DNA from: Nanobdellota archaeon | GTDB lineage: Archaea; Nanobdellota; Nanobdellia; Pacearchaeales; GW2011-AR1 | Reading direction: 5' to 3' | Assembly (NCBI GenBank): GCA_030647965.1 | Contig: JAUSIT010000016.1 | Location: 8,429 to 72,428 of the forward strand | Length of the DNA stretch: 64,000 nt | Shown: positions 1 through 64,000 of the stretch, piece by piece | How the letters are laid out: each line of letters opens with the position of its first letter | How positions within the stretch are numbered: position 1 is the first letter of the stretch | Program-made: the position numbers and the translations under genes | Notes under the pieces: generated by a model | The model's database searches: none | What the model was told of the DNA's origin: nothing | Seen by the model: only the letters and a program-made list of their open reading frames with translations

Positions 1-13
1 TTGAAAAAATAAA

Positions 14-511
14 TTAATCTTTTAAAAATTGCTCAAGTTTGTCAAAAGCATTTTTTCTTTTATTTTCTTCTTTTTCTATTTCTAAACTTCTTACTTTAGA
101 TTCTATAGAATTATATAATTTTTTAACGTCTTCTTTTCTTTGTTCACTTGTTTCAAAGATCTTCTCACATTCATCTGTTTCTCCATCATATACTTCTATA
201 TTATACTGAGTCCAATGTTCCCTTTCTGTTTCTCCAGCCATATCCTGATGCCAGCTTACCCCAGAACTTTTAATAATTGAGAATAATTGTTTTGTTTCAA
301 GATTATAATATTGCCAAGAATTATGGTTACCACTGCCCCCAGAAGTTGAATAGGGTAATGAATCAAATTCCTTTCGTTTTCCTGCATTAAATTGGGTGAT
401 ATGTAATCTTGAAAGTTTGTCGATAATATTCTTTTCAATTTGTTCTTTCATTTTATCTTGTTTCATTTTATTATATTGGGCAAGGTTGTTCTCTTTTATC
501 ACTTGCCTCAA
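14..511 (-). CDS. hypothetical protein, Glu/Lys-rich; overlaps upstream ORF 471..725 (possible frameshifted single gene)
   Basis: ORF track only; no recognisable motifs. Confidence 0.3.
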   Translation of the reverse strand: MRQVIKENNLAQYNKMKQDKMKEQIEKNIIDKLSRLHITQFNAGKRKEFDSLPYSTSGGSGNHNSWQYYNLETKQLFSIIKSSGVSWHQDMAGETEREHWTQYNIEVYDGETDECEKIFETSEQRKEDVKKLYNSIESKVRSLEIEKEENKRKNAFDKLEQFLKD

Positions 512-725
512 TTAGAACCTGTTGAAGAGTATAATTTGAATGTGCTCTTTCATATTCCGATTTTTGATAATCAGATGCATCATAGGGTAGACCTACAGAT
601 TCATTTCTCATGTTTCTTCCAATCATAGGTATCTTTGCCCACATCATATCTACAATCAAACTTCTTTCTTCTTCGCTAAGCTGTTTACTCGTACCATCTT
701 CTATTGAATTTGTTTTATCTATCAT
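471..725 (-). CDS. hypothetical protein (possibly N-terminal part of the gene continuing in 14..511)
   Basis: ORF track; 41-nt overlap with downstream ORF on the same strand. Confidence 0.25.
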   Translation of the reverse strand: MIDKTNSIEDGTSKQLSEEERSLIVDMMWAKIPMIGRNMRNESVGLPYDASDYQKSEYERAHSNYTLQQVLIEASDKREQPCPI

Positions 726-819
726 TTAATAATATTAACTAGCAACTATAAAAATCTTTGTTGCCACAATATAACAACAGATAATAAGATTTAAATATGT
801 TGAATGAATTAATAAGAAT

Positions 820-1551
820 ATGGAAATAGAAGAAACTCTTAGGGAAATAGGATTAACCAATGACGAAGCTATTGTTTATTTAGCTATGCTTAAAATAGGT
901 TCAAGTTTAGCAAGCAAAATATCTGAAGAAACTAAAATAAATCGTTCTCATACCTATCAATTGCTTGAAAGATTAATTACAAAAGGCTTTGTAAGTTATG
1001 TAATACGAGAAAATCGAAAGTATTTTTCAGCATTAAATCCTGTAAAGATTATTGAAATAATAAAAGAAAGAGAGCAAAAATTAAATAATATTCTGCCAAA
1101 TCTTTTACAATTGACTGCTTTTACAAAAGAAAAACCAATTGTGGAGATATTGGAAGGGAAAGAAGGGATAAAAACAATATTAAATGATATTCTAAAAATA
1201 AAAAAAGAATGGGTTGCGTTTGGAAGTTCTGGAAAAGGACAAGAAGTGCTGTCCTTTTATGCAGAGCATTTTGAAAAAGAAAGAGAAAAATTGAAGATAA
1301 ATTTAAGAGGCATACTAGATAACTCTGAGTCAGGAATAAAGAGGGGCAAGGAACTTGCTAAAAGAAAATACACTCAAATAAAACATGTACGTGAAGAATA
1401 TTCTAATCCTTCTTCAACCTGGATATATGGTGAGAGAATGGCCTTTGTAATTTGGAGTAAAGAGCATTCATTTGCTATAAGAATTGTTAGTAAAGAAATT
1501 GCAAACAATTTTAAGTCTCATTTTGAAGTTTTGTGGAAGAATGCAAAATAA
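820..1551 (+). CDS. TrmB-family transcriptional regulator
   Basis: N-terminal HTH 'LTNDEAIVYLAMLKIGSSLASKISEETKINRSHTYQLLERLITKGFV' typical of TrmB; TATA-like TTTAAATA about 25 nt upstream. Confidence 0.6.
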   Translation: MEIEETLREIGLTNDEAIVYLAMLKIGSSLASKISEETKINRSHTYQLLERLITKGFVSYVIRENRKYFSALNPVKIIEIIKEREQKLNNILPNLLQLTAFTKEKPIVEILEGKEGIKTILNDILKIKKEWVAFGSSGKGQEVLSFYAEHFEKEREKLKINLRGILDNSESGIKRGKELAKRKYTQIKHVREEYSNPSSTWIYGERMAFVIWSKEHSFAIRIVSKEIANNFKSHFEVLWKNAK

Positions 1552-1600
1552 TAATTAAATATTTTTAAGTCTAATTATTTATATTAGTTTGAAAAAAGAA

Positions 1601-2446
1601 TCAAGTAAATCTATATTTCTGATTGTCTAATTGTTCATGTGAACTAAAATTAACTTTAATATATCCTTTTCCTAAAAAGTTTTTCATATGTGTAAAAAGA
1701 TTTATCTGATCCATAACTGCCCAATTAAGAATATTTTCTTTATTTTCTCCTAAAAATTGAGAAGGGTCTAAACTGAACATTTGCTGGGTTAGCATTTCTA
1801 CTTGATTTTTTAATTCTAATGGTGGAATTGTTTGATAGTATTCTATTCCTTTTGAAGTAAGTTGATAATCAGAAATACCATATGAAGAGCATATTTTTGA
1901 AACAACTTTTGAATTTGGATTAATCATTTTAGAAAGAAGAGAACAACCAATCATTTGAACAATATCATTTGAACCTGGCACTGCAGATATAATCTTCATC
2001 ATTTTTCTATAATCTTCATCATTTATCTGTCTTTTTGAATCTAAAAACTTTGAATTAGGATGTATATGATATATTGTTAAATTATTATTTTTTTTGGCAA
2101 GGTCTGAAAATTCATCAATATTAGCAAAAATAATTGGTCCTTCATTTAAGATTTTTCCACGAATACCGATTTCATACCATATTTTTTTTTGAGGTAAATA
2201 AGCCCACATTTCTTCAGCAGCATTATTTTCAAGCAAATTTCTCATATCTTTAATTCCTTGTTCTTCGTTTTTAGGGCATATTGTCTGAATATGATCATTA
2301 TAGTTTATAACTAAATTAGGAACATATTTTGGCTTTCTTAATTTTTCAGAAAAGTTTTCAGTTTTTTCACATGAAAGTAATGAGCCTCCTGCTAAAATTG
2401 CACCCCCTGCTTCTGCAATTTTTTCTAGAAAAATTCTTCTTTCCAT
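1601..2446 (-). CDS. hypothetical secreted/lipoprotein with twin-arginine-like signal
   Basis: N-terminus MERRIFLEK + hydrophobic stretch + Cys (RRxFL Tat-like motif, lipobox-like). Confidence 0.45.
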   Translation of the reverse strand: MERRIFLEKIAEAGGAILAGGSLLSCEKTENFSEKLRKPKYVPNLVINYNDHIQTICPKNEEQGIKDMRNLLENNAAEEMWAYLPQKKIWYEIGIRGKILNEGPIIFANIDEFSDLAKKNNNLTIYHIHPNSKFLDSKRQINDEDYRKMMKIISAVPGSNDIVQMIGCSLLSKMINPNSKVVSKICSSYGISDYQLTSKGIEYYQTIPPLELKNQVEMLTQQMFSLDPSQFLGENKENILNWAVMDQINLFTHMKNFLGKGYIKVNFSSHEQLDNQKYRFT

Positions 2447-2494
2447 AGCGATTAAGGGATTAAATAGAACTATTTAAAGGTTATTATGTGTGAA

Positions 2495-2646
2495 TACAAC
2501 TGCGTTGAAATAATTTGCTTTAACAAGCAATTATACCAAGATTGTCTAGCGACAAAAGATTTCGCTCTTGCAATAAGTACGCAATATAGAAGAGCAAAAT
2601 CTTTTGAATTGACGATTTATTAATAATAGGCACCGTTAGGTGGCTT
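2495..2646. repeat. structured intergenic repeat family, copy A (inverted orientation relative to copies B/C)
   Basis: Reverse complement matches 16300-16375 and 17960-18090 (e.g. ttgtcgctagacaatcttRgtataattgcttgttaaagcaaaYtatYtcaacgYagttg); internal hairpin 2554..2605. Confidence 0.6.
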
Positions 2647-2706
2647 AATATTCTCATAAAGTGCTATCATCAGTAAATATAAAATCTTCTCTTATATGAG
2701 ATATTC

Positions 2707-4152
2707 TCAATAAGTCTTTGCAACATATAGATAGTAATCTGCAGGTTTATTACAAATAATACATTTTTCAGCTTTTTTCAGTTTTTCATCTGAAATAAAC
2801 AAAGCTTTTGCTCCGCCTGTTTCTGATTTTAAACTATCTTCACACTCAGTCATTTTACAAAAAGGTACAATCGCCACTTTTTTATCAATTATTATTTTTT
2901 TAAGTTCATTTAAGCTTGAAGCTTTTTCTGTTTTATCATAAAATAATTTTTTTGATTTTTCATACATTGATTTTTGTATATCTTCTAAAATTTTTGGAAT
3001 TTCTTTTTTTAAACTTGCTATTTTTATTGATTGTTTTTTTCCATTATCTCTTCTTACTGTAACTGCCTCTTTTTTATCTAAATCTCTTTCACCTAATTCA
3101 ATTCTTATTGGAATTCCTTTTAGTTCATATTCATTAAATTTAAAGCCAGGCCTATATTCTTCCCTATCATCTAAAATAGGTTCAAATTCTTTTAATTCTA
3201 ATTTTATTTTTTCTGCTTCTTTTAAGATTTTATTTTTATTATCCTCAGTAAATATTGGGACAATTACTATTTTATTTTGTGCAATTTTTGGAGGAAGAAC
3301 TAAACCCTTTGAATCAGAATGAATTGCAAATAAAACGCCCAACATTCTTGTAGTAATTGCAAAAGTATTTTGCCAGACATACTGCTCTTTTTTATTTTCA
3401 TCTAAAAATTTAATATCATATGCTTTTGAAAAATTTTGACCATCATGATGAAATGCAGGCCCTTCTGTTGCTTTTCCATTGGGCAAAATATAATGAATTT
3501 TTTCTGAAAAAACACCTCCGGCAAACTTTTCATTTTCTGTTTTTCTTCCAATCATGCCATATAAAGCAAGATAGTTTTCACATATTTCTTGATAGATAGT
3601 TAAAATTTCCTTACTTTCTTTTAATGAATCTTTTTCATTTGCAAATGCAGTGTGTCCTTCATTCCATAAAAATTCTCTATTTCTAAAAAATGGAACAGGA
3701 TGCTTAAATTCCCATCTTATTACATTATTCCATTGATTTAATCTTAATGGCAAATCTCTCCAGCTTCTAATCCATTTTGAATAAGATGAATACATTATTG
3801 CTTCTGAAGTTGGCCTTATTGCTAATCTTTCACTTAATTTTGTATTTCCTGTTTCTGTAACCCATGCAACTTCTGGAGAAAAACCTGCTACATGTTCTTT
3901 TTCTTTTGCAAATAATTTTTCAGGGATTAATAATGGGAAATAAACATTTTTTATTCCTGATTTTTTAAATCTTAAATCACATTCTTGTTGAATTTTTTCC
4001 CAAATTGCATAGGCTGTTGGCTTAAATACAATGCAACCAGAAACATCAGTATAATCTGCTAAATCTGCTTTTAGCATTAATTGAGTAAACCATTCTGAAA
4101 AATCATCTTTTTCAACATTTATTCCTTTTGTATCTTTTTTCTCTTTTTCCAT
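2707..4152 (-). CDS. proS: proline--tRNA ligase, archaeal/eukaryotic type
   Basis: 481 aa; class II aaRS core with C-terminal zinc-binding domain typical of archaeal-type ProRS. Confidence 0.85.
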   Translation of the reverse strand: MEKEKKDTKGINVEKDDFSEWFTQLMLKADLADYTDVSGCIVFKPTAYAIWEKIQQECDLRFKKSGIKNVYFPLLIPEKLFAKEKEHVAGFSPEVAWVTETGNTKLSERLAIRPTSEAIMYSSYSKWIRSWRDLPLRLNQWNNVIRWEFKHPVPFFRNREFLWNEGHTAFANEKDSLKESKEILTIYQEICENYLALYGMIGRKTENEKFAGGVFSEKIHYILPNGKATEGPAFHHDGQNFSKAYDIKFLDENKKEQYVWQNTFAITTRMLGVLFAIHSDSKGLVLPPKIAQNKIVIVPIFTEDNKNKILKEAEKIKLELKEFEPILDDREEYRPGFKFNEYELKGIPIRIELGERDLDKKEAVTVRRDNGKKQSIKIASLKKEIPKILEDIQKSMYEKSKKLFYDKTEKASSLNELKKIIIDKKVAIVPFCKMTECEDSLKSETGGAKALFISDEKLKKAEKCIICNKPADYYLYVAKTY

Positions 4153-4311
4153 TAATTAATCAATGATTTTACGTTTAAAAATCTGTTGAAATACTACCAA
4201 AATTTTTATATACTCTTAAAAAGCTATAGTAAAAGACCAAAATTTTGACTTTTCCTAATAAGTCAAGGCTTACGACAGAGGAAATTTCAAAGTCCTTGAC
4301 TATACAATAAA

Positions 4312-4656
4312 ATGGCTGAAATAAAACAAAATGAAAATATGCCTTATTTTTTTCTAATTAGTAATAAATATACATTAGGTACTCCCCGAGGAATAGCTAT
4401 TTCCGAAAGGACAATAGATATCCTATTTCATGATCTTGCACATAATTATAAATTACAGACAAAATTAAATTTAGCTTCAGCAATGCTTTTTGGAAGGGGA
4501 ATAGACTTAGTAAGCCATACAGCATCATATTTGGCTGCGTTTGCTAATAATCCTAATGAAGAAGGACAAAGAAGAGATTATTTAGTTAATAATGGAATAG
4601 TCAGAATTTTGGTAAAAGATGATATATTAAGAGATGAAGTTAGAAAAGCAATATAA
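4312..4656 (+). CDS. hypothetical protein
   Basis: ORF track only. Confidence 0.35.
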   Translation: MAEIKQNENMPYFFLISNKYTLGTPRGIAISERTIDILFHDLAHNYKLQTKLNLASAMLFGRGIDLVSHTASYLAAFANNPNEEGQRRDYLVNNGIVRILVKDDILRDEVRKAI

Positions 4657-4749
4657 TTTTTTATCTTTTAGCAACTTATCAATAATTTTTAATTCTAAAT
4701 TCTAAATAAAACAAATAGGGTATAGAACATTATTAACTAAAAGTGATTA

Positions 4750-5142
4750 TTATCTTTTAAGAAATGAGTTTATTCTTTCTTGTGGAACTAAAACATTCAT
4801 TTCTACTTTTCCTGAAAATGCTTCTTGACAATAATCATCGATTGCAACAGGTTTATCTTCAACCATAGGGTCATAAACAAGTCCATTTGAATAACATACT
4901 TGATGTGCGCCCCATTTTATTCTCCCCTGATATAACCGGGGAGTTATTGTTTCTCTGTTAAATTTATCAATTAAACGCCCTTCAACTACTAAAATACTAG
5001 GTTTTTTACCCTCATTGGATAATATTTTTGCAATATGTATTGCAATAAGGCCGCAGCTTTCACTATAATTTCCATCAGGAGTTTTATAATCATTTGCTAG
5101 TGTTTGATGTTTGCTAGCCATATATTCTAATATTGATTCCAT
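4750..5142 (-). CDS. hypothetical protein
   Basis: ORF track only. Confidence 0.35.
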   Translation of the reverse strand: MESILEYMASKHQTLANDYKTPDGNYSESCGLIAIHIAKILSNEGKKPSILVVEGRLIDKFNRETITPRLYQGRIKWGAHQVCYSNGLVYDPMVEDKPVAIDDYCQEAFSGKVEMNVLVPQERINSFLKR

Positions 5143-5215
5143 AAAATTTAGTCTTTTATTCCATATTTAAATGTTTTTTCAATATATTTAAAAGCCAAAT
5201 TTTCTTTAAGAAAAT

Positions 5216-5917
5216 ATGGACAAGAAAAAACTGGTGAAAAATATTTTTTTATGTTTGACAGGACCTAAAGAACATTTTTTAAAACAATTAAAAGAAGTTG
5301 AAGAATATAAAATAACAGAAGTTTGTGTGTTTTTGACTTTTCTTAATCCTGAACAAAGAAAAGAAATTTATAAATTATTATTAAAATCCTGCATTAAAAA
5401 TATTCCTTTAGTTCATATAAGGCATGATATGGTCAATGAAGAAATTGAATTTTTTATTAAAAATTTTAATACTAAATATTTTAATACTCATGAAGAAAGT
5501 TTTGATGAAAAAGAAAAGAAATTAGGATTTTTATATACTGAAAAATGGAAAAAACATTATGATAAATTACTTGTTGAATTGCGTTATCGTAATTCAGATT
5601 TTAAAAATTTAGATATGAAAAAAATAGGGGGATTTTGTATTGACCTTTCTCATTTCAAAGCTGCTGAAGATAGAAAAACAACAGAATATAATTTTATAAT
5701 GCAATATAAAACTAATAAAAATCTTTTTGTTGCAAACCATTTGAATGGTTATGATTTAAAGAAAAAACTTGAAATGCATGGTGTAAAAAATTTAAGCAAT
5801 TTTGATTATCTTAAAACAATTCCTGAATTTTTATTTGGGGAGATTATTTCATTTGAGATGGAGAATTCAATTAAAGAACAGATTGAATTTAAGAAATATC
5901 TTGTAAATTTTCTTTAA
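5216..5917 (+). CDS. hypothetical protein
   Basis: ORF track only. Confidence 0.4.
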   Translation: MDKKKLVKNIFLCLTGPKEHFLKQLKEVEEYKITEVCVFLTFLNPEQRKEIYKLLLKSCIKNIPLVHIRHDMVNEEIEFFIKNFNTKYFNTHEESFDEKEKKLGFLYTEKWKKHYDKLLVELRYRNSDFKNLDMKKIGGFCIDLSHFKAAEDRKTTEYNFIMQYKTNKNLFVANHLNGYDLKKKLEMHGVKNLSNFDYLKTIPEFLFGEIISFEMENSIKEQIEFKKYLVNFL

Positions 5918-6127
5918 TTATATTTGTCCTGTTTCTGAAAACTTTTTCATTGCTCTTTCAAGCATAACTTGAGGTGCAAAGCCTTTGTGACTGCATGCTT
6001 TCATAAAGTCATCATAGACTTTTCTGTCAACATTATAGTCAAGTCTTCTTTTTTGTGCATCTGGTGGTGTTGCTGCCATATATAGATATAATAAATTTGT
6101 TTTATAAATGTAACTGATTGTGGGCAA
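5918..6127 (-). CDS. small DNA-binding protein, ribbon-helix-helix-like
   Basis: 'KRRLDYNVDRKVYDDFMKACSHKGFAPQVMLERAMKKF' resembles RHH/CopG fold. Confidence 0.3.
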   Translation of the reverse strand: MPTISYIYKTNLLYLYMAATPPDAQKRRLDYNVDRKVYDDFMKACSHKGFAPQVMLERAMKKFSETGQI

Positions 6128-6158
6128 GATTTAAATACAAAAAATACAAATAATCTAA

Positions 6159-6908
6159 ATGAATGAAATAATCTTATATTCTATTTTAAGTGTTTTTATT
6201 ATTAGTCTTATTTCTTTGATCGGAGTTTTATTTCTTTCATTTAAAACAGATAAATTAAACACAATTCTTATTTATTTTATTAGTTTTTCAGCAGGAGCTT
6301 TATTTGGAGATGTTTTTATTCATTTAATTCCTAGTTTGGTTAAAGAAAATGAGTTTAGTGTTTTTAGTGCTTTGTTTATTTTGTTTGGAATTTTAATATT
6401 TTTTATTTTAGAAAAGATTTTACACTGGCAGCATTGCCATATGCCAATTACAAAGACACATGTTCATACTTTTGCTTATATGAATTTAGTTGGAGATTCT
6501 TTACATAATTTTATTGATGGTTTAATTATTGCTGCAAGTTATCTTGTAAGCATTCCGATAGGTATTGCAACAACTCTTGCTGTTGTTTTACATGAAATTC
6601 CTCAAGAAATCGGAGATTTTGGAGTATTATTGCATGGCGGATTTTCAAAATCAAGAGCACTTTTAGTTAATTTTATAACTGCTTTAACTGCATTTGCAGG
6701 ATTATTTATAGGATTATGGTTGGGAGAGATTATTCCTAATATAAGCTTATTTTTCATTTCAATTGCTGCAGGAGGCTTTATTTATATTGCAGGTAGTGAT
6801 TTAATACCTGAATTACATAAAGAAACCTCTTTTTCAAAGTCTTTAGTTCAAACACTAGCATTTATCTTAGGAATCTTAGTTATGTTTTCTTTGCTGTTAA
6901 TTGAGTAA
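6159..6908 (+). CDS. zupT: ZIP-family zinc/metal transporter
   Basis: Multi-TM protein with ZIP signature 'HEIPQEIGDFGVL' and His-rich loop; TATA-like element about 25 nt upstream. Confidence 0.7.
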   Translation: MNEIILYSILSVFIISLISLIGVLFLSFKTDKLNTILIYFISFSAGALFGDVFIHLIPSLVKENEFSVFSALFILFGILIFFILEKILHWQHCHMPITKTHVHTFAYMNLVGDSLHNFIDGLIIAASYLVSIPIGIATTLAVVLHEIPQEIGDFGVLLHGGFSKSRALLVNFITALTAFAGLFIGLWLGEIIPNISLFFISIAAGGFIYIAGSDLIPELHKETSFSKSLVQTLAFILGILVMFSLLLIE

Positions 6909-7036
6909 AATACTCTTAAAACAAGGTAAAATTCTAAGACACATAAATTTATAAGCGTAAAAAAAATATAAAATTATGAAAAATAGTAGATTAGGAAACT
7001 ATTCTATTATTATGAGTGTAAGGAGGATTTATACAT

Positions 7037-7240
7037 ATGGGAAGATTTAACGACGGACCAAGAAGTGGCGGAAGTGGCGGATTTGGCGGTGGAAACCGAT
7101 TTAGAAGTTTCGAACCAAGAGAAATGTCAAAAGCAACCTGCTCTGAATGTGGAAAGGAATGCGAAGTTCCATTCAAACCTACAGAAGGCAAGCCAGTTTA
7201 TTGCAAAGAATGTTATATGAAGAAAAAGCCAAGATTTTAA
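7037..7240 (+). CDS. small Gly/Arg-rich zinc-ribbon protein
   Basis: CSECGKEC...CKEC (CxxC-x17-CxxC); AGGAGG SD upstream. Confidence 0.5.
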   Translation: MGRFNDGPRSGGSGGFGGGNRFRSFEPREMSKATCSECGKECEVPFKPTEGKPVYCKECYMKKKPRF

Positions 7241-7360
7241 TTAATCTAGGTTTTATTTAATTATAATATAAGACAATTTTTATTTTTTTTATTTAATATT
7301 TTTCTAGAAAAAGGGGTTAGAAAGGGTAATCGACGACTAATTGTACGATCTATTACCACA

Positions 7361-7415
7361 ATGTTTAAATAGTGTAATAAATACACTAAGTATGTGTATA
7401 ACACACACTAAGTAA
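7361..7415 (+). promoter_or_regulatory. conserved TATA + palindromic block shared with 12470..12535 and (related) 18121..18154; candidate NAD-regulon operator
   Basis: aatgtttaaatagtgtaataaatacactaagtatgtgtataacacacactaagtaa; palindromes agtgta-N5-tacact. Confidence 0.45.
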
Positions 7416-7439
7416 AAAACATACGACAAAATAAAAAAT

Positions 7440-7618
7440 CCCAATCACAGCAAGCTGTGGGGTATTTTTTAAATGTCGAGAATCTACGGATTCTTGAGCA
7501 CACTCCAAAACAAAATTCTCCAAGGAGAATTTTTCAAAGTTTTGGATGCCTCCAAATGGGACGACGACAAATCGTAACAAGCTACGAAGTATAAGACCCA
7601 TTTAGAGTAATCAAAAAA
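7440..7618 (+). promoter_or_regulatory. long hairpin-rich leader upstream of NAD salvage operon
   Basis: Consecutive hairpins: cccaatcacagc/gctgtgggg; cgagaatc-tacg-gattcttg; aaattctcc-aa-ggagaattt; tttgga-tgcc-tccaaa. Confidence 0.4.
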
Positions 7619-8758
7619 ATGACACAAAGAAAAAATATAAACATTGCAAGAGATTACCTTGATTTTACTGATAAATATTTTCAGAGAACAAGACAAATAC
7701 TTGAAGAAGAAGGAATAAACCCTATTGTTAGATATCAATTATTTGTAAGAAAGCCGGGAATTGTAAAAGGGGTTGATGAAGCTGTTGATTTTATTAAAAG
7801 TGTTGCTGGAAACAAGGGAAAAATTTATGCTTTAAGGGATGGAAATTCTTATGATTCATGTGAACCTTTGATAAAACTAGAGGGAAGGGTACAGGATTTT
7901 GTTAATCCTGAAACAGCATATCTTGGAATTATATCAGGAGCTTTAACAGAAAACATAAATATGGTTGATGTAAGAGAAAAAGCAAGAGATATTTTCAATG
8001 CTGCACAAGGCAAACCAGTTCTTTATATGGGCGCAAGGCATTTTGATTATTCATTAGATGAAGAAATAGCAAAAATCTGTCAAGAAGAAGGATTTATTGG
8101 ATGTTCAACAGATATTGGAGCAAAAGCCTGGAATGCAAAAGGTCTAGGAACAACTCCTCATGCTTTGATTGTAAGTTATGCTGCATATATGGATGAAAAT
8201 GGAATAAAAGGAAATGCAACTGTTGAAGCAGCAAAAGGATTTGACAAATATATTGAAAAAGATGTTGCAAGAATAATGTTAATTGATACATTTAATAGAG
8301 AAATTACAGATTCAATTGAAACAGCAAAAGCAGTTCCAAGTTTAAAAGGAGTTAGAATAGATACTTGTGGAGAAAATTATACACAAGGTTCTGTTGGTTT
8401 AAAACTTCCAGAATTAGATGTTCCTGAAAAATATCTAAGAGGAAAAGGAGTTACAATTGCAGGAGTTTGGGGCTTAAGAAAAGCATTAGTTGAAAATGGT
8501 TTTGGAAATTTAGGGCAAGTAGTTTCTTCTGGATTTAATGCAGAAAAAACAAAAGCATTTTTAAAAGCAGACAAAGCATTTCAAGATATGTATGGATTTC
8601 CTTTATTTACATTATTTGGAACAGGAAGCATTGCAAATCCAACAATGGCAACCGCAGATATTGTTGCATATTTTAATGAAAAACAAGGAAAATGGAAAGA
8701 AATGCACAAAGTTGGAAGACCTGAAATTCAAACAAGCAGATTGGAGGAAATAAAATGA
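7619..8758 (+). CDS. pncB: nicotinate (or nicotinamide) phosphoribosyltransferase
   Basis: 379 aa; similarity by eye to archaeal NAPRT; first gene of NAD salvage operon with overlapping start/stops. Confidence 0.55.
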   Translation: MTQRKNINIARDYLDFTDKYFQRTRQILEEEGINPIVRYQLFVRKPGIVKGVDEAVDFIKSVAGNKGKIYALRDGNSYDSCEPLIKLEGRVQDFVNPETAYLGIISGALTENINMVDVREKARDIFNAAQGKPVLYMGARHFDYSLDEEIAKICQEEGFIGCSTDIGAKAWNAKGLGTTPHALIVSYAAYMDENGIKGNATVEAAKGFDKYIEKDVARIMLIDTFNREITDSIETAKAVPSLKGVRIDTCGENYTQGSVGLKLPELDVPEKYLRGKGVTIAGVWGLRKALVENGFGNLGQVVSSGFNAEKTKAFLKADKAFQDMYGFPLFTLFGTGSIANPTMATADIVAYFNEKQGKWKEMHKVGRPEIQTSRLEEIK

Positions 8759-9471
8759 AAGTATTTTATGATGTAGACACACAAAATGATTTTATGAATT
8801 CAAATGGAGCATTATATGTTCCTGATGCAGAGCTAATAAAACCAAATTTGATATTATTGACTGATTATGCAGAAGGCGAAAAATATAATGAAAAAAGATT
8901 TCCAATAATTGGCTCTGTTGACAGGCATTTTGGTAGTGAAGAATATAAAGAAAGAGAAGGAGAACTTGCTAAATGGGGAGGGCCTTTTCCAGACCATTGC
9001 ATGGATAAGAGTGAAGGATATAGAAAAATAGCTGAGACATTTTTATGGACAGATAATTTTAGGGGAGATGGTTGTAGTCATACTTCTCTTTATATGGAAA
9101 ATAGATTAGATTCTTTGATAGATTATAAATTAATGCAGAAAGCTCTTGAAACAATACGTTTTAAATATCAAAATTGGGGGCCATCTGCAGTTTATTTTGA
9201 AAAACAAAGTTATGATGTTTTTACAAATCCTGCAATTGATTGTTTTTTGAGATTAGCAAAAATAGATGAAGCAGTAGTTTATGGAGTTGCAACTGATTAT
9301 TGTGTTAAAGCAGCTGTTCTTGGAATGCAAGAAAGAGGAATTAAATGTTATGTTGTAGAAGATGCAATAAAAGGAGTTTTTCCAGAATCTACACAAAAAG
9401 CTCTCGAAGAAATGACTAATGCTGGAGCAGAGCTTGTAACAACACAGGATGTTTTGGAGGGAAGAATATGA
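8755..9471 (+). CDS. pncA: nicotinamidase / isochorismatase-family hydrolase
   Basis: Isochorismatase fold motif 'VYGVATDYCVKAAVLGMQERGIKCYVVEDA' with catalytic Cys. Confidence 0.65.
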   Translation: MKVFYDVDTQNDFMNSNGALYVPDAELIKPNLILLTDYAEGEKYNEKRFPIIGSVDRHFGSEEYKEREGELAKWGGPFPDHCMDKSEGYRKIAETFLWTDNFRGDGCSHTSLYMENRLDSLIDYKLMQKALETIRFKYQNWGPSAVYFEKQSYDVFTNPAIDCFLRLAKIDEAVVYGVATDYCVKAAVLGMQERGIKCYVVEDAIKGVFPESTQKALEEMTNAGAELVTTQDVLEGRI

Positions 9472-10364
9472 CTGGAATAAAACTAGCAAGAATGAATTCT
9501 GAACTTGTTGCAGATGAGATTGGGGATTTTATTATTAATGAAATAGTGCCAATTGGATATACTGGCGGGGTGATTGGTTTATCTGGTGGAGTTGATTCTA
9601 CTACTTCTGCAGCACTTGCAAAAAGAGCATTTGATAAATATAATTTAAATTCAAATAAAAAATTAGAATTAGTTGGATGCATAATGCCTTCTAATACAAA
9701 TTCAAGTGATGATGAAAGAGATGCAAGAAAAGTTGCAGATAGATTAGGAATTAGATATGAAATTATTCCTATTGAACCTGTTATTGAAGGTTTTAGAAAA
9801 GTTATTCCAAAAATAATTGAAAGTTCTTATATAAAAGGAAATTTAAAAGCAGAAATTCGTGCTACTTTACTTCATCAATTAGCAGGTTATGAAAAAAAGC
9901 TTGTTATTGGAACAGGAAATAGAGACGAAGATTTTGGAGTTGGTTATTATACTTTATTTGGAGATGGTGCTGTTCATATGAGCCCACTTGGAGGACTACC
10001 AAAAAGACTTGTTAGGCAAATGGCATGTTATTTAGGATTTTCTGATTTAGCAAATAGAATTCCAACAGCAGGACTTGAAGCAGGACAGACTGATTTTAAA
10101 GATTTAGGATATTATTATGAAACCGTTGAAGGAATTTCAGAAGGAAAATTGCAAGGATTTTCTAGATTAGAAATAATCAATGATGATTTAATTAAAGAGC
10201 TTGCAAGAAAAGATATTTCAGATTATACACAAATTTATGGAAAGAGCAAATTTTCTTCAGCAAAAGAAATAGTAAATAATGTTTTTATGAGAATGGAAAT
10301 TGCAAAAGCAAAAGGAAAAATTGTTTCACCGCCTCAACCTAAAATAAGTTTGGGGTATTTGTAA
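9468..10364 (+). CDS. nadE: NH3-dependent NAD+ synthetase
   Basis: PP-loop 'GLSGGVDSTTSAAL'. Confidence 0.75.
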   Translation: MTGIKLARMNSELVADEIGDFIINEIVPIGYTGGVIGLSGGVDSTTSAALAKRAFDKYNLNSNKKLELVGCIMPSNTNSSDDERDARKVADRLGIRYEIIPIEPVIEGFRKVIPKIIESSYIKGNLKAEIRATLLHQLAGYEKKLVIGTGNRDEDFGVGYYTLFGDGAVHMSPLGGLPKRLVRQMACYLGFSDLANRIPTAGLEAGQTDFKDLGYYYETVEGISEGKLQGFSRLEIINDDLIKELARKDISDYTQIYGKSKFSSAKEIVNNVFMRMEIAKAKGKIVSPPQPKISLGYL

Positions 10365-10365
10365 A

Positions 10366-10779
10366 ATGGAATATAAAAATCCCGGAGCAACTGTGGATTT
10401 GATTGTTGAAAAAGAAGGCAAAATACTTTTGATTAAAAGAAAAGATGAGCCATTTAAAGAAATGTATGCTCTTCCTGGCGGTTATTTAGAATGTGGAAAA
10501 GAAAATTTAAAACAAGCAGGGGCAAGAGAGTTATATGAAGAAACTAATTTAAGGACTAATTTAGAAAATTTATTTCTTGTAGGAGTTTATTCTGAACCAA
10601 ATAGAGATCCAAGAGGGCACGTAATATCTCATGCTTATTTTGTCAGAGATTACACTGGAGATGCTAAAGCAGGAGATGATGCAAAAGAGCTTGCATGGTT
10701 TGAATTAGATAAACTTCCAAAACTTGCATTTGACCATGATAAAATAATAAATGATTTTTTGAGGTTAAATGGGAGATAA
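10366..10779 (+). CDS. Nudix hydrolase (ADP-ribose pyrophosphatase-like)
   Basis: Nudix box 'GGYLECGKENLKQAGARELYEETNL'; paralogous to N-domain of 18155..18817. Confidence 0.7.
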   Translation: MEYKNPGATVDLIVEKEGKILLIKRKDEPFKEMYALPGGYLECGKENLKQAGARELYEETNLRTNLENLFLVGVYSEPNRDPRGHVISHAYFVRDYTGDAKAGDDAKELAWFELDKLPKLAFDHDKIINDFLRLNGR

Positions 10780-11221
10780 AATGAAATATATAGAATGCCC
10801 TGAAGTTTATAATAAAAAAGGAAATGAAAAATCTTTATTTATTGCTGGGGGCATAACTGAATGTGGAAACTGGCAGAATGATTTTATTGATTCACTAAAA
10901 AATGAAAATCTTATTGTATTAAATCCTAGAAGAAAAAATTTTGATATAAATGATGAAGAAATTTCTATTGCTCAAATAAAATGGGAATATGAACATTTGA
11001 AAAAAGCATCTGCAATTTCTTTTTGGTTTACATCTGAAACTCTTTGCCCAATAACATTATATGAATTAGGAAAAGTACAAGCTAGTAGAAAGCCTGTTTT
11101 TTTAGGAGTTCATCCAGCTTACAAAAGAAAATTTGATTTAGAAGTTCAGACAGGATTGATAAGACCTGAAACTAAAATTGTTTATTCACTAAATGATTTA
11201 TCTAAGCAGGTGATTGAATGA
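10769..11221 (+). CDS. nucleoside 2-deoxyribosyltransferase-like protein
   Basis: Weak resemblance ('YELGKVQASRKPVF'); placed in NAD/nucleotide cluster. Confidence 0.3.
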   Translation: MGDKMKYIECPEVYNKKGNEKSLFIAGGITECGNWQNDFIDSLKNENLIVLNPRRKNFDINDEEISIAQIKWEYEHLKKASAISFWFTSETLCPITLYELGKVQASRKPVFLGVHPAYKRKFDLEVQTGLIRPETKIVYSLNDLSKQVIE

Positions 11222-11771
11222 AGTGAAAATGACAAATAAAGAAAAATATGAAGCAACTTTGATTGGATGTGCAATTGGAGATGTTTTGGGAATGCCTATT
11301 GAAGGTTGGAAAAGAGAACAGATTAAAAAATATGTTGGAAAAGTTAGAGAGTTTATTGACCCTGTTCTTTTATATGATGAAAAAGGAGAATTGTTAAGAG
11401 AAGATGAATTTGGAAGATTAAAATATTACACAAAAAATCTTAAAAAAGGAGAGTATACTGACGATACAATTTTAACAATTGCAATTGCAGAATCAATTGC
11501 AGAAAAAAAATATCTTGATTTGGATGATAATGCAAAAAAGCAATTAGATGCATTTTTATCTGATAAGTCTCCTGATGGAAAATTCAAGAGCGGATTTGGA
11601 AAAACAACAAAAGATGGATTTTACAATTTATCAAAAGGAATTTCTCCTTTAGAATCAGGAGTTATTGGAGGACCTGGTGCTGCCCCTTCAATGAAAATTT
11701 CTCCTGTTGGATTATATATGAATGCTGTTAAAGATTATGAAAATGGATTGTTATGTCAGAAATGTGGTTAA
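11214..11771 (+). CDS. ADP-ribosylglycohydrolase family protein, N-terminal fragment (gene interrupted)
   Basis: 'LIGCAIGDVLGMPIEGW', 'YTDDTILTIAIAESI', 'GPGAAPSMKISPVGL' typical of the ARH/DraG family; ends at TAA 11769. Confidence 0.7.
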   Translation: MNEVKMTNKEKYEATLIGCAIGDVLGMPIEGWKREQIKKYVGKVREFIDPVLLYDEKGELLREDEFGRLKYYTKNLKKGEYTDDTILTIAIAESIAEKKYLDLDDNAKKQLDAFLSDKSPDGKFKSGFGKTTKDGFYNLSKGISPLESGVIGGPGAAPSMKISPVGLYMNAVKDYENGLLCQKCG

Positions 11772-11870
11772 AACCGCACCCTTTAGGGTGCTCATTTCTG
11801 AGCATCCTAAAAACAAGTGCCAATCAAACCCACACTTTTAAGTGTGGGTGGCACATTGTTTTTTTGATTT
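11762..11870 (+). other. in-frame, stop-rich, highly structured insert inside ADP-ribosylglycohydrolase gene (candidate intron / bypass element / small insertion)
   Basis: Two nested hairpin modules, each with TTTA loop: 11756-11801 (tcagaaatg...catttctga enclosing gcaccc-ttta-gggtgc) and 11814-11858 (gtgcc...ggcac enclosing acccacact-ttta-agtgtgggt); 5 in-frame stops. Confidence 0.6.
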
Positions 11871-12380
11871 TCAGAATTAATTGGAAAAATAACTCATTTA
11901 GATTCTCGTTCAATTGCAGGAGGAGTTGTTCAGGCACATTGCATTTATAGTCTGCTTCAAAATGTTTCTAAAGATGAATTTTTAGATTCTGCATCGTTTA
12001 TATGCGAGAGATTTGAAAAACCAATTTTAAAAGAATATACTCTTTCTGAAAAAGGAAATTTATTAAGCGGAATTGATTGGGTAAAAAATAATTCAGAAGT
12101 TAGTGATGAGGAAGCTTTTAAAGTTTTAAGGAATTCAAGCAATGTTTTTGAATGTCATCCATTTGCATTATTTATGTTTCAGAAATACTGGAATAATCCT
12201 ATTGAAGGCCTTATTGAAACAGTAAATTTCGGTGGGGATTGTGATACTACTGGTGCAATTTATGGTTCTCTTTGTGGTGCTAAAAATGGAATGATTTTTC
12301 CTGCTAAATGGATAGAACCTCTAAAAGACTTTGAAAAAATCAAAAAAATTGCTGATAGAATATTTGAACTTAAAGTTTAA
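11868..12380 (+). CDS. ADP-ribosylglycohydrolase family protein, C-terminal fragment (same frame as N-fragment)
   Basis: Translation from 11868: FSELIGKITHLDSRSIAGGVVQAHCIYSL...NFGGDCDTTGAIYGSLCGAKNG (conserved ARH C-terminal metal-site motif). Confidence 0.7.
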   Translation, partial: FSELIGKITHLDSRSIAGGVVQAHCIYSLLQNVSKDEFLDSASFICERFEKPILKEYTLSEKGNLLSGIDWVKNNSEVSDEEAFKVLRNSSNVFECHPFALFMFQKYWNNPIEGLIETVNFGGDCDTTGAIYGSLCGAKNGMIFPAKWIEPLKDFEKIKKIADRIFELKV

Positions 12381-12469
12381 TTTATTAATTTGTTATTTTC
12401 TCGTCGGTTTTTATAATTTCTATTTTTCCGCAATTTTCTTAAAATATTATTATCTAATTCTATACCATA

Positions 12470-12535
12470 ATGTTTAAATAGTGTATAACATACAATAACT
12501 ATGTGTATAAGTTACACTAAGGTAAGGTAATTTCT
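12470..12535 (+). promoter_or_regulatory. conserved TATA + palindromic block (second copy), upstream of NMNAT-like gene
   Basis: taatgtttaaatagtgtataacatacaataactatgtgtataagttacactaaggtaagg; outer palindrome tagtgtaac...gttacacta. Confidence 0.45.
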
Positions 12536-12570
12536 ACACAAATCAGATAAATTAGACAGAAAACAAAAAA

Positions 12571-13341
12571 ATGAAGCTTGGAAAAGTCGGATTAATAGGA
12601 AGGTTTAAGCCAGTACATAATGGAGCTGCACTTATGCTTGAAACAGTATGTGAAAAAGCAGAAAGTGTGATAATTGGAATAGGCAGCTCAAATAAGTACA
12701 ATGCACGAAATCCTTTTCTGCCTGAAGAATCAGAAGAAATGGTAAGATTAGTTCTTGAAAAATTTTCAAATCAAAAAAATCCTTTAGTTTATTCTGGGAA
12801 TTTTTTGGATGAAGGAAATTCGAGTGAATTTCCTGCCCTGAAAATTAAACAAATTTTCAGTGATCTGAAATTAAAACCAGTAAGCCTACAACCAAATTAT
12901 AAAGAATTGAATTTTAATTTCAGACATTATGAAATCTTGCATGTGCCTGATTTTTCACACATACTCCAATATAGCAACGGAGAAAAATGGAAGGAATATG
13001 TCTGTGGGCAATTTGGAGAGCTGGATAATTTTGTAACTTCAAATGATTTTGTAAAAGAATTACTAAAAGACAGATATAATATAATTCATCCTTCTGAATT
13101 AATTCCAAAAGAAAAGCAAATTTTACTGAAAGCAACAGAGGTAAGGCTTGAAATGGCCAGATTTGGAAATTGGAAAAAATTAGTTCCTGAAAAAATTTCT
13201 GAATATCTTGAAAAAAATAATCTTGTATCAAGATTTCAAAATGAATTTGGATTGCAAACTCTAGCTTTGCTGTCTGAAAATCTTAATTTAAATGAAACAG
13301 AAGATGCTGCAGAAGAAAAATTGCATGCACAGGAGTTATAA
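12571..13341 (+). CDS. nicotinamide-nucleotide adenylyltransferase-like protein (archaeal NadM family) with divergent HxGH motif and C-terminal extension
   Basis: 'LIGRFKPVHNGAAL' (HKGH->HNGA), 'IIGIGSSNKY..RNPF', 'VYSGNFL', 'YSNGEKWKEYV' match archaeal NMNAT. Confidence 0.55.
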   Translation: MKLGKVGLIGRFKPVHNGAALMLETVCEKAESVIIGIGSSNKYNARNPFLPEESEEMVRLVLEKFSNQKNPLVYSGNFLDEGNSSEFPALKIKQIFSDLKLKPVSLQPNYKELNFNFRHYEILHVPDFSHILQYSNGEKWKEYVCGQFGELDNFVTSNDFVKELLKDRYNIIHPSELIPKEKQILLKATEVRLEMARFGNWKKLVPEKISEYLEKNNLVSRFQNEFGLQTLALLSENLNLNETEDAAEEKLHAQEL

Positions 13342-14135
13342 TGGCAACAATAGGAAATTATAGAGTTTTAACTCAAATTGGAGAGGGCGGATTTGGAAGA
13401 GTTTTTCAGGCAGAACATTTAGTTCTTGGAGAAAAAGCATGTTTAAAACAAAATATAAACAGTTCTGTAGAAGATGTTGAATTATTAAAGCACGAAGTAA
13501 AACTACTTTGGAATTTAGATGAATATCATTCTATTCCTTCTGTAAAAGATTTTATCCAATTAGACAGGACAAATGCAGTGCTTGTTATGAAATATATAGA
13601 CGGAAAAACTTTGGAAGATATTGTTGAAAAAAAAGGTCCTCTATATCCTGAAGATGCATGTTGGATAACAGAAAGATTGCTTGGAGCATTATTTTATGCT
13701 CATTGTTATGGGACTATTCATTCTGATGTTAAACCTCAAAATGTATTTGTTGAACCAAGAAAACATGATATTAAATTAATTGATTTTGGATTGGCAAGTT
13801 ACAAGCCAGGCAGCCATACTAAACCTGCAGGTTATACCCCAAAATATGCTGCACCAGAACTAGTTAATGGAAATCCTCCAATTCCTCAAACAGATCTTTA
13901 TGGAGTTGGAATGGTAATGTTAAGAGCTTTAGGAGGGGATATTGCAAAAAAAAGTTTTAGAAGCGATACTCCTGAAGAAATCACTGAATTTTGCAATGAA
14001 TTATTGAGATATAATCCTCTTGAAAGGCCATCGTGGGAAAAAAATAATCCTTTAGAGAGATTAGCTAATGTTCGTGAGAAAGTTTTCGGAAGAAGACATT
14101 CCAGCGATGATAAACTGAAAGGAGGTGGAATGTAA
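13341..14135 (+). CDS. Hanks-type serine/threonine protein kinase
   Basis: Gly loop 'IGEGGFGRVF', catalytic loop 'HSDVKPQNVFV', 'DFGLA', 'APE'. Confidence 0.7.
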   Translation: MATIGNYRVLTQIGEGGFGRVFQAEHLVLGEKACLKQNINSSVEDVELLKHEVKLLWNLDEYHSIPSVKDFIQLDRTNAVLVMKYIDGKTLEDIVEKKGPLYPEDACWITERLLGALFYAHCYGTIHSDVKPQNVFVEPRKHDIKLIDFGLASYKPGSHTKPAGYTPKYAAPELVNGNPPIPQTDLYGVGMVMLRALGGDIAKKSFRSDTPEEITEFCNELLRYNPLERPSWEKNNPLERLANVREKVFGRRHSSDDKLKGGGM

Positions 14136-15099
14136 AATGTATGCATGGGGCGGCTCAACAGCAGATTGGGCAGGAAAAAGTAAATATGACTTTGGCTCTG
14201 CAAGAGCAAGATATGACAAAATTGCAGCAACTGCAGCATCAAGAACTTATACAAGAAGAAACGAGCCAGATATGGCTCTTGTTGATGCAAGAGGAAAAAC
14301 ACTTACAAGTGAAAGTGAAAATCCTTTAATAATTGCAGTAGATGTTACTGGTTCAATGGCAGAATGGCCTGCTGAAATTTTTGACAGGTTGCCTTTGTTA
14401 TATCAAACTCTTGGCAAATATAGGCCAGATTTAGATATAGTATTTGCAGCAATTGGGGATGCAACATGTGATTCATATCCTTTGCAAGTAAATGATTTTG
14501 CAAAAGACACAGGTGAGTTAGAAAAAAAACTAAAAGCACTTGGATGTGAGGGCGGCGGAGGCGGCCATATCACAGAGAGTTATGAATTATTTGGCTATTT
14601 TATGCAAGAGCATTGTAATACTCCAAAAGCAAAATCTCCATTTTTATTAATATATGGAGATGAAGCTTTTTATGACAAAGTAGACCCAAGGCAAGTTAAG
14701 CATTATATCGGAGATGATTTGCAGTCTCCATTAGATACCAAAGAAGTATGGCAAAATTTAATGCAGAAATACAATGTGTATTATATGCAAAAACCATATG
14801 GTGGTGGATATGATTCCAGCACTACTCAAAAAGTTAAAGAGCTTTGGGGAGATGCTTTGGGAAAAGAGAGAATTATACAGTTGCCAAGCATGGAGAGAGC
14901 AGTAGATGTTGCAATAGGATTAATTGCAAAGCAATGGGGGGAATTTAGCGATTTTAAGCTAAGCATGGACGCAAGACATGATGACCCTAGCCTTAAAGAT
15001 TCTGTATATAAATCTCTAAGACATATTGACGCAGATCCTGCACCAACTTCAGTAATGGCTAAAACAGGTTCAGTAAAAACCAAGTCATTATTGAGTTAA
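14125..15099 (+). CDS. von Willebrand factor type A (vWA) domain protein
   Basis: MIDAS-like 'IIAVDVTGSM'; start overlaps kinase stop. Confidence 0.6.
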   Translation: MECKMYAWGGSTADWAGKSKYDFGSARARYDKIAATAASRTYTRRNEPDMALVDARGKTLTSESENPLIIAVDVTGSMAEWPAEIFDRLPLLYQTLGKYRPDLDIVFAAIGDATCDSYPLQVNDFAKDTGELEKKLKALGCEGGGGGHITESYELFGYFMQEHCNTPKAKSPFLLIYGDEAFYDKVDPRQVKHYIGDDLQSPLDTKEVWQNLMQKYNVYYMQKPYGGGYDSSTTQKVKELWGDALGKERIIQLPSMERAVDVAIGLIAKQWGEFSDFKLSMDARHDDPSLKDSVYKSLRHIDADPAPTSVMAKTGSVKTKSLLS

Positions 15100-15203
15100 A
15101 TTTAAAGAAAAAATTTATTTTTTTATTTTTTTATTTTAATTAAGCAAGAAGAAATTAAACAAGACAGAGATATCAAAAAAATGAAACAAACAAAACAAGC
15201 AAA

Positions 15204-16112
15204 ATGAAGAAAACAATAAATGCAATTGTGACAATGCCACCATATGCACCATTTATAGACGAGGTTATAGAACATCCTCTTGTAAAAGGAATAAGGCTCA
15301 ATATAGTTATGCCTATAAAAAAAGATAAAAGAGAAGAATTATTGAAAGGCCTTTATGAAAAAACAAAAAACAAAAATAAGGAATTGTGGCTTGATTTAAA
15401 ATGCAGGCAGTTAAGAACTGAAAATTATGGAGTTCCTCCATTTACAGAAATTGAATTGAGCCATAAAATACAGGTTTATACTCCATGCAAAGCATATTTT
15501 TCAGATAGAAGCATAAGTGCAACTATTTTAGAAGTTGATGGAAATAAATTAATAATGCAAGAAGGTCCAAAAAGAGTTATTGGGCCAGGGGAGTCTGTAA
15601 CAATTCCTCATCCGACACTTCAGATTGAAGGCTATTTAACAGACAAAGATAAAGAGTATATTGAAACCGGAAATAAAATTGGGCTTAAGAATTATATGCT
15701 CTCTTTTGTTGAAAAAAAAGAAGATATCGAAGAATTAAAAAAATACTGCAAAGATGCAACTATAATTTCTAAGATAGAATCTCAAAAAGGTATTGATAAT
15801 CTCAAGGAAATTAATACTAGATTAATGGCTGCACGGGGAGATTTGTATATGGAGCTTAATTGGCCTCATGAAATAATTTTTGCAGTTGAAAAAATTCTTG
15901 CAAAAGATGAAAATGCAATGGTCGCTTCAAGAATTTTTTCCTCCCTAGAAGAAAGGCTAGAGCCATCATGTGAAGATTTAGGGGATGTAGATAATCTTTT
16001 GAGAATGGGATATAAAACTTTTATGTTCGGAGATGACATTTGCTTTAAAAAAGATTCTATAATTGGTGCATTGAATTTGCTTTCAATAATGGCAAGGAGG
16101 TATGTGGGATAA
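15204..16112 (+). CDS. pyruvate kinase-like TIM-barrel domain protein (truncated relative to PK)
   Basis: 'LWLDLKCRQLRT' (cf. LDTKGPEIR), 'ISKIESQKGIDNLKEI', 'LMAARGDLYMEL' (cf. MVARGDLG). Confidence 0.4.
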   Translation: MKKTINAIVTMPPYAPFIDEVIEHPLVKGIRLNIVMPIKKDKREELLKGLYEKTKNKNKELWLDLKCRQLRTENYGVPPFTEIELSHKIQVYTPCKAYFSDRSISATILEVDGNKLIMQEGPKRVIGPGESVTIPHPTLQIEGYLTDKDKEYIETGNKIGLKNYMLSFVEKKEDIEELKKYCKDATIISKIESQKGIDNLKEINTRLMAARGDLYMELNWPHEIIFAVEKILAKDENAMVASRIFSSLEERLEPSCEDLGDVDNLLRMGYKTFMFGDDICFKKDSIIGALNLLSIMARRYVG

Positions 16113-16184
16113 ATATTGCACTATGAAAAGTAATATTGCTACATAAAAATATTATCATTAAACTCTTTAAGTAATGCTACCAGT

Positions 16185-16375
16185 ACGGGAAAAAATTTTG
16201 CTCTTGTATCTTTATGTTATATATTATAAGAGCAAAATTTTTTGTTAGACAAGAAACAGGGTTAAGGCTTGTTCAACATTATTATCTCATCAGGTATTAA
16301 TTAATGGTGATTGTCGCTAGACAATCTTAGTATAATTGCTTGTTAAAGCAAACTATCTCAACGTAGTTGCATATC
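16185..16375. repeat. structured intergenic repeat family, copy B (with partial internal duplication)
   Basis: hairpin aaaattttgctctt-N22-aagagcaaaatttt; shared 3' block ttgtcgctagacaatcttagtataattgcttgttaaagcaaactatctcaacgtagttgcatat. Confidence 0.6.
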
Positions 16376-16437
16376 AAGTTTAGTAATTTACCTAACTCTC
16401 GCATAAAATTCATAAACACAAAAAACATTAGTATAAC

Positions 16438-17010
16438 ATGAAAAAAATAGCAATTTTTGGAGGAAGTTTTAATCCAATACATAACAGTCATGTAAATATA
16501 GTAAAAAATTTAATTGATTCTAAAATAGTTGATGAAGTCTGGATTTTACCATGCAGAAAACATGTTTTTAATAAAACTCTTGCAAAAGAAAAAGATAGAG
16601 TTAAAATGATTAAATTAGCCTTAGAAAATATAAAAAATGTTAAAATTTGCAATATTGAATTAAAATCAAAAGAAAAAAGTTATACTATAAAAACTCTTAG
16701 AAGAATAAAAAGGAAATTTGGGAAAAAATATAAATTTTTTATTATAATTGGTTCTGATATTATTTATGAAGTAAAAAAATGGTATAAATATCAAGAACTG
16801 TTTAATGAGGTTGAATTTATTGTATTTAAAAGAAAGGGATATTTAATTAAAAAAGTGAACGGCATGAAGATTTACCATATTATTAATAAAAAAGAAAGTG
16901 GGCTTTCTTCAACAGAAATTAGGAAAAGAGCAATGCAGGGCAAATCTTTTAAAGCGCTTGTTCCAGTAAAAGTTAGTAAATATATACTCGAGAAGAAGTT
17001 ATACCTATGA
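16438..17010 (+). CDS. nadD: nicotinate-nucleotide adenylyltransferase (bacterial NadD-type)
   Basis: 'IAIFGGSFNPIHNSHV' nucleotidyltransferase motif, about 190 aa. Confidence 0.65.
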   Translation: MKKIAIFGGSFNPIHNSHVNIVKNLIDSKIVDEVWILPCRKHVFNKTLAKEKDRVKMIKLALENIKNVKICNIELKSKEKSYTIKTLRRIKRKFGKKYKFFIIIGSDIIYEVKKWYKYQELFNEVEFIVFKRKGYLIKKVNGMKIYHIINKKESGLSSTEIRKRAMQGKSFKALVPVKVSKYILEKKLYL

Positions 17011-17879
17011 AAATACAAACATTTACAATTGTTGCAGGAACTGCAGCATGCAATGCAAAATGCCCATATTGTGTTTCAAAAATGACTCCTCATCAAGGAG
17101 TTGGATTTGAAAAGCCTGTTGTAAACTGGCTTAATTTTGACAAAGCATGCAGGCTTGCACAAATCAGCAATGTCAGCACTGTTTTAATTACTGGAAAGGG
17201 TGAGCCAACATTATACCCTGAACAAATTACAGAATTTCTTAAAAGATTAAAAAAATTTGATTTTCCTTTAATTGAAATTCAGACAAATGCTCTTTCTTTT
17301 GGCAAAGATTTCAAAAAATATGAAAAACATCTTAAACAATGGAGAGAATTGGGATTAAACACAATTGCAATTTCTTTTGTTAGTGATAAAAAAGAAGAAA
17401 ATAAAAAAATTTATACTCCTGATTCAGATTATATTGATTTAGAAGATACTATAAAAAAATTACATAATCTTGGATTTTCTATCAGATTAAGCTGCATCAT
17501 GCTAAAGGGAGTTATGGATAGTGTTGAAAAAGTAAAAAAATTAGCTGAAAATGCAAAAAAATGGAATGTTGAACAACTAACTGTTCGTTCTGTAAAAGCA
17601 TCTGATTATTCTGAAGATAGTGATGTTTACAAATATGCAAAAGAACACGAACTTAGTGATGGACAAATTTTAGATATAGGAAAATTTCTTGAGAAAAATG
17701 CAAAAAAATTAATGACACTAGACCACGGAGCAGTTGTATATGATTTAGACGGACAAAATATATGCATAACAGATTGTTTAACTATAAAATCAAATACAGA
17801 AGAATTAAGACAGTTAATATTTTTCCCAGATGGACATTTAAGATATGATTGGAGATATGCTGGCGCAGTGATTATATAA
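17007..17879 (+). CDS. radical SAM domain protein
   Basis: 'CNAKCPYC' CxxxCxxC near N-terminus, 'TGKGEPTL'; start overlaps nadD stop. Confidence 0.55.
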   Translation: MKIQTFTIVAGTAACNAKCPYCVSKMTPHQGVGFEKPVVNWLNFDKACRLAQISNVSTVLITGKGEPTLYPEQITEFLKRLKKFDFPLIEIQTNALSFGKDFKKYEKHLKQWRELGLNTIAISFVSDKKEENKKIYTPDSDYIDLEDTIKKLHNLGFSIRLSCIMLKGVMDSVEKVKKLAENAKKWNVEQLTVRSVKASDYSEDSDVYKYAKEHELSDGQILDIGKFLEKNAKKLMTLDHGAVVYDLDGQNICITDCLTIKSNTEELRQLIFFPDGHLRYDWRYAGAVII

Positions 17880-17934
17880 TACAAAACTATAAAATTTACA
17901 CTTGCAAATTATTGCACTTCGTTAAAATACTAGG

Positions 17935-18090
17935 TCGCTTAGTGGCTCCTATCTATTAATTAATAAATCGTGATTGAAAAAGTTTCGCCCTTATATTCTT
18001 AGGTTATTTATTGTAAGAGTAAAACTTTTTTGTTAGACAATTATATTATCCTTGTTCAGTGAACAAACTATTTCAACGCAGTTGCATATG
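17935..18090. repeat. structured intergenic repeat family, copy C
   Basis: taattaataaatcgtgattgaaaaag + hairpin + ttgttagacaattatattatccttgttcagtgaacaaactatttcaacgcagttgcatat. Confidence 0.6.
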
Positions 18091-18120
18091 AGGTCTTTAA
18101 ATTTATATCATAGATAGAAT

Positions 18121-18154
18121 AAATTTAAATAGCTTATTGTAATAATAACACTAT
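18121..18154 (+). promoter_or_regulatory. TATA (aaatttaaatag) plus element related to the 7361/12470 motif directly upstream of the NrtR-like gene
   Basis: cttattgtaataataacactat; reverse complement atagtgttattattacaataag resembles atagtgtaataaatacactaag at 7368. Confidence 0.35.
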
Positions 18155-18817
18155 ATGGAAAAAGAGTTTGAAAAGCCTTCTGTAACTGTTGACATAGTTA
18201 TTTTTACTGTATTTGAAAAAGAGTTAAAAGTTCTTCTTGTAAAAAGAAATATTGAGCCATTTAAGGGCATGTGGGCGATTCCTGGGGGGTTTGTAAGAAT
18301 GAATGAATCTTTGGAAGATGCTGCAAAAAGAGAGCTATCTGAAGAAACTGGTGTAAAAGATGTTTATCTTGAACAACTTTATACATTTGGAGATATAAAA
18401 AGAGATCCTCGAGGGAGAGTTATTACTGTTTCTTATTATGCTTTAGTAAAGCCAGAAGGAATAAAATTAAGTGCTTCAACAGATGTATCAGAAGCAAAAT
18501 GGTTTTCTATTTCTAAAATACCTAAACTTGCATTTGACCATAAAAAAATATTGGAATATGCTTTAAAGAGATTAAAATGGAAATTTGAATATAGTTTGAC
18601 TGCTTTTTCACTTTTACCTGAAAAATTTACATTAGGTCAGATTCAAAATATATATGAAATTGTTTTTGAGAAAAAATTTGACAAAAGAAACTTTGCCAAG
18701 AAATTAAAGTCCCTTAATATTTTAAAAACAGAAACAATTGAAAAAAATGTTTCATTTAGGCCCCCTCAAACATATTCATTGAAAAAAGATATAAAAGAAG
18801 TTATTGAGATTTTGTAG
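18155..18817 (+). CDS. NrtR-like Nudix-related transcriptional regulator (Nudix N-domain + C-terminal winged-helix-like domain)
   Basis: Nudix box '[24 protein letters not shown]'; C-terminal '[32 protein letters not shown]' as in NrtR family. Confidence 0.5.
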
Positions 18818-18854
18818 GATTAGGGAAATAGATGGTGAGAGCTGATTAAATTGA

Positions 18855-19259
18855 CTAATTAATAACAAAAGTATTTTTTATTCTCTCAGACTTACCCCAG
18901 TATCTTAAGAAGAACGCTGCAAGAATTATCCCCATCAAATTACCTAATGGGTCTCCACTGATAAAAAAAGATATTGCTTGAAGAACAATTATCATAATCA
19001 AAAATGATTTATTGACTTTTTTTGCATTTTTCTTTTTAGCAAGAATGCTATAAACACAATAAGTTCCTAAGACGAATATTCCTCCAAAATAAACTAAATG
19101 ACCTGCAATTATTCCAACTTCTTCGGTCGTTGTTATGTTGGACTGGATAATCTTTTCTATCAACAAAAATAAAGAACCTAAAGATAATAGGATAATTAAT
19201 ATTAGATAGACAAGTAGCCATCCCTTAATTCCAGTAATCCTCTTTGCTTTTTCAGGCAT
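18855..19259 (-). CDS. small integral membrane protein
   Basis: 4 predicted hydrophobic helices. Confidence 0.4.
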   Translation of the reverse strand: MPEKAKRITGIKGWLLVYLILIILLSLGSLFLLIEKIIQSNITTTEEVGIIAGHLVYFGGIFVLGTYCVYSILAKKKNAKKVNKSFLIMIIVLQAISFFISGDPLGNLMGIILAAFFLRYWGKSERIKNTFVIN

Positions 19260-19375
19260 GAATATTTCAGTAGTTCTTTATTTTTAAATCCTGCGAAAAT
19301 GGAAAATACGGACACTTAATGCACTAGAAAAAGTTAAAAGACATATTTATAAATTATAATCTTCTTAAATATTAA

Positions 19376-19540
19376 TGGAAAAGAGTGTGTATGAAATTGC
19401 AGGGGAACCGGGTATTGTTTTTGTTTTAGCTTTTATAATATTCTCATTTGTTTTTAAATTGAAACCAATTACTACTTTAGTTTTAAGTGTAATCTTGGGA
19501 GGGGTTGTTTGGTTTGTTCGGCAACAAACAAAAAAATAAA
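19376..19540 (+). CDS. small membrane protein (54 aa)
   Basis: MEKSVYEIAGEPGIVFVLAFIIFSFVFKL...; not in ORF track (<60 aa), read from sequence. Confidence 0.3.
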
Positions 19541-19897
19541 ATGAAGAAAATAAAACCTTTAAAATTAAAACTAGATAGATTTCATGTAACAAAAATAGGG
19601 GATAGAACATTAACTCCTGCACAAAAAAGGAAATTAAAAGAAGTAGTTGGTTATAGATGCCAAAAATGTCATAAGGAATTTGATGCAAGATATTTACAGA
19701 TACATCATAAAAAATCAATAGCAAGTTATAAAAATAAAATTACGGGTGTTGATTTACCAGTTTATACTTTAGGACGAAAACATATTCCAAACTATGATCG
19801 ACAAAAAAGCAAATTAGAAGTTGTCTGTTTAAAATGCCATGATAAGACAAAGAAAAAAAGAAAGAAGAAGAAACCTGTTTGGCAACATTATTTTTAG
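19541..19897 (+). CDS. HNH endonuclease domain protein
   Basis: 'CQKCHK...LQIHHKK...CLKCHDK' HNH/zinc motif; ORF track start 19505, ATG at 19541 more likely. Confidence 0.5.
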   Translation: MKKIKPLKLKLDRFHVTKIGDRTLTPAQKRKLKEVVGYRCQKCHKEFDARYLQIHHKKSIASYKNKITGVDLPVYTLGRKHIPNYDRQKSKLEVVCLKCHDKTKKKRKKKKPVWQHYF

Positions 19898-20083
19898 AAA
19901 AAATGACTAATCCATTAATTTTAACATTACAAGAAGAAATAATAAAAATACCTATGACTTTTAATCAAGTAATACTCTATTTCTTAATTATAATGATTAT
20001 TTGTTTAGTTTTTATTATAGTTAAAATTAAAAAAGATCGAAGAAAAAATAATAAAAGTTAGGATTTATTCCACCTTTTTATAC

Positions 20084-21667
20084 TCAAATCCTGCAACTCT
20101 CATCATCTTTTAAGTTAGTCATATAATGTAAGGCCTTAATCTGCTCTTTTATTTCTTCTAAAACTGCGTTTAAATGAGCTGGGACAAACTTTATTGTGCC
20201 TGCACATTCATGGCCTCCGCCGTCAATATTTGCTTGAGGGAATTTTTTCTTTAGATTATCCATTATCTTTTGAACAGGAAGCACTGGCTTTGTTGCTCTT
20301 ATAATAGTCATATCTGAAAGATAACCAATTGTGATTACAGGCATATTTTCTTTTCCTTCTGCAACTAAATCATGAATCATACCAACAACTTTTCCAGGAT
20401 TTGGATATTTGAATCTTACAGTGTATTTTTCAATGTCAATTGTTGAGAAAGTTATTCCTTCTATATCTTGAGTTCTTAAATAAGGCATTGTGCTTTGCAA
20501 TTGTGTTTCAACTCCTTTTTGAACTTCTTCATTTATTGTTTTAACAAGTTCTTGTTTTGTAAAAAGTTCTTCAAACAATCCCTTGCCAGCATCATATTTT
20601 AAATTATATGCAATAAAATCAATTGCAATTCCTATTTTTTCTAAAAATGCTCTTTCTTTTCCTGTATTTTTAATATAATCTTGTGTTTCTTGAATATTAG
20701 TTCGATCACTTATTGCAGCAACTGCTGGATAAAGTGGACCATCAAAATCTTCAAAAATAAATCTTGCAACTTCATAAGATAACATTCCTGCACTTGTCTG
20801 ACTATCTAAACCTTCAATGTATGGATTTAAATGAAATGAAAGATAAGGATCTACTGCTGTTTTTTTATCTTTTATAATAACTGGATTGTGATGGTCAATA
20901 ACTATTACTTCATATCCTAAATTTTTTAAAATTTTCAAACCAGTAACATCTTCTGGTGTTGAACCATTATCTAAAACAACAATTAATGGTTTTTCCTGTC
21001 CATGACCCTCTATTAATCTTTTTGAAAGAACAATGTCTCTGAAAACATCACTTACTTCATAAAAAGGAGCTTTGCTTGGGGATCTATATACATTAAAATC
21101 AGGATTAAGTCCTATTTTTTCAATAAACCTTTTACAAGAGTGTTCAATTACAAGGCCTGAAATAATCCCATCTGAATCTGCATGATGTCTTATCATAATT
21201 GATTGATTTTCAAGAATTGCTTTTCTTATTCTTCTCGCAATATCAATAAATCTATATCTTAATTTTTCATATCTTTCAGATTCAATACTAAATGTTTTTC
21301 TAACAGGCTCGCTGTTTTTTTTAATAATCTCAGAAAAATCTGCATCAGATCTTTCCATTCTGAAAATTTCAATTTGTATTTTTCCTGCTCTTTCAATTAC
21401 TTCGCCTGAAAGTTTTACAACATTTCCTGCCTGAAATTCTGAATTTTTAGTTACAGCGTCTGCTGTTCCATAACCATCACTTACTGTAAATATAACTGGC
21501 CCTGGCTGAGATTTTCTTAATATTTTTACAAGACCTTCAAAATAATCTCCATCAACTAAATCAATAATTGGTTTTGATTCATTTCTCGTAGTTCTATTGC
21601 CAGAATATTGCTGTTGTTCTCCAGGATACTCTCTTTTTTTTGGAAATGGTTTTTTATCGTATTTCAT
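20084..21667 (-). CDS. RecJ-like DHH-family phosphoesterase/nuclease (archaeal GAN/Cdc45-like)
   Basis: DHH motifs 'IRHHADSDGI', 'VIVIDHHNP'; N-terminal OB-like region. Confidence 0.65.
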   Translation of the reverse strand: MKYDKKPFPKKREYPGEQQQYSGNRTTRNESKPIIDLVDGDYFEGLVKILRKSQPGPVIFTVSDGYGTADAVTKNSEFQAGNVVKLSGEVIERAGKIQIEIFRMERSDADFSEIIKKNSEPVRKTFSIESERYEKLRYRFIDIARRIRKAILENQSIMIRHHADSDGIISGLVIEHSCKRFIEKIGLNPDFNVYRSPSKAPFYEVSDVFRDIVLSKRLIEGHGQEKPLIVVLDNGSTPEDVTGLKILKNLGYEVIVIDHHNPVIIKDKKTAVDPYLSFHLNPYIEGLDSQTSAGMLSYEVARFIFEDFDGPLYPAVAAISDRTNIQETQDYIKNTGKERAFLEKIGIAIDFIAYNLKYDAGKGLFEELFTKQELVKTINEEVQKGVETQLQSTMPYLRTQDIEGITFSTIDIEKYTVRFKYPNPGKVVGMIHDLVAEGKENMPVITIGYLSDMTIIRATKPVLPVQKIMDNLKKKFPQANIDGGGHECAGTIKFVPAHLNAVLEEIKEQIKALHYMTNLKDDESCRI

Positions 21668-21761
21668 GTTTCTGATAAATAATAGGTATTTTTAAACTTA
21701 TATAATTTACTATAAGTAATAAGAACTTTTATTAATTGTAATTTGTTCTTTATTTTAATTT

Positions 21762-21868
21762 GGGCTTATAGTTCAATGGATAGAATGCCAGGCTTCGGTG
21801 GGCTTACTTTATTTAGTTAAAGAAGATGGAGAAACCTGTTGATCGAGGTTCGAATCCTCGTAGGCCCA
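21762..21868 (+). tRNA. intron-containing tRNA, anticodon read as TCG (Arg), about 36-nt intron 3' of position 37
   Basis: Acceptor GGGCTTA/TAGGCCC, D-arm GTTC..GAAT, anticodon stem CCAGG, loop CTTCGG, T-arm CGAGG-TTCGAAT-CCTCG; intron GAAG can pair with loop CTTC; no encoded CCA. Confidence 0.6.
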
Positions 21869-21934
21869 TTTTGTTGTTTTTCCATAGTAGTTACAAAAGA
21901 AAAGATTTAAAAATACTTCTAAATTCTGTAAATT

Positions 21935-22543
21935 ATGATAAAAATAGTACCAACTGATGTTGAAGGAATGTATCAAAAACTTGTAGATATAAAAACATCA
22001 CATGAAATGCAATCTGCTTCATTAGATTTTTTGTTAGGAATGATGAATAAAGAGCAGAATATAACAACCCAAATACCTGCTAAAACAACTATTTTGCCTA
22101 AAGAAAAACATTTTTCATTTGAAGGGACTTTGCTCCCAAGCCCATTAGAAAGTATTAGTGGGGGGATGTATTCAAATGGTATTAATTATCATGGAAGATT
22201 TTTAATTTGCTTAGAAGATTATACAAAATATCATGAATTTTTAAAAAAAATTGCAAGCAAATTTCCTGATGAATTAAATTTTGGAAAATCTTTACTTTTT
22301 TGTTTAAATGAAGGATTGCCAGAAGATATTAGAAATAAAACTCCTTATTTTGAATTATCTAAATCCTCAGGTCATTCTTGGTTAGGTTTTTCATTTGGAG
22401 AATCAGGAACTGCAAAAAGAAATTTATCTTCTTTACCTGATTTTAAATCAGATATGGATTATACTACTAAGATATTAACCAAGATAATTAATTCTTGTTA
22501 TGATAAAGAATTACCTGATTTGGAATTGCCTCTTTATTTTTAA
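21935..22543 (+). CDS. hypothetical protein
   Basis: ORF track only. Confidence 0.35.
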   Translation: MIKIVPTDVEGMYQKLVDIKTSHEMQSASLDFLLGMMNKEQNITTQIPAKTTILPKEKHFSFEGTLLPSPLESISGGMYSNGINYHGRFLICLEDYTKYHEFLKKIASKFPDELNFGKSLLFCLNEGLPEDIRNKTPYFELSKSSGHSWLGFSFGESGTAKRNLSSLPDFKSDMDYTTKILTKIINSCYDKELPDLELPLYF

Positions 22544-22549
22544 TTTTCT

Positions 22550-23392
22550 TTAATTTTCAATTAAAATCGCTGCAACAACGCAAAGAACCATTATTGAGGT
22601 TGCAATTATCTGTCTTAGAGTTAGTTTTTCTTTTAAAAAGATTTTTGCAAAGGCCAGAATAAATACTGGGCTTAAAATAAATAATATTGTTGTAAATACA
22701 ATTCCATATGCCCCATATCCCCAATATAATATTATTCTATAAAAAATCCAAATAATAGCTACCCCGAAGATATATGAATATGTTTTTTTGTTAATTCCTT
22801 TTAACGAAGGCATAAATATTAACAAGCTAACTATAAAAATAAACAAGCATCTTAAAAAATAAAATGTAAATGAAGAATAATAATCTAAAATTGCTTTTGA
22901 AGCAACTAACTCAATGGCAAAAAACAAGCTTGAAATTAAAGCAGAAATTATATATTTATTACAAACAAGATGATGTTTTTTAATATGTGTTGCAACTAGG
23001 GCAATGCTTGCAATTATTGCTAAAGCAATGAGTGAAAAATTTCTTTCTGATGAATAAATTATAACTGCTAAAAAAACAGTAAATAATGGCTGAGTCAGTC
23101 TTATTGGCTCTAATTCTGAAATTTTTTCCCATTTATATGCATAAAAAAGAGTAAGATTTGCAATAATCGATGCAATTATAACTACTGAAAAAATCAAGAT
23201 ATTTTTTAATAAAAAAGCTTCAGGAGTTATTTTCCAGAAAAAATAAAGAAAAGGAAGCATAACAGCAGCTATTGCAAAAAAACTAAGAACATTATAATTT
23301 TTATAATTAAGAAATTTTTTCATCAACAGTCTTTTTTCAAAAATTGTGCCTGTTGCTTCTAACAATGCTCCTATTACTGGTAAATAAATCAT
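22550..23392 (-). CDS. EamA/DMT-family membrane transporter
   Basis: about 10 TM helices in two repeated halves. Confidence 0.5.
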   Translation of the reverse strand: MIYLPVIGALLEATGTIFEKRLLMKKFLNYKNYNVLSFFAIAAVMLPFLYFFWKITPEAFLLKNILIFSVVIIASIIANLTLFYAYKWEKISELEPIRLTQPLFTVFLAVIIYSSERNFSLIALAIIASIALVATHIKKHHLVCNKYIISALISSLFFAIELVASKAILDYYSSFTFYFLRCLFIFIVSLLIFMPSLKGINKKTYSYIFGVAIIWIFYRIILYWGYGAYGIVFTTILFILSPVFILAFAKIFLKEKLTLRQIIATSIMVLCVVAAILIEN

Positions 23393-23421
23393 ATTGCCCC
23401 TTTTTTCATTTTTAATCTAAA

Positions 23422-24804
23422 TTATTTTAAAAATTTCAACAAACAATTCTTTGTTGTTTGATAATCCGCTCTTCTGCTTGAAAGTTTCATAACTTCGCCT
23501 ATTAAAAAATTAAGAGATTCTTGCTTTCCTGCTTTAAAATCTTCAGCTGCTTTTGGATTTTTCTTTATAGCATCTTTGCAAAAATTTTCAATCTCGCTGG
23601 AATCTGAAATCTTTGAAATATCTGATTTTTGCTTTATTGAAAAACTATTTGGAATAAATTCATTCATTATCTGCTTTGCTTTTAATTCTGTAATTTCTTT
23701 TTTATCAATTGCTTTTATTAGTTCTGCTAAATGTTCTGGATTAATATTTACTTCTTCTAGTGTTTTTTTATTGTAATTTAGTATTCTTAATAATTCAATT
23801 GTAACCCATGAAATATATTTTTTTGCATCAACTTGTTTTGCTAGAGCTTCAAAAAAATCAACTAGTTCTAAATTTTTTGTAAGAATTTCTGCATTTGCTT
23901 TGTCAATTTTGTATTTTGTTAAAAGTTTGTTTAATTTTTCATCAGGAGTTTCTGGGAGATTTTGTTTTAACTTGCTAACTTCTTTTTCATCTATTTTCAC
24001 AACAGGTAAATCTGGTTCTGGAATAAATCTATAATCTTCAGCACCTTCTTTTTCTCTCATTTTTATTGTTTTTCCTTTTGATTCATCATAAGTTAAAGTT
24101 TCTCTTTTTTGCTCAATTTTATTTCTGTAATTTTCAAGCTGTCTTTTAATCTCATATTCAATTGCTCTTTTTATTTTGTCTAAAGAATTAATATTTTTTA
24201 TTTCAACTCTTTCCCCATATGTTGAAACATTTACATCAACTTTAATTCCTGCACTTTTTTTTATTGCTTTTATATAAGATAAAGCAATAACTAAATTTTT
24301 TAGCCATTCTATAACATTATCTGCTGAACGAAAATCAGGTTCTGTTACAATTTCTATTAAAGGCAGACCAGAACGATTATAATCAATTTTTCCTGTATCT
24401 GGATTCCATCTTGCAGGGTCTTCTTCTAAGTGAGTTTCTGTTATTTTTATTCCATGGAATTTTCCATCTTCTGAGCAAGGAGTTGAATAAGCTCCTGAAA
24501 TTGTATTTTGATAGCCCTTAGGTATATCTGGCCATGAATAGTGTTTTCTTTGCCAGACTAATCTTTTGTCATGATTTACTCTGCATCCTAAAATTAAAGA
24601 AATTTGAATTAATTTTTTCATTGCTTCTTTATTTGGAAGCATAGGTTTTGAACCTGGCTGACCTGTGCAAATGGGACAGATTCTTGTATTTGGTTTTTCA
24701 TCTTTTTCAGAAATTGCCTTGCATTTGCAAAATAATTTTTCTTTTGTATTTAAATATCCATGAATTTCTAATCCGATTTTCAAAGGAAAACTCTTTTCAA
24801 CCAT
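23422..24804 (-). CDS. gatB: aspartyl/glutamyl-tRNA amidotransferase subunit B
   Basis: 'LEIHGYLNTKEKLFCKC', 'PNTRICPICTGQPGSKPMLN', 'WQRKHYSWPDIPKGYQ', C-terminal YqeY-like domain. Confidence 0.8.
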   Translation of the reverse strand: MVEKSFPLKIGLEIHGYLNTKEKLFCKCKAISEKDEKPNTRICPICTGQPGSKPMLPNKEAMKKLIQISLILGCRVNHDKRLVWQRKHYSWPDIPKGYQNTISGAYSTPCSEDGKFHGIKITETHLEEDPARWNPDTGKIDYNRSGLPLIEIVTEPDFRSADNVIEWLKNLVIALSYIKAIKKSAGIKVDVNVSTYGERVEIKNINSLDKIKRAIEYEIKRQLENYRNKIEQKRETLTYDESKGKTIKMREKEGAEDYRFIPEPDLPVVKIDEKEVSKLKQNLPETPDEKLNKLLTKYKIDKANAEILTKNLELVDFFEALAKQVDAKKYISWVTIELLRILNYNKKTLEEVNINPEHLAELIKAIDKKEITELKAKQIMNEFIPNSFSIKQKSDISKISDSSEIENFCKDAIKKNPKAAEDFKAGKQESLNFLIGEVMKLSSRRADYQTTKNCLLKFLK

Positions 24805-24879
24805 ATTTTAAATATGAAATCTGGGTTTTTATTTGTTTTGAAACTTGGGTGATTGAATAAATAACTTTTTAAAATATTT

Positions 24880-25107
24880 CTAGTAAAACTTCAACTTGAT
24901 TAAAACAATTAAAGAAACTGCTAAGCTAATCAAATTTGCTATTGCTAAGCTATTTAGGCCAGAAATAAAACCATCATAAACTAAAAATGCAACACCCAAA
25001 GAATAAATAATAATAAATGAGGCATAAATTTTTTTCTTTTTACCCATAAGTAAAAATTGAATAATCCAGCCAATAATTATTAATGTTAAACCAATAAATG
25101 CAATCAT
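24880..25107 (-). CDS. small membrane protein
   Basis: two hydrophobic helices. Confidence 0.3.
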   Translation of the reverse strand: MIAFIGLTLIIIGWIIQFLLMGKKKKIYASFIIIYSLGVAFLVYDGFISGLNSLAIANLISLAVSLIVLIKLKFY

Positions 25108-25352
25108 TTTCTTTTATATACCTTCCAAGCTAAAATTAAAGCAGAAAGTGTTGCAATAAAAAATGAGGGGTATAAAATATTTGGGCTAATTTCCATGCCC
25201 CTTAATTTAATAAAATCATAAAAAACATAAATTCCAAAAGTAATTAAAAAAAACCACCCATAAATTTTTTTCTTAGAAATCATAATAATTCCTAAAACTG
25301 CTATGGCTAACTCAATTAGAATCGAAATATATTGTAAAAATTCCATCACCAT
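25104..25352 (-). CDS. small membrane protein
   Basis: two hydrophobic helices; overlaps downstream ORF start. Confidence 0.3.
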   Translation of the reverse strand: MVMEFLQYISILIELAIAVLGIIMISKKKIYGWFFLITFGIYVFYDFIKLRGMEISPNILYPSFFIATLSALILAWKVYKRK

Positions 25353-25438
25353 CTTATAAAAAAATGAGATTCAAAACTATTTAAATTTTTGCATTAAAAA
25401 TACATATATTAAATTACATTAATGCTTATAAATCTCAA

Positions 25439-25984
25439 GTGTTAATTATTAAAATGGAAAAAGAAGCAAAAATTTTAATTGCTGGAAAAAATTTAGATTA
25501 TTGCTTAATACAATCTGATGAAGAAAAAATAAAACAGATGGCTTTTCCAAAAATTTCTCCAGATTATTCTAGTTATGATTATTGGGAAAATGTCCTGGAA
25601 AGTTTGCAAATTAAAGAACAAAATCCAATAGCCGGAAACAGATTAATACCTTTTGGATTAATTCATTCTATTGAAAAGACATATGGAAATGAAAAAAATT
25701 ATGATAATCTGGTTAGTTATACTTTAAATTTTTTTAAACAAGCTGAAGATTATGGACAAAAATATAGTGCCCCTTATGTTTTAATTGGAGATTTAAGTGC
25801 AGAAAATATTGGCTCTATCTGGAGTAATGCTAAATTTTCAGGAAAAGCACAATTAATGATTGAAAATCCTAACATCGAACCTAAAGAAATAAAGATTTCA
25901 CATCATTATCCTAATAGAAGATACGATATTAGAAGAAACGCATATCCTTTAGGACATGAACCTCCAAAAGAAGAAAAATTGTAA
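25439..25984 (+). CDS. hypothetical protein
   Basis: ORF track only. Confidence 0.35.
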   Translation: MLIIKMEKEAKILIAGKNLDYCLIQSDEEKIKQMAFPKISPDYSSYDYWENVLESLQIKEQNPIAGNRLIPFGLIHSIEKTYGNEKNYDNLVSYTLNFFKQAEDYGQKYSAPYVLIGDLSAENIGSIWSNAKFSGKAQLMIENPNIEPKEIKISHHYPNRRYDIRRNAYPLGHEPPKEEKL

Positions 25985-26036
25985 AATAAATTAGATTAAT
26001 CAATAAATATTTAAATAAGATTATTATAAGATTATT

Positions 26037-26618
26037 ATGGAAAAGTGGATGAAAATATTATTAATTTCTTTAGCGGTTTTAATTGTTATTGGGGGAGTAA
26101 TTTGGGCAGTTTATTATTTTAATTCAGATGCATATAAAATAAAAAATGCTGAATCTTTTTGGAATAAAACAGTTAGTGATGCGATTAAACAAAAAGATAG
26201 TTCTATTTGTGAAAAAATGGATGACGAAAAATTACGAAATTATTTCTCACCAAGATTCGCTTGTTATATCAATGTAGCTCGTTCTTTGAAAGATAGTTCT
26301 ATTTGTGAACAATCAAATGAGCCCAATACCTGTTATGTAGAGATAGTATCTGAATTAAAAGATAAATCTATTTGTGAAAAAATAATAAACTTAGATATTA
26401 AATTAGATATTAAAAGTGAGTGTTATGATAGATTAGCTAGAGCTACTTTAGATGAATCTTTTTGTAATTTAATAACTAGTAACTATCTGAAGATGGAGGG
26501 ATTTGATTTAGTTGATAATTGTTTATTAGATATAGCCATAAAAAAGAAAGATAAATCTATTTGTGAAAAAATAAATGACACTTTTTTTAAAAAAACATGT
26601 CTTTCTAATTTTAATTAA
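26037..26618 (+). CDS. secreted/membrane-anchored repeat protein (five KDxSICE repeats)
   Basis: N-terminal TM/signal; repeats KDSSICEK, KDSSICEQ, KDKSICEKI (x3). Confidence 0.45.
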   Translation: MEKWMKILLISLAVLIVIGGVIWAVYYFNSDAYKIKNAESFWNKTVSDAIKQKDSSICEKMDDEKLRNYFSPRFACYINVARSLKDSSICEQSNEPNTCYVEIVSELKDKSICEKIINLDIKLDIKSECYDRLARATLDESFCNLITSNYLKMEGFDLVDNCLLDIAIKKKDKSICEKINDTFFKKTCLSNFN

Positions 26619-26660
26619 ATAAATATTTTATTAATTAAAATAAATTATTAGATAATTATT

Positions 26661-28244
26661 ATGAAAACTTGGTTAAAAATATCATTAAGTATATTAGTTT
26701 TTTTATTTATTAATATAATCTTCTTTGTTTCTTATAGCCAATATGGGGAAGTTCGTCAAGTTTCATTCTTATTAAGCCAAGAATATATGCATTCAATAGA
26801 TGATTGTTCAGTTTCCCGGATTATTGAACAAAAAGTAGACTATGCTAATAAAAAGATAGGTCCATATTGCTTAAATCCTTTTTTAAGGATACTTGTAACT
26901 AAAGAAAATTCTTGTGCACAACTCCAAAAAAGAATTAATAATGTTAGTGAAAATTTATTTGAATTAAAGAAATATTGTACAAAGCTAAATAATGAAAAAT
27001 CTAGTGAAAATATTGAAAAAAATAAAATCTGTGGAAATTTAACATGTTCAGAATATCAATCTTGCATTAATAATAAATGTAGTTTGGATAGCTTAGACTA
27101 CAAATTAGGATTAGTTTATGTTTATAATAATAAAGATACATATAATTCTAATTGGAAAGGAGAATTTGAAGAAATTAATAAAAAAGTAGAAAAAGGAATT
27201 AAAGAATCTACTAATAATAAAATAAATGCTTCAATTACAATTTTAGGAGAAGTTAAAACAGATAATTTTTGCTGGAATCCTGCGAGAATAGGGGTTATTT
27301 GTCAAAAAGATAATTCTTCAAGTAATAATATCTATTATGATAAACTACCGGACTCTTCGTTTGTGGGGGGAGAGCCAACATTATATTGTAATTCGATAAA
27401 ATTTATTGATTGTGAAAATTGTAAGGCTGAATTAGTTAAAAAAGAAGAAAGTAGTTATGGAAATAAAATCTGTAATAAAGGGGATGAAAAATGGGAAACT
27501 ATGCCTGGAAAATGTAATTCTAATTTTAAAACTTTTTATTGTGATGGTTCAACAGGAAATCTAACAATTGATTGTACTCTTTGTGGATGTGAAAATAATT
27601 TAATTTGTGATGAATATAGTGGGAGATGTATGAATTCTCTTGATAATAAACTTTATAAAATTAAATCTGATTGTGAAAATCCTTTATATCAAACAAGTTT
27701 ATTTGAAAGCTATAGATTTGGGTTATTAAAAGAACAAATAAGCAGTGAACTAAATTTTAATTTTGAAAATTATGATGGGATCTTTATTATAATAGGTAAT
27801 TATGGTTATCCCTTAAAAAATGATCCTCTATTTTTAGAATGGGATTGTAATAAAGGATTTGGTTATCCAATTATCGGGGGATATTCTAATTTAGTTATGG
27901 CTGAAAATTTTATAAAATCTGATGGTGGATTGATTGATTGTAGCACTACTCACAATAAAAGATTATCTTATGAAGCAAGAGGGTGGCATAGTATGGTTCA
28001 TGAAATATTGCATAAATTAGGTGCACTGGATGTTTATGATACTGGAACTGCATTTGGGTTAGAAAATGAGAAAAAAGAAGCTTCAATAATGGACTTAAGA
28101 ATAAATGAAAGTATTATGGGTAATAATTTCAAAAGTTGTATGGAAGATGGAAATCTTGAAAAAGATGATAATGTTTGCACTAACCAAGAATTAGATGAAA
28201 TTTATTTAGATGAATATAATAAACAGAAAATTGGCTTGTATTGA
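26661..28244 (+). CDS. secreted Cys-rich protein with HExxH zinc-metalloprotease-like motif
   Basis: N-terminal TM/signal; many Cys; 'MVHEILHKLGALDVYD'. Confidence 0.45.
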   Translation: MKTWLKISLSILVFLFINIIFFVSYSQYGEVRQVSFLLSQEYMHSIDDCSVSRIIEQKVDYANKKIGPYCLNPFLRILVTKENSCAQLQKRINNVSENLFELKKYCTKLNNEKSSENIEKNKICGNLTCSEYQSCINNKCSLDSLDYKLGLVYVYNNKDTYNSNWKGEFEEINKKVEKGIKESTNNKINASITILGEVKTDNFCWNPARIGVICQKDNSSSNNIYYDKLPDSSFVGGEPTLYCNSIKFIDCENCKAELVKKEESSYGNKICNKGDEKWETMPGKCNSNFKTFYCDGSTGNLTIDCTLCGCENNLICDEYSGRCMNSLDNKLYKIKSDCENPLYQTSLFESYRFGLLKEQISSELNFNFENYDGIFIIIGNYGYPLKNDPLFLEWDCNKGFGYPIIGGYSNLVMAENFIKSDGGLIDCSTTHNKRLSYEARGWHSMVHEILHKLGALDVYDTGTAFGLENEKKEASIMDLRINESIMGNNFKSCMEDGNLEKDDNVCTNQELDEIYLDEYNKQKIGLY

Positions 28245-28277
28245 AAGATTTTTATATCCTTTATTATTAATATAATT

Positions 28278-29561
28278 ATGAAAGAAAAAATATTAAATGT
28301 TGGGGACAAGGTAGTTCTTAATACTAAAGAAAAAGATTTTGAAGGATTTGTTCTAGAAAGCTATGATTCTGAAATTGTTTTATTGAAATTAAATTCAGGT
28401 TATAATATTGGAATAAGGGAAAATGAAATTTTAAATGTAAAAGTTATTGAAAAGGCAAAATCTGAAAAGAAAAAAGAATTTAGTATTAGCCAGACAAAAG
28501 GCCTACCAAATATTGCAATGATTATTACAGGAGGAACAATATCTTCAAGATTAGACCCAAAAACAGGGGGAGTTATTTATACTGATGAAGAAGAAATTTT
28601 AAATATTTCTCCTGAATTAAAAAAAATATGCAATATTATAAAAGTTGAAAAACCATTTATGAAATGGAGTGAAAATATGTCTTTTGCAGACTGGAAAGTT
28701 TTAGCAGAAACTTCTGAGAAATTATTAAATGAGGATAAAATTGAAGGAATAATAATAACCCATGGAACAGATTTTTTACACTATTCATCTGCTGCATTGT
28801 CTTTTTTCTTAAGAGACTTAAACAAACCGGTTGCAATTACATATTCTCAGAGAAGTATTGATAGAGGTTCAACAGATGCTTCACTAAATTTGCTTTGTGC
28901 TGCAAAATATGCTGCTTCTGAAATTGCAGAAGTTGCAATAATTGGTCATAAAGATTTAGATGATGAATATTGTTTAGCAATGCCTGGAACAAAAGTAAGA
29001 AAAATGCATTCTTCAAGAAGAGATACATTCAAAGTTATAAATGACAAACCAATTGCAGAGATTTCTGAAAAAGAGTTTAATATTTTAAGAGTATTTAATG
29101 CAAAAAATAAAAATAAAGTTAAATTAGATTCTGTTTATAATGATAAAGTTGCTTTAGTTATGGTTTATCCTGGCCAAGATCCTGAAATTTTAGATTATTA
29201 TATTGAAAAAGGCTACAAAGGAATTATTTTAGAATTATCTGGTTTAGGTCATGTTCCTTCTTCTGAACAGGCAAAATTTAATTGGATTCCAAAAATAAAA
29301 AAAGCAATTGATAAAGGAATTATAATTTGTGGAACAGCACAGACAATTTATGGAAGAGTTAATCCAAAAGTTTATTCAGCAGGAAGAGATTTAGAAAAAA
29401 CAGGATTGATTTTTTTAAAAGATATGCTTTCAGAAACTGCTTTTATCAAGCTTGCCTGGGTTTTAGGACATAGCAAATGGGCAAAGGATAAGGAAGTTGT
29501 AAAAGAAAAAATGCTTGAAAATGTTTCTGGCGAGTTTAATGAAAGATTAGGGTTTGAGTGA
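28278..29561 (+). CDS. gatD: Glu-tRNA(Gln) amidotransferase subunit D (asparaginase-like)
   Basis: L-asparaginase fold 'IAMIITGGTISS', 'ITHGTDFL'; N-terminal extension typical of GatD. Confidence 0.8.
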   Translation: MKEKILNVGDKVVLNTKEKDFEGFVLESYDSEIVLLKLNSGYNIGIRENEILNVKVIEKAKSEKKKEFSISQTKGLPNIAMIITGGTISSRLDPKTGGVIYTDEEEILNISPELKKICNIIKVEKPFMKWSENMSFADWKVLAETSEKLLNEDKIEGIIITHGTDFLHYSSAALSFFLRDLNKPVAITYSQRSIDRGSTDASLNLLCAAKYAASEIAEVAIIGHKDLDDEYCLAMPGTKVRKMHSSRRDTFKVINDKPIAEISEKEFNILRVFNAKNKNKVKLDSVYNDKVALVMVYPGQDPEILDYYIEKGYKGIILELSGLGHVPSSEQAKFNWIPKIKKAIDKGIIICGTAQTIYGRVNPKVYSAGRDLEKTGLIFLKDMLSETAFIKLAWVLGHSKWAKDKEVVKEKMLENVSGEFNERLGFE

Positions 29562-29624
29562 AAAACCGAAATATTTATAAATTATAGTGGTTATAACAAT
29601 TATAATAAATATAACTAATATAAA

Positions 29625-29831
29625 ATGGCTGAAACTACTATTGCTTTAACAAACGATCTTAAAGAGAAAATAAAAGAATTTGGAAATAAGGGAGAAACTT
29701 ATTCAGAAATAATTTCAAAATTAATTGTAATTGCAAAAGAAAGGCAGTTGCAGTATTTGTTAATGGATGAGAAAAATACTATTTCTATAGATGAAGCATT
29801 GTTAAATGCTAAAAAAAGATGGCAAAAGTAA
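29625..29831 (+). CDS. small putative antitoxin-like protein
   Basis: 68 aa, overlaps downstream gene by 13 nt. Confidence 0.3.
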   Translation: MAETTIALTNDLKEKIKEFGNKGETYSEIISKLIVIAKERQLQYLLMDEKNTISIDEALLNAKKRWQK

Positions 29832-30157
29832 TAGTAACTAAGAAATTAGAAGATGAAATTAATAAAAAATTTAAAGGTGAATCTGTTAAAATTTTTGAGT
29901 TAATATATTCTTTAAAAGATAATCCAAAAAAAGGAAAGCCAATTGGACAAGTTGGGGGAATTTTAATCAAAGAAATTAAGTATAAATCTTTTAGATTTTA
30001 TTTTATAACCGATGGAATGAAAATAAAACTCCTTAATATTGAAGAATTAAGTGATTTATTAATTAAATTTGTTCGAATATCTGATAAAAAAGAGCAGCAA
30101 AAGACAATAGATGAAATAAAAAAAATATTAAGAGAATTTGGAGAAAACGCTCTTTAA
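29819..30157 (+). CDS. putative RelE/ParE-like toxin
   Basis: 'NPKKGKPIGQVGGILIKEIKYKSFRFYFITDG' resembles the RelE/ParE core. Confidence 0.3.
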   Translation: MAKVIVTKKLEDEINKKFKGESVKIFELIYSLKDNPKKGKPIGQVGGILIKEIKYKSFRFYFITDGMKIKLLNIEELSDLLIKFVRISDKKEQQKTIDEIKKILREFGENAL

Positions 30158-30496
30158 ATGAAATCTATAAGCATGAAAAAAGAAAATTCATTATTAATAA
30201 ATTTTTTAGGAGAAAATCCTGTATTTAGAATTATAGATTTTTTAATTGAAAATAAAGGAATAGGTATAACAAAAAAAGAAATTATAGAAGGTGCTGGAAT
30301 TTCAAGGGCTGCTCTGTTTAAGTATTGGAATCAAATAGAAGCACAAGAAATTGTCGTTATAACCAGAAAATTTGGCAAGACAAAATTATATGCTTTAAAC
30401 TCAAGAAATCCAATAATAAAAAAATTACTTGAATTAGAAAGTATATTAATTGGAAAAGCATTGGATAAACATGCTTTAATTGAGATTAAAGTTTGA
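30158..30496 (+). CDS. winged-helix DNA-binding protein
   Basis: 'ITKKEIIEGAGISRAALFKYWNQIE' HTH-like. Confidence 0.35.
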   Translation: MKSISMKKENSLLINFLGENPVFRIIDFLIENKGIGITKKEIIEGAGISRAALFKYWNQIEAQEIVVITRKFGKTKLYALNSRNPIIKKLLELESILIGKALDKHALIEIKV

Positions 30497-30539
30497 GAAC
30501 TTTATTAAATAGCTTAATAACTTAATAGTCCGTTAGGGT

Positions 30540-30824
30540 TTGAATAAAATGAACAAGGCAAAAGGCTATGAAGCAATAGGGATAGAACTTGAGGATTTTC
30601 TTAAAAGATATAAACCTAATCATTGGAAAGAACCTTTAGGCAGTGTTTTTATAATTGATTCTGTTATGCCAAAAACGGCAAAAGAATTTGTTGCATCTTT
30701 TCAAAATGGAACATTGCCTGAAACACTAAAAAAGCAGGAAGGTTTTTTTGATAATCCTAATGTTGCACAAGCAGTAAAAGAATTTTTTGACAAAGGAGAT
30801 TATAAAAAATATTTGAAAGAATAA
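30540..30824 (+). CDS. hypothetical protein
   Basis: ORF track only. Confidence 0.3.
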   Translation: MNKMNKAKGYEAIGIELEDFLKRYKPNHWKEPLGSVFIIDSVMPKTAKEFVASFQNGTLPETLKKQEGFFDNPNVAQAVKEFFDKGDYKKYLKE

Positions 30825-30835
30825 TTTAAACAAAT

Positions 30836-31048
30836 TTATTCTGATTTCTTTAGGCTGTCAACAGGCATTATTATGTAACCATAACTTATTGGTTTAATAT
30901 TTGGAGAATAGCAAGAATCAATTAGTGCAGTTTTTTCCTGAACTTTATAAGGATATGGGATTAATCCTTCTTCTGAAGAATTGCCCGTAGGATTATTACA
31001 TGCAAATAATACTGGCAAAACTAAAATAGCTAATAATGATTTTTTCAT
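30836..31048 (-). CDS. small lipoprotein
   Basis: Signal + 'LFAC' lipobox-like. Confidence 0.35.
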   Translation of the reverse strand: MKKSLLAILVLPVLFACNNPTGNSSEEGLIPYPYKVQEKTALIDSCYSPNIKPISYGYIIMPVDSLKKSE

Positions 31049-31087
31049 AAATCTATTAATGATCTTAAATTTTTAAAGATTTAGATG

Positions 31088-31621
31088 CTATTGCAATAAT
31101 CTAATTAATTTTTCAGATATTAGCAGACTATCTCGATAACTATCTTGAGATTTATATACTAGATCATTAAAACCTGCGTCTCTTAGCATTTGATTCATAG
31201 TACTGCTTGACGGATCTGCTGATTCTCCACTTGAACAACCTGTGTAAGCCACCATAATTAAATCTGAATCTAAATCTCTTATTTTTTTTATTAGATCAAA
31301 ACTCGGTTGATATATTCTTTTTCTAATTGCATTGCTTTCCATACTCTTTACTTCATCTGAATCTAAAAAATCTTTATCATAGGGAAAATGGCTTACTAAA
31401 CCCTCGTAGGGTTTGGAATATTTTATTTTGTCAGCAATTAAATCCATAGTACTTTCTCTTAAATTGCTAGATAAATCAATGTTAAAATCTTTAGTTATTG
31501 CATTACTTATTAAATTTCTTCTATTACGAATATCATCTAATAATCTTGTATCTCCCCTTAATCTAAAACGCATAGCTTCTTCAATAGATAATTCTTTATC
31601 TACATATAGTACTGTTTTCAT
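31088..31621 (-). CDS. hypothetical protein
   Basis: ORF track only. Confidence 0.35.
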   Translation of the reverse strand: MKTVLYVDKELSIEEAMRFRLRGDTRLLDDIRNRRNLISNAITKDFNIDLSSNLRESTMDLIADKIKYSKPYEGLVSHFPYDKDFLDSDEVKSMESNAIRKRIYQPSFDLIKKIRDLDSDLIMVAYTGCSSGESADPSSSTMNQMLRDAGFNDLVYKSQDSYRDSLLISEKLIRLLQ

Positions 31622-31687
31622 AAAAAAGATAAATTTATTAGATTTATAATAATTTTCAATATTGAATATATACTAATCTTACTAAAC

Positions 31688-32686
31688 TTAAAACTCCATT
31701 TCTATTCTTAATTCTGTTAAAACTAAAACAAACTTGCTAATCATCATAAAATGTGTTTCAATGCTTTTGCTCTGGTCTTTTAGTTTTTCTTTCATTTTAA
31801 AATGCTCATTATAGATTTTATAATCGTTTTCACCTAATTCTATTGCATTTTCTCTACTAAACTTATAAAATAGATTATAATACATCTCAAAATGTTTTTT
31901 AACCATTTCAATTAGTGGAAGAACGTCTTTTACTGGCTTTTTAGATATTGCAAGATGTTTTCCAATATATTTGAATTCATCTCCAACTAATTCTAAAATA
32001 AATAATGTTGAAAATAATAATCGTTTTTTTCCTTCTGGAAATGAAGCAGATAGTTTTTTTAAAATTCTACAGCAATAATCGACAAATCTATCAACATTTA
32101 AGTCAATTGTATGAATTTCCTTACATAAATTAGAATCATTGATTTCATTTTTATCTATTGCTTCAATTACTCTTTCAAACATCTGTAAAATAACAAGAAA
32201 GACCCTTCTCATTGAGTTTTCAAATTCTTTTACAGTTGGCTCACCCATTTCTTTTACAATACAGTAATCTTTTCCTGTTTCTATAATTCCCATTCCAATA
32301 AATCTATCAACCATCCCCTGAATCATTGCTAAGGCAGGTTTTGAAGGAACTTTTTCTCCTAATTTTGAATAATCAAATTGGGTTGTATAAAAATGATAGG
32401 CATCTTTGTAATCTTTTTTATTTGAATCAAACTTAATTTTTATTTCATCAGAACCAGCCCTATATGCTGATTGGAAAAATCTCCATAATAAAGGTATTGT
32501 AAAATTAGTTATATCTATTTCGGCAATTTTTTCAGGCATATTTTGATGCCCGTTTATGACTAAAGAAGAATCTCTTTCAATTAAATCTATTTCATCCCCT
32601 GCTTTAAGATTTAACTTCTTTACCCATTCAGTTGGCAGAGTTAATGTTAAGGTATTATGGCCTTGTTTTATGATTTTTCGTTTCAT
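31688..32686 (-). CDS. AbrB/SpoVT-like N-terminal DNA-binding domain protein
   Basis: 'MKRKIIKQGHNTLTLTLPTEWVKKLNLKAGDEIDLIE' swapped-hairpin-like. Confidence 0.4.
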   Translation of the reverse strand: MKRKIIKQGHNTLTLTLPTEWVKKLNLKAGDEIDLIERDSSLVINGHQNMPEKIAEIDITNFTIPLLWRFFQSAYRAGSDEIKIKFDSNKKDYKDAYHFYTTQFDYSKLGEKVPSKPALAMIQGMVDRFIGMGIIETGKDYCIVKEMGEPTVKEFENSMRRVFLVILQMFERVIEAIDKNEINDSNLCKEIHTIDLNVDRFVDYCCRILKKLSASFPEGKKRLLFSTLFILELVGDEFKYIGKHLAISKKPVKDVLPLIEMVKKHFEMYYNLFYKFSRENAIELGENDYKIYNEHFKMKEKLKDQSKSIETHFMMISKFVLVLTELRIEMEF

Positions 32687-32817
32687 TTTGTCTAAATCCT
32701 AACACCTAATGTAAATACCTAATTCAATATATTTAAATGTTTTCACAATATATTCACTAGTGAAAGAATGTGAATATATAAAAGAGTATATTCACAATTG
32801 ATAAAAGATAAATATCC

Positions 32818-33072
32818 TTGAGTCTTGTTTTTATTATGGTTAAAGAATTAGAACAAGAAGCAACATCCAACTTTGTTAAAGAGCAATGCGGATATTGTGA
32901 TCATGTTCTTTTAATTCCAAAAGAAGTTTATAATGAAATTGCCTTGCAAAGAGAAAAAACAGGACATAATATTGGTCTTTCAATGAGGGGCAGATATAAT
33001 GATGCTTATATAAGCAATTGCGGGTATTTTTATTGTAATGACACTTGTTTTACAAGATTTACAGAAGATTAA
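32818..33072 (+). CDS. small Cys-rich protein (candidate precursor/partner of adjacent radical SAM-SPASM enzyme)
   Basis: 84 aa with CGYCDH...CGYFYCNDTC. Confidence 0.35.
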   Translation: MSLVFIMVKELEQEATSNFVKEQCGYCDHVLLIPKEVYNEIALQREKTGHNIGLSMRGRYNDAYISNCGYFYCNDTCFTRFTED

Positions 33073-34391
33073 ATTCTAGTTCTATAAATCGATTAATTTC
33101 TGACATTAGGGCATTTTTCTTTTCACTATTCACACTATTTTTTATTATTAAGATATATTGGAACAAGAAAAATATTGACAAAAGATATAATCAAAATTTT
33201 TTTGTTTTTACTATGCAAACAATAGAAAAATCAGTTATGCCTGCTGAAACAAGAGAAAAATTCCAGTATTTTTTAAATAGGGGACAGACACCATATAATT
33301 ATGAAAAACAATTTTTAAGAGGATATTTAAATCTGGCAATAGAGATTATAAATGAAAAAAATCCAGTGCCTTATGAACTTGAAATCCAACCAACTTCTCA
33401 GTGCAATGCTTTTTGCAATCATTGCTTTGGAAAAAATTCTGCAAAAATTAAAGATAAAATTAATTCAAGAGAAGCCATGGATATAATTGTTAAACGAGTT
33501 CTTGACTTTAAACAAGATGGATATGAAGTTGAAAAAGTAAAATTCTGCGGTTCAACAGGTGAACCTTTAATGAATCCATTTACACCCTATGCTATTAGTG
33601 AATTTTATAATAAAAAATACCTAAGACTTTTTACAAATGGGATAAAATTAGCTGAAAATAAAAATAACATTTACTATCTAAAAATTTTATCAAAAGTAAA
33701 TAATACTATGTTAAGTTTAGATGCAGGAACAACAGAAACATTGCATAAAATAAAACCTGGCTCAAAAAATATTATTCTTGAAGATATTTTAGCAACAATA
33801 AAACCTATAAAAGATTTAGCTCATCAAAAAATAGAATTTGATGTTAGTTATGTTATTACCCAAGATAATTATTCTGAAATTATTGAAGCAACAAAAAAAG
33901 TAAAAGAAGCAGGAGCTGATTTAATTAGATTTAGAATTGATTTAACAGATAGGCTTGTTTCAGAGCAACATAGTGATGAAATTATAAATAAACTTAATAT
34001 TGCAAAAGAATATGGGGATGAAAATTTTAAAGTTATTCCAATTCATAGTGATAAGGAAATATGTGAAACAGATGACAATCACTTTAGTTCAAGATGTTCC
34101 AAATTAAAATGTTTTACTTCAAAATTATGGACTTGTATTGGCTCTGACGGAAATTTATATCCTTGTGGGCATATGGTTGATGCAAATGTAGAAAAATATG
34201 GTAATATTTTTATCCAAAATCTTAATGAAATTTGGAATAGTCAAAGAAAAAAAGAACTAAATAATAAACTTCCATTAGAAACATGCCATACTTGCTCACC
34301 ATTTTCATTAAGAATAAATGAGTTTATGACTTTTCTTTCAGAATTGCCTAAAAAAGAAGCACAACAATTAGTTCAAGGAGTTAAAAAATGA
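33045..34391 (+). CDS. radical SAM protein with C-terminal SPASM-like Cys cluster
   Basis: 'CNAFCNHC' CxxxCxxC; C-terminal 'CSKLKC...CIGSDGNLYPCGH...CHTC'; true start may be internal (ATG about 33204). Confidence 0.55.
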   Translation: MFYKIYRRLNSSSINRLISDIRAFFFSLFTLFFIIKIYWNKKNIDKRYNQNFFVFTMQTIEKSVMPAETREKFQYFLNRGQTPYNYEKQFLRGYLNLAIEIINEKNPVPYELEIQPTSQCNAFCNHCFGKNSAKIKDKINSREAMDIIVKRVLDFKQDGYEVEKVKFCGSTGEPLMNPFTPYAISEFYNKKYLRLFTNGIKLAENKNNIYYLKILSKVNNTMLSLDAGTTETLHKIKPGSKNIILEDILATIKPIKDLAHQKIEFDVSYVITQDNYSEIIEATKKVKEAGADLIRFRIDLTDRLVSEQHSDEIINKLNIAKEYGDENFKVIPIHSDKEICETDDNHFSSRCSKLKCFTSKLWTCIGSDGNLYPCGHMVDANVEKYGNIFIQNLNEIWNSQRKKELNNKLPLETCHTCSPFSLRINEFMTFLSELPKKEAQQLVQGVKK

Positions 34392-34960
34392 ATGAGCCAA
34401 CAAAATGTTCTGGAAAATATTCAGTATGGATAATGCCTGAAAAGAAAATTTATGATAAATTTTCAAATTTAATTTATCAACTAAGCCAAAAATATGATTT
34501 TCCATTTTTTGAACCGCATATTACATTAATTGGAAAATTATCTGGAGAAAAAAAAGATTTAATTGAAAAAACTAGTAGATTAACATCTTCTGTTAATCTT
34601 GAAACAATTAAACTTAATTATATTGATAGAGTTTTTGATGATTATTTTCGTTCTGTTTTTATAAGAGCACAAAAAACAATAAATATCCTAGACGTTAATA
34701 TTAAGGCTAAAGAAATTTTTAATCAAGGTGATCCAAAAAGATATTTTCCTTTTTATCAGCCTCATTTAAGTTTGGCTTATGGGAATTTTTCACCAAAAAT
34801 AAAAGAAAGGATTGTTTCAGATATATTAAAAGAATTTAATATAACTTCAAAAACAGATTTTAATTTAGATTTAAAATTTGAAGCAGATAAAATTTGTTTA
34901 TATTCGACTGAAGGAAAAGTTGAAAATTGGTATAACTCCGGAGGTTTTTCTTTAAAATGA
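34388..34960 (+). CDS. 2H phosphoesterase (LigT/CPDase-like)
   Basis: Two HxT/SxL motifs 'PHITLIG' and 'PHLSLAYG'. Confidence 0.5.
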   Translation: MNEPTKCSGKYSVWIMPEKKIYDKFSNLIYQLSQKYDFPFFEPHITLIGKLSGEKKDLIEKTSRLTSSVNLETIKLNYIDRVFDDYFRSVFIRAQKTINILDVNIKAKEIFNQGDPKRYFPFYQPHLSLAYGNFSPKIKERIVSDILKEFNITSKTDFNLDLKFEADKICLYSTEGKVENWYNSGGFSLK

Positions 34961-35505
34961 AAAAACATTGTGTCCGATTGTATGAATTAAGTTACCCTAT
35001 TCAGAGACATGATCAGATAAGACCTGAGAATATTGGAAAAGATAAAAAATATTATGACGAACTTCAATATTTTGAACAGTATATGGAAACTCTTAAAAAA
35101 AATAATATTGATTTAAAAACTTTAAACCCTAGAGATCCTAATCTTGCCCCAGAAGAAGTGGCTGTTGCATTTTATAATCATGAAGCATCAGAAATCTTTA
35201 GAAATGATAATGATTTAGAATGGGTAGTTAAAATTTTTAAACCAAACTCTAAATTTAATGTATTGGTCGATAGATGGTCTGGTTATGATGAATTTTATGA
35301 TTCTGTAACAGAACTAGAATCTGAAAATTTAAAAGTAATTTACACATATTCATCAGTCTATTTTGGCAGTGAAACAAATCAAATTTTAGAGATAAACAAT
35401 AAAAAAAACGCAGAAAATACTTTAATTTGTGTTGAAAATAGAAATTCTCATATTAATAATGAAAAAATAAATGATTTAATCTTATATATTGACAAAAATG
35501 CTTAA
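34957..35505 (+). CDS. hypothetical protein
   Basis: ORF track only. Confidence 0.35.
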   Translation: MKKHCVRLYELSYPIQRHDQIRPENIGKDKKYYDELQYFEQYMETLKKNNIDLKTLNPRDPNLAPEEVAVAFYNHEASEIFRNDNDLEWVVKIFKPNSKFNVLVDRWSGYDEFYDSVTELESENLKVIYTYSSVYFGSETNQILEINNKKNAENTLICVENRNSHINNEKINDLILYIDKNA

Positions 35506-36334
35506 TAAAAAACTTACTAATTTTCTTAGAACATCTTTGTTGGCAGGAATGTTAACGTTTTCTTTTGGAAATACACAGGCTCAAACAAATGAAAGATTTT
35601 TTGATGCAAAACTTGGGTTAAATTATGAATCTTCTATACTAAGAAAAATAGAAAATGTTCCATTAGAAATAAGAACAGTTGATAAAAAAAATTCAGATCA
35701 AATTATAAATGGAAATGTTGCAGGAGAGAAAAATTATGAATTTCCTGATTTTTTACCAATTATTAGTTTAAGAGCAGGAAATAAAACTACTTTATCAGAT
35801 AATTTAAACCTAAATTTAGGTGTTGGTCTTGAAACAGGCCTTTCTATTATGGCTATGGGGGATGAAGAAGAAACTTCAAATGCAGCATATAAAAGAGCGT
35901 GTGAATGGCCTATTTATGATTCTCCTAGATATGAGATATATCCTGCATTTATACATCAATCAAATAAATGGGTAAAACCAAGTATTTTTTCAGAATTAGA
36001 AATAAATGTTAAAAAAAATCCTTTTGATTTAAAAGATTTACATTTAATTTTAGGGTATAGGGTATATCCTGAAAAAATAATTGCTACAAATGGATGGAAT
36101 GATGGAACAAAAACAGATATAATGAAAAAATATGAATTATCAAATCTTTTAGTTGGCGGGCCATATATTACATTTACTACAGATACAAAAGATAAAAAAG
36201 AGATAACGATTTATCTTAATGCAGGATTAAATCATTTAATAAGTAATAAGCCAAAGGATTTTGGAAATAAAGCAGATTTTGCTTTTAGAAAAGCTAGTTT
36301 ATTTATGGGTATGGGAATGTATGTAAGATTTTAA
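35489..36334 (+). CDS. secreted hypothetical protein
   Basis: N-terminal signal-like; C-terminal ...YVRF. Confidence 0.35.
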   Translation: MTKMLNKKLTNFLRTSLLAGMLTFSFGNTQAQTNERFFDAKLGLNYESSILRKIENVPLEIRTVDKKNSDQIINGNVAGEKNYEFPDFLPIISLRAGNKTTLSDNLNLNLGVGLETGLSIMAMGDEEETSNAAYKRACEWPIYDSPRYEIYPAFIHQSNKWVKPSIFSELEINVKKNPFDLKDLHLILGYRVYPEKIIATNGWNDGTKTDIMKKYELSNLLVGGPYITFTTDTKDKKEITIYLNAGLNHLISNKPKDFGNKADFAFRKASLFMGMGMYVRF

Positions 36335-36388
36335 GATTTTAAGATTTTAATTCTTTAAACTTATAAATGCTGATTACTAAACCATTAT

Positions 36389-37552
36389 ATGAAATCCTCA
36401 AATGCATTTACAATAACTGCTAAAGACAAAAAAACAAAAGCAAGAGCAGGAATTTTGCATACAAGAAAAGGAAAAATTGAAACACCTTTTTTTATGCCTG
36501 TTGCAACTAAAACTGCTGTTAAGCATATATCTCCTGAAGACTTACATGAAATGAAAGCAAAAGCAATAATCTCAAATGCATTAATTTTATTTTTAAGGCC
36601 TGGTTCTGATATAATTAAAAAAATGGGGGGAATTGGAAAATTTATGAATTACAAAGGAATTAATGTAACTGATTCTGGGGGTTTTCAAATGTATTCTGAA
36701 AAATTTTTAATTAAAACAGAAGAAAATGGAGTTTGGTTTAATAGTCCTTTTGACGGTACAAAGCATTTTATAACTCCTGAAAAAAATATGCAAATTCAGT
36801 TAGATTTGGGAGGGGATGTTGCAATGTGCTTAGATAATATGCCTTTAATGGAAAATACAAAGGGAGAAATTGAAGAAGCAATAAGAAAAACATTTAATTG
36901 GGCTCAAAAATGCAAAAAAGAACATGATAAACTTCAAAAAAATATTCCTAAAGGAAAAAAACAATTGCTTTTTGGGATTTGCCAGGGTGGAATTTATGAA
37001 GATTTAAGAAAAACTTCTGCAACAGAAATGTCTCAGATTGATTTTGATGGATTTTCTATTGGAGGACTTGCACTTGGAGAGGAAAAAAAAGATGAATATA
37101 AAATGATTGAAATACAAAAACAAATACTTCCTGAAAATAAGCCATGTTATTTAATGGGTGCAGGAAATCCTATTGAACTTTTAGAAGCAATTTCAAGAGG
37201 AATTGATATGTTTGATTCAAGATTTCCAACTCAAAATGCAAGAAGAGGAACTATTTTTACAAGCAAAGGAAAATTAAAAATTTTAAGAAAAGAGTATAAA
37301 ACAGATAAAAATCCATTAGATAAAGGGTGCAAGTGTTTTGTATGCAAAAATCATTCAAGAGCATATATTAGGCATTTATTATTAAGAGAAGAAGCAACAG
37401 GAATGAGATTAGCAACATTTCATAATCTATATTTCTTGCAAAACTTAATGGAAAAGTCGAGAGCTGAAATTAAAAAGGGGAAGTTTTTGGAATTCAAGAA
37501 TAAAATGAAGAAGATTTATCAAAAAAATAATATACCTTCGCCTGCTTTATAG
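36389..37552 (+). CDS. tgt: tRNA-guanine transglycosylase
   Basis: 'TPFFMPVATKTAVK', Zn site 'CKCFVCKNH'; no PUA domain. Confidence 0.8.
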   Translation: MKSSNAFTITAKDKKTKARAGILHTRKGKIETPFFMPVATKTAVKHISPEDLHEMKAKAIISNALILFLRPGSDIIKKMGGIGKFMNYKGINVTDSGGFQMYSEKFLIKTEENGVWFNSPFDGTKHFITPEKNMQIQLDLGGDVAMCLDNMPLMENTKGEIEEAIRKTFNWAQKCKKEHDKLQKNIPKGKKQLLFGICQGGIYEDLRKTSATEMSQIDFDGFSIGGLALGEEKKDEYKMIEIQKQILPENKPCYLMGAGNPIELLEAISRGIDMFDSRFPTQNARRGTIFTSKGKLKILRKEYKTDKNPLDKGCKCFVCKNHSRAYIRHLLLREEATGMRLATFHNLYFLQNLMEKSRAEIKKGKFLEFKNKMKKIYQKNNIPSPAL

Positions 37553-37658
37553 AATTATATTATTTTTAGGATGCCCAAAACTTAATAAGTTAAATTAGCA
37601 TGTATTATAAATAAAACTCCAAGTTTATGGACATGAATCAAAAGGCCTTAGATAATAA

Positions 37659-38411
37659 ATGATAAAAGAGAATATTCTTAAAATAAAATCTGAAATTCCT
37701 GAAAATATTAAAATTATTGCTGCAACTAAAACAAGAAGCATAGATGAAATAAAAGAAGCTCTTTATTCTGTGATAAAAATAATAGGGGAAAATTATGTTC
37801 AAGAAGCAGAAGCAAAGTTTAATTTTTTGAAAGAATTGAAAAAAACTGCTGATGTTCGAAATGTAGTTCAAATTGCTTCCCAAGAAGAGATACATTTCGG
37901 AGCATCCCAAAAACCTAATAAACCGGAGGGTTTTTCTGATTTTGAAATTCATTTAATAGGTCATTTACAAAGAAACAAAACAAAAAAAGCTGTTGAAATT
38001 TTTGATTTAATCCAGACAGTTGATTCTATGGAAATTGCAAGAGAAATTGATAAGAGATGTTCTGAAATAAATAAGATAATGCCTGTTTTAATTGAAATAA
38101 ATATTGCCAAAGAAGAAAATAAAACCGGCTGTATGCCTGAAAATGTTTTTAAATTAGCAGAAGAAATTTCCAAGCTTAAAAATATTAAATTAAGAGGAAT
38201 TATGGCAATAGGGCCAAATTTTGATGACAAAGAAAAACTAAGACCTTATTTTAATGAAGCTAAAGAGATATTTGAAGAGTTAAAAAAAACAAATAAAGAA
38301 ATTGAAATTTTATCAATAGGAATGTCTGATTCTTGCAAGATTGCAATTGAATGCGGTTCTAATATGGTTAGAATTGGAACTTCTATTTTTGGGGAAAGGA
38401 TCCCTAAATAA
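37659..38411 (+). CDS. YggS/PROSC-family PLP-binding protein
   Basis: 'KIIAATKTRS', 'HLIGHLQRNKTKKAV'. Confidence 0.65.
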   Translation: MIKENILKIKSEIPENIKIIAATKTRSIDEIKEALYSVIKIIGENYVQEAEAKFNFLKELKKTADVRNVVQIASQEEIHFGASQKPNKPEGFSDFEIHLIGHLQRNKTKKAVEIFDLIQTVDSMEIAREIDKRCSEINKIMPVLIEINIAKEENKTGCMPENVFKLAEEISKLKNIKLRGIMAIGPNFDDKEKLRPYFNEAKEIFEELKKTNKEIEILSIGMSDSCKIAIECGSNMVRIGTSIFGERIPK

Positions 38412-38475
38412 ATAGTGTAACTCTCTAGTGGTTAAAAAACATAAAGTTTATAAATAATAGGATTAATTTAATCAG

Positions 38476-39267
38476 ATGACATATAATTCATTATTTGATA
38501 AAATCCTAAAAGGAGATCCTTCATTTAGAAAAGATCTTGTACAACAACAATATTTTGGAAGCTTGGAAAATGTTTTATCGGAAATAGAAGAAAATTTAAT
38601 TTCAAGTAAACCATATAATATTAATTTAGCATTACACCCCCCAAGAATAATAAGGGCAGTAATAGATTATAAAATTGAAAATCCTTTTCAAAAAGAGCCA
38701 GAAATTCTTTTAAGAGAAGCTATACAATTAGGATTAGATGTTTACAAAGGAAATTCTAATGTTATTGAAGAAATTAAGCAATTAAAAGAAAATATTGAAA
38801 AAAATAATGATGAGCTTTTAAAAAAAACACTTGAACAACCCATAGATAAACTTAGCTGGGATGCAACTAATCCTAAACTATCAAAAAGAACTGCAGATGA
38901 ACTAATAAAAGAAACAAAAGGGCAAGAAATTTTGTATATTGCTCTTGCACATGGAGGAATTGCTGCAGGAATGGACAGTTTTTTAAGATATTGTGATAAA
39001 ACTAATAATTATGATTCTTCTTTTTATGTTTCAAGATTTTCAATGCAAAAATTAAAAGATCTAAAACCGCAATTAACCAATACTGAAATAGAATATTTAC
39101 AAAAATTAGCGATTAGAAAAAGAGTAGTTATTTTTGATGAAGATTCGTATTCTGGAACAACATTAGATGAAGCAAATTATTTTTTTAAAACAGAAGTTTT
39201 TCCAAATAAAACAATAATTAATGCAGTTAATTCTGACGCAAGAATTAATAACATTAAATTCCTATAA
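38476..39267 (+). CDS. phosphoribosyltransferase-domain protein
   Basis: PRPP-binding-like 'VVIFDEDSYSGTTL'. Confidence 0.4.
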   Translation: MTYNSLFDKILKGDPSFRKDLVQQQYFGSLENVLSEIEENLISSKPYNINLALHPPRIIRAVIDYKIENPFQKEPEILLREAIQLGLDVYKGNSNVIEEIKQLKENIEKNNDELLKKTLEQPIDKLSWDATNPKLSKRTADELIKETKGQEILYIALAHGGIAAGMDSFLRYCDKTNNYDSSFYVSRFSMQKLKDLKPQLTNTEIEYLQKLAIRKRVVIFDEDSYSGTTLDEANYFFKTEVFPNKTIINAVNSDARINNIKFL

Positions 39268-39358
39268 TTTAAAAAAATAAAGAAATTGCTTAAAATCTAA
39301 ATTCCAGCAATTTCTGTCTTTCTAATTTAAAAATAAAAAATAAAATTTATTTATTTAC

Positions 39359-39694
39359 TTATTTCTTTTTACTTGAAGAAGGTCTTATATCTTTTTCAGC
39401 AAATTCAACTTCTATACCGCCAATTTGTTTAGCAAAAAGATTGTAGATTACACTCATTACAATTCCTGCAATAAAATATAATACTCCCATTAAAATAGGC
39501 ATTATAATTAATGCTGCCCAACCCATTGTGGAATATGCAGTATAATCTGCTCCGAGTGCTGTAGCATATGTTGGGGAATTATACATTGTAGAAATTACTC
39601 CAATCATAACTCCAACTACAAAGCCATATAAAACTCCAAATAATCCTGAAATTTTAGCTATAGACAAAGATCCTAATTTTTTTATTTCTTGCAT
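39359..39694 (-). CDS. small membrane protein
   Basis: three hydrophobic helices. Confidence 0.35.
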   Translation of the reverse strand: MQEIKKLGSLSIAKISGLFGVLYGFVVGVMIGVISTMYNSPTYATALGADYTAYSTMGWAALIIMPILMGVLYFIAGIVMSVIYNLFAKQIGGIEVEFAEKDIRPSSSKKK

Positions 39695-39774
39695 TTTAAC
39701 CTCCTTTTATCTTTTATATACTAGAAAAAAAGATTATTTAAAGGTTTTTGAATTATTAATTAAACTATCTAACT

Positions 39775-39935
39775 TAGCATGCAACTCTGTTGAGATAGTT
39801 TGTTCAAATGAACAATGATAATATAATTGCCTGCGGCAATTGACGATTAATTAATAACTAATCAGGAGCTGCAAAAAGTTTTACTCTTACAATAGGTAAC
39901 TCAAGATAGAAGAGTAAAACTTTTTCTAGGCGACT
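39775..39935. repeat. structured intergenic repeat family, copy D (modules rearranged)
   Basis: hairpin aaaagttttactctt-N21-aagagtaaaactttt; reverse complement carries ttgttcatttgaacaaactatctcaacagagttgcatgct. Confidence 0.55.
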
Positions 39936-40067
39936 TCTTATAAGAACAAAATGCAATAATTGATAAATGTAAATTTTACAGATTTACTTGATATAAATAG
40001 ACAAGTATGGTTCAATCTTGATTGAAGTCATAACTGGATTTATAAATAAAAATTTGCTTAATAATCT

Positions 40068-40370
40068 ATGAAATTAAAAGAATTTTTCAGGCCAACATGG
40101 GGTAAGATTATTTTAACTTTGTTCATACCTGCTTTTTATTCTCAAATTGGGCAGACTTTTTGTTACCCATGTCATTCTGGAGAATATTGCCCACCATGCA
40201 ACCAGCCATTTTTATTTATGCCATTAATACTTGCCATATTTTCTTTTATAAATTATCCTCATCAAGACATTCAATATTTGATATTATTCTTTTTAATTGG
40301 ACTAGTTTTATCTTATACTATTTCATGTATTATAATTTTCTTTTTTAAAAAGTTGAGAAATAAGAACTGA
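40068..40370 (+). CDS. small membrane protein
   Basis: hydrophobic helices. Confidence 0.3.
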   Translation: MKLKEFFRPTWGKIILTLFIPAFYSQIGQTFCYPCHSGEYCPPCNQPFLFMPLILAIFSFINYPHQDIQYLILFFLIGLVLSYTISCIIIFFFKKLRNKN

Positions 40371-40403
40371 AAAATTTATTAACCAACTTCTTTTATTCTG
40401 ATT

Positions 40404-41846
40404 ATGGAAAAAGAACCTGAAAAAATAAATTACAAAGAACTTGGGCTTAAATCAGGTCTGGAAATACATCAACAGTTAAATACTAATAAATTATTCTGTA
40501 ATTGCCCTTCTATTTTAAGAAATGATAATCCCCTTTTTACTATTAAAAGAAAATTAAACCCAGTTATTGGAGAAACAGGAGACATTGATATTGCTGCTGA
40601 ATATGAAAAATCCAAAAATAAAACTTTCAATTATGAAGTTTATGACACAAATTGTTTAGTTGAATTGGATGAAGAACCCCCTCATAATATAAATTTAGAT
40701 TCATTAAAAATTGCATTAGAAGTTGCTATTCTTACAAATTGCAAAATCTTTCCTGTGACTCAGATAATGAGAAAAACAGTTATTGATGGTTCAAATACTT
40801 CTGGTTTTCAGAGAACAGTTTTAATTGCACATGAGGGTTATATTGAAACATCTGAAGGAAGAGTTGGAATTGAAACAATAGGATTAGAAGAAGATGCAGC
40901 TAGAATTATTTCTTCAAAAGAAAATGAAACAACTTATAGATTAGATAGATTAGGAATACCTTTAATTGAAATTGCAACAAAGCCTGATTTAAAATCTCCT
41001 GAACAGATTAAAGAAGCTGCTTTAAAGATTGGAGAAATATTAAGAATGTGTGATGTTAAAAGAGGAATAGGAACAATTAGGCAAGATTTAAATATTTCAA
41101 TAAAAAATAGCAAAAGAGTTGAAATAAAAGGTTTTCAAGAGCCAAAAATTATGATCAAAACAGTTGAATTAGAAGTCAAAAGACAGCTTGAACTTGTAAA
41201 TCAGAGCAAGAGCATAAATGAAGTGAGAAAGTCTTTGCCAGATGGCTCTACTAGTTTTTTAAGGCCTATGCCGGGAGCAGCAAGAATGTATCCTGAAACA
41301 GATTGTGTTTTATTAAAGATATCAAGAGATTTAATTAATGAAGTTAAAAAAACACTTCCACAGCCAAAAGAAGATTTAACAGGTTATTTGAAAAAATACG
41401 GCTTAAATGACGAACTTATCAAGCTTTTAGTGCAAAATGAAAAAGTTGAAGAATTCAAGTATTTAGTTCAGGTTCAAAACTATCCTAATTTAATTGCAAA
41501 AATGCTTATTGTTTTTCCAAAAGAAATTGCTGTTAAGGATAAGAAAAATATTAATGAAATTGAAAAGTTGCTTAATCAAGATATATTGGAAGCTGTTTTA
41601 AATGAGATAAACAAAACTATTTCTGAAAATGATGTTAAAATTGTTCTTCAAAAAATTTCGGAAGGCAAAAAGCTTAAAGATGCTTTAACAAAAGAAAAAA
41701 TAGATATTTCTTCTGAAATTGAAAAGCTAATAAAAGAAAAACCTGGCTTAAGTATGAATGGTTATATGGGTTTAGTAATGGCTAAATTCAAAGGCCAGGT
41801 TTCTGGCAAAGAGATAATGGATGAGCTGAAAAAAAGGATGAAATAG
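40404..41846 (+). CDS. gatE: Glu-tRNA(Gln) amidotransferase subunit E
   Basis: 'YKELGLKSGLEIHQQLNTNKLFCNCPS', 'RKLNPVIGETGDIDIAAEYE' typical of GatE rather than GatB. Confidence 0.75.
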   Translation: MEKEPEKINYKELGLKSGLEIHQQLNTNKLFCNCPSILRNDNPLFTIKRKLNPVIGETGDIDIAAEYEKSKNKTFNYEVYDTNCLVELDEEPPHNINLDSLKIALEVAILTNCKIFPVTQIMRKTVIDGSNTSGFQRTVLIAHEGYIETSEGRVGIETIGLEEDAARIISSKENETTYRLDRLGIPLIEIATKPDLKSPEQIKEAALKIGEILRMCDVKRGIGTIRQDLNISIKNSKRVEIKGFQEPKIMIKTVELEVKRQLELVNQSKSINEVRKSLPDGSTSFLRPMPGAARMYPETDCVLLKISRDLINEVKKTLPQPKEDLTGYLKKYGLNDELIKLLVQNEKVEEFKYLVQVQNYPNLIAKMLIVFPKEIAVKDKKNINEIEKLLNQDILEAVLNEINKTISENDVKIVLQKISEGKKLKDALTKEKIDISSEIEKLIKEKPGLSMNGYMGLVMAKFKGQVSGKEIMDELKKRMK

Positions 41847-41982
41847 CTTCCAATTAGGTGAAAAACCTGAAAAACCCTTGATAAATCCTTAAAATCACTT
41901 CTGATTACCCCTAATTCTTAGTAGTTTAGATGGTTATTTATGTGTCATTTCTAAAAGGTAACAAAACAAAAGGTTTATAAAG

Positions 41983-42435
41983 TTGTTATTCCATAGTTAT
42001 AACATGTTAAAAGATGATATTTCAGTGAGTGAAAAAACCTTGCTTAGCATGGAATACCCTGAAAAACCTTTTGAAGACGATTCTTTTCAAATGGGAAAAG
42101 AAAAAGTTGAATCATTAAGAGAGCTTGTTGTTGAAATTGAAGAACTGATAAAAAATAGAGAAAGTTTAAGCAAAAGCATATGTAATGAAGGTGAAAAAAT
42201 GAAAACAGACTTATCTAATTTTATAAATGAAAATAAATTTCAGGACCCACAAAATTCCAAAGAAAGAAGTGAATTAAGAAAAAAACAAATTGAAATTTCT
42301 GAATTACAATTAAAAGAAAGAGTAGAATGCTGGAAAGATATTGCATTGCTTAAAAGAGAATTAAGAGAACATGTTAAAGATTTGAAAGACAGGGAGGATA
42401 GAGTTAATAGTTTAAATAAACTCTGGGAAAATTAA
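41983..42435 (+). CDS. coiled-coil protein (first gene of FHA/kinase/ATPase operon)
   Basis: Charged heptad-rich sequence. Confidence 0.35.
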   Translation: MLFHSYNMLKDDISVSEKTLLSMEYPEKPFEDDSFQMGKEKVESLRELVVEIEELIKNRESLSKSICNEGEKMKTDLSNFINENKFQDPQNSKERSELRKKQIEISELQLKERVECWKDIALLKRELREHVKDLKDREDRVNSLNKLWEN

Positions 42436-42440
42436 ATAAA

Positions 42441-42896
42441 ATGATACAAGCATATTTAACAGACACTAATGCAAAAAGAACATACGATTTATCTAGATTA
42501 TTATTATCTAAATCTAATGATATAATCACAATAGGAAGACAAAATCAAAGAAATGATATTGTTTTAGGAAAAGATGATTTTGATGAATTAATTAGTAATA
42601 AAGAATTATTAAAAGAATTAATAAGTGTTTCTAGAATGCATGCTTCTTTAGAATATAAATTTCAAACATATACTCCTGATTGCAGTGGATTTTTTATGAG
42701 AGATGCTCATTCAACATTTGGAACAAAAATCTTAAGAGGGAAGGGATTAATTTCAATTTCTCAAAATGAAGGAATAACTTTAGCTAATGTTCCTGTTCCA
42801 ATAATTCTTGATAAAAATAAAATATTATTACAAAATGAAGACCAAATATTTTTTGCACAGTATGGTCCTGTTATTTACAAGGAGGCACAAATATGA
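42441..42896 (+). CDS. FHA domain protein
   Basis: 'ITIGRQNQRNDIVLGKD...VSRMHASLEY...DAHSTFGTKI' canonical FHA motifs. Confidence 0.7.
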   Translation: MIQAYLTDTNAKRTYDLSRLLLSKSNDIITIGRQNQRNDIVLGKDDFDELISNKELLKELISVSRMHASLEYKFQTYTPDCSGFFMRDAHSTFGTKILRGKGLISISQNEGITLANVPVPIILDKNKILLQNEDQIFFAQYGPVIYKEAQI

Positions 42897-43372
42897 AAAC
42901 TTTTGAACAAGAATTTGATTATGCAAGACCATTAGGTAGTGGAATTCATGGAAGCGTATATCAAATTTCAGATATTCATGCAGCAAAATTTTATGATGAA
43001 CAAAACGTTTCAGATCCTGATAAAGAATGTAAAATAGCAAAAGAATTATATAAAAATAATATAAATGTTCCTAAACCTGAAGGCGTTTTTAAAATAGATC
43101 TTAAAGCAAAGAATACTTTTCTTTCACAAAAACATGCTTTTGTTATGGAATATTTACCAGGATATATTTTAGAAGATGTACCTAGTAATGAAATAAAAAG
43201 ACTTGGATTAAATGAATTAGCTGAAATAGAATTAGAAAAAGCTAGAAAATTAGGATTTTTGACAATAGATTCTGAGCCTCGTAGAAATAATTCTAATCAA
43301 ATCTGGTGCCCAGACAGAAATAGAATTTACATAATTGATTTTGTAAATTGGGTAGATGGGAGGAAACTATGA
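42893..43372 (+). CDS. atypical small protein kinase-like protein (Bud32/RIO/Kdo-kinase-like fold), paralog 1
   Basis: Gly loop 'LGSGIHGSVYQ', 'AAKFY', hinge 'VMEYLPG', 'IYIIDF'. Confidence 0.45.
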   Translation: MKTFEQEFDYARPLGSGIHGSVYQISDIHAAKFYDEQNVSDPDKECKIAKELYKNNINVPKPEGVFKIDLKAKNTFLSQKHAFVMEYLPGYILEDVPSNEIKRLGLNELAEIELEKARKLGFLTIDSEPRRNNSNQIWCPDRNRIYIIDFVNWVDGRKL

Positions 43373-43911
43373 TACAAACATTTAGACAAGAATGGGATAG
43401 TGCAAAGAAACTTGCAAGAGAAGTATATCAAATTTCAGACAATCATATAGCAAAAACTTCAAAATTAATGTCAAACAAATTTATAGAACATCTAAAAAGA
43501 GAATATAGAATTACAAAAGAATTATATGAACAAGGAATAAATGTTCCTAAACCAGAAGGCATCTTTAATGTAAATCTTACATTTTTTGATTCAGTACATA
43601 AAGATTACGTATCTTTTACAAAACCTACTTTGGTAATGGAATATATCTCAGGTAAGAGTTTTGAACAAGTATCTGCGGAAACAGGATCTCAAATTGATGA
43701 AATGAATAAATTATGGAAATTAGCTTTTGAAGAGATAAACAAAGCTGAAAAATTAGGATTTGTTCCAGTAGATAGTGGTGAAGTAAATGATGGCAATCAA
43801 ATATGGTGTCCTGAAAGAAACAAAGTTTATTTGATTGATTTTGAATATTGGGGATACCATCCTCCTAAATTCTCACAAAAATTAAAATATTTTTGGAGGA
43901 ATTTAATATGA
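43348..43911 (+). CDS. atypical small protein kinase-like protein, paralog 2
   Basis: Parallels the upstream gene: 'ELYEQGINVPKPEGIF', 'VMEYISG', 'KLGFVPVDSGEVNDGNQIWCPERNKVYLIDF'. Confidence 0.45.
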   Translation: MGRWEETMIQTFRQEWDSAKKLAREVYQISDNHIAKTSKLMSNKFIEHLKREYRITKELYEQGINVPKPEGIFNVNLTFFDSVHKDYVSFTKPTLVMEYISGKSFEQVSAETGSQIDEMNKLWKLAFEEINKAEKLGFVPVDSGEVNDGNQIWCPERNKVYLIDFEYWGYHPPKFSQKLKYFWRNLI

Positions 43912-45836
43912 TACAAAAATTATCACCTGAAGAAATATGCATGAAGCTAAAACCTATATTTGGAAAAAAGATTGATGATATTTATTTAAGATATGCAATG
44001 GCTGACAGAGAAGAAAAAGAAGAAATACTTCAAGTTTTAAATACACTTTATAATAAAAATTTATCTCAATTACTTGATAATAAAATATTGTTAGAACCTC
44101 CATCTAGACTTTTAATGGATGGTGAATATCCTTTATCAATGATTAGCTATGCTGACAAACAATTATATCCATTTGCTTTAAGAGAAAAAGATTGGATAAG
44201 ACATGTATGTATTAGTGGAATGAGTGGAAGCGGAAAAACAACTTTAGCATTTCATATAATTAATAATTTTATAAAACACGAAAAGCCATTTTTAATTTTT
44301 GACTGGAAAAAGAGCTTTAGACCATTGATGTTAATTGACAATGAAATAATGTGTTTTACTGTTGGAAAAGATTCTGTAAGCAATTTATTTAAAGTAAATT
44401 TAAACAAGCCACCAAAAGATGTTTCTCCAAAAGAATGGATTAGTGTTTTATGTGACTTGCTTGCAGAAAGCTTTTTTGTTTCATTTGGTGTTCATAAAAT
44501 TTTAGTTGAAACTTTAGATGATGCATTTAAAGAATGGGGAGTTTACAATGGTTCTGAAAACTATCCAACATGGAATAATATTAAATGGTATTTAGAAGAA
44601 AGATCACATAAGGCAAAAGGAAGAGAAGCAACATGGTATGAAAGTGCATTAAGAATTGCATCTGTTCTTACATTTGGAGATTTTGGAAAAGTATGTAATT
44701 ACAAAGGCGAAGACAGCTTTTCAATTGAAGAATTATTAAATAAAAAAGTAATATTTGAATTAAACTCTCTTGGAAGTGTAGAGAAAAAGTTCTTTTGTGA
44801 ATTTTTGTTAACTTATATATACAAATTAAAAAAAGCAAGTCAGTCAAATTCAAATGGAAATTTTGAAAATGCAATTATAGTTGATGAAGCTCATAATATT
44901 TTCTTAAAAGGGGAGACACATTTTACAAAAGAATCTGTTACAGATATGATTTACAGAGAAATAAGAGAGTATGGAACAAGTTTAGTATGTCTTGACCAGC
45001 ATATATCAAAATTAAGTGATACTGTTAAAGGAAATAGTGCTTGTCATATTGCATTTCAACAGCAATTACCTCAAGATCTTTGGGATATTGGCGAATTAAT
45101 GCAATTAAAAGACAGAAAAAATTATTTTTCAATGCTTCCTGTTGGCTCTGCAATTGTAAGATTATCTGAAAGATTTAATTCTCCTTTTTTAATTGAAGTT
45201 CCTTCTGTTAAATTAAAAGATAAAGATCTAAATGACGAAGATATTAAATCAAAAATGAAATTTATATTTTCTGCAAGAGAAACTTTGAATAAAAAAGATG
45301 AGTTTCATAACTTAGTTGTTGGAAAAATTGAACAAAGATTTGAAAAAATAGATAAAAATGAAGTTTTAGATAAAGCTTTACAGGAAAATTTAGAAGTTGA
45401 GAAAGAAGCAATAAAAGGTCCATTTTCAAAAACTCAAAACAAAATATACGAAGCTGTTTTAGAAAGACTTTCAGAAGGAAAAGGACTAGCTGAAATTGAA
45501 AAAGAAATTGAAAAAGAAAGAATGCACTATGGATATAGTGTAAATGATATTTTAGAAGTTATAAACTATGTATTTGAAAACCAGTTCAGAGATATTATAG
45601 CTCAAAGAACAGAAATTGTAAAGCCAAGTGAAATGAATTTGCAAAATAAATTCTTAGATTATTTAAAACAAAACCCAGAACATAACAAAAGCACTGTTGA
45701 AATCTACAAAATTTTAGGCTTTTCAACAAGAAAGGGAAACATAATCAAAGATGAATTGCTTGAAAAGAACTTAATTAGAATTGAAGAGCAAAAAAACAAA
45801 ACAGGATGGAAGAAAATTATCACATTAAACAATTAA
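43893..45836 (+). CDS. HerA/FtsK/VirB4-like P-loop ATPase (DUF87-like)
   Basis: Walker A 'GMSGSGKTT', Walker B 'IIVDEAHNIF'. Confidence 0.55.
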   Translation: MEEFNMIQKLSPEEICMKLKPIFGKKIDDIYLRYAMADREEKEEILQVLNTLYNKNLSQLLDNKILLEPPSRLLMDGEYPLSMISYADKQLYPFALREKDWIRHVCISGMSGSGKTTLAFHIINNFIKHEKPFLIFDWKKSFRPLMLIDNEIMCFTVGKDSVSNLFKVNLNKPPKDVSPKEWISVLCDLLAESFFVSFGVHKILVETLDDAFKEWGVYNGSENYPTWNNIKWYLEERSHKAKGREATWYESALRIASVLTFGDFGKVCNYKGEDSFSIEELLNKKVIFELNSLGSVEKKFFCEFLLTYIYKLKKASQSNSNGNFENAIIVDEAHNIFLKGETHFTKESVTDMIYREIREYGTSLVCLDQHISKLSDTVKGNSACHIAFQQQLPQDLWDIGELMQLKDRKNYFSMLPVGSAIVRLSERFNSPFLIEVPSVKLKDKDLNDEDIKSKMKFIFSARETLNKKDEFHNLVVGKIEQRFEKIDKNEVLDKALQENLEVEKEAIKGPFSKTQNKIYEAVLERLSEGKGLAEIEKEIEKERMHYGYSVNDILEVINYVFENQFRDIIAQRTEIVKPSEMNLQNKFLDYLKQNPEHNKSTVEIYKILGFSTRKGNIIKDELLEKNLIRIEEQKNKTGWKKIITLNN

Positions 45837-46020
45837 CTATTACAAATCATAATCAAACAAATATAAATTAATAACAACGCAGCATAAAGACAACTTTTAA
45901 CAACACAATATAGAAATAACACAGACGCACAAGAGACAAACAGACAATAAAAATCTGAAATACCCTGCGAAACAAGATAAAAACAAGAAAGAAAGGAGAA
46001 ATATCTCAAAAGAAGATTAG

Positions 46021-46148
46021 TTTTAACTAGATTTAACCTTAATATATTCCTGAAATACCTATTTAATAGACTTCTAAATAGATTTTGAAATTGAAATAGC
46101 TTAATTTAAAACAAAAAGAATTGAAATAGCTTTTAACTGGGTTTAACA
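46021..46148. repeat. paired direct repeats at the compositional boundary
   Basis: ttttaactagatttaacc (46021-46038) / ttttaactgggtttaac (46131-46147); ttgaaatagctt at 46091 and 46121; preceded by AC-rich T-poor stretch 45840-45990. Confidence 0.5.
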
Positions 46149-46177
46149 AACAGAAACATCTCTGAAAGGAGAGGAAT

Positions 46178-46435
46178 ATGTATTATATCGCTGGGATATT
46201 TGTTCTTTTCGCATCTATCTTTCTCGGAGGAGAAAAAGAGCTAAAGATGCAGGTATTAATTGGCTGGGGAATTGGGATTATTGGCATGGCAATATGGTTC
46301 ATCGTAGGGGGGATTGAAAAGTTGGTAAAAGAAATCTCTGAACTAAGAAAAGAAATCTCCAAACCGAAGAAGGAAGAAGCTCCCCCGGAAACTGCCAGAA
46401 CTGACGAAGGTTCCCAAGCCAGCATGGTAAGATAA
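46178..46435 (+). CDS. small membrane protein
   Basis: SD gaaaggagagg; two TM helices. Confidence 0.45.
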   Translation: MYYIAGIFVLFASIFLGGEKELKMQVLIGWGIGIIGMAIWFIVGGIEKLVKEISELRKEISKPKKEEAPPETARTDEGSQASMVR

Positions 46436-46455
46436 AATTCTCTACGAAGATGATT

Positions 46456-46494
46456 AAGGGCCTTATTGCATTCAAAAGGGTGAGGCCCTTTAAT
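46456..46494 (+). terminator. intrinsic terminator-like hairpin
   Basis: aagggcct...aggccctt stem followed by taattt. Confidence 0.45.
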
Positions 46495-46522
46495 TTGAAA
46501 ATAATTATTTACCCCATATAAA
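46495..46522 (+). promoter_or_regulatory. sigma70-like promoter (TTGAAA ... TATAAA)
   Basis: ttgaaaataattatttaccccatataaa. Confidence 0.4.
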
Positions 46523-46562
46523 TAGCAATTCATAAATTGAAATATCTCTGAAAGGGGGAATT

Positions 46563-46742
46563 ATGTTAACTATAATAGTGATTTTTTCAGCATTACTTTT
46601 GAATTCATTTAAAGTATGGGGGGGTTTATGGGTATTCTTTTGGTTTATTAGAAAAGAAGGGACAATAATTTTTCCAATTATTAATCTTTATATGTGGGTA
46701 TGTTGGTATATGATTATTTTTACTCTTTTTTCAATACATTAA
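46563..46742 (+). CDS. small membrane peptide (59 aa)
   Basis: SD gaaagggggaattatg; hydrophobic. Confidence 0.35.
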   Translation: MLTIIVIFSALLLNSFKVWGGLWVFFWFIRKEGTIIFPIINLYMWVCWYMIIFTLFSIH

Positions 46743-46761
46743 CTTTTTCAAAGGAGGGAAT

Positions 46762-46905
46762 ATGTTCTTCTCATTTGTAATTCTGCCTCCCCCTGAAGTT
46801 AGCGACCCTGGAGCATATTTGGGGTGGATGATAATAAACTTCTTTTTGTGGTATTATATTCTTAATGGGATTGTAAACTTTAGTACCATGAAAAGAAAAA
46901 AGTGA
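46762..46905 (+). CDS. small membrane peptide (47 aa)
   Basis: SD caaaggagggaatatg. Confidence 0.3.
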   Translation: MFFSFVILPPPEVSDPGAYLGWMIINFFLWYYILNGIVNFSTMKRKK

Positions 46906-46951
46906 TAAAAATTAGCAAATGAGTAATTAAATCACAATCAATCTTTTTCAC

Positions 46952-47197
46952 ATGGAGAGTGTCATGAACCGCATAATATTAATTATCTTAGGCATTTTTC
47001 TTTTATCTTTTGGAATTGCATTGCTCTGCGATGTTAGTTATAATAATGAAGTTGAATCCCTGGACTTCTATTTGCTATCTGGAATGGTGCATTTTCACAA
47101 CTTTAACATAGGAGTTATTTATATTATCTGCGGGCTCATCGCACTTGGAGGCCTTTTCACTATTCGCTTTTCGAAATGCATTGCATACTTAATGTAA
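46952..47197 (+). CDS. small membrane protein
   Basis: two TM helices. Confidence 0.4.
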   Translation: MESVMNRIILIILGIFLLSFGIALLCDVSYNNEVESLDFYLLSGMVHFHNFNIGVIYIICGLIALGGLFTIRFSKCIAYLM

Positions 47198-47249
47198 TTT
47201 TTTATAGCAAACAAACAAAACAAACAACAATCAAAAAACGAGGTTTGTC

Positions 47250-47636
47250 ATGAAAAATCGGAGAGATTATATCTTTGGAATTTGTTTTGCTTGGGTAGTC
47301 TTAATCATGGTAATCTTTAGTGCCACAGATAGTTCCAAGAATTTCATCGGCTCTAATTTATTGGGTTACAGCACTTGCCCAAACTGTGGGGATAGCTGGT
47401 GGTGGAAAGAATCTAAGAGCATAACCTTTGATTCAAATATTAATGCAATCATCTTTGAAGAAGGAGTGATGATTTGCAAAGAGTGTGTTTTAAATCCCAA
47501 AACCCTTGATGAAAACAGGATTTGCAAAAATCTTTTGAAATGGAGCTGGGATGAAGAAAAAGTTCAGAAAGTCAAAGAGGCAATAATTCAATACAAAGAT
47601 TCTTCATTACAAGAACAAAATAAAATGTTATTCTAA
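47250..47636 (+). CDS. membrane-anchored zinc-ribbon protein
   Basis: 'CPNCGDSWWW...CKECV'. Confidence 0.45.
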   Translation: MKNRRDYIFGICFAWVVLIMVIFSATDSSKNFIGSNLLGYSTCPNCGDSWWWKESKSITFDSNINAIIFEEGVMICKECVLNPKTLDENRICKNLLKWSWDEEKVQKVKEAIIQYKDSSLQEQNKMLF

Positions 47637-47706
47637 CTGGAAGAATAATTTAGCAGTGAGCAAAGAGCAAATAATCAAAAACAACTTTTTTCTCTGGAGG
47701 TATATC

Positions 47707-48192
47707 ATGAATGAATATGTAAACATCTTCATTCTCGCAACAATCTGCGGGTCAATTGCTTACACCATGACTGAATCAGGGATTTTCGAGCCGTACAGAA
47801 TTTTTTGTAAAAACGTCTGCAAAAAGCTCGGAGAACTTTCCAGTTGCGGATATTGCACTGGTCACTGGGTGGCTTTCTTTTTGGTTGCAGTTTACCAACC
47901 CAGAATTGTTCACAGCAGTTTCTGGCTTCTGGATTATTTCCTGACTGCGATTCTTATTGCATGGATTTCTGGATTGTGGTGGAGATTTCATGTATTTGTC
48001 GGCCAGGTGATTGTAGCCCTGAAAGAAAAAAACAGAGTCTCTAAGGAAGAAAGACTTGCAATGATGGCATTATTTGAAGAGGGTAAAAATACAATCCCTC
48101 AAAGTAATGAGATCCCCGCAATTAAAAAGCAAAGAGCAAATAATATTATACCTTTTGAAAGAACAAACATTATTCCATTTAGAAGGGGGTGA
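47707..48192 (+). CDS. membrane protein
   Basis: SD ctggaggtatatcatg; ORF-track start 47656 lies inside promoter-like motif. Confidence 0.45.
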   Translation: MNEYVNIFILATICGSIAYTMTESGIFEPYRIFCKNVCKKLGELSSCGYCTGHWVAFFLVAVYQPRIVHSSFWLLDYFLTAILIAWISGLWWRFHVFVGQVIVALKEKNRVSKEERLAMMALFEEGKNTIPQSNEIPAIKKQRANNIIPFERTNIIPFRRG

Positions 48193-48197
48193 AAATA

Positions 48198-48371
48198 ATG
48201 TGGAAAATTAGACTAATATCTTCCCAGGAAATATTTGAATCACTTTCAGATGAAGAACCTGTTCAAGACACAATGAGCGGGGTATTATGCATTTCTTGGA
48301 CAAGTATTCAGGGAAAACCCTACACCCTTTACCCCGGGGTCGTTGCCACAGTTATCATCAAGGGAGAATAA
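48198..48371 (+). CDS. small protein (57 aa)
   Basis: SD agaagggggtgaaaataatg. Confidence 0.3.
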   Translation: MWKIRLISSQEIFESLSDEEPVQDTMSGVLCISWTSIQGKPYTLYPGVVATVIIKGE

Positions 48372-48390
48372 CTATTCAACATCTTCGCCA

Positions 48391-48426
48391 AGAGAGGCAT
48401 TATATTTCTATTATATAGTGCCTCTT
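48391..48426. repeat. 37-nt palindromic hairpin repeat, copy 1
   Basis: agagaggcattatatttctattatatagtgcctctt. Confidence 0.7.
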
Positions 48427-48481
48427 AAATTAAAAAAGCATTGAGCAATTAAACAAACAACTTTTTTCCAGGAGGCATGTC

Positions 48482-48844
48482 ATGTTAATCTTTGGAATTC
48501 TTTTGGCACTCGTTATCCTCGGGGTAGTAGTGTATCGTTTTGCACCAAAGGATGTTGGGAGCACTATCATGGTCCTCTCTTTGGGCATGATTCTTGTAAC
48601 TATGTTAACTATCCCACTCGCCAGAAATCAGTATATCCAAGAAATTTATGGTTTCAGGGATTTTAGCGAATTCTGCAAAGAAACTGGGGCCATAGGGTTT
48701 AAGCAGTCAGAAAATTATGACGAGTTTATGCAACAAGTCAAAGAAAAAAATATCTGGCTTGTCAGAACCCAACATTTTAATTCTGGCATCTGGTTTGATC
48801 TCTGGATTCCGGATGAAGTTGATTTGCTTGAACAGATTAAGTAA
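48482..48844 (+). CDS. membrane protein
   Basis: SD ccaggaggcatgtcatg. Confidence 0.45.
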   Translation: MLIFGILLALVILGVVVYRFAPKDVGSTIMVLSLGMILVTMLTIPLARNQYIQEIYGFRDFSEFCKETGAIGFKQSENYDEFMQQVKEKNIWLVRTQHFNSGIWFDLWIPDEVDLLEQIK

Positions 48845-49131
48845 CTGAAAACAATTTCACAAACAAAAACTTTTCACAATCTAAAACAAAAAAAGGAGTA
48901 GGCCATGAAAGCAATGAAATATGTTTTTATTATGGCCAGCGTTATTATCATTATTGCCGGAGCAATAGTGATGGTTATTCATCATCTCAAAAGCATAGCA
49001 GACAATCTTAACTGGATGCTCTTTGGCGATGGTGCTGGCATGAATGTTGTTCGCAAATAAATCGTTTACAAAAAACAATAATATACTAAACAAAAAAAAC
49101 TTTTCACAAAAACAATTTTCGGAGGTGTGTC

Positions 49132-49566
49132 ATGTCAAGAATGTTGGTTCTTATTATGGTTGCGCTTTTTGCGACCTGTGTTTTTAACGGCTGTGGAGAA
49201 TCTAAATATATTTACGGAGTTGTTTTAAATGAATATGGGACCATTGTCAAAAGGCAAAACTTTATTGAACGTTCTGAAGGAGCATTATTTGGAAACGATT
49301 CAATAAAGCTAAATGATCCTACCTATGTAATTCAATTTCAGGTGGTTTCTGTAAGAAGTTCTAAAAAAATATATGATTCCGGCCCTTACCTTGGAAAAAT
49401 TTATACTTTTCAAATTATGGGAGGGAGATATAATAATTTAGAAGCATTAAATATTGCAATACACAAAGGAACAAAAATCAGAATTCCCCAGAGCGAATTT
49501 AATTTTTATTTAAATGGTAATGTAGGCAAAATATTTGATTCAAATGTTAGTGTATTAGATGAATAA
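49132..49566 (+). CDS. lipoprotein
   Basis: 'LFATCVFNGCGES' lipobox-like; SD ggaggtg. Confidence 0.5.
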   Translation: MSRMLVLIMVALFATCVFNGCGESKYIYGVVLNEYGTIVKRQNFIERSEGALFGNDSIKLNDPTYVIQFQVVSVRSSKKIYDSGPYLGKIYTFQIMGGRYNNLEALNIAIHKGTKIRIPQSEFNFYLNGNVGKIFDSNVSVLDE

Positions 49567-49835
49567 TCCAATCTGAAAAAGAAAGGAGGTGAGAATAATG
49601 TTGCTAGGAACAATACTACAAATCGGAGGAGCAATAATTATGATTGTTAGTGTAATTGGTTTGAGCATTACACTATACAATAACCATAAATCAAACAAGC
49701 ATCCTGAAAGGAGGTGATCTAATCTATCTGTTTTTATTTTACAAATCTTAAAACGAAAGGAGATAAACAACAAACAAATGATTTACCTGATTCATCACTA
49801 TTTTCAAACTTCAATCATCAACAAGGAGAAATTCT

Positions 49836-50075
49836 GTGAAAGCTCTTATGATTGCTTTGCCTATCTGGGCGTGGATTATTGTTACGCTCATCGCTGTTTT
49901 TATTCTCTGGAACATTCTCGCCATCATCGGTGCGATCATCGGCCTGTTGTTCTGGGTCATCGGTTCGCTCATCCATTCCATCATCACTCTCGGCATTATC
50001 GGCCTGATTATTTGGGGCGGATACAAAGTCTGGAACTGGGTGAAAAACACCATCGGCAAGGAAACCATTTCGTAA
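49836..50075 (+). CDS. small membrane protein (GTG start)
   Basis: SD caaggagaaattctGTG; three hydrophobic helices. Confidence 0.45.
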   Translation: MKALMIALPIWAWIIVTLIAVFILWNILAIIGAIIGLLFWVIGSLIHSIITLGIIGLIIWGGYKVWNWVKNTIGKETIS

Positions 50076-50353
50076 TCTTCACACCGCCGCGAGAGAGCCT
50101 GATGATTAATTCTGAGCATTGGGCTCTCTTGCTTTTTTCAAAAAAGAAAAAGAAACGAGCAGTACATTTACAAAAAACAAAAGAGGCAATAAAATGTTAA
50201 GCTTGAAGAAAAAGATTGAAGCCAGAATCAGACTCCGTGTTTTTCTGGTAGCAAAATATGGAAAGCGCTGGTACAAACGCCCGCAATTTTTAAGATTAAT
50301 TAATAAGCGGACCAAGTGAAAACAATTTTACAATTTGAAGGGAGGTGAAAAAA

Positions 50354-50731
50354 ATGTCAAAGATGAATATCAGTACATCTCTACTGCTAATCCTTGCCAC
50401 AATGACTTTAATTCTTCTTGGTGCCGGATTTATTGAGCTGATAAAAATCGCAATATTATTAACTATAACCATTGCTTTTGTTCATGGCATAGTTAATTTT
50501 AAAATAAATTTCGGCAAAAAAGCATTGATCACATCGATTAGCAATAAAGTTACCATCTGTTTAAGTTTGGCAATACTATTGTTTTTCTTTGGAGGGCCAT
50601 TAGTGTTGCCTGTTAAATTATTTATATTAGTCTTTTTTGGAGAATTTGCAATATATGGAATCTGGATTTATGTAAAAAATAAATTCTTCAACAAGACTAT
50701 CCCGCCGACAACTCCTCCTGCATCAGCGTAA
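50354..50731 (+). CDS. membrane protein
   Basis: SD gggaggtgaaaaaaATG (track start 50345 is GTG within SD). Confidence 0.45.
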   Translation: MSKMNISTSLLLILATMTLILLGAGFIELIKIAILLTITIAFVHGIVNFKINFGKKALITSISNKVTICLSLAILLFFFGGPLVLPVKLFILVFFGEFAIYGIWIYVKNKFFNKTIPPTTPPASA

Positions 50732-50742
50732 CATCTTCGTCA

Positions 50743-50779
50743 AGAGAGGCATTATAGTTCTATTATATAGTGCCTCTCT
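50743..50779. repeat. 37-nt palindromic hairpin repeat, copy 2
   Basis: agagaggcattatagttctattatatagtgcctctct. Confidence 0.7.
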
Positions 50780-50956
50780 AAATTGAAAACAATTTAACTT
50801 TTGAAGGGAGGTGAACAATATGCGACGATGTTTCTACTCCAACCATAGAATGAGATAACCTACCTCAGGCGGTCCCCCGACATAATCCAAAGAGATTACA
50901 AGTCGGGACGCGTTACAAAAAAAGTTTTACAAAAATCGTTCTTGTTATGATTTTCA

Positions 50957-51000
50957 AAAGAGGGTTTGATATCTGAAATATTGAGCCCTCTTTAATTTTT
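50957..51000 (+). terminator. Rho-independent terminator (8-bp GC stem + T-run)
   Basis: aaagaggg...ccctcttt aattttt. Confidence 0.5.
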
Positions 51001-51027
51001 GAAAATAATTATTTGTTTTAATATAGA
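50999..51027 (+). promoter_or_regulatory. sigma70-like promoter TTGAAA-N17-TATAGA
   Basis: ttgaaaataattatttgttttaatataga; near-identical copy at 55023. Confidence 0.55.
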
Positions 51028-51084
51028 AAAAAATTAGCAGTGAGCAAACAATTTTTATAGGAGAAAAAAGAAAAGAGGTGAAAA

Positions 51085-51354
51085 ATGAAAACAATTTTTG
51101 TAGTACTTCTCCTCATTGCAGCAATTATTTTTCTAATAGTTGATTGCAATGAAAAAAGAAAAATCAGAAAGATTCAAAGGAGAAAGATCATGACCCAAAC
51201 CAAAGACGACCTCAGCATGACATCGTTTGGCATTCCTTACAGTCAACTCGATGATGAAAGGAGAAAACACATCGATCTGCTTTTTGCTCGACAGATTTAT
51301 CAAGAAGTCAAACCCCCACGAATTAACCTTAAGAAAGAAAGAGGGATGCAATGA
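51085..51354 (+). CDS. small membrane-anchored protein
   Basis: SD agaggtgaaaaATG. Confidence 0.45.
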   Translation: MKTIFVVLLLIAAIIFLIVDCNEKRKIRKIQRRKIMTQTKDDLSMTSFGIPYSQLDDERRKHIDLLFARQIYQEVKPPRINLKKERGMQ

Positions 51355-52079
51355 TAACTCGCAAAGTACAGATTATCGTCGCGCTGTTTTCTATTCTCTT
51401 TGTTTTGACTGCCCTTTCCATTGTTGGCCCTTGCAGCAAGGCTAACGGTGAAAACGCCAAGACTGAAACTCCGATTACTGCAAGCTGGGACAACACCTAT
51501 TCCAGCAAGTATGTATTCTGGGGAATCCAATTCAGCAACAAGGATGTCTATCAATCGCTCATCACTATTAACAAAGGGCATTCCACACTCTTTGTTTTCA
51601 GCAACAGGGATTTCGAAACCTCGACGTGGAATGAACACGATGTGTTTTTCGATTACACAACTCCTATCAACAAAATGGTAAATATGTCAGCGGGCTACAA
51701 CTATTACAACTGCCGGCTCGGCGACTGGGAAAGCTATAACGAAATTTACATTGGCGCCAGTTTCAATACTTTCCTCTCGCCGGCAATCAGCTATCACAAT
51801 ATTTTCGGCTTTGAAAACGGAAATTACTTCGAGGCCAGTGTATCCAAAAGCTTCCAGATCAACGACAAGATTACTCTTTTATCTTCTGGAAAACTTGGAT
51901 ACAACGACAAAGCATTCAGAACAGCCACGGATTTTAGCCATACTGAATGGGGAATATCTGCACCGATTACATATCTTCCCCATTTCATAATCTCACCGTT
52001 TGCAAAGTATTCATTTGCCCTGGCTGATGATCTCAAGAATGTTTTCTACGGCGGTGCGACTGCAAGTTACAAGTTCTGA
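51351..52079 (+). CDS. secreted beta-barrel-like protein ending in aromatic residue (OMP-like)
   Basis: Signal anchor, alternating amphipathic strands, C-terminal ...ASYKF. Confidence 0.4.
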   Translation: MITRKVQIIVALFSILFVLTALSIVGPCSKANGENAKTETPITASWDNTYSSKYVFWGIQFSNKDVYQSLITINKGHSTLFVFSNRDFETSTWNEHDVFFDYTTPINKMVNMSAGYNYYNCRLGDWESYNEIYIGASFNTFLSPAISYHNIFGFENGNYFEASVSKSFQINDKITLLSSGKLGYNDKAFRTATDFSHTEWGISAPITYLPHFIISPFAKYSFALADDLKNVFYGGATASYKF

Positions 52080-52096
52080 TTCTTTTACGGCGGACA

Positions 52097-52133
52097 AGAG
52101 AGGCATTATAGTTCTATTATATAGTGCCTCTCT
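52097..52133. repeat. 37-nt palindromic hairpin repeat, copy 3
   Basis: agagaggcattatagttctattatatagtgcctctct. Confidence 0.7.
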
Positions 52134-52198
52134 GAATTTTAGCAAACAGCAAAGAGCAAACAACATCACAAACAAACTTTTTCACGAGGAGAATCATC

Positions 52199-52684
52199 AT
52201 GTTTGGAAAATTCACATCTTTTGTGATCGCACTTATAATCACTTCCATTGTGGCGATCGGGATTTATCACAACAAAATCAATTATAATACTATTTTCAAC
52301 GAAGAAGAAATTTCGTCAAGCATTGAAGAGCCCACAAACGAATTAATTACTTTTAATATTCCTGTAATATTTGCTGATGGGGCTCAAGGACAAGTCAAAG
52401 GAATATTTTATTATCATTATTCAAATTTATTTGATTCATCAGAAATTAAAGTAATTAAAGATCGTAAAATGTTCCTCCTGAATGAAATCCACAAGGCATT
52501 ATGGATTATTGCAGTAAATTTTACTGCACCAATAACTCTTGATGAAAAAAAGAAATATGTTTCAGAGGTAATTTCTACAATCAACGAAAATCCAAGATTC
52601 AAAGATTCTAATCTCAAAATCTGGTTTATTGATTTTGGTCAAATTAAGCCCGGAGTTTTTGATCAAGGTCTTTTAATTCAGTAA
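52199..52684 (+). CDS. membrane-anchored hypothetical protein
   Basis: SD cacgaggagaatcatcATG. Confidence 0.45.
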   Translation: MFGKFTSFVIALIITSIVAIGIYHNKINYNTIFNEEEISSSIEEPTNELITFNIPVIFADGAQGQVKGIFYYHYSNLFDSSEIKVIKDRKMFLLNEIHKALWIIAVNFTAPITLDEKKKYVSEVISTINENPRFKDSNLKIWFIDFGQIKPGVFDQGLLIQ

Positions 52685-52768
52685 CCTTCCAGCGTTCAGA
52701 ATTGAGCAAAAACTTTTCTAAGAAAGGGGAACAATATGAAAATCCAAAAAAGAAGGGAGGTGAAAAAC

Positions 52769-53251
52769 ATGAAAAGATTTTTCTCATTCGCAACAATCTT
52801 GATAACATTGTTGCTTAGTTTGATTACGGGCTGTAGTGAAAATAATGAATCAAATTATAATAACTTCAGCTCAGATTCAGACTCAACAAAAACAGGGACC
52901 TCAATAGATTCGCTCAAAACCCCTGTTTCAATACTGACTGGAAAGATTGTCCAAATTCAAACAGGCAGTTTAATTGTCTATACAGGAAATGGATATGTCT
53001 TCCATGAATTCAAATATGTAATGGTCGAAGGAACTGATGGGGGATTTTATATTCTTATTTATCCCTATGCTGTGAAAGCAATCTGGGAAAAAGAAGCAAC
53101 TATAAAATTCAGGCCGTTACATAACGGGCAAATTGATTCAAACACCTTTATCAATCTTTTTCTATTCTCCCGCAATGATGCTTCATTCATTAATCATCTG
53201 CCAATCGAAGCAGATGGCATCATTATCAACAACGGAATTCAATACAAGTAA
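52769..53251 (+). CDS. lipoprotein
   Basis: 'LLSLITGCSENNE'; preceded by conserved 35-nt leader at 52733. Confidence 0.5.
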   Translation: MKRFFSFATILITLLLSLITGCSENNESNYNNFSSDSDSTKTGTSIDSLKTPVSILTGKIVQIQTGSLIVYTGNGYVFHEFKYVMVEGTDGGFYILIYPYAVKAIWEKEATIKFRPLHNGQIDSNTFINLFLFSRNDASFINHLPIEADGIIINNGIQYK

Positions 53252-53347
53252 CAGATTTTACAATCAACAGATTTTACAATCAACAGATTTTAAATTGGAG
53301 AAGGAGGAATTTATGAAAATCCAAAAACGAAGGGAGGTGAACAAATT

Positions 53348-53584
53348 ATGTGGATACTCCTCGAATGGTGTTTGGTAATCACAGTCGCAGTGTTTATCAT
53401 AAGCCAGATAATCCTCCCGCCCTTTATTAACAAGCGTTTTTTCTGGATTCTTCGGAAAAAAGAGAAAAAGCTCGATGCTGTTGGAAACGAGCTGATTGAT
53501 GCGCAGGTTGATTTAGAAGTGGCTGAAACTCGTGCGGCAGTCAAGAAAGTTCTGGATAAAACCAGTAAATTGAATCACAAGTAA
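53348..53584 (+). CDS. small membrane protein
   Basis: preceded by conserved leader at 53313. Confidence 0.45.
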   Translation: MWILLEWCLVITVAVFIISQIILPPFINKRFFWILRKKEKKLDAVGNELIDAQVDLEVAETRAAVKKVLDKTSKLNHK

Positions 53585-53643
53585 CAAAAATCTATTCATT
53601 CTTTTTCATTCACTTTTTTTCATATCTATCAAGGAGCTTTTCA

Positions 53644-54966
53644 ATGAATACTCCCACTCAGTATCGCGGGCTCAACCCCAAGGCTATTCTCCTCTCGATT
53701 CTCGGAGTAATCGCCCTCATCATCATGTTTTTCGCGTCCAAGACCATTTTCGAGAATGTCGACGCAGGGGAAATCGTCATCATCCAGGATCCGATTGATG
53801 GAGACCTTCATTTCTATACTGCCCAGGGTATGAAATTCCAGAAATTCGGCAAGGTCACCAAGTATCAGAAATCTTTCCAGTACTGGTTCAGTGTTGCGAC
53901 CGACCAGGGGAAAAAGCTTGACCAGTCCATCAAAATCCGCTACAACGACGGTGGTCATGCCCAAATCTCTGGAAGTGTGAGATGCGATCTTCCAATGGAT
54001 AATGAACATCTCACGTTGATTCATACCAAACTCGGCTCCCAAGTGGCACTTGAACACGAACTCGTTCGGCCGGTTTATGAAAAAGCCATTTATATGACTG
54101 GTCCGCTCATGTCTTCAAAAGAAAGCTATGCTGAAAAACGAAACATGATGATTTCGTACATCGAGGACCAGGCCAACTTAGGAGTTTATAAAACCGTCTC
54201 CAAAGAAGTAAAAGGAATTGACCCCATCACTGACGTCGAAAAAACTGTCACCCAGGTTGAGCTTGTGAAAGCTGACAACGCTCCTGGTAAAATCGCCCGT
54301 GAAGAAATTTCTCCTTTACAAACTTTTGGAGTCAAGGCCTATAACCTCAGTATAAATTCCATTACCTACGACGGCACTGTTGAAGCCCAGATCTCTTCCC
54401 AACAGAAAGCTATCATGGAAGTTCAAACGGCAATGGCCGAGGCCAAGAAAGCTGAACAGCGGGCGATCACTGTGACCAAAGAAGGTGAAGCCAATGCTGC
54501 CAAGTCCAAGTGGGAGCAGGAAGTCATCAAGGCCAAGATGGTTACTGAAGCTCAGCAGAAACTTGAAGTTGCTGAACTTGACCGCAAAGCGGCCGAACAA
54601 ACCAAACAACAGCAAATTCTTCTGGGCCAGGGTGAAGCTGAACGGAAGCGGCTGGTCATGTCTGCTGATGGTGCCCTCGAGAAAAAGCTCGAGACATATG
54701 CAGATGTCATGAAAACATTTGCTACTGAATTCGCTAAGCAAAAATGGGTGCCTGAAACTCTTCTTATGACTGGCGGAGAATCTGGTGGCAAGCAGTACAG
54801 CCCTGTAATGGATATGATGAATATGTTCATGGTCAAGACTGCTCGTGACCTCAATCTCGATATGACCATTCCTGCCGGACGAACAGTCAGAAGCCCTAGT
54901 TCAACCGACACATCTGAAGCGAAATCCGTGCCTGCATCTGGGTCAAGACCTTCCTCGAAGAAGTAA
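53644..54966 (+). CDS. SPFH/band-7 (prohibitin/flotillin-like) domain protein
   Basis: N-terminal TM, SPFH core, C-terminal Ala/Glu/Lys coiled coil; SD aaggagc. Confidence 0.55.
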   Translation: MNTPTQYRGLNPKAILLSILGVIALIIMFFASKTIFENVDAGEIVIIQDPIDGDLHFYTAQGMKFQKFGKVTKYQKSFQYWFSVATDQGKKLDQSIKIRYNDGGHAQISGSVRCDLPMDNEHLTLIHTKLGSQVALEHELVRPVYEKAIYMTGPLMSSKESYAEKRNMMISYIEDQANLGVYKTVSKEVKGIDPITDVEKTVTQVELVKADNAPGKIAREEISPLQTFGVKAYNLSINSITYDGTVEAQISSQQKAIMEVQTAMAEAKKAEQRAITVTKEGEANAAKSKWEQEVIKAKMVTEAQQKLEVAELDRKAAEQTKQQQILLGQGEAERKRLVMSADGALEKKLETYADVMKTFATEFAKQKWVPETLLMTGGESGGKQYSPVMDMMNMFMVKTARDLNLDMTIPAGRTVRSPSSTDTSEAKSVPASGSRPSSKK

Positions 54967-54982
54967 CACTCTGCATCGTCAA

Positions 54983-55019
54983 AGAGAGGCATTATAGTTC
55001 TATTATATAGTGCCTCTCT
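54983..55019. repeat. 37-nt palindromic hairpin repeat, copy 4
   Basis: agagaggcattatagttctattatatagtgcctctct. Confidence 0.7.
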
Positions 55020-55022
55020 GAT

Positions 55023-55051
55023 TTGAAAATAATTATTTGTTTTAATATAAA
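55023..55051 (+). promoter_or_regulatory. sigma70-like promoter TTGAAA-N17-TATAAA
   Basis: ttgaaaataattatttgttttaatataaa. Confidence 0.55.
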
Positions 55052-55106
55052 TAGAATTTAGCAATGAGCAAAAACTTTTAAAAACAATCAAAAAACGAGG
55101 CGTGTC

Positions 55107-55634
55107 ATGAAAAAGATTATTATTACTCAAGTGATTACGACAATCATTTTTCTGTCAGTATTTTTTATTGCTTCATATCTGACAAATAGTGCTATGTCGA
55201 TTTTTGCTGCACTAGCTATTGCAGGAGTAGCAATCAGTTTTGCAAGTGTTGCAATATCTCCATCTAGTAAAATAGAAGATGCTGCACTTCTTAGCGTCAT
55301 AGTAGGACTTACTGCTATGAGCGCTGCTCTTGCTTGCAGATATCCTGTTCATGATGATACATTTATCCTAACTGTTTTAATTCTTATTCTTTTAATAACA
55401 ATTTTAACAGCTTTTGGAATAAAAGCTATTGCTGAAAAACTCAATATTAATAATGAAAGGATATTATTTACTAGTTATTTAATGCAGTTTTCTGTAATAT
55501 TTTTTCCCATGCTAAACGCTGAAGTTGATTTAATATTGAAAACAATAATAATATTAATCACTCTTGCAGGTATTGGATGGATTCTGTTCAAATATCTTAA
55601 TGGTGATTTTAGCAAAAAACATGAAGGGAGGTGA
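55107..55634 (+). CDS. polytopic membrane protein
   Basis: 5-6 TM helices. Confidence 0.45.
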   Translation: MKKIIITQVITTIIFLSVFFIASYLTNSAMSIFAALAIAGVAISFASVAISPSSKIEDAALLSVIVGLTAMSAALACRYPVHDDTFILTVLILILLITILTAFGIKAIAEKLNINNERILFTSYLMQFSVIFFPMLNAEVDLILKTIIILITLAGIGWILFKYLNGDFSKKHEGR

Positions 55635-55772
55635 AAAATATGCTAGGTATAATGGTTCCAATATGCATTCTTCTTTGGATTCTCGCAGCGTTGCTGATAC
55701 TACTATGACGCTAACCCCTCAAGAAAGGAGAAAATAGTTATGAAAATCCGAAAAAGGGGGGAGGTGAATAAT

Positions 55773-55964
55773 ATGAATCTGGACGTAAACTCATGTCTTA
55801 TCGGAGTAATAATAACAGTAGCAGTTTACACTATATTGATTATCTTTTTTGCCAAGGATAATATCAACAATAACATTATCAAATTCAAAACCAAATGTCC
55901 GAGTTGTGGTCATGAAATCACCGAAGACAGAAAGGTAGAAGTGGGATTAAAAATTTCTGAATAA
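55773..55964 (+). CDS. small membrane-anchored zinc-ribbon protein
   Basis: 'CPSCGHEI'; preceded by conserved leader at 55739. Confidence 0.4.
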   Translation: MNLDVNSCLIGVIITVAVYTILIIFFAKDNINNNIIKFKTKCPSCGHEITEDRKVEVGLKISE

Positions 55965-56046
55965 CAATCAGAAAAGTAAGAAATTATTTTCACGAAAATA
56001 AAACATCAACATTTTTTCTTTAAGGAGGTGAATTTATTTGAGTGAC

Positions 56047-56316
56047 ATGAGGGCAATAGTACAAAGTATTATTCCTGTAGGAGAGCACGGGCCATATGTT
56101 GTAACAACTCTTGACCCAAACTCTGACCGTCTGATATCTGGCTCTATAACATTTTCACTTAGTTCAGATGTCTGGAAAGAAAAAAGATGGCCAACTCCAG
56201 GAACATTTGTTATGCTCAACTATCTTTCTAGAAAACCAGCAGGATGGAGAGCAGAACAAGCAAGACTTTATACTCCTGAAGACGAAGCAATGTTAACAAA
56301 ACCACCACAATCTTAA
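56047..56316 (+). CDS. hypothetical protein
   Basis: SD taaggaggtgaattt. Confidence 0.35.
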   Translation: MRAIVQSIIPVGEHGPYVVTTLDPNSDRLISGSITFSLSSDVWKEKRWPTPGTFVMLNYLSRKPAGWRAEQARLYTPEDEAMLTKPPQS

Positions 56317-56347
56317 CACAACAATCTAAAACGTGAAAGGAAAGAAC

Positions 56348-57037
56348 ATGGAATCAGAACCGAAACCTGAAAAAAGAGGATTTGGTCAAAGACTCATGAG
56401 GATAATTTTTGAAGATGAAGAAAAACCTTCCACTCAACAATCTTCCCAGGTCAACAAAAATCCTGATTCACCAACTCCGGCGCCTGTAGGAAATTTTGTT
56501 TCTCCTACGCCGACATCAACACCTGCACCTTTTATTTCTGGAAGTGCTGTGGACAAACAGCTTCTTGATTTTCTGAGAAGTCAAGTGAACAAAGCAGCAC
56601 CAGGAGTATTTTCACAATTCCAAACTCTGTTAGACAATCTTTCAAGTGTACTAACAGATCGTGCTCTTCTTTTCAGGGCTGCTTTCAAAGCTGCTGAAAC
56701 AGGCCACCAGATGAAAAAAGAAACTCTCGTGGCTGCTTTTCAGGCCAGACTTCAAATCCTCGAAAGTGAAAAACAAAAATTCGAGGAAGGAGTTGAAGCC
56801 CGGAGGAAAGAAGTAGTGGAAGGTAAGGAAAAACAAGTCAATCAGGTCAGCATTCAGATTGAAGAAATGAGCAATCAACTTTTAAAAGCTCAGGAATTGC
56901 TCAAGACCCTTACCAACGAAATCACTGAGCAAAATCAAAAAATCGAGACAAAGCAGAGAGAATTTCAGCTGGCTCATGCAGCTCTCGAAGCTGAACTCAT
57001 CAATGATCTCAACAACATCACAACTCACCTCAAGTAA
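56348..57037 (+). CDS. coiled-coil protein with Pro/Thr-rich linker
   Basis: track start 56333 is GTG; ATG at 56348. Confidence 0.4.
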   Translation: MESEPKPEKRGFGQRLMRIIFEDEEKPSTQQSSQVNKNPDSPTPAPVGNFVSPTPTSTPAPFISGSAVDKQLLDFLRSQVNKAAPGVFSQFQTLLDNLSSVLTDRALLFRAAFKAAETGHQMKKETLVAAFQARLQILESEKQKFEEGVEARRKEVVEGKEKQVNQVSIQIEEMSNQLLKAQELLKTLTNEITEQNQKIETKQREFQLAHAALEAELINDLNNITTHLK

Positions 57038-57069
57038 TAAGACAGCTTGCTGTCTAGAAAGGTTACAAA

Positions 57070-58146
57070 ATGAACTCTTCAAGTTTCACACCTAAATCGT
57101 TCTGGGAAAAACCCGAAGGAACATGGGGTATGGTTATTGGAGTTCTCGGAGCTCTTGGGCTCGGCTGGGTTCTTTACAAAGCCCTTCCGTTCATCATCGT
57201 GCTTCTCCAGAACGTTATCACTACAATACTCCTCGGCGTGGCTCTCTTCGCGATTCTCTGGGTGCTTTTTGACAAAAGATTCCAGATTCTGGTTTCTTCA
57301 ATGTACAAAAGCGCAGTGAGATTTATCGCCGGAATCTTTATCACCATCGACCCCATAGGTATTTTGAAAAACTATGTGGAGGGTCTCCAAGATAATCTGA
57401 ACAAGATGAGCACCCAGATCAGCAATCTTCGGGGGCAAATGCGCAATCTCGAAATTCTCATAAAACAAAACGAGAAAGAGCGCATCGATGCCCTTACCAT
57501 GGTCAAGAGAGCTCAAGAAGCTGGCAAAAGGGGAGTTGTTGTTCTCAAGGCCCGCAAAGCCGGCAGACTTGAAACTTCAAATGTCACGCTTCAGGACCTG
57601 TTCAATAAGATGGAATTATTGTTCAGAGTTCTGGAAAAAATGCGTGAGGCATCTGGACTTCTGATCGAAGATCTGGTTGATGAAATCGATGTCAAGTCTC
57701 GTGAGCGCAAAATGGTTTATGCTGGATGGTCTGCAATTCGTTCAGCTAAATCAATAATCAATGGTGAAAATGACAAGCGGGCAATGTTCGAGCAGACCAT
57801 GGATTATCTTGCTGCAGACTATGGTGAGAAAGTTGGCGAGATTGAAGATTTTGTCTCAATGTCTGCCGGCTTCCTCGATACCATTGACCTGCAGAACGGC
57901 GTCTATGAAGAAAACGCCATGAAGATGCTCGAAGAATGGGAAAGAAAGCCTGAGTCCATTCTTCTTGGCAATGACAACAAGCAGATTATCATCGCCGCAG
58001 CCAATGACCCGAATGATGTTTTCAATTTCGCGTTCGATATTAATGGAAAACCTGCTGACGCGAAGTTTGTGGAAATACCTCGGAAGACTGCAAAAGAGGG
58101 AGCTTCTGATGAAGGCTACCGCAAATTCCTCGACGATGATAAGTAA
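57070..58146 (+). CDS. membrane-anchored coiled-coil protein (PspA/TelA-like?)
   Basis: two N-terminal TM helices then long charged helical region. Confidence 0.35.
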   Translation: MNSSSFTPKSFWEKPEGTWGMVIGVLGALGLGWVLYKALPFIIVLLQNVITTILLGVALFAILWVLFDKRFQILVSSMYKSAVRFIAGIFITIDPIGILKNYVEGLQDNLNKMSTQISNLRGQMRNLEILIKQNEKERIDALTMVKRAQEAGKRGVVVLKARKAGRLETSNVTLQDLFNKMELLFRVLEKMREASGLLIEDLVDEIDVKSRERKMVYAGWSAIRSAKSIINGENDKRAMFEQTMDYLAADYGEKVGEIEDFVSMSAGFLDTIDLQNGVYEENAMKMLEEWERKPESILLGNDNKQIIIAAANDPNDVFNFAFDINGKPADAKFVEIPRKTAKEGASDEGYRKFLDDDK

Positions 58147-58228
58147 TCTTCAAGAATTACACCTCTGATTCATCTGCATTACTCACAGATTTATTTTCAA
58201 ACACTCAACAAAACGCAGGAGTAGTACC

Positions 58229-59812
58229 ATGAAGATGAACCCGTTTCCCAAGTTTGTGCTGATTGCAGTTATTGTCAGCGCGATTATTTTTGGCATTATG
58301 CAGCTCATCAAAGTTCCGGCAGTCAAGAACCTGGTCGCTCCCGAGGGCAAACAGGCGACAACCAGTGTGAGCAAGGACGTCAAGAAGGCCATGAAGGACG
58401 GCGCTGAAATCGTCAACGTCGGTGTTGTAACCTGGGGTGGTTATGCTGGTGGCCAGTATTTCAACAATGGCTTCAACCCCTCGAAAGATTCCCGCTACTT
58501 TAGCGAGTATGGAATCTTTGTCAAGTTCCAGGTTTTGGATGATTTCAATGCATCCAGAGCTGCATGGAAAAAAGGCGAAGTCGACCTTATGTGGGTTACT
58601 GCCGACGCCTATCCTACTGAAACTGCTGGTCTTATCGACGCTGGTTACAACCCCAGATTCATTTTTCAGGCTGACTGGTCAAGAAAAGGTGATGCAATCG
58701 TCGCGATCAACGGCATCAATTCTGTCGCAGACCTCAGTGGGAAAAAAATCGCTGTTGCACCTGGAACCCCGTCGCACAGTCTGCTTCTGAAAACTCTCGA
58801 AGCCAATAACATGAGCTATGAAAATATTACTCCTGTTATCGTTCCCTCTGCAATCGACGCTGCTGCAATGTTCAAAGCAGGCAAAGTTGATGCTGCAGTA
58901 GTATGGAGCCCTGATGATGCAGACTGTGTGCGGACTGTTCGTGGTTCGAAAGTTTTGATTTCAACAGGAACAGCTCCGTTCATCATCGCCGACGGATTTT
59001 TCGTAAATGCTCAGACTCTCGAGAAGAAACACGATGCTATTGTCTCCTTTGTCGAGGGTTTTCTACGCGGCGCTGCTGAAATTAACACAGATCCGGCTGC
59101 AAAGCAGAAAGCCATTCAGATTCTCATGACTGGTCTGAATCTTGATCAGCAGCTTGCTGAAAATGCGATTAACAACGTCCGCCTGACTACCTTTGGTGAC
59201 AATCTGAATTTCTTTGGATTGAATCAGAGCTATACTGGTGTAAAAGGTGAAGACCTTTACAATCAGATGGGCAAAATGTACAGCTCAATCAAAGTCGGTG
59301 ACTCTTTCCTGGCGCCTTCAAATCTGCCTGCCTGGAGAAATGTTACTGATTTGAGTATTATTCGTGAAATCCAGTCTCGCGGAAAACTGACTTCTGCCGG
59401 CGATGCTGCTGAAGGTGAAATCAAATTTACCAAAGCCAGCCAGAAGGATATAACTGCTACTGCATTATCCAGGAAATCCCTGACAGTTACTTTTGCGACT
59501 GGCTCGGCGGCGTTGGATCAAAATGCCAAACTCATTATTGAAATGGGTTTTGTCGATATTGCCAAACAGTTTGCCAGTGCACGTATTCGCATCATCGGCC
59601 ATACTGATAATGTCGGAAGCAGGGAAGGAAATATTTCCCTTTCCAAGAAACGCGCGAAATCAGTCGCGGACTTTCTCGTCAGTGAATATGGCTTTGATTC
59701 CAATCGCTTTATCATCGACGGCAAAGGTCCTGATGAACCGGCAAGCACCAATGACACTGAAGAAGGACGCGCTGCAAACCGGAGAACTGAATTCCAGCTT
59801 CTGAACAACTGA
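58229..59812 (+). CDS. NitT/TauT(SsuA/NMT1)-family substrate-binding protein fused to OmpA-like C-terminal domain
   Basis: SBP core; C-terminal 'IIGHTDNVGSREGNISLSKKRAKSVADFL...NRRTEF' OmpA/MotB peptidoglycan-binding motif. Confidence 0.55.
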   Translation: MKMNPFPKFVLIAVIVSAIIFGIMQLIKVPAVKNLVAPEGKQATTSVSKDVKKAMKDGAEIVNVGVVTWGGYAGGQYFNNGFNPSKDSRYFSEYGIFVKFQVLDDFNASRAAWKKGEVDLMWVTADAYPTETAGLIDAGYNPRFIFQADWSRKGDAIVAINGINSVADLSGKKIAVAPGTPSHSLLLKTLEANNMSYENITPVIVPSAIDAAAMFKAGKVDAAVVWSPDDADCVRTVRGSKVLISTGTAPFIIADGFFVNAQTLEKKHDAIVSFVEGFLRGAAEINTDPAAKQKAIQILMTGLNLDQQLAENAINNVRLTTFGDNLNFFGLNQSYTGVKGEDLYNQMGKMYSSIKVGDSFLAPSNLPAWRNVTDLSIIREIQSRGKLTSAGDAAEGEIKFTKASQKDITATALSRKSLTVTFATGSAALDQNAKLIIEMGFVDIAKQFASARIRIIGHTDNVGSREGNISLSKKRAKSVADFLVSEYGFDSNRFIIDGKGPDEPASTNDTEEGRAANRRTEFQLLNN

Positions 59813-59903
59813 TTCAACCTCACATTTAAACCAGACTGAATAAAAGAGTGGGATAAATTTTGATATTTGTCTCACTCTTTAAATTTCAGAAAGCGAGTTT
59901 TTT

Positions 59904-60722
59904 ATGAATGAGTTTCGCTTTAAAGATCTGTTTGAATTGCGAGGAGAACTTTCATCAAAGGTAAGCTTGATTTGTGAAATCATTGGAGTTGGATTTATTC
60001 TTGCTGCCTGGCAGATTATTACCCAATACAAAATTCTGCCAACAGGAATTTTTCCGTCGCCCTTAAAAATCCTGCTTGCTTTTCCTGAACTGCATTTTCA
60101 CGAGGGTCTGGTTCGCAATATGTTTTATTCATTAAAACTAAACCTCCTCGGCACTTTTGAAGCAGTTCTACTTGCAATTCCGCTCGGGTTTATCATCGGG
60201 CTTTTTCCTGGATTCAGGGCAATATCCTACAGATATATTAAGGCAGTAAGATATCTTGCCCTAACACTCCTCGTCGGGGTTTTCATTGCAATGTTCGGTA
60301 TTTTTGATATGATGAAAATTCAGTTTCTTGCATTTGCGATTTTCATCTATCTCTTGCCGACAGTGATTCAAAGAATTGATGAAACCTCGCAAGTTTACCT
60401 CGATACAATATATACTCTTGGAGCAAGAAAGTGGAAAACAATTCGTTATGTTTTCATACCTGATGTTCTTTCAAGAGTATATCCTGATATTGTAAACCTT
60501 GCTGCATTATCCTGGACTTACATTACCATCGCCGAGGTTGTCAATACTTCTTCTGGGGGCATTGGAGCACTTTCATTTCTTTCTTCAAGGCAATCAAGAA
60601 TTGACAAAACCTTTGCAATAATAATAGTCATTCTTTTAGTTGGCTTTATTATTGACAAGGTTCTCATTGCCCTTGGAAAAGCTCTCTTTCCGTATATGTA
60701 TGTAACAAAAGGAAGGAGATAA
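59904..60722 (+). CDS. ABC transporter permease (NitT/TauT family)
   Basis: 6 TM; 'LGARKWKTIRYVFIPDVL'. Confidence 0.6.
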   Translation: MNEFRFKDLFELRGELSSKVSLICEIIGVGFILAAWQIITQYKILPTGIFPSPLKILLAFPELHFHEGLVRNMFYSLKLNLLGTFEAVLLAIPLGFIIGLFPGFRAISYRYIKAVRYLALTLLVGVFIAMFGIFDMMKIQFLAFAIFIYLLPTVIQRIDETSQVYLDTIYTLGARKWKTIRYVFIPDVLSRVYPDIVNLAALSWTYITIAEVVNTSSGGIGALSFLSSRQSRIDKTFAIIIVILLVGFIIDKVLIALGKALFPYMYVTKGRR

Positions 60723-60723
60723 T

Positions 60724-61584
60724 ATGGACGTTCCTATCACTCCTGTTTCCCCTCTGCCTGCAAACGGGCTTAATCCTGTATATTTTCCTGATAGTCCTCT
60801 TCCTGATATTATTGAACTGCGTAATATTTCGCAGTCCTACGATGGAGGGAAAAATTGGATTATCAAGGATTTAAATTTCAGGATTGAAGACCAACCTGCA
60901 ATGGGCGAATTTATTGTTATCCTCGGAAGATCTGGATGTGGGAAATCAACACTGCTTCGCTATCTTTGTGGCCTTCAAAAACCAACGCAAGGTGAAGTGC
61001 TGATAAATGGAAAACCAAGAACAGAAGAAACAGTCATCGCCCAGGTTTTCCAGCAGTACTCTTCTTTTCCATGGTATAGTGTTCTTGAAAATGTCATGCT
61101 TCCTTTAATTATTCAAGGAGTTGACAGAAGACAAGCAAAAGAAAAAGCCATGGAGATGATTCAACGCGTCGGTCTTGAAGGTCATGAAAAAAAGTGGGCG
61201 CTCTATCCACTTCTTTCTGGAGGCCAACTGCAACGAGTTGCAATCGCTCGAAGCCTTATTTCAAATCCCCACATCCTTCTTATGGATGAACCATTCGGCG
61301 GTTTGGATACTTTCACAAGGCATCAAATGCAACTCATGCTTGCCTCAATCTGGGAAGTGCTTCAGTCAACTGTGATATTTGTAACTCATAATATTGACGA
61401 AGCAGTTTTCCTTGCAGATAAAATTTATATTATGTCTGCAAATCCAGGGCAGATTGTCAAGAAGTATCATGTTGATTTGCCCACGCATCGCGACAAAAGC
61501 ACAAAGCGCGACCCTCGATTCACCCAGTTAGTTTGGGAAATCGAAGATGGAATCGATGAAGTCGCGAAGGCGTGCGGGAAGTAA
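60724..61584 (+). CDS. ABC transporter ATP-binding protein
   Basis: Walker A 'GRSGCGKST', signature '[15 protein letters not shown]', Walker B 'ILLMDEPF'. Confidence 0.75.
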
Positions 61585-61832
61585 TTCCAAAAAAAATCCA
61601 GCCCTGCTGATGAGAACAACCAATAAGCAGCGTGAAACTCTGAACAGTATTCAGGTACGGCGTGAAACCAGAACATCGGGAAAGAAAACCATAAGCAGAA
61701 ATGCTAAGTGGAAATTGTTTCCTCGCCTGTGCAGTTTTATTTTTGCACATAAAAATGCTGACTAAGGGGCAAGTTGGATTTTTCAAAAAAGTAAACAATC
61801 TAACAAAAACATTTTTCAGAAAGAAGGACAGC

Positions 61833-62087
61833 ATGGAATTCATCGGTGCGTATTGGTGGTTATGGCTGATATTCTCTGTGATCTGCACAGGATATGCCAT
61901 ATTCAATCAGGTCAAGCGGATGAAAAACTTTCACCAAGTAATGCTCTCAAGAATGAACCCGGTCGCGGCATCCAATTCGTTCTTTTCTGGATTGATTCCT
62001 TTGATCATCTCGGGATTGCTGGCAACAGGGTTTAGTATACTCCTCGGGATTTCCATCGTCGTCAACATCATCCAGATGATCAAGTAA
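61833..62087 (+). CDS. small membrane protein
   Basis: ATG within ORF-track entry 61701..62087. Confidence 0.4.
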   Translation: MEFIGAYWWLWLIFSVICTGYAIFNQVKRMKNFHQVMLSRMNPVAASNSFFSGLIPLIISGLLATGFSILLGISIVVNIIQMIK

Positions 62088-62217
62088 TCTTCCGGCGTCG
62101 TCGAAGAGAGCCCAATAATAAATAAAAAAGCATTGAGCCCTCTTGCTTTTTTCAAAAGAAGCGAGCAGTTTTATGAATTTTCATTTTAACATTTCAAAAT
62201 TTTTCAAGGAGTATATC

Positions 62218-62784
62218 ATGAAATCGTTTTTGATGATTCTCGTGGCTATTTTTCTCGCCAGCTTCATGTTTCTGAATGTTCCTGAGGTTTACTGCCAGAG
62301 CAATTCTTCGAGTGAGCAGATTCTCGTCGATACCAAGGACCTTCCGGCTGACGTCGTCGCCCAGATTAAAGCGAAACAGAAAGTCGAGAGCGTCGGTAAG
62401 TGGGTTGGAATGGGCAAGGAAATCGGCGAAGCAATGAATGGTGCCATGACTGCCCTGGAAGAACATGTTGATAAAATCGGAAATACTCGCGTCGGGAAAT
62501 TCACCATGTTTCTTGTTGCTTACAAAGTCATCGGCACTGATATGATTCAGTTGCTTATCGGTCTTCCCTTACTCATCATCGGCACCATGATATTTATTAT
62601 AACTTGGTTCCGAAGCTGTGTTAAACGAAAAGTCAAAAAAATAACATACGCAGCGGTCGGTGATAAAAAGGTAATCTCTGAAACAAGCGAGACCCTTGAA
62701 AACCCCGATTATGACTACTGCTGGGCATCAGTAGTTGTATATGCAATCTTTCTTGGCATCTGCACTGCAATCATTTTCACATAA
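62218..62784 (+). CDS. secreted/membrane protein
   Basis: SD caaggagtatatcATG; signal + C-terminal TM. Confidence 0.45.
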   Translation: MKSFLMILVAIFLASFMFLNVPEVYCQSNSSSEQILVDTKDLPADVVAQIKAKQKVESVGKWVGMGKEIGEAMNGAMTALEEHVDKIGNTRVGKFTMFLVAYKVIGTDMIQLLIGLPLLIIGTMIFIITWFRSCVKRKVKKITYAAVGDKKVISETSETLENPDYDYCWASVVVYAIFLGICTAIIFT

Positions 62785-62853
62785 TCACATTCAATCTTCT
62801 AAACAAATTCAGGAGTTTAACAATCAAACGAATTTAAAGAGGAGGTGAAAAAC

Positions 62854-63048
62854 ATGACATGCTTAATATCTGCCTTTATCTGCCTGCTGGCGGCGATTGT
62901 TCTTCTGGCTCTCCTCTGGCCGATTTTCTGGGCAATCTTCAAAATCACTCTGGGGGTCTTTATCATTGCGATTATTTGGAAATGGTTGATGAAAAGGACC
63001 AAGGATAAACCTACTACTCCGACCCCGCCGACAAATCCCGCCATGTAA
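62854..63048 (+). CDS. small membrane protein with Pro/Thr-rich tail
   Basis: SD gaggaggtgaaaaacATG. Confidence 0.4.
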   Translation: MTCLISAFICLLAAIVLLALLWPIFWAIFKITLGVFIIAIIWKWLMKRTKDKPTTPTPPTNPAM

Positions 63049-63059
63049 CATCTGGCTCC

Positions 63060-63093
63060 GAGGGCATTATGATTTTAATTATATAGTGCCCTT
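63060..63093. repeat. palindromic hairpin repeat, variant copy 5
   Basis: gagggcattatgattttaattatatagtgccctt. Confidence 0.55.
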
Positions 63094-63137
63094 TTATTTT
63101 TAACAATTTAATAAAAAAGAAAAGAGGTGAAAAAACC

Positions 63138-63257
63138 ATGAAGAAAAAGAATGGAGTGTATCGGGTTTGTCCTAACTGCAAAACCGAAAACCCCAAGCAT
63201 TCCACTAAATGCCCGAGTTGCAAGCGCGATTTACGCAAGGGTAAAAGTGGTCAATAA
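63138..63257 (+). CDS. 39-aa zinc-ribbon peptide
   Basis: 'CPNCKTENPKHSTKCPSCK'; SD agaggtgaaaaaaccATG. Confidence 0.4.
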   Translation: MKKKNGVYRVCPNCKTENPKHSTKCPSCKRDLRKGKSGQ

Positions 63258-63286
63258 TAAGTAAGTTGTAAATCCTTTATTTAAAA

Positions 63287-63323
63287 AGAGAGGCACTATA
63301 ATTCTATTATATAGTGCCTCTCT
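63287..63323. repeat. 37-nt palindromic hairpin repeat, copy 6 (perfect arms)
   Basis: agagaggcactataattctattatatagtgcctctct. Confidence 0.7.
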
Positions 63324-63327
63324 TAAA

Positions 63328-63356
63328 TTGAAAATAATTCTCAATTTTTATATATA
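63328..63356 (+). promoter_or_regulatory. sigma70-like promoter TTGAAA-N17-TATATA
   Basis: ttgaaaataattctcaatttttatatata. Confidence 0.5.
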
Positions 63357-63409
63357 GAAAGAAACGAGCAGTTAAAAAACAAAACAATTTTTTTTCTTGG
63401 GGGTGTATT

Positions 63410-63829
63410 ATGAAAAAGTTTTGGTGGTGGGTGATTGGCTTGATTGCTTTGCCGTTAGTGGTTCTGGGTCTGAGTACATTTTTCGGGGCTGACAACACTA
63501 ACGAACTGGTCGTGCTTTCCACCCTTATTACAATCGGTGGGCTGATTCTGGTGGCAGCAAGTCAACAGTCCACAAAAACATTAAAGCCCCAGGTGCCTCC
63601 AGCTATAAGACATATCTATGTCTTTTCAGCCTCGGGAATTCTTCTGCTTCACTCTATTGTTGTTGGGAAAATTGGGAATAGTCCAACATGCAGCTTCCCT
63701 ATAGAATCTATTTCATGGGAAGATGATAAAGGAAATTCTCACCGACAATATCTTTCCGGTGCAGTCAGTGTTCATATTTCCAATGTTCCTCTTCCGGATT
63801 CTCTGACTCCGCCGGCACCGCAGAAGTAA
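63410..63829 (+). CDS. membrane protein
   Basis: SD ttgggggtgtattATG; three TM helices. Confidence 0.45.
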   Translation: MKKFWWWVIGLIALPLVVLGLSTFFGADNTNELVVLSTLITIGGLILVAASQQSTKTLKPQVPPAIRHIYVFSASGILLLHSIVVGKIGNSPTCSFPIESISWEDDKGNSHRQYLSGAVSVHISNVPLPDSLTPPAPQK

Positions 63830-63863
63830 TCTCCTGGCAGTAATCAATTGTTTTTCTCTGAAG

Positions 63864-63893
63864 GGGTGTCATAGTTCTATTCTATGATACCCT
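63864..63893. repeat. palindromic hairpin, variant copy 7
   Basis: gggtgtcatag-ttctatt-ctatgataccc (same loop, different stem). Confidence 0.45.
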
Positions 63894-64000
63894 TGGGATT
63901 TTAATAAAAATTTTTTTGCATTTTTTTTTTTGGCTTTCTATTATATACTTTAATATAGTATATTAAGATATATATGTTAGGATAGATAAATAACTAAGGG

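Follow-up and report, generated by a model that had tools for sequence, protein, structure and literature searches.

What are the four related repeats that lie between the genes of this archaeal locus? The first-pass annotation of the stretch analysed here (the window, 64 kb) had left three candidates: a small non-coding RNA family, a non-autonomous DNA transposon (MITE) and a promoter-carrying element. The host is an AT-rich DPANN archaeon, represented by a 'Nanoarchaeota archaeon' MAG with a genome GC background of 31%, and the window encodes the archaeal markers GatD/GatE, an archaeal ProRS and TrmB. The Nanoarchaeota are uncultivated, have small genomes, and their mobile DNA has been little studied. 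The comparisons described below indicate that the four repeats are probably old, partly decayed MITE copies belonging to a DPANN (Nanoarchaeota) clade.

The family is real and stands far above chance. The tail block ACTATYTCAACGCAGTTGCAT has four matches in the window at three or fewer mismatches against 0.00 expected, a repeat search of the window links the copies, and the covariance-model scan that the first-pass annotation had proposed returns exactly these four copies in the window and no others. The module order, including its alteration in copy D and the internal duplication that gives copy B a 1.5-unit structure, is as originally described. The limits of the copies had to be redrawn, as every copy is longer than first annotated (Table 1). 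The first sequence block, in the form originally written, is found at three or fewer mismatches in copy C only, with looser versions in A, B and D.

Table 1. Positions of the window copies, their nested palindromes (hp1) and the full-length homologues.
Feature	Position	Strand	Details
Copy A	2483-2688	-	nhmmer 2481-2555 and 2607-2688; covariance model 2491-2650, E=2e-11
Copy B	16113-16402	+	nhmmer 16293-16400, E=1e-28; covariance model 16270-16375, E=5e-14
Copy C	17888-18108	+	covariance model 17928-18090, E=4e-11
Copy D	39754-39980	-	covariance model 39776-39886, E=7e-15
hp1 in copy A	2554-2605		52-nt palindrome, 16-bp arms, one T.G pair; in 5' arm of P
hp1 in copy B	16190-16243		54-nt perfect palindrome, AAAAAATTTTGCTCTT ... 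AAGAGCAAAATTTTTT
hp1 in copy C	17977-18030		54-nt palindrome; left arm with three non-complementary positions
hp1 in copy D	39873-39925		53-nt perfect palindrome in H1 loop, AGTCGCCTAG/hp1/GCAGCT
Homologue L010a	L010 329-510		full length; ends match TGTWAAGTAAAC
Homologue L010b	L010 1047-1232		full length; ends match TGTWAAGTAAAC
Homologue in L012	L012 931-1113		full length; ends match TGTWAAGTAAAC
Homologue in L015	L015 9742-9924		full length; ends match TGTWAAGTAAAC

Homologues in four metagenome contigs define a core element of 182-186 nt with no coding capacity; the whole sample examined comprises about 12 copies from about 6 genomes. An intact member carries the 12-bp inverted repeat TGTWAAGTAAAC at each end, each end being itself a small hairpin, and between the ends are four short hairpins (H1, P, hp2 and T) separated by the conserved AT-rich linkers AATTATTGCRCTTCG, TTAATTAAT-CGT and AAACTATTT. 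The ends of the four full-length copies agree with TGTWAAGTAAAC at 7-11 of 12 positions, L010a at just 7. A search for target-site duplications, also proposed at the outset, found perfect 5-bp duplications around all four of these intact homologues (AATAA, TTTAT, GGTTT and TTTTT) and none at the window copies; identical 5-bp flanks are expected by chance at approximately 0.002 per copy. The duplications are AT-rich.

An orthologous insertion site lies in the spacer between the SBDS and Rrp4 genes. This spacer holds a 183-nt element in L015, where the SBDS gene stops early, whereas in L019 (Rrp4 82% identical) and L082 (77%) it measures 44-70 bp and the element is absent; the flanks align across the insertion point, giving one lineage with an occupied site and two relatives with an empty one. 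Several dispersed copies exist: the window contains four and the 1.5-kb contig L010 two, and others lie elsewhere, in unrelated gene contexts and in both orientations. Copies A and B are 80-81% identical to L010a as against 68-75% to C and D, and some window copies are closer to foreign copies than to one another; the TrmB-like protein common to the window and L019 is only 40% identical. The inverted repeats, the 5-bp target-site duplications and the filled and empty orthologous site support the MITE among the three original candidates. No ORF is conserved across the copies, and the reading of the short ORF in L011 and L012 (MSLDNH...) as a small protein was rejected because it carries stops in L010 and copy D.

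In the mechanism envisaged, a transposase supplied in trans would bind the inverted repeats and insert the element through a 5-bp staggered cut, presumably with a preference for intergenic, AT-rich positions immediately ahead of a promoter or following a stop codon. The TGT ends and the 5-bp duplication recall the IS3/IS481 type. Searches of the 64-kb window and of the loci retrieved yielded no autonomous element or transposase with TGTWAAGTAAAC ends, no transposase domain was present among the window ORFs tested, and the window holds no further inverted-repeat matches. Two pattern scans of GTDB species representatives gave 0 and then 44 matches, all of them bacterial chance matches without nhmmer support, and two such scans of viral contigs gave no true matches. 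Relatives reached through NrtR homologues (L002-L006) hold no copies, and the Rrp4-homologue loci L080-L082 contain no rRNA operon and only a doubtful remnant of the element (L081 7992-8091).

The window copies are degenerate by comparison. Copy A is flanked on one side by the proS stop (2707) and on the other by the TATA box AACCTTTAAATA (2471-2482) of an uncharacterised 281-aa ORF; its 3' end, comprising hp3 and the right inverted repeat, is absent, as is a target-site duplication. Copy B starts at the stop codon of a pyruvate-kinase-like ORF, with nadD downstream, and consists of a left part, hp1 and a decayed remnant of P, hp2 and the tail, followed by a complete second unit (16288-16402) running from the TTAATTAAT block through the right inverted repeat TTTACCTAAC. 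Copy C, between the stop of a radical-SAM gene (17879) and the nrtR promoter, has degenerate ends and no target-site duplication. Copy D occupies the divergent spacer between a 111-aa membrane-protein gene (39359-39694, minus strand) and ORF 40068 (plus strand); of its inverted-repeat hairpins, the left is collapsed to TGTAAAATTTACA and the right has the sequence GTTTAATTAATA, and its flanks form no clean target-site duplication. The inverted repeats of both C and D match at only 7 of 12 positions. With no target-site duplication detectable at any of the four degenerate window copies, and with inverted repeats of this quality, their status as MITEs therefore rests on homology. The copies in this genome have lost their clean ends and gained a second, smaller element (hp1), and they are probably immobile.

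This second element accounts for the long hairpin, with a stem of 15-16 bp, that the first-pass annotation had listed as a block of the repeat, and which is not part of the ancestral element: it is missing from all eight homologues outside this genome. hp1 is a separate 52-54-nt palindrome nested in the MITE at two internal sites, in this genome only. In copies A and C alike it lies within hairpin P, at one and the same site, and in copy D it interrupts H1, which is seen uninterrupted in L007 as AGTTGCTTAGCAGCT. It was found only inside MITE copies, and in all four of those in the window. The complementarity described for its arms is perfect in B and D, with one T.G pair in A and three mismatched positions in C. 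Selection at the RNA level had been read mainly from this stem, which is a nested insertion private to one genome. The junctions of hp1 are ambiguous with respect to a target-site duplication: C may have a duplicated TG, and A and D show none. REP/BIME-type short extragenic palindromes are its closest analogue. Like them it is a near-perfect, extragenic, several-copy palindrome with compensatory changes between its arms, lying downstream of genes, where the T-runs that it carries on both strands make it a possible terminator. Unlike them it occurs only within a larger MITE, at two internal sites of a single genome, with no RAYT-like gene and no clear target duplication.

All four window copies are intergenic and face a downstream gene, as first described, but this does not hold for homologues elsewhere. 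Together with the palindromes and the TATA-like AT-rich blocks of the element, and with the NAD-related function of two of the downstream genes (one is nadD, the other encodes an NrtR that combines Nudix and NrtR_WHD domains), this placement could suggest a shared regulatory cassette of promoter and operator, for example an NrtR regulon signal. The suggestion of a promoter-carrying element applied bacterial logic to an archaeon: since the host is archaeal, as GatD/GatE, the archaeal ProRS and TrmB attest, bacterial promoter logic is inapplicable to the repeats, and a sigma-70 reading of TATAAT was rejected. The genes after copies A, C and D have a TATA box of their own, TTTAAATA, between the element and the ATG, and the second TATA-like block of the element is not conserved (CATGCCATCC in L010b, CACACCAATGA in L015its).

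The NrtR box has a GT-N7-AC core within a 21-bp palindrome (Rodionov et al., 2008; PMC2330246). The element resembles these operators in being palindromic DNA upstream of nadD and nrtR, but it has no such 21-bp box in operator position. The true box of this clade is TAGTGTAnnnnnTACACTA, directly 3' of TATA boxes; it forms a separate repeat family within the same window, at 7362-7410 and 12471-12520, preceding operons for NAD salvage, and at 18135-18153, on the downstream side of copy C. Relatives without the element also have the box ahead of their NAD genes, and in L002, L004 and L006 neither nrtR nor nadD is preceded by the element. Two of the four genes downstream of the window copies have no link to NAD, homologues of the element face convergent gene ends, and the arms of its palindromes covary, which is unexpected for a fixed protein site. 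The cassette was rejected once the true NrtR boxes, and separate TATA boxes for the genes themselves, had been located; it is highly improbable and already largely refuted. The analysis also removes a false lead, in which the repeats ahead of nadD and nrtR would be taken for a covarying ncRNA or riboswitch.

The short internal hairpins do covary, and to this extent the first-pass observation of compensatory change holds. Across P, hp2 and T, 93.6% of cells are paired compared with 84.5% in shuffles, and double changes occur at 10 of 16 pairs, a level reached in none of 500 shuffles; slid controls give pairing of at most 42%, and RNAalifold recovers 10 of 20 pairs. The P stem alone takes the forms ATTGTC/GACAAT, ATTGCC/GGCAAT, CTTCT/AGAAG, GTTGTT/AACAAC, GCTTC/GAAGC and CTAACT/AGTTAG in different members, and in the rRNA-spacer copies and in L019 whole stems are replaced with the hairpin kept. 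Such compensatory upkeep is not predicted for a purely selfish, decaying element.

These observations are those that would be expected if the element were, or carried, a functional structured RNA, either a family of small ncRNA genes or a module acting in cis on RNA processing, termination or stability, with the four short hairpins and linkers under RNA-level selection and the inverted repeats explaining only their spread. Divergent members hold a hairpin at each position despite wholly different stems, folding z-scores lie between -2.6 and -3.7, and two rRNA operons have an orthologous copy, its linkers kept and its stems replaced, within their transcribed 16S-tRNA spacer. The covariation does not by itself point to RNA, as had been proposed, for the signal is the same on both strands: G.U pairs number 16 forward and 17 reverse, folding energies are alike, with z-scores of -2.6 and -3.2, and no strand-specific signal is present in either measure. 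In addition, the GC content of 30-39% is not above the 31% genome background, the stems are just 4-7 bp, and long-range structure is absent. Rfam 15, searched with gathering or E-value thresholds, returned only spurious microRNA-like hairpin matches for the window, copies B and C, L010 and L012. Orientation is equally inconsistent, with window copies facing gene starts, those of L007 and L012 facing convergent gene ends, and those in L015 and in the rRNA spacer antisense; nor is there a promoter or promoter-like box at a fixed distance. During replication, template switching can copy changes from arm to arm and maintain DNA palindromes without selection, and it could have done so here. We therefore regard a structured RNA as unlikely; compensatory changes in palindromic repeats are insufficient alone to call an RNA. 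Readings as an origin recognition box, a parS-like site, a C/D-box or an H/ACA RNA were dropped, because the stem sequences vary and conserved box motifs are lacking. For the MITE, the hairpins may have been kept because they are required at the DNA level, because palindromes are repaired by template switching, or because they function as RNA.

The copies in the rRNA operons of L015 and L016 are divergent, with stems replaced and hairpins kept. In both, the module lies in the 16S-tRNA spacer 15-20 nt past the 16S 3' end, in the same orientation, and ends at the same point, with no hp3 and no right inverted repeat. The linkers TTTATTATTAATTAA, AATGATTGC and GCAAACTAT are common to the two while the stems differ, and the 23S genes of the operons are only about 90% identical. 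This agreement in both of the available operons raises the alternative that the module is a host rRNA-spacer feature near the 16S 3' end that was captured between inverted repeats and then dispersed, the dispersed copies being by-products of a functional spacer element. Only two operons bear on this, however, the weaker of the two matches has E=0.009, and the spacer copy runs antisense to the direction that the window copies share. The same data are explained by an old insertion of a MITE at this position, and we consider a spacer origin very improbable. A 16S processing stem formed between the leader and the spacer copy was also rejected, as no convincing pairing was found.

MITEs are short (~50-800 bp) and have no coding capacity, and the SM1-SM4 elements of Sulfolobus are archaeal examples. 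Like prokaryotic MITEs, archaeal ones included, the present element is small (~185 nt) and non-coding, ends in inverted repeats, is flanked by short target-site duplications, occurs in several intergenic copies at scattered sites and shows presence/absence polymorphism. It differs from other prokaryotic MITEs in that no autonomous partner was found in the 64-kb window or fetched loci, in that each end is itself a hairpin, and in its interior, which is conserved across distant genomes with four hairpins kept by compensatory change. Modular, hairpin-forming intergenic repeats are also known in bacteria, as BOX in Streptococcus pneumoniae and Correia/NEMIS in Neisseria. These share with the element a variable order and number of modules, stable hairpins, an intergenic position near promoters or terminators and probable mobilisation in trans, but they are unrelated in sequence and host domain, and the duplication here is 5 bp and not TA. 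High MITE densities have been reported for DPANN genomes (PMC11602168).

The data thus document, in uncultivated Nanoarchaeota, a MITE family whose inverted repeats are clean, whose insertions are flanked by target-site duplications and one of whose sites is also seen empty, together with a second mini-palindrome nested in it. A tentative extension, which we think unlikely, is that a module of four hairpins and linkers, maintained by selection and with a function of its own, travels within the transposon and is spread by it through DPANN genomes; this module might act as an RNA processing or termination signal or as a protein-binding DNA structure. The same extension would see one copy as possibly retained by the 16S 3' end, with full turnover of its stems and every hairpin preserved. 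The rRNA-spacer copy hints that the internal hairpins have a function; should they have one, the family would exemplify the dispersal of a structured cis-element by an archaeal mobile element. In kind the MITE family is ordinary; its internal hairpin set is unusually well preserved.

The four repeats in the window (copies A to D, compared after all had been re-oriented to one reading direction) form a real family with common blocks, as direct reading in the first-pass annotation had proposed. The tail block ACTATYTCAACGCAGTTGCAT has four matches at ≤3 mismatches in the window against 0.00 expected from shuffles; a repeat search of the window links A to B (92% over 62 nt) and B to D (70% over 110 nt), and a covariance model scanned across the 64 kb matched these four copies and nothing else. 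All four are longer than first annotated (see table), and block 1, as then described, matches only one of them, copy C, at up to three mismatches. Searching metagenome contigs for the exact pattern of the tail block brought up eight loci: four true homologues (L007, L010, L011 and L012) and four chance matches in coding DNA. A profile search made three further finds: a second copy on L010, longer contigs (L015-L018) that carry the L011 copy, and weaker copies in two rRNA operons. A more divergent copy still, on L019, was recognised by eye. With the patterns used, the family was found neither in GTDB species representatives nor in viral contigs, and its range seems limited to a Nanoarchaeota clade that has been poorly sampled.

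Without the long hairpin hp1, the copies align over ~185 nt. The core element consists, in order, of the terminal hairpin hp0, the conserved linker AATTATTGCRCTTCG, hairpin H1, the invariant TTAATTAAT block, hairpin P, an AT-rich spacer, hairpin hp2, AAACTATTT, hairpin T (4-6 bp; CAAC-NNN-GTTG) and hp3, the other terminal hairpin, whose arms are those of hp0.

When TGTWAAGTAAAC is taken as the terminal repeat, the element measures 182-186 nt in the four intact copies, whose inverted-repeat ends agree at 7-11 of 12 positions and which are all flanked by identical 5-mers (AATAA, TTTAT, GGTTT and TTTTT; chance ~0.002 each). The SBDS-Rrp4 junction is filled in L015-L018 and empty in L019 (Rrp4 82% identical; 44-bp spacer) and L082 (Rrp4 77%; 70-bp spacer), the flanking DNA aligns across the insertion point, and the L015 SBDS frame stops early, just 5' of the insertion. 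Genomic contexts vary: the element points towards gene starts in the window, lies between convergent genes in L012, adjoins a tRNA in L007, flanks a thioredoxin gene on both sides in L010 and, in L015, separates co-directional genes in antisense orientation. Copies A and B are 80-81% identical to L010a, one of the two L010 copies, and 68-75% identical to C and D; the TrmB-like proteins of the window and L019 share only 40% identity. The ends, 5-bp flanks, filled and empty sites, varied contexts and copy identities together fit a MITE with subfamilies, one of the candidates originally put forward. High densities of MITEs are already known from some DPANN genomes (PMC11602168). The element has the testable hallmarks of a MITE in its size, its inverted repeats and target-site duplication, its copy number and its polymorphic insertion; the autonomous partner is missing, no transposase having been found in the window or the fetched loci. 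Target-site duplications, present at 4/4 intact homologues, are undetectable at the window copies, whose ends are eroded; these copies are therefore probably old and immobile. BOX and Correia elements, also modular hairpin repeats, work alike but are unrelated to the window element. Compared with L019, SBDS in L015 is ~8 codons shorter, and the MITE insertion comes with ~11 extra bases (TAAAAAGTAGA) that give the new stop codon.

hp1 is a 52-54-nt palindrome with arms of 15-16 bp and T-runs on both strands. It splits the 5' arm of P in copies A and C, occupies the loop of H1 in D (AGTCGCCTAG-hp1-GCAGCT; L007 counterpart AGTTGCTTAGCAGCT) and in B lies ahead of a decayed partial unit that is followed by a complete one; no homologue outside the window genome carries it. 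These differing positions and the hp1-free homologues mark hp1 as a secondary insertion that lies inside the MITE at two or more places and was seen in this genome only. Its junctions show no clear target duplication, and its resemblance to REP-type palindromes suggests that hp1 might itself be another mini-element. A hairpin with oligo-T on both strands could conceivably serve as a bidirectional archaeal terminator. The stem had been described as varying yet staying complementary; arm differences are indeed compensatory at three positions, but copy C is unpaired at three.

The internal hairpins are maintained. When 11 copies are aligned, pairing in helices P, hp2 and T reaches 93.6% of cells versus 84.5% in shuffles, both sides have changed in 10/16 pairs, and the observed values were reached by 0/500 shuffles; slid controls pair at most 42%. 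RNAalifold also arrives independently at H1, P, hp2 and T, and even where members have diverged to quite different stems, each position still forms a hairpin. The covariation thus stands. Against its first interpretation as RNA-level selection, nothing points to one transcribed strand: G.U pairs in module folds number 16 forward and 17 reverse, folding z-scores for the two strands of L012 are -2.6 and -3.2, and that of copy D (-3.7) is mostly owed to hp1. Element GC does not rise over background, the internal stems are only 4-7 bp long, and an Rfam search returned no family match to the element. Since template switching during replication can also keep DNA palindromes symmetrical, covariation here argues only weakly for RNA. 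We consider it unlikely that the mobile element spreads a functional four-hairpin module.

In both rRNA operons examined (L015, L016), a divergent copy antisense to the rRNA lies 15-20 nt past the 16S 3' end (model scores E=0.009 and 3e-7). The two copies end at the same place, without hp3 or the right inverted repeat, and have the linkers TTTATTATTAATTAA, AATGATTGC and GCAAACTAT in common; their H1, P and T stems are wholly different, and the 23S genes are only ~90% identical. This has the look of a single old event, after which the sequence changed while the structure was kept, a pattern not expected of an element that is purely selfish and decaying. We retain two minority explanations beside the MITE, namely that the element is a functional structured module or that it originated in the rRNA spacer, both favoured by the replacement of stems and retention of linkers between the operons; the MITE remains our main reading. 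Compared with L015, the L016 16S gene has a ~720-nt insertion close to the 3' end; identity between the two is 99% in the DNA upstream and only 77-90% in the spacer and 23S, which suggests an rRNA intron plus either recombination or chimeric assembly.

The window (31% GC) encodes GatD/GatE-type amidotransferase subunits, an archaeal-type ProRS and a TrmB regulator, and its NrtR is 100% identical to a Nanoarchaeota MAG protein and has hundreds of homologues at ~75% identity from Nanoarchaeota or Pacearchaeota bins; on this evidence the organism is classed as a DPANN archaeon. For an archaeal host, TATAAT-like strings are read as possible TATA boxes, and a sigma-70 -10 reading was dropped. TTTAAATA lies ~30 nt upstream of the ATG at many genes of this genome; after copies A, C and D, such a box stands between the element and the ATG of the following gene.

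Two copies precede NAD-related genes (nadD and a genuine NrtR gene with Nudix and NrtR_WHD domains). The element was ruled out as an NrtR operator or NAD regulon signal: the true boxes are a different motif, TAGTGTAnnnnnTACACTA, located elsewhere. This motif, common to the NAD loci of relatives (L002, L004, L006) directly after the TATA box, carries the GT-N7-AC core by which NrtR sites are defined (PMC2330246). The four-copy element is absent near nrtR and nadD in these relatives, and the genes following A and D have no relation to NAD; its association with NAD genes is thus coincidental, which, with the separate TATA boxes, speaks against a promoter-carrying element. NrtR, described in bacteria, is ~75% conserved across many Nanoarchaeota. 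Palindromic TAGTGTAnnnnnTACACTA boxes immediately 3' of TTTAAATA TATA boxes mark a candidate archaeal NrtR regulon, where as putative operators they would occupy the typical archaeal repressor position. The ~210-nt pncB-like leader contains several GC-containing hairpins (e.g. CCCAATCACAGCAAGCTGTGGGG and GAGAATCTACGGATTCTTGAGC) and has no Rfam match at E≤5. The collapsed left terminal hairpins of D (TGTAAAATTTACA) and C (TATAAAATTTACA) resemble the NrtR box core (compare GTGTAAAATTTACAC in L002), probably by coincidence; they are not in operator position.

Coordinates of the features discussed (window positions unless a contig is named; extents of copies A-D from homology to full-length relatives)
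Feature	Position	Strand	Remarks
Copy A	about 2483-2688	-	
Copy B	about 16113-16402	+	
Copy C	about 17888-18108	+	
Copy D	about 39754-39980	-	
Collapsed terminal hairpin of D	39968-39980		
Collapsed terminal hairpin of C	17888-17900		
NrtR boxes	7362-7410		tandem, before pncB-like/pncA-like/nadE/Nudix/ADP-ribosylglycohydrolase genes; same repeat family as 12471-12520
NrtR boxes	12471-12520		tandem, before adenylyltransferase-like gene
NrtR box	18135-18153		single, directly before nrtR, downstream of copy C
NrtR boxes in relatives	L002 ~9040; L004 ~8360 and ~9985; L006 ~9065		
Leader	7410-7618		between NrtR boxes and pncB-like start codon
PK-like ORF	15204-16112		302 aa
tRNA match	21762-21868		107 nt
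Second-family hairpins	48378-48453, 50730-50805, 52084-52159, 54970-55045, 63274-63349		
HerA/Zot-like ATPase	43893-45836		
16S insertion	L016 ~17350-18070		
SBDS comparison	L015 9700-9741; L019 3090-3124		

The stop codon of a 302-aa ORF adjoins the start of copy B; the match of the ORF to pyruvate kinase covers only a portion of the barrel domain, so this PK-like gene may be truncated or atypical. An Rfam tRNA match (54 bits), not called by ARAGORN, is probably an intron-containing archaeal tRNA. A second repeat family comprises a conserved hairpin (AAGAGAGGCAYTATA...TATAGTGCCTCTCT) 3' of small ORFs, each with a strong GGAGGTGA ribosome-binding site; its region (about 42-57 kb), where a gene for a HerA/Zot-like ATPase is also found, could represent either an integrated element or a small-protein cluster with common terminators.

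Follow-up and report, generated by a model that had tools for sequence, protein, structure and literature searches.

Genes at the locus

The window, by which the whole 64-kb stretch of DNA is meant, contains an NAD salvage operon, an operon headed by a NadM-like gene and, downstream of both, a gene for an NrtR-type protein. The genes are as follows.

7619..8758, plus strand: NAPRT, archaeal-type nicotinate phosphoribosyltransferase (Pfam QRPTase_N; NCBIfam NAPRT models)
8755..9471, plus strand: isochorismatase-family nicotinamidase, PncA-like (Pfam, NCBIfam)
9468..10364, plus strand: NadE, NH3-dependent NAD synthetase (PF02540, E 5e-49; TIGR00552, 157 bits, cut-off 64)
10366..10779, plus strand: stand-alone Nudix hydrolase (Pfam, NCBIfam)
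10769..11221, plus strand: nucleoside 2-deoxyribosyltransferase-like (NDT-like) protein, Nuc_deoxyri_tr2, PF15891 (Pfam)
11214..12380, plus strand: ADP-ribosylglycohydrolase (ARH), ADP_ribosyl_GH (Pfam), the frame being the same on both sides of an interruption
12571..13341, plus strand: divergent NadM-like nucleotidyltransferase (NCBIfam PRK01153; alignment with the L004 homologue)
13341..14135, plus strand: Ser/Thr protein kinase, co-transcribed with the NadM-like gene
14125..15099, plus strand: 324-aa protein without a Pfam family, co-transcribed with the NadM-like gene
15204..16112, plus strand: pyruvate-kinase-barrel-like (PK-like) protein, the barrel domain alone (NCBIfam)
16438..17010, plus strand: NadD, bacterial-type nicotinate-nucleotide adenylyltransferase (TIGR00482, 164.3 bits against a cut-off of 112.45)
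17007..17879, plus strand: radical-SAM gene, overlapping NadD
18155..18817, plus strand: NrtR, with a Nudix effector domain followed by an NrtR winged helix at the C-terminus (Pfam, NCBIfam, PDB alignment)

It can be observed that the gene ends from 8755 to 11221 abut or overlap, which is consistent with a single operon. The original prediction had assigned the genes from NAPRT to ARH (7619-12380) to one operon, and their identities were upheld by Pfam and NCBIfam; ARH, however, is interrupted rather than intact. The NAPRT product matches the NCBIfam NAPRT models at E 6e-44, yet stays under their equivalog cut-offs. The DNA of the stand-alone Nudix gene is 71-77% identical to the Nudix region of nrtR (families D9 and D15), and its product, paralogous to that domain of NrtR, is probably an ADP-ribose pyrophosphatase. 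The homologue of the NDT-like gene in locus L003 has an NrtR box of its own.

The product of 12571-13341 falls below the family cut-offs (75.7 bits against 127 for PRK01153, 57 against 181 for TIGR01527) and carries the motif GRFKPVHNGA, with HNGA in place of HxGH; its L004 homologue, relative to which it has a 47-aa insert, likewise reads HNGA. It is best named NadM-like, its activity being uncertain. Of the archaeal NMNAT and bacterial NadD that had been predicted to coexist, NadD stands, but the NMNAT is divergent and below cut-off. The trio of NadM-like, kinase and 324-aa genes is also present in L004, and L004 and L165 likewise show the PK-like gene in linkage with NAD genes. The order NadD-radical-SAM(-nrtR) recurs in L083 and L167, and the radical-SAM gene adjoins nrtR or NAD genes in L001, L002, L162 and L166.

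The Nudix and winged-helix protein

The protein encoded at 18155-18817 had been proposed to resemble NrtR, with a Nudix domain and a winged helix, and this agrees well with the domain and structure comparisons. Its N-terminal part is a Nudix domain (Pfam PF00293, E 2.8e-24), and the HMM check of the C-terminal domain against the NrtR-type winged helix, which leaves the idea unrefuted, gave a match to NrtR_WHD (PF21906) at E 4.3e-18 and 65.6 bits (cut-off 27), covering positions 1-61 of 61. Homology to Shewanella oneidensis NrtR (3gz5, 3gz6, 3gz8) is full-length (for 3gz5, E 2e-40 over residues 3-213), and the best PDB match, Bacteroides thetaiotaomicron AraR (BtAraR, 5bs6), also aligns over the full length. 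The NCBIfam model ‘ADPR responsive transcriptional repressor’ (NF050029) matched at 174 bits (E 3e-51); its equivalog cut-off of 400 bits was not reached, and by sequence the window NrtR is a homologue outside the narrow orthologous group used to train this model. The top NCBIfam matches after it were NadM-Nudix ADPR pyrophosphatase models.

The Nudix signature GX5EX7REUXEEXGU is complete in the window NrtR and, among the matches listed, in 117 of its 120 nearest homologues, and the architecture of Nudix domain plus winged helix is found in 120 of 120 DPANN homologues among these matches, at identities of at least 69%. Most NrtR-family proteins have a degraded signature, and NuhA, members with an intact one, are active hydrolases (Rodionov 2008, PMC2330246). 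Unlike most of the family, the window NrtR retains the full catalytic signature; because its Nudix box is intact, it may also hydrolyse its own effector, and its role may even be mainly enzymatic. In the extreme case, the protein would be primarily an ADP-ribose pyrophosphatase with a vestigial winged helix, while another factor acts on the palindromes described below. The prevalence of the intact signature and the activity of NuhA point in that direction, but conservation of the winged helix is strong: it matches its Pfam family over the full length, overall identity in DPANN is 70-76%, and the box accompanies the gene in archaea and bacteria alike. The operon, moreover, already has a separate stand-alone Nudix paralogue, and the roles of enzyme and regulator are mutually compatible. 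We regard a primarily enzymatic protein as very unlikely.

Promoters, palindromes and the proposed regulon

The NrtR box is a 21-bp palindrome, ATAGTGTA-N5-TACACTAA, which includes the published GT-N7-AC core; the consensus of the palindromes is (A/T)TAGTGTA-N5-TACACTAA. In bacteria, the NrtR motif is a 21-bp palindrome with this core, located upstream of the targets and often of nrtR itself (PMC2330246). The following elements belong to the promoters of the NAPRT operon (P1), the NadM-like/kinase operon (P2) and nrtR (P3).

7364..7371, plus strand: P1 TATA box TTTAAATA, its last 3 nt overlapping NrtR box 1 (TTTAAATAGTGTA at 7364-7376)
7369..7389, no strand: P1 NrtR box 1 ATAGTGTAATAAATACACTAA, perfect palindrome with GT-N7-AC core, 22.7 bits
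7391..7411, no strand: P1 NrtR box 2 TATGTGTATAACACACACTAA, 15.3 bits, 22 bp downstream of box 1
12473..12480, plus strand: P2 TATA box (from sequence)
12478..12498, no strand: P2 NrtR box 1 ATAGTGTATAACATACAATAA, 20.6 bits
12500..12520, no strand: P2 NrtR box 2 TATGTGTATAAGTTACACTAA, 14.9 bits
18124..18131, plus strand: P3 TATA box, 31 nt ahead of the ATG, leaderless
18134..18154, no strand: candidate autoregulatory NrtR box TTATTGTAATAATAACACTAT, 19.2 bits, ending at the nrtR ATG

In a matrix scan of the 64-kb window, five positions score at least 14 bits, all five of them in the three NAD/nrtR promoters. The pattern TAGTGTA-N5-TACACTA, with up to three mismatches, has nine matches in the window against 1.9 expected, a number reached in 0 of 100 shuffles. 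Six of the nine fall within the three promoters (at 7370, 7392, 12479, 12501, 12523, which is weak, and 18135), with a tandem spacing of 22 bp; the third P2 repeat, at 12522, scores merely 5.8 bits in the matrix. No NrtR box was found by the window scan at the NadD, radical-SAM or PK-like genes of this genome. The first box of each promoter begins within the TATA box or just past its end, and P1 box 2 spans the predicted transcription start (about 7394).

A block shared by the NAPRT operon and the NMNAT-like gene had been reported at about 75% identity; the similarity is in fact higher, 85% over 59 nt without gaps (7354-7412 and 12463-12521, family D13). The palindromes reported within it are real and enriched, but the longer form, tagtgtaac...gttacacta, merely combines box 1's left arm with box 2's right arm. 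The inverted element described as abutting the nrtR start was located at 18134-18154. Such a block might simply be a strong promoter (BRE/TATA/initiator), either generic or duplicated, whose palindromes are incidental and which has no specific regulator. Leaderless first genes in the window as a rule have a TATA box at about -30 (-29 to -32), TTTAAATA being common ahead of them, and the identity of P1 and P2 could reflect recent duplication; the palindrome, however, is confined to the three NAD/nrtR promoters and missing from all others in the window, so that the check for a generic promoter left the idea unrefuted. The box is also kept at NAD and nrtR promoters of 17 other DPANN loci despite differing flanks, and it occurs upstream of nrtR in high-GC bacteria, where archaeal promoter constraints cannot apply. 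A promoter without a dedicated regulator is thus extremely improbable.

In these 17 DPANN loci, the NrtR box lies between the TATA box and the ATG of nrtR, NAPRT, NadA and other NAD operons. For cross-validation, a matrix built from the five window sites alone gave 21 matches of at least 12 bits in 201 kb from 15 other DPANN loci, where shuffles give 3.6, and 18 of the 21 are directly ahead of nrtR or an NAD operon. The genes preceded by a box include PncB-type NAPRT, NadA and NDT-like genes. In most loci the box reaches from the TATA box, which its 5' arm overlaps, to about 3 nt ahead of the ATG, where its 3' arm ends. At the nrtR start, the box has the same position in 12 DPANN homologues, and autoregulation, as predicted, gains support from the conserved TATA-to-ATG box that most of the examined DPANN homologues carry. 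In L167, the closest relative, the same TATA box is combined with tandem boxes at NAPRT (box 1 kept at 9952, box 2 identical in sequence at 9974), and nrtR has one box. Furthermore, among the long DPANN contigs examined, nrtR adjoins NAD genes wherever its neighbours are visible, an association seen in the window and in L001-L004, L083 and L163-L168. A literature search returned no paper linking NrtR with DPANN. The expectation that the layout is unusual in an archaeon consequently holds for the searchable literature, but not for sequence data, where the module is widespread in DPANN.

Bacterial nrtR homologues are 50-58% identical at the protein level, and a site is present within 200 nt upstream of nrtR in 46 of 147 loci. 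The density of sites there is 1.98 per kb, compared with 0.028 per kb elsewhere (about 70-fold enrichment), and tandem sites 21-27 nt apart occur in 16 bacterial loci. The fetched bacterial homologues and the window have in common the consensus TTAGTGTA-N5-TACACTAA, a 21-bp palindrome with the GT-N7-AC core. Regulons of Cyanobacteria, Chloroflexi and Pirellula comprise pncB-nadD-nrtR-nadE, nrtR-pncA and pncB (PMC2330246). The archaeal system resembles the bacterial ones, these groups in particular, in the Nudix plus winged-helix protein, in tandem sites 22-23 bp apart, and in the presumed autoregulation and control of pncB, pncA, nadE and nadA. It differs in its archaeal host, in operators grafted onto mostly leaderless TATA promoters and in the addition of NDT-like, radical-SAM, methyltransferase and NadM-like/kinase genes. 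The Streptomyces nrtR1-draG operon links NrtR to an ADP-ribosylglycohydrolase gene (Table 1, PMC2330246), a linkage also seen in the window, although here ARH stands last in an NAD salvage operon and a repeat element interrupts it. A neighbour-joining tree of the window NrtR and 159 homologues groups the window protein with 15 other archaeal NrtRs in one clade; the position of this clade among bacterial NrtRs suggests a single bacterial-to-archaeal transfer, and bacteria are the most likely source of the module together with its operator.

An NrtR-family regulator may also serve functions other than NAD metabolism, as do AraR and XylR in Bacteroidetes, or respond to another ligand. AraR is, after all, the best PDB match, and the putative regulon includes genes without a known NAD role (the kinase and the 324-aa protein; a methyltransferase and a radical-SAM gene in relatives). 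Sugar-utilisation genes, however, are absent nearby, the boxes stand ahead of NAPRT, NadA, NadE-containing operons and NadM-like genes, and the motif fits that of the NAD-type homologues found in Chloroflexi, Cyanobacteria and Planctomycetes (Table 1, PMC2330246), which makes a non-NAD function very unlikely.

We consider it probable (roughly 0.8) that the locus represents a regulon for NAD salvage under an NrtR-type repressor that responds to ADP-ribose, the host being a DPANN archaeon of Nanoarchaeota/Pacearchaeota type. What was observed directly is the domain architecture, the sequences of the operators and where they lie, how specific they are within the window, and that relatives among archaea and bacteria conserve them. 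Repression, ADP-ribose as the effector and binding as a dimer are expected by analogy with the bacterial family (Rodionov 2008, PMC2330246). NrtR would bind the 21-bp palindromes, most likely as dimers. The first palindrome of each promoter would extend from within or just past the TATA box to the transcription start, and at P1 and P2 a second, 22 bp further on (one box-length, about two helical turns), would cover the start site; from these positions, bound repressor should block recruitment of TBP/TFB or RNA polymerase. Upon NAD consumption, ADP-ribose would accumulate and bind the Nudix domain, NrtR would leave the DNA, and the NAPRT-PncA-NadE-Nudix-NDT-like(-ARH) operon, the NadM-like/kinase operon and nrtR itself would be de-repressed. 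The arrangement looks like a whole bacterial regulatory switch, repressor and sites, moved into a small symbiotic-type DPANN archaeon. A more speculative extension, which we hold only tentatively, is that DPANN captured the complete NrtR-operator module once and rewired it to TATA/leaderless promoters, with NrtR as a bifunctional ADP-ribose sensor-hydrolase and an expanded regulon (radical-SAM, NDT-like, pyruvate-kinase-barrel and the NadM-like HNGA protein with the Ser/Thr kinase) forming an undescribed route of ADP-ribose/NAD recycling in host-dependent archaea.

Insertions and a repeat element

Two insertions interrupt the NAPRT operon.

7420..7612, plus strand: structured lineage-specific insertion of about 193 nt between operator and NAPRT ATG, absent in L167
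11754..11867, plus strand: structured repeat element of 114 nt inside the ARH ORF, its boundaries taken from intact homologues

The first is bordered by A6 runs (7414-7419 and 7613-7618), has a fold z of -7.1 and gave no match in Rfam. Because of it, the shared block lies 208 nt from the NAPRT ATG; in L167, box 2 ends 5 nt ahead of that ATG. Within it are a terminator-like hairpin with a T-run (7445-7468) and a TATA-like TATAAGA at -29 of the NAPRT ATG, and therefore NrtR control of the operon may be weakened or bypassed. Taken further, the system could be decaying in this genome, with NAPRT uncoupled from its operator, ARH killed by a 114-nt insertion with five in-frame stops, and the layout a relic. 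Against this, nrtR, all other ORFs and all five boxes are intact, P1 box 2 is unchanged relative to L167, P2 and P3 are undisturbed, and read-through from P1 may still occur. Decay is accordingly judged a slim prospect, and a functioning NrtR regulon is preferred.

The ARH insertion has a fold z of -5.9 and carries five in-frame stops. An archaeal bulge-helix-bulge intron (at the two boundaries, a 4-bp helix between two 3-nt bulges, excision restoring the frame) was considered and rejected: no canonical in-frame candidate was present, the in-frame candidates were weak, and the best such pairing, 11737/11859 (122 nt), does not lie in frame. Further copies of the repeat family occur in L168, L167 and at 37853-37924 of the window, four copies having been seen so far. 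Rickettsia palindromic elements are short structured repeats of about 100-140 nt within protein-coding genes. The present repeats are likewise short, structured and inside protein-coding genes, but they differ in their archaeal host, the stops of the ARH copy, the number of four copies and their unrelated sequences. One copy of the family is stop-free and in frame, located in a surface insertion of a conserved YggS-like enzyme.

The regulator and its gene neighbourhood

The original prediction held that this stretch carries an NrtR-type NAD regulon. By comparison with related proteins and loci the finding is correct and well supported, the regulator being placed as an archaeal member of the known NrtR regulatory family. 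The 220-aa protein carries a Nudix domain (E 3e-24) followed by a winged-helix domain that matches NrtR_WHD over its full length (E 4e-18), as had been proposed for the C-terminal half of the 18155-18817 product. The NCBIfam model for ADPR-responsive repressors matched at E 3e-51, under its narrow equivalog cut-off, and the protein aligned end to end with the solved NrtR-family proteins 3gz5 (E 2e-40) and 5bs6 (E 4e-45). The Nudix signature is intact in the window protein and in 117 of the 120 best homologues listed. An identical nrtR is also present in the sequencing run SRR13727527. Among the bacterial family members, those that keep the signature intact tend to be genuine ADP-ribose pyrophosphatases (PMC2330246). 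The intact box of the window protein points to a regulator that may also degrade its effector.

Genes of the neighbourhood (window positions; assigned by Pfam and NCBIfam)
7619-8758, NAPRT
8755-9471, nicotinamidase-type isochorismatase
9468-10364, NadE
10366-10779, stand-alone Nudix hydrolase
10769-11221, deoxyribosyltransferase-like (NDT-like) protein, PF15891
11214-12380, ADP-ribosylglycohydrolase (ARH)
12571-13341, NadM-like protein
13341-14135, Ser/Thr kinase
14125-15099, 324-aa protein without family
15204-16112, pyruvate-kinase-barrel-like (PK-like) protein
16438-17010, NadD, above the TIGR00482 cut-off
17007-17879, radical-SAM protein
18155-18817, Nudix plus NrtR_WHD protein (NrtR)

The gene list of the original prediction was thus borne out with two qualifications, an interrupted ARH and a divergent NMNAT. 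Regarding the latter, the 12571-13341 protein falls below the NadM cut-offs, and HNGA replaces the HxGH nucleotidyltransferase motif both here and in the homologue (1786-2385) of another DPANN locus, L004. The order of the NadM-like gene, the kinase and the familyless 324-aa protein is kept in the window and L004, and in the window the trio stands under an NrtR box.

Two further features of these genes were observed. The stand-alone Nudix gene is a paralogue of the Nudix-coding half of nrtR (18155-18600), given 71-77% DNA identity in two stretches (families D9 and D15); the Nudix box of the stand-alone copy is slightly irregular. The radical-SAM gene, which has no specific family, repeatedly adjoins NadD, nrtR or NAD salvage genes in DPANN archaea (window, L001, L002, L083, L162, L166 and L167), and in L162 it heads the nrtR operon with tandem NrtR boxes in front.

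Operator boxes in the window and in other DPANN loci

The predicted shared promoter-operator block is real, with 85% identity over 59 nt between 7354-7412, before the NAPRT operon (promoter P1), and 12463-12521, before the NadM-like gene (promoter P2). Each copy consists of a TATA box with two 21-bp palindromes behind it, spaced by 22 bp; the nrtR promoter has a single palindrome.

Predicted NrtR boxes (window positions; palindrome and matrix)
7369, P1 box 1, ATAGTGTAATAAATACACTAA
7391, P1 box 2, TATGTGTATAACACACACTAA
12478 and 12500, P2 boxes 1 and 2
18134-18154, nrtR promoter, single box ending at the ATG, TTATTGTAATAATAACACTAT

The box core, GT-N7-AC inside a 21-bp palindrome, is an exact match to the published description of the NrtR site (PMC2330246). 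Allowing up to 3 mismatches, the box consensus occurs 9 times in the window vs 1.9 expected, a count reached in 0 of 100 shuffles, while matrix scores of at least 14 bits occur at five positions in 64 kb, all of them the P1, P2 and nrtR-promoter boxes. The TATA part by itself is nonspecific (7 matches vs 7.3 expected in the window). A generic promoter, the reading that was to count against an NrtR regulon, is therefore set aside only because of the palindromes, which within the window are specific to the NAD and nrtR promoters. No box was detected upstream of NadD (best 5.3 bits) or of the PK-like gene (best -0.8 bits), and a candidate third box at 12522 scored 5.8 bits and was not counted.

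It should be noted that the intergenic regions upstream of NadD (16113-16437) and nrtR (17880-18154) are 72% identical over a common block of about 270 nt. Terminator-like hairpins are located at 16190-16243 and 17977-18030, and a 26-nt core, CAAACTATYTCAACGYAGTTGCATAT, occurs within the window only in these two blocks. The core or the whole block may serve as another regulatory site or encode an sRNA.

The comparison was extended to 17 other DPANN loci with nrtR or the NAPRT operon. In 12 of 15 loci, the region upstream of nrtR reads TATA, then (C)TTATTGT-N7-ACACTA, then ATG; in the remaining three, nrtR lies behind another gene whose promoter has the box, namely radical SAM (L162) or a methyltransferase (L164, L165). 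A matrix derived from the five window sites only gave 21 matches of at least 12 bits in 201 kb of DPANN loci vs 3.6 in shuffles, 18 of the 21 being directly before nrtR or an NAD operon. The genes preceded by a box vary among loci.

Genes or operons preceded by a box
L002, PncB-type NAPRT
L003, NDT-like gene
L004, NadA
L163, unknown gene, then NadM-like gene and nrtR
L166, operon NAPRT-PncA-rSAM (radical SAM)-NadE-NadD-Nudix-NADK

In most DPANN cases the box starts within the TATA element (TTTAA|ATAGTGTA) and stops some 3 nt short of the ATG. Overlap from the TATA box to near the start codon is the classic position of an archaeal repressor. The archaeal clade is large: all of the at least 120 clusters listed, with 69-100% identity, have the Nudix plus winged-helix architecture, and the named clusters among those listed are Nanoarchaeota, Pacearchaeota, Woesearchaeota or 'archaeon', one being labelled Paceibacterota. 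In the DPANN locus L168, the tandem-box block is duplicated in one contig (4442-4531 and 9925-9967) with identical TTATTGTAAATAATACAATAA at both copies, the first of which is followed at a distance of about 400 nt by a PP2C phosphatase gene.

Bacterial relatives, proposed origin and mechanism

Among the matches listed, the nearest non-archaeal homologues have 50-58% identity and belong to Chloroflexi, Planctomycetes, Cyanobacteria, Acidobacteria and other phyla. The same motif, TTAGTGTA-N5-TACACTAA, accompanies the bacterial homologues in genomes of 50-70% GC. A site lies within 200 nt upstream of nrtR in 46 of the 147 bacterial loci among the matches listed, tandem sites 21-27 nt apart are present in 16 loci, and site density is 1.98 per kb upstream of nrtR vs 0.028 per kb elsewhere. 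Protein, motif and tandem geometry therefore travel together. A rough NJ tree was built from the window NrtR and 159 homologues; in it, the window protein groups with 15 other archaeal sequences in one clade, for which one transfer from bacteria to archaea would be the simplest reading of the sequences. The NrtR papers found in the literature search are all on bacteria, no paper was found combining NrtR with any DPANN term, and a study of Sulfolobus Nudix proteins reports no HTH-fused Nudix in Sulfolobus.

The mechanism of regulation is inferred by analogy with tested bacterial NrtR proteins. NrtR dimers on the boxes would block access to the DNA between the TATA box and the transcription start site, the predicted transcription starts (TATA start plus about 30 nt) being at about 7394, about 12503 and 18153-18155, and the 22-bp tandem spacing would place two dimers on one helix face. 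ADP-ribose from NAD-consuming reactions would bind the Nudix domain and release the repressor, and this release would in turn switch on salvage as well as the NadM-like module and nrtR. A repressor and its operator could thus cross domains of life and, by overlapping the core promoter, are predicted to function despite a different basal transcription machinery. NAD supply is likely critical for host-dependent archaea, and the system offers a testable handle on gene regulation in these uncultivated organisms. Furthermore, conserved regulon membership makes a role in NAD or ADP-ribose metabolism a candidate function for several unknown enzymes.

Inserted elements and composition of the window

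The closest relative of the window, L167, has a NAPRT 85% identical to that of the window and the order NAPRT-PncA-NadE-Nudix-NDT-like-NadD-rSAM, an intergenic gap, then nrtR-NADK. The segment from ARH to the PK-like gene (11214-16112), P2 included, is absent from the corresponding place in L167. The P1 block of L167 is nearly identical to that of the window, and its box 2 stops 5 nt before the ATG. In the window, an insert of about 193 nt (7420-7612), flanked by A6 runs and missing in L167, separates the operator from the NAPRT ATG. It is strongly structured (fold z = -7.1) and includes a hairpin with T-run that resembles a terminator (7445-7468) and, at exactly -29 of the ATG, the TATA-like sequence TATAAGA; in this genome the NAPRT operon may therefore be under weaker NrtR control or escape it. 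No further copy was found in the window or in any DPANN locus compared, and Rfam at E up to 10 gave no riboswitch, ribozyme or sRNA family for 7200-7700. In L167, about 70 nt (15072-15140; A-run, hairpin, T-run) separates the nrtR operator from the nrtR ATG, and is another small insertion at the promoter/start-codon junction.

The ARH gene is present in the operon as predicted; its reading frame is broken by about 114 nt with five in-frame stops, and 51 codons of the window correspond here to 13 residues in intact homologues. The insert (11754-11867, 114 nt) is GC-richer, adopts a closed three-hairpin fold (z = -5.9) and ends in a T-run. An intron of the BHB type was rejected, since the structure is not a canonical bulge-helix-bulge, and Rfam gave no family for 11700-11950 at E up to 10. 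An apparent ARH insertion in L002 is a stretch of Ns in the deposited sequence and not an element. By nhmmer, the insert belongs to a dispersed repeat family found also in two other DPANN genomes.

Copies of the ARH-insert repeat
L168 564-428, minus strand, E 3e-33, overlapping the 5' coding end of nadC
L167 3403-3281, minus strand, E 2e-22, just downstream of the FEN-1 gene
window 37853-37924, plus strand, E 7e-4, inside a YggS-like ORF

The family has the appearance of a short element, selfish or structured, that can reside inside coding genes. The ARH gene may be a pseudogene, or the element may be excised from the RNA, and neither is favoured here. A search of IMG/VR gave no exact 19-mer match to the element; 12 gapped-pattern matches are attributed to chance, with no nhmmer match. 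The degenerate, stop-free copy at 37845-37943 lies in frame within the YggS-like ORF (37659-38411) and forms a 33-residue insertion vs solved YggS structures (query 63-95 vs chain 70-71). It is read in the frame of the ARH copy, with sense codons where that copy has stops, GGA for TGA and CAA for TAA (ttc tga gca tcc taa aaa to ttc gga gca tcc caa aaa). The arrangement resembles that of the Rickettsia palindromic elements, which also lie within genes. In-gene repeats, as in the NAD salvage operon, are a separate lead on DPANN genome dynamics. Within the NadM-like gene, a 47-residue in-frame segment (12769-12910), whose RNA is a string of hairpins (fold z = -3.6), is missing from the L004 homologue and, from this one comparison, may be a further inserted element.

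The window is AT-rich, with 26-34% GC up to 46 kb. These first 46 kb are archaeal, on the basis of a tRNA gene with an intron, TATA boxes at leaderless first genes and no sigma-70 enrichment. The tRNA gene (21762-21868, 107 nt) scores 54 bits with the Rfam covariance model, is missed by ARAGORN and is the sole Rfam match in the whole window at the gathering threshold. A TTTAAATA-type TATA box begins 27-32 nt before the ATG at the first genes of operons, implying leaderless mRNAs, and GGAGG-type ribosome sites precede internal operon genes. A window scan for sigma-70 promoters gave 61 vs 57 expected, as anticipated for an archaeon. Spt4, ribosomal proteins S27e and S24e, Rpb7, primase, PolB and FEN-1 are present on related contigs.

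Three origins are conceivable for the region 46000-64000: a foreign island, a segment derived from bacteria, or chimeric assembly. GC climbs there from about 27% to 35-45%, and the genes have strong GGGAGGTGA ribosome sites. An OmpA-domain fusion and parts of ABC transporters are among the products, and five genes are followed by a conserved hairpin repeat, AAGAGAGGCATTATA...TATAGTGCCTCTCT.

Follow-up and report, generated by a model that had tools for sequence, protein, structure and literature searches.

The locus raises a simple question: why is an ADP-ribosylglycohydrolase (ARH, PF03747) gene interrupted in frame by a stop-rich structured insert, and is its protein still made? The window (the whole stretch of DNA analysed, 64,000 nt) has one such gene, and frame 1 (11214-12380) reads from the ARH N-part through G*NRTL*GAHF*AS*KQVPIKPTLLSVGGTLFF* (asterisks, stop codons) into the ARH C-part. 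The in-frame stops are, in order, TAA, TAG, TGA, TAA and TGA, the five that an earlier note on this DNA had counted. The joined protein matched Pfam PF03747 over nearly its full length (182 bits, cut-off 26.2, E = 2e-53, profile positions 2-281 of 287), in agreement with the check which that note had proposed, and the halves alone scored 95 and 80 bits. The pattern ...GL-x-[FY][AS]E... runs ungapped through the insert site in 18 intact homologues (identity 56-61%), which puts the extra DNA at exactly 114 nt, or 38 codons; the in-frame split described earlier stands, while its length of 111 nt does not. Likewise, the two fragments are in the same frame as claimed, but their limits move from 11771 and 11868 to 11754 and 11869, as the homologue alignment places CQKCG*, the end of the apparent N fragment, within the insert.

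Removal of the insert restored GL-L-FSE, the family-typical spacing that the earlier note had described. The true coding sequence of the N-part ends ...GGA TTG TTA T, and alternative starts of the gene are GTG at 11223 or TTG at 11214. Because AT is found both at 11753-54 and at 11867-68, the boundary is ambiguous by two bases, and an insert of 11753-11866 is equally possible. Both halves were undecayed, with 76 of the 77 columns that are invariant in the 18 homologues kept, including DDT and GGDCDTTGA. The unoccupied site, with the element removed, is expected to read GGATTGTTATTTTCAGAATTAATTGG; an intact allele was not found in the protein database, where the best match was 60-61% identical. 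An mRNA joined without the 114 nt would read ...GGATTGTTAT followed directly by TTTCAGAA..., giving the junction peptide ...ENGLL-FSELIGK.... The expected C-terminus is ...DYENGLLCQKCG for the truncated product and ...ENGLLFSELIGK for a product with the insert removed or bypassed.

The most convincing explanation, which we hold with good confidence from sequence comparison, is that the ARH interruption represents a recent insertion of a PATE-like non-autonomous element, probably of the IS200/IS605 type, and that the gene would be inactivated by it. The coordinates of the features concerned are presented in Table 1.

Table 1. Features of the interrupted ARH gene, of the inserted element and of its relatives in the window. 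R1, covariance model.
Feature	Position	Strand	Evidence or detail
Weak degenerate relative directly upstream of NAPRT start codon	7503..7608	-	R1 20 bits, E = 0.009-0.06
ARH N-terminal part	11229..11754	+	PF03747 positions 2-136; alignment to 18 intact homologues
Insertion target TTGTTAT	11748..11754	+	Fits family consensus: T-rich flank ending (T/A)AT directly 5' of element
Inserted element, 114 nt (GTCAG...TTTTTTTGAT)	11755..11868	+	R1 107 bits, E = 3e-19
Module 1	11756..11801	+	Stem P1 11756-11764/11793-11801 around hairpin P1a GCACCC-TTTA-GGGTGC 11776-11791
Family-invariant linker motif GAGCATCCTAAAAACAAGTGC (21-mer)	11800..11820	+	In at least 120 metagenome contigs
Module 2	11804..11868	+	Long stem P2 around hairpin P2a 11829-11848; T7 run near 11860-11866 at end
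ARH C-terminal part (TT TCA GAA ... GGDCDTTGA ... stop)	11869..12380	+	PF03747 positions 147-281; ORF list
Diverged 156-nt copy in NMNAT gene (12571-13341)	12770..12925	-	R1 42 bits, E = 3e-6
Diverged copy over last 11 codons and stop of tRNA-guanine transglycosylase gene (36389-37552)	37518..37634	-	R1 33.5 bits
Diverged 87-nt copy in YggS/PLP-homeostasis gene (37659-38411)	37854..37940	+	R1 37 bits

The insert was predicted to fold into two nested modules with TTTA loops, as noted before, although the second module is longer than the 11814-11858 first assigned to it. Folding of 11730-11900 gave -58.4 kcal/mol compared with -32.9 +/- 3.6 for shuffled sequences (z = -7.1). The two-module structure was common to 43 family members, with strong covariation: paired cells made up 96.9% of their alignment, while shuffles reached 84% and slid controls 38-52%, and 205 double-change cells were observed against 55 expected. 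Compensatory changes were present in 6 of 9 P1 pairs, 7 of 7 P1a pairs and 8 of 9 P2a pairs. P2, in which ATC (11804-06) pairs with GAT (11866-68) and AAAAACAAGTGCC (11809-21) with GGCACATTGTTTTT (11850-63), was itself invariant, an invariance which for its 5' strand is partly imposed by the search pattern. The subterminal hairpins are alike (AAACCACA-N-TTTA-N-TGTGG); P2a is CCCACACT-TTTA-AGTGTGGG, and P1a and P2a both fit (A)AACC-ACA-N3-4-TTTA-N3-4-TGT-GG with independent covariation. That the element might be coding, by way of the ATG...-frame ORF that spans it (11753-11950), was rejected, as this frame is unconserved and has early stops in other copies.

A 26-mer of the insert was present at 12 sites in five Woesearchaeota/Nanoarchaeota MAGs, with up to five copies in one MAG. 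Among the genomes with many copies are CAYHEY01 and CAYIVX01. Metagenome searches gave 129 matches, which included 80 full-length copies in distinct contexts, with lengths of 63-240 nt (mode 129). The copies were intergenic in 9 of 9 complete genome cases and in about 75 of the 80 metagenome cases, and further intergenic copies were what the earlier note had named, together with unspliced-only cDNA, as favouring simple insertional inactivation. Matches in the viral contigs L014 and L015 were rejected as chance matches in GC-rich coding DNA. No recurrent gene was found beside the copies, as clustering of 1304 ORFs from the loci gave housekeeping families only. The family appears to be undescribed, being without an Rfam match and with nothing on it found in the literature searched. 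The 3' module was very highly conserved in sequence across diverse organisms, a hint that more than selfish spread alone constrains it.

The 80 distinct copies start with GTC[AC] and finish with TTGAT, and five genes were restored by the exact removal of GTC...TGAT. Terminal inverted repeats were absent, the ends GTCAGAAAT... and ...TTGTTTTTTTGAT not being complementary. The 5' flank was T-rich and ended in AT (T at -4 in 93%, A at -2 in 96% and T at -1 in 100% of 76 copies). The AT at both ends could reflect a 2-bp target duplication or a Helitron/IS91-type split between A and T rather than an IS605-type target. A target duplication by the direct repeat TCAGAA at both ends was rejected, because its 115-nt spacing would frameshift the gene. 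Of the four candidates in the earlier note, the evidence favours the insertion of a small structured ncRNA or MITE giving a recent pseudogene, the element being multi-copy and mostly intergenic, although it does not have the features of a classical MITE. Similar to classical DDE-derived prokaryotic MITEs, the element is short, non-autonomous, multi-copy, mostly intergenic and occasionally inactivates a gene; it differs in having no terminal inverted repeats and, with an AT repeat of 2 bp at most, no defined target-site duplication.

The closest parallel is with the PATEs (palindrome-associated transposable elements) of Haloquadratum walsbyi, which are non-autonomous derivatives of IS605/IS1341-type transposons (PMC3119063). 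In both families terminal inverted repeats are lacking, the palindromes near the two ends are alike, a short terminal oligonucleotide is conserved, the target on the 5' side is short and specific, and the many copies are too short for a transposase (here 63-240 nt). Both also show core deletions between the palindromes and small elements within them; here locus L061 is a core-deletion derivative with the two hairpins joined, and L029 has other elements inserted in its hairpin loops. In contrast to PATEs, the present family is found in DPANN hosts rather than haloarchaea, has no sequence similarity to known elements, has longer outer stems (P1 and P2) enclosing the hairpins, and has a 3' module unusually conserved across many organisms. 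A further difference is that the searches did not reveal an IS605-type parent transposon sharing these ends: no TnpA or TnpB transposase with matching ends was present in 838 kb of loci, and ten TnpB-size ORFs (324-481 aa) scanned in the window gave no transposase. A search for the parent through orphan right ends returned only truncated, core-deleted or secondarily interrupted copies, and the 1.6-kb insert in L029 was rejected as an IS of the DDE type, unrelated and carrying inverted repeats of its own. The mechanism of mobilisation is therefore inferred. The family would move as single-stranded DNA through an HUH/Y1 (IS200/IS605-type, 'peel-and-paste') transposase acting in trans, which would make it PATE-like and its insertion precisely reversible.

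At the ARH gene, a member of this large DPANN two-hairpin repeat family would have inserted right after TTGTTAT, bringing the 114 nt with their five stops and, on the sense strand, a long hairpin followed by the T7 run. Translation would then end after about residue 180 plus five foreign residues, and the divisibility of the insert length by three would be a coincidence. Inactivation is suggested since the C half lacks its own start codon, the ORF list giving no in-frame ATG, GTG or TTG before 12174; a split gene making two polypeptides was rejected on the same ground. The insertion is likely to be recent, as the copy is near the family consensus and both halves are undecayed, but undecayed halves are equally expected of a gene that is still functional. 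The ARH gene is most likely freshly inactivated, and neither intron-bearing nor ribosome-hopping. Such an insertional knock-out, rather than an intron or a recoding site, fits annotation as a disrupted gene. The event would itself be ordinary, and the more useful result is a large, sequence-conserved, structured mobile repeat family in DPANN archaea. Should the family prove to be of the IS200/IS605 type, this would indicate that single-strand transposition is active in these reduced genomes, and possibly that they contain guide-RNA-bearing elements.

Other genes were interrupted in the same way. Exact removal of GTC...TGAT restored a PIN_2 gene with a canonical sense copy (three stops), an RNA-ligase gene with a canonical antisense copy (two stops), and a membrane protein gene with a 130-nt antisense copy that causes a frameshift. 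Antisense in-gene copies include those of L079 and L103. In the window itself, the diverged antisense copy in the NMNAT gene is in frame and stop-free, adds about 52 residues, and has no counterpart in MJ0541 or other NMNAT structures. The diverged YggS copy is sense, in frame and stop-free, adds about 29-31 residues, and falls exactly at a gap in the alignment with YggS from the PDB. The L069 copy is also open in the reading frame of its host, and these open frames argue that the three inserts would be translated and not removed. A similar fate is known for Rickettsia palindromic elements, selfish repeats found in frame within protein-coding genes (PMC10969869). In both cases structured repeats of about 100-150 bp land in housekeeping genes, and frame-open inserts persist as an extra peptide (here those in NMNAT, YggS and L069). 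The ARH copy differs from them in that its five stops disrupt the protein instead of extending it, as does the family as a whole in its mostly intergenic copies and archaeal hosts. These three or more putative cases of persistence as a translated insert in core enzymes would be an archaeal parallel to the Rickettsia elements.

An alternative that we consider unlikely is that the family serves primarily as a gene for a functional small RNA and that the ARH copy is collateral damage of its spread. Examples would be an orphan omega-RNA-like guide scaffold using the 3' flank as guide, or a terminator or regulator that is portable. In favour of this, the linker and P2 hardly vary in sequence between organisms with proteins of only about 60% identity, the hairpin and T7 run are terminator-like, and P2 adjoins the 3' boundary, where omega-RNA scaffolds lie in the right ends of IS200/IS605 elements. 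However, the copies had no orientation bias toward neighbouring genes, on which ground a terminator role was rejected, no TnpB or IscB gene was found near them, and Rfam held no matching family: a tRNA was the sole match in the window at the gathering score, and around the insert a cut-off of E <= 10 gave nothing but chance miRNA and snoRNA matches. A C/D-box or H/ACA RNA was rejected on inspection, as the insert has no C box and no two-sided pseudouridylation pocket.

It is very unlikely that the element is an intervening sequence cut from the mRNA, with ARH still being made, whether by the tRNA splicing endonuclease with religation by RtcB, as an archaeal intron of a relaxed or non-canonical kind, or through other RNA processing. 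BHB introns occur in archaeal protein genes, such as cbf5 of Crenarchaeota, and like them the insert is short and structured and lies in an ORF of an archaeal host with splicing machinery; the organism splices BHB introns, with a tRNA-Arg at 21762-21868 carrying an intron of about 36 nt. The length in frame, the family spacing exactly regained on removal, the strong structure of the element and the undecayed ARH halves would also agree with removal. The BHB-type intron suggested in the earlier note is nevertheless not supported. In an exhaustive scan (p = 11730-11789 against q = 11840-11899), requiring two 3-nt bulges, a 4-bp helix between them and both splice sites at exon-intron junctions, no in-frame motif was found. 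The in-frame junction 11753/11867 would have to pair TTGT with TTTT in the central helix, and the best (and sole) in-frame candidate, 11753/11858, keeps a TGA stop. Independent hairpins, and not exon-intron pairing, close the two ends of the element. The repeat is dispersed, with over 90% of copies intergenic and in-gene copies antisense too, and the open host frames of the older in-gene copies would be needless if these were spliced out. It is just as doubtful that the element is a new archaeal intervening sequence, a mobile two-hairpin module removed from RNA or skipped by the ribosome when sense in a gene. If true, neither ARH nor the PIN gene in L053 would have lost its function through the stops, and the lack of decay in the ARH halves would be explained along with the strictly conserved 3' module.

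A programmed translational bypass, with take-off before the insert and landing after it, is extremely improbable. T4 gene 60 and the mitochondrial byps are translational bypass elements, the latter being GC-rich hairpin-forming inserts in an AT-rich host. The comparatively GC-rich, hairpin-forming ARH insert in its AT-rich genome bears a superficial likeness to them, with stops in an otherwise intact ORF and GGT-TAA (11766-11771) within the 6-bp hairpin UGUGGU-UAAA-ACCGCA. The junction defined by homology, however, lies five codons upstream of this stop, and the downstream GGT triplets precede TGA in every usable frame, so that a productive landing site is lacking. TTA 11751/TTA 11877, the one matched pair, would skip 126 nt and lose FSEL (four aligned residues with the conserved Glu). 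As no take-off and landing pair yields the family-typical product, the gene 60-type bypass put forward earlier is not supported. The 114-nt gap is also more than twice that of gene 60, and stop-bearing canonical copies are antisense in other genes. Equally implausible is an assembly artefact in which a repeat was wrongly joined into ARH, also raised before: repeats do break assemblies, and two Logan contigs of SRR13727527, a separate assembly from the sample of this genome, stop inside the element (window positions 11778 and 11842), but these independently assembled contigs each hold one junction, gene to element and element to gene, and the site fits the family target with the frame exactly restored. 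The family both fragments assemblies and inactivates genes.

Elsewhere in the window, the insert in PncA (8755-9471) scored only 11 bits with R1, and family motifs were not visible in it. The relative upstream of NAPRT has TTTTTTTGAT before it on its own strand.

The ADP-ribosylglycohydrolase gene (ARH; 11214-12380) was read in frame 1 as an N-terminal part, 38 codons with five stops (in order TAA, TAG, TGA, TAA and TGA) and a C-terminal part, in agreement with an earlier note that had placed the two halves in one frame with five stops between them. The N fragment matched positions 2-136 of the Pfam profile PF03747 and the C fragment positions 147-281, and the joined protein, checked as that note had proposed, gave a whole match (positions 2-281, E = 2e-53). 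Of 404 homologues retrieved from the database, the best were full-length, 56-61% identical, uninterrupted and, where named, labelled Nanoarchaeota or Woesearchaeota. As the ...GL-x-[FY][AS]E... region was ungapped when ARH was aligned with 18 homologues, the extra DNA is exactly 114 nt; the claim of an in-frame insert was thus upheld, but the proposed size of 111 nt (about 37 codons) was not. In this alignment, the CQKCG and stop closing the N fragment were foreign residues. The insert boundary can shift by two bases because AT is present at both 11753-54 and 11867-68. The fold of the insert region was much more stable than that of shuffled sequence (z = -7.1), and the two nested hairpin modules previously described were found at the coordinates given for them.

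The ordinary explanation of this real finding is that a small mobile repeat has recently inactivated ARH. The left junction was present on a Logan contig of SRR13727527 ending at 11778, and the right junction on one starting at 11842; both contigs stop inside the repeat and carry the two junctions independently. The junctions are real, and the assembly artefact considered previously is unlikely, since each was assembled independently. ARH retained 76 of the 77 columns invariant in the 18 homologues, and its break count in a leave-one-out test was within the range of intact homologues (0-4 breaks). The inserted copy is close to the repeat-family consensus. As the ARH halves are undecayed and the copy is near consensus, the insertion is recent; with the multi-copy family described below, this bears out the earlier suggestion of a MITE or structured-repeat insertion giving a recent pseudogene. 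The element inserted into ARH in the frame TGT CAG AAA, in which even canonical copies end TTT TTT TGA, so that disruption was unavoidable. In the ORF list, the first start codon of the C half does not occur before 12174. In the sense orientation, the T7 run following P2, the outer stem of the second module, could plausibly act as an archaeal termination signal.

No second near-identical copy of the insert was present in the window. The search for other copies advocated earlier was productive: five Woesearchaeota/Nanoarchaeota MAGs together contained 12 occurrences of a 26-mer from module 2 (up to five in one MAG, several at contig ends), and the linker GA[GT]CATCC[CT]AAAAACAAGTGC, common to all complete copies, was present in at least 120 metagenome contigs from groundwater, sediments and lakes. 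The matches listed numbered 129, of which 84 had both ends and 80 were in distinct contexts; copy length was 63-240 nt (mode 129). After in-silico removal of GTC...TGAT, all nine complete genome copies proved to lie outside ORFs, as did about 75 of the 80 metagenome contexts among the matches listed. Exact excision restored each of the four host genes of in-gene copies in the table. No orientation bias relative to adjacent genes was observed.

Alignment of 43 copies gave the layout AT, then G-P1[...P1a...]P1'-GC-P2[...P2a...]P2', in which the outer stem P1 begins at element base 2 and P2 closes on the last base (ATC...GAT), while the inner hairpins P1a and P2a have TTTA loops and similar stems (CCACA...TGTGG). 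RNAalifold predicted 41 pairs from these copies, 22 with compensatory changes. In the named structure 96.9% of cells were paired, versus 84.1% in shuffles and 38-52% with partners slid, and 205 double-change cells were observed versus 55 expected; none of 500 shuffles reached the observed values. P2 was invariant, but only its 3'-strand invariance is informative because the search pattern itself included the 5' strand. A functional small RNA (omega-RNA-like or terminator) may be an additional property of the family, but is unsupported. Minimal copies lacked the inner hairpins (L101, L107, L126), long copies had additional hairpins or insertions nested within them (L010, L011, L111, L119), and in one deletion copy (L061) P1a was joined to P2a. 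Mobile elements were nested at locus L029, where a 1.6-kb IS (8027-9640; CAGGCTGT inverted repeats, 497-aa DDE-type transposase) was inside the P2a loop.

Among the matches listed the element ends were uniform, with GTC[AC] 5' and TTGAT 3' (74 of 80), and terminal inverted repeats were absent from the copies. The 5' flank was non-random (-7 T 84%, -4 T 93%, -2 A 96%, -1 T 100%; background T 35%), and the ARH insertion site, TTGTTAT, agrees with it. Palindrome-associated transposable elements (PATEs) are IS605-type derivatives described in Haloquadratum (PMC3119063). The family shares their defining features (PMC3119063): it lacks inverted repeats, has two subterminal hairpins that are alike and a conserved oligonucleotide at the 3' terminus, and uses a short, specific 5'-side target that is similar to the 3' end of the element itself; some copies have lost the core between the hairpins or have secondary insertions in the hairpin loops. 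These features tentatively favour a route, in our view a little short of an even chance, in which an HUH/Y1 transposase supplied in trans would mobilise the family via single-stranded DNA. AT duplication, or insertion split between A and T (Y2/IS91/Helitron type), is a possible alternative. A parent element was not found in the loci and window ORFs searched. When all ORFs of the loci were clustered, there was no recurrent transposase near copies, only housekeeping neighbours; among ten window ORFs within the size range of TnpB (324-481 aa), none matched a transposase or TnpB family, these being housekeeping genes or lacking a Pfam hit. The family looks undescribed: literature searches turned up only general MITE surveys and haloarchaeal PATE work. 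A small hairpin element (...CTCAGGAATTTACATTCCTGA...) was present within a hairpin loop of the L020, L119, L132, L111 and L122 copies, suggesting that a second mini-repeat may target their palindromes, as SMR-A elements target Haloquadratum PATEs.

The 43 aligned copies served to build a covariance model, by which the ARH insert scored 107 bits and which also detected diverged copies (see table). The NMNAT copy, adding about 52 residues between the positions that correspond to MJ0541 residues 61 and 63, coincides with an insert of ~52-56 residues relative to solved NMNATs and looks like a translated insertion resembling Rickettsia palindromic elements. The YggS copy adds about 29-31 residues and coincides with a ~31-residue insert relative to solved YggS proteins; the element frame in which it is read (VRN...) is also that of the open L069 copy. 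Both in-frame copies parallel the Rickettsia elements (PMC10969869). Old copies in needed genes thus stay open and are presumably translated, which would be unnecessary if inserts were removed from RNA. A bulge-helix-bulge intron, previously a candidate, is not supported: the motif sought does not form at the ARH junction, and the distribution and orientations of the copies do not fit. Programmed translational bypass, also proposed, is not supported, as a productive take-off/landing pair is absent. Compared with P. horikoshii PncA, the ORF for nicotinamidase, an isochorismatase-fold protein, is longer by ~40 residues (aa 91-147); the score of the repeat model at this insert was only 11 bits.

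Features of the window and in-gene copies of the repeat family
Feature	Position	Strand or orientation	Details
Diverged copy, NMNAT gene (ORF 12571-13341)	12770-12925	-	Covariance model; 156 nt, in frame, no stops
Diverged copy, YggS/PLP-homeostasis gene (ORF 37659-38411)	37854-37940	+	Covariance model; 87 nt, in frame, open
Diverged copy, tRNA-guanine transglycosylase 3' end	37518-37634	-	Overlapping; gives last 11 codons and stop
Weak relative upstream of NAPRT	7503-7608	-	Covariance model
In-gene copy, PIN_2 gene		sense	3 stops
In-gene copy, RNA-ligase gene		antisense	2 stops
In-gene copy, membrane protein		antisense	130 nt, frameshift
In-gene copy, L069		sense	Open read-through
NAD-salvage cluster	7619-13341		Compact
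Nicotinamidase ORF	8755-9471		
59-nt direct repeat	7354-7412, 12463-12521		85% identical; contains TTTAAATA box
tRNA-Arg(UCG) gene	21762-21868	+	~36-nt intron after position 37; Rfam 54 bits
GTCGCTAGACAATCTTAGTATAATTGCTTGTTAAAGCAAACTATCTCAACG upstream sequences	2494-2610, 16286-16395, 39756-39996, 17872-18030	-, +, -, (blank)	
AAGAGAGGCATTATAGTTCTATTATATAGTGCCTCTCT hairpin	48378-63349		38 nt, perfect stem; five copies

The NAD-salvage cluster comprises NAPRT, nicotinamidase, NAD synthetase, Nudix, a nucleoside-deoxyribosyltransferase-like gene, ARH and NMNAT. The position of the disrupted ARH in it suggests ADP-ribose or NAD-derived metabolites as the putative substrate. One copy of the 59-nt repeat precedes the NAPRT-PncA-NadE-Nudix-... 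block and the other the NMNAT gene; the NAD-salvage genes may thereby have a promoter or operator in common.

The window is archaeal, with an intron-containing tRNA-Arg(UCG), TTTAAATA promoter boxes, and GatD/GatE and prolyl-tRNA synthetase genes; ARAGORN in bacterial mode detected no tRNA anywhere in the window. Conserved upstream sequences (...GTCGCTAGACAATCTTAGTATAATTGCTTGTTAAAGCAAACTATCTCAACG...), often with a long hairpin (AAAAGTTTTACTCTT...AAGAGTAAAACTTTT), make up a second, unrelated family, every copy directly preceding a TTTAAATA box and gene start. The AAGAGAGGCATTATAGTTCTATTATATAGTGCCTCTCT hairpins separate small genes with strong GGAGGTGA ribosome-binding sites, and are a further, distinct repeat family in an apparently paralogous gene cluster.
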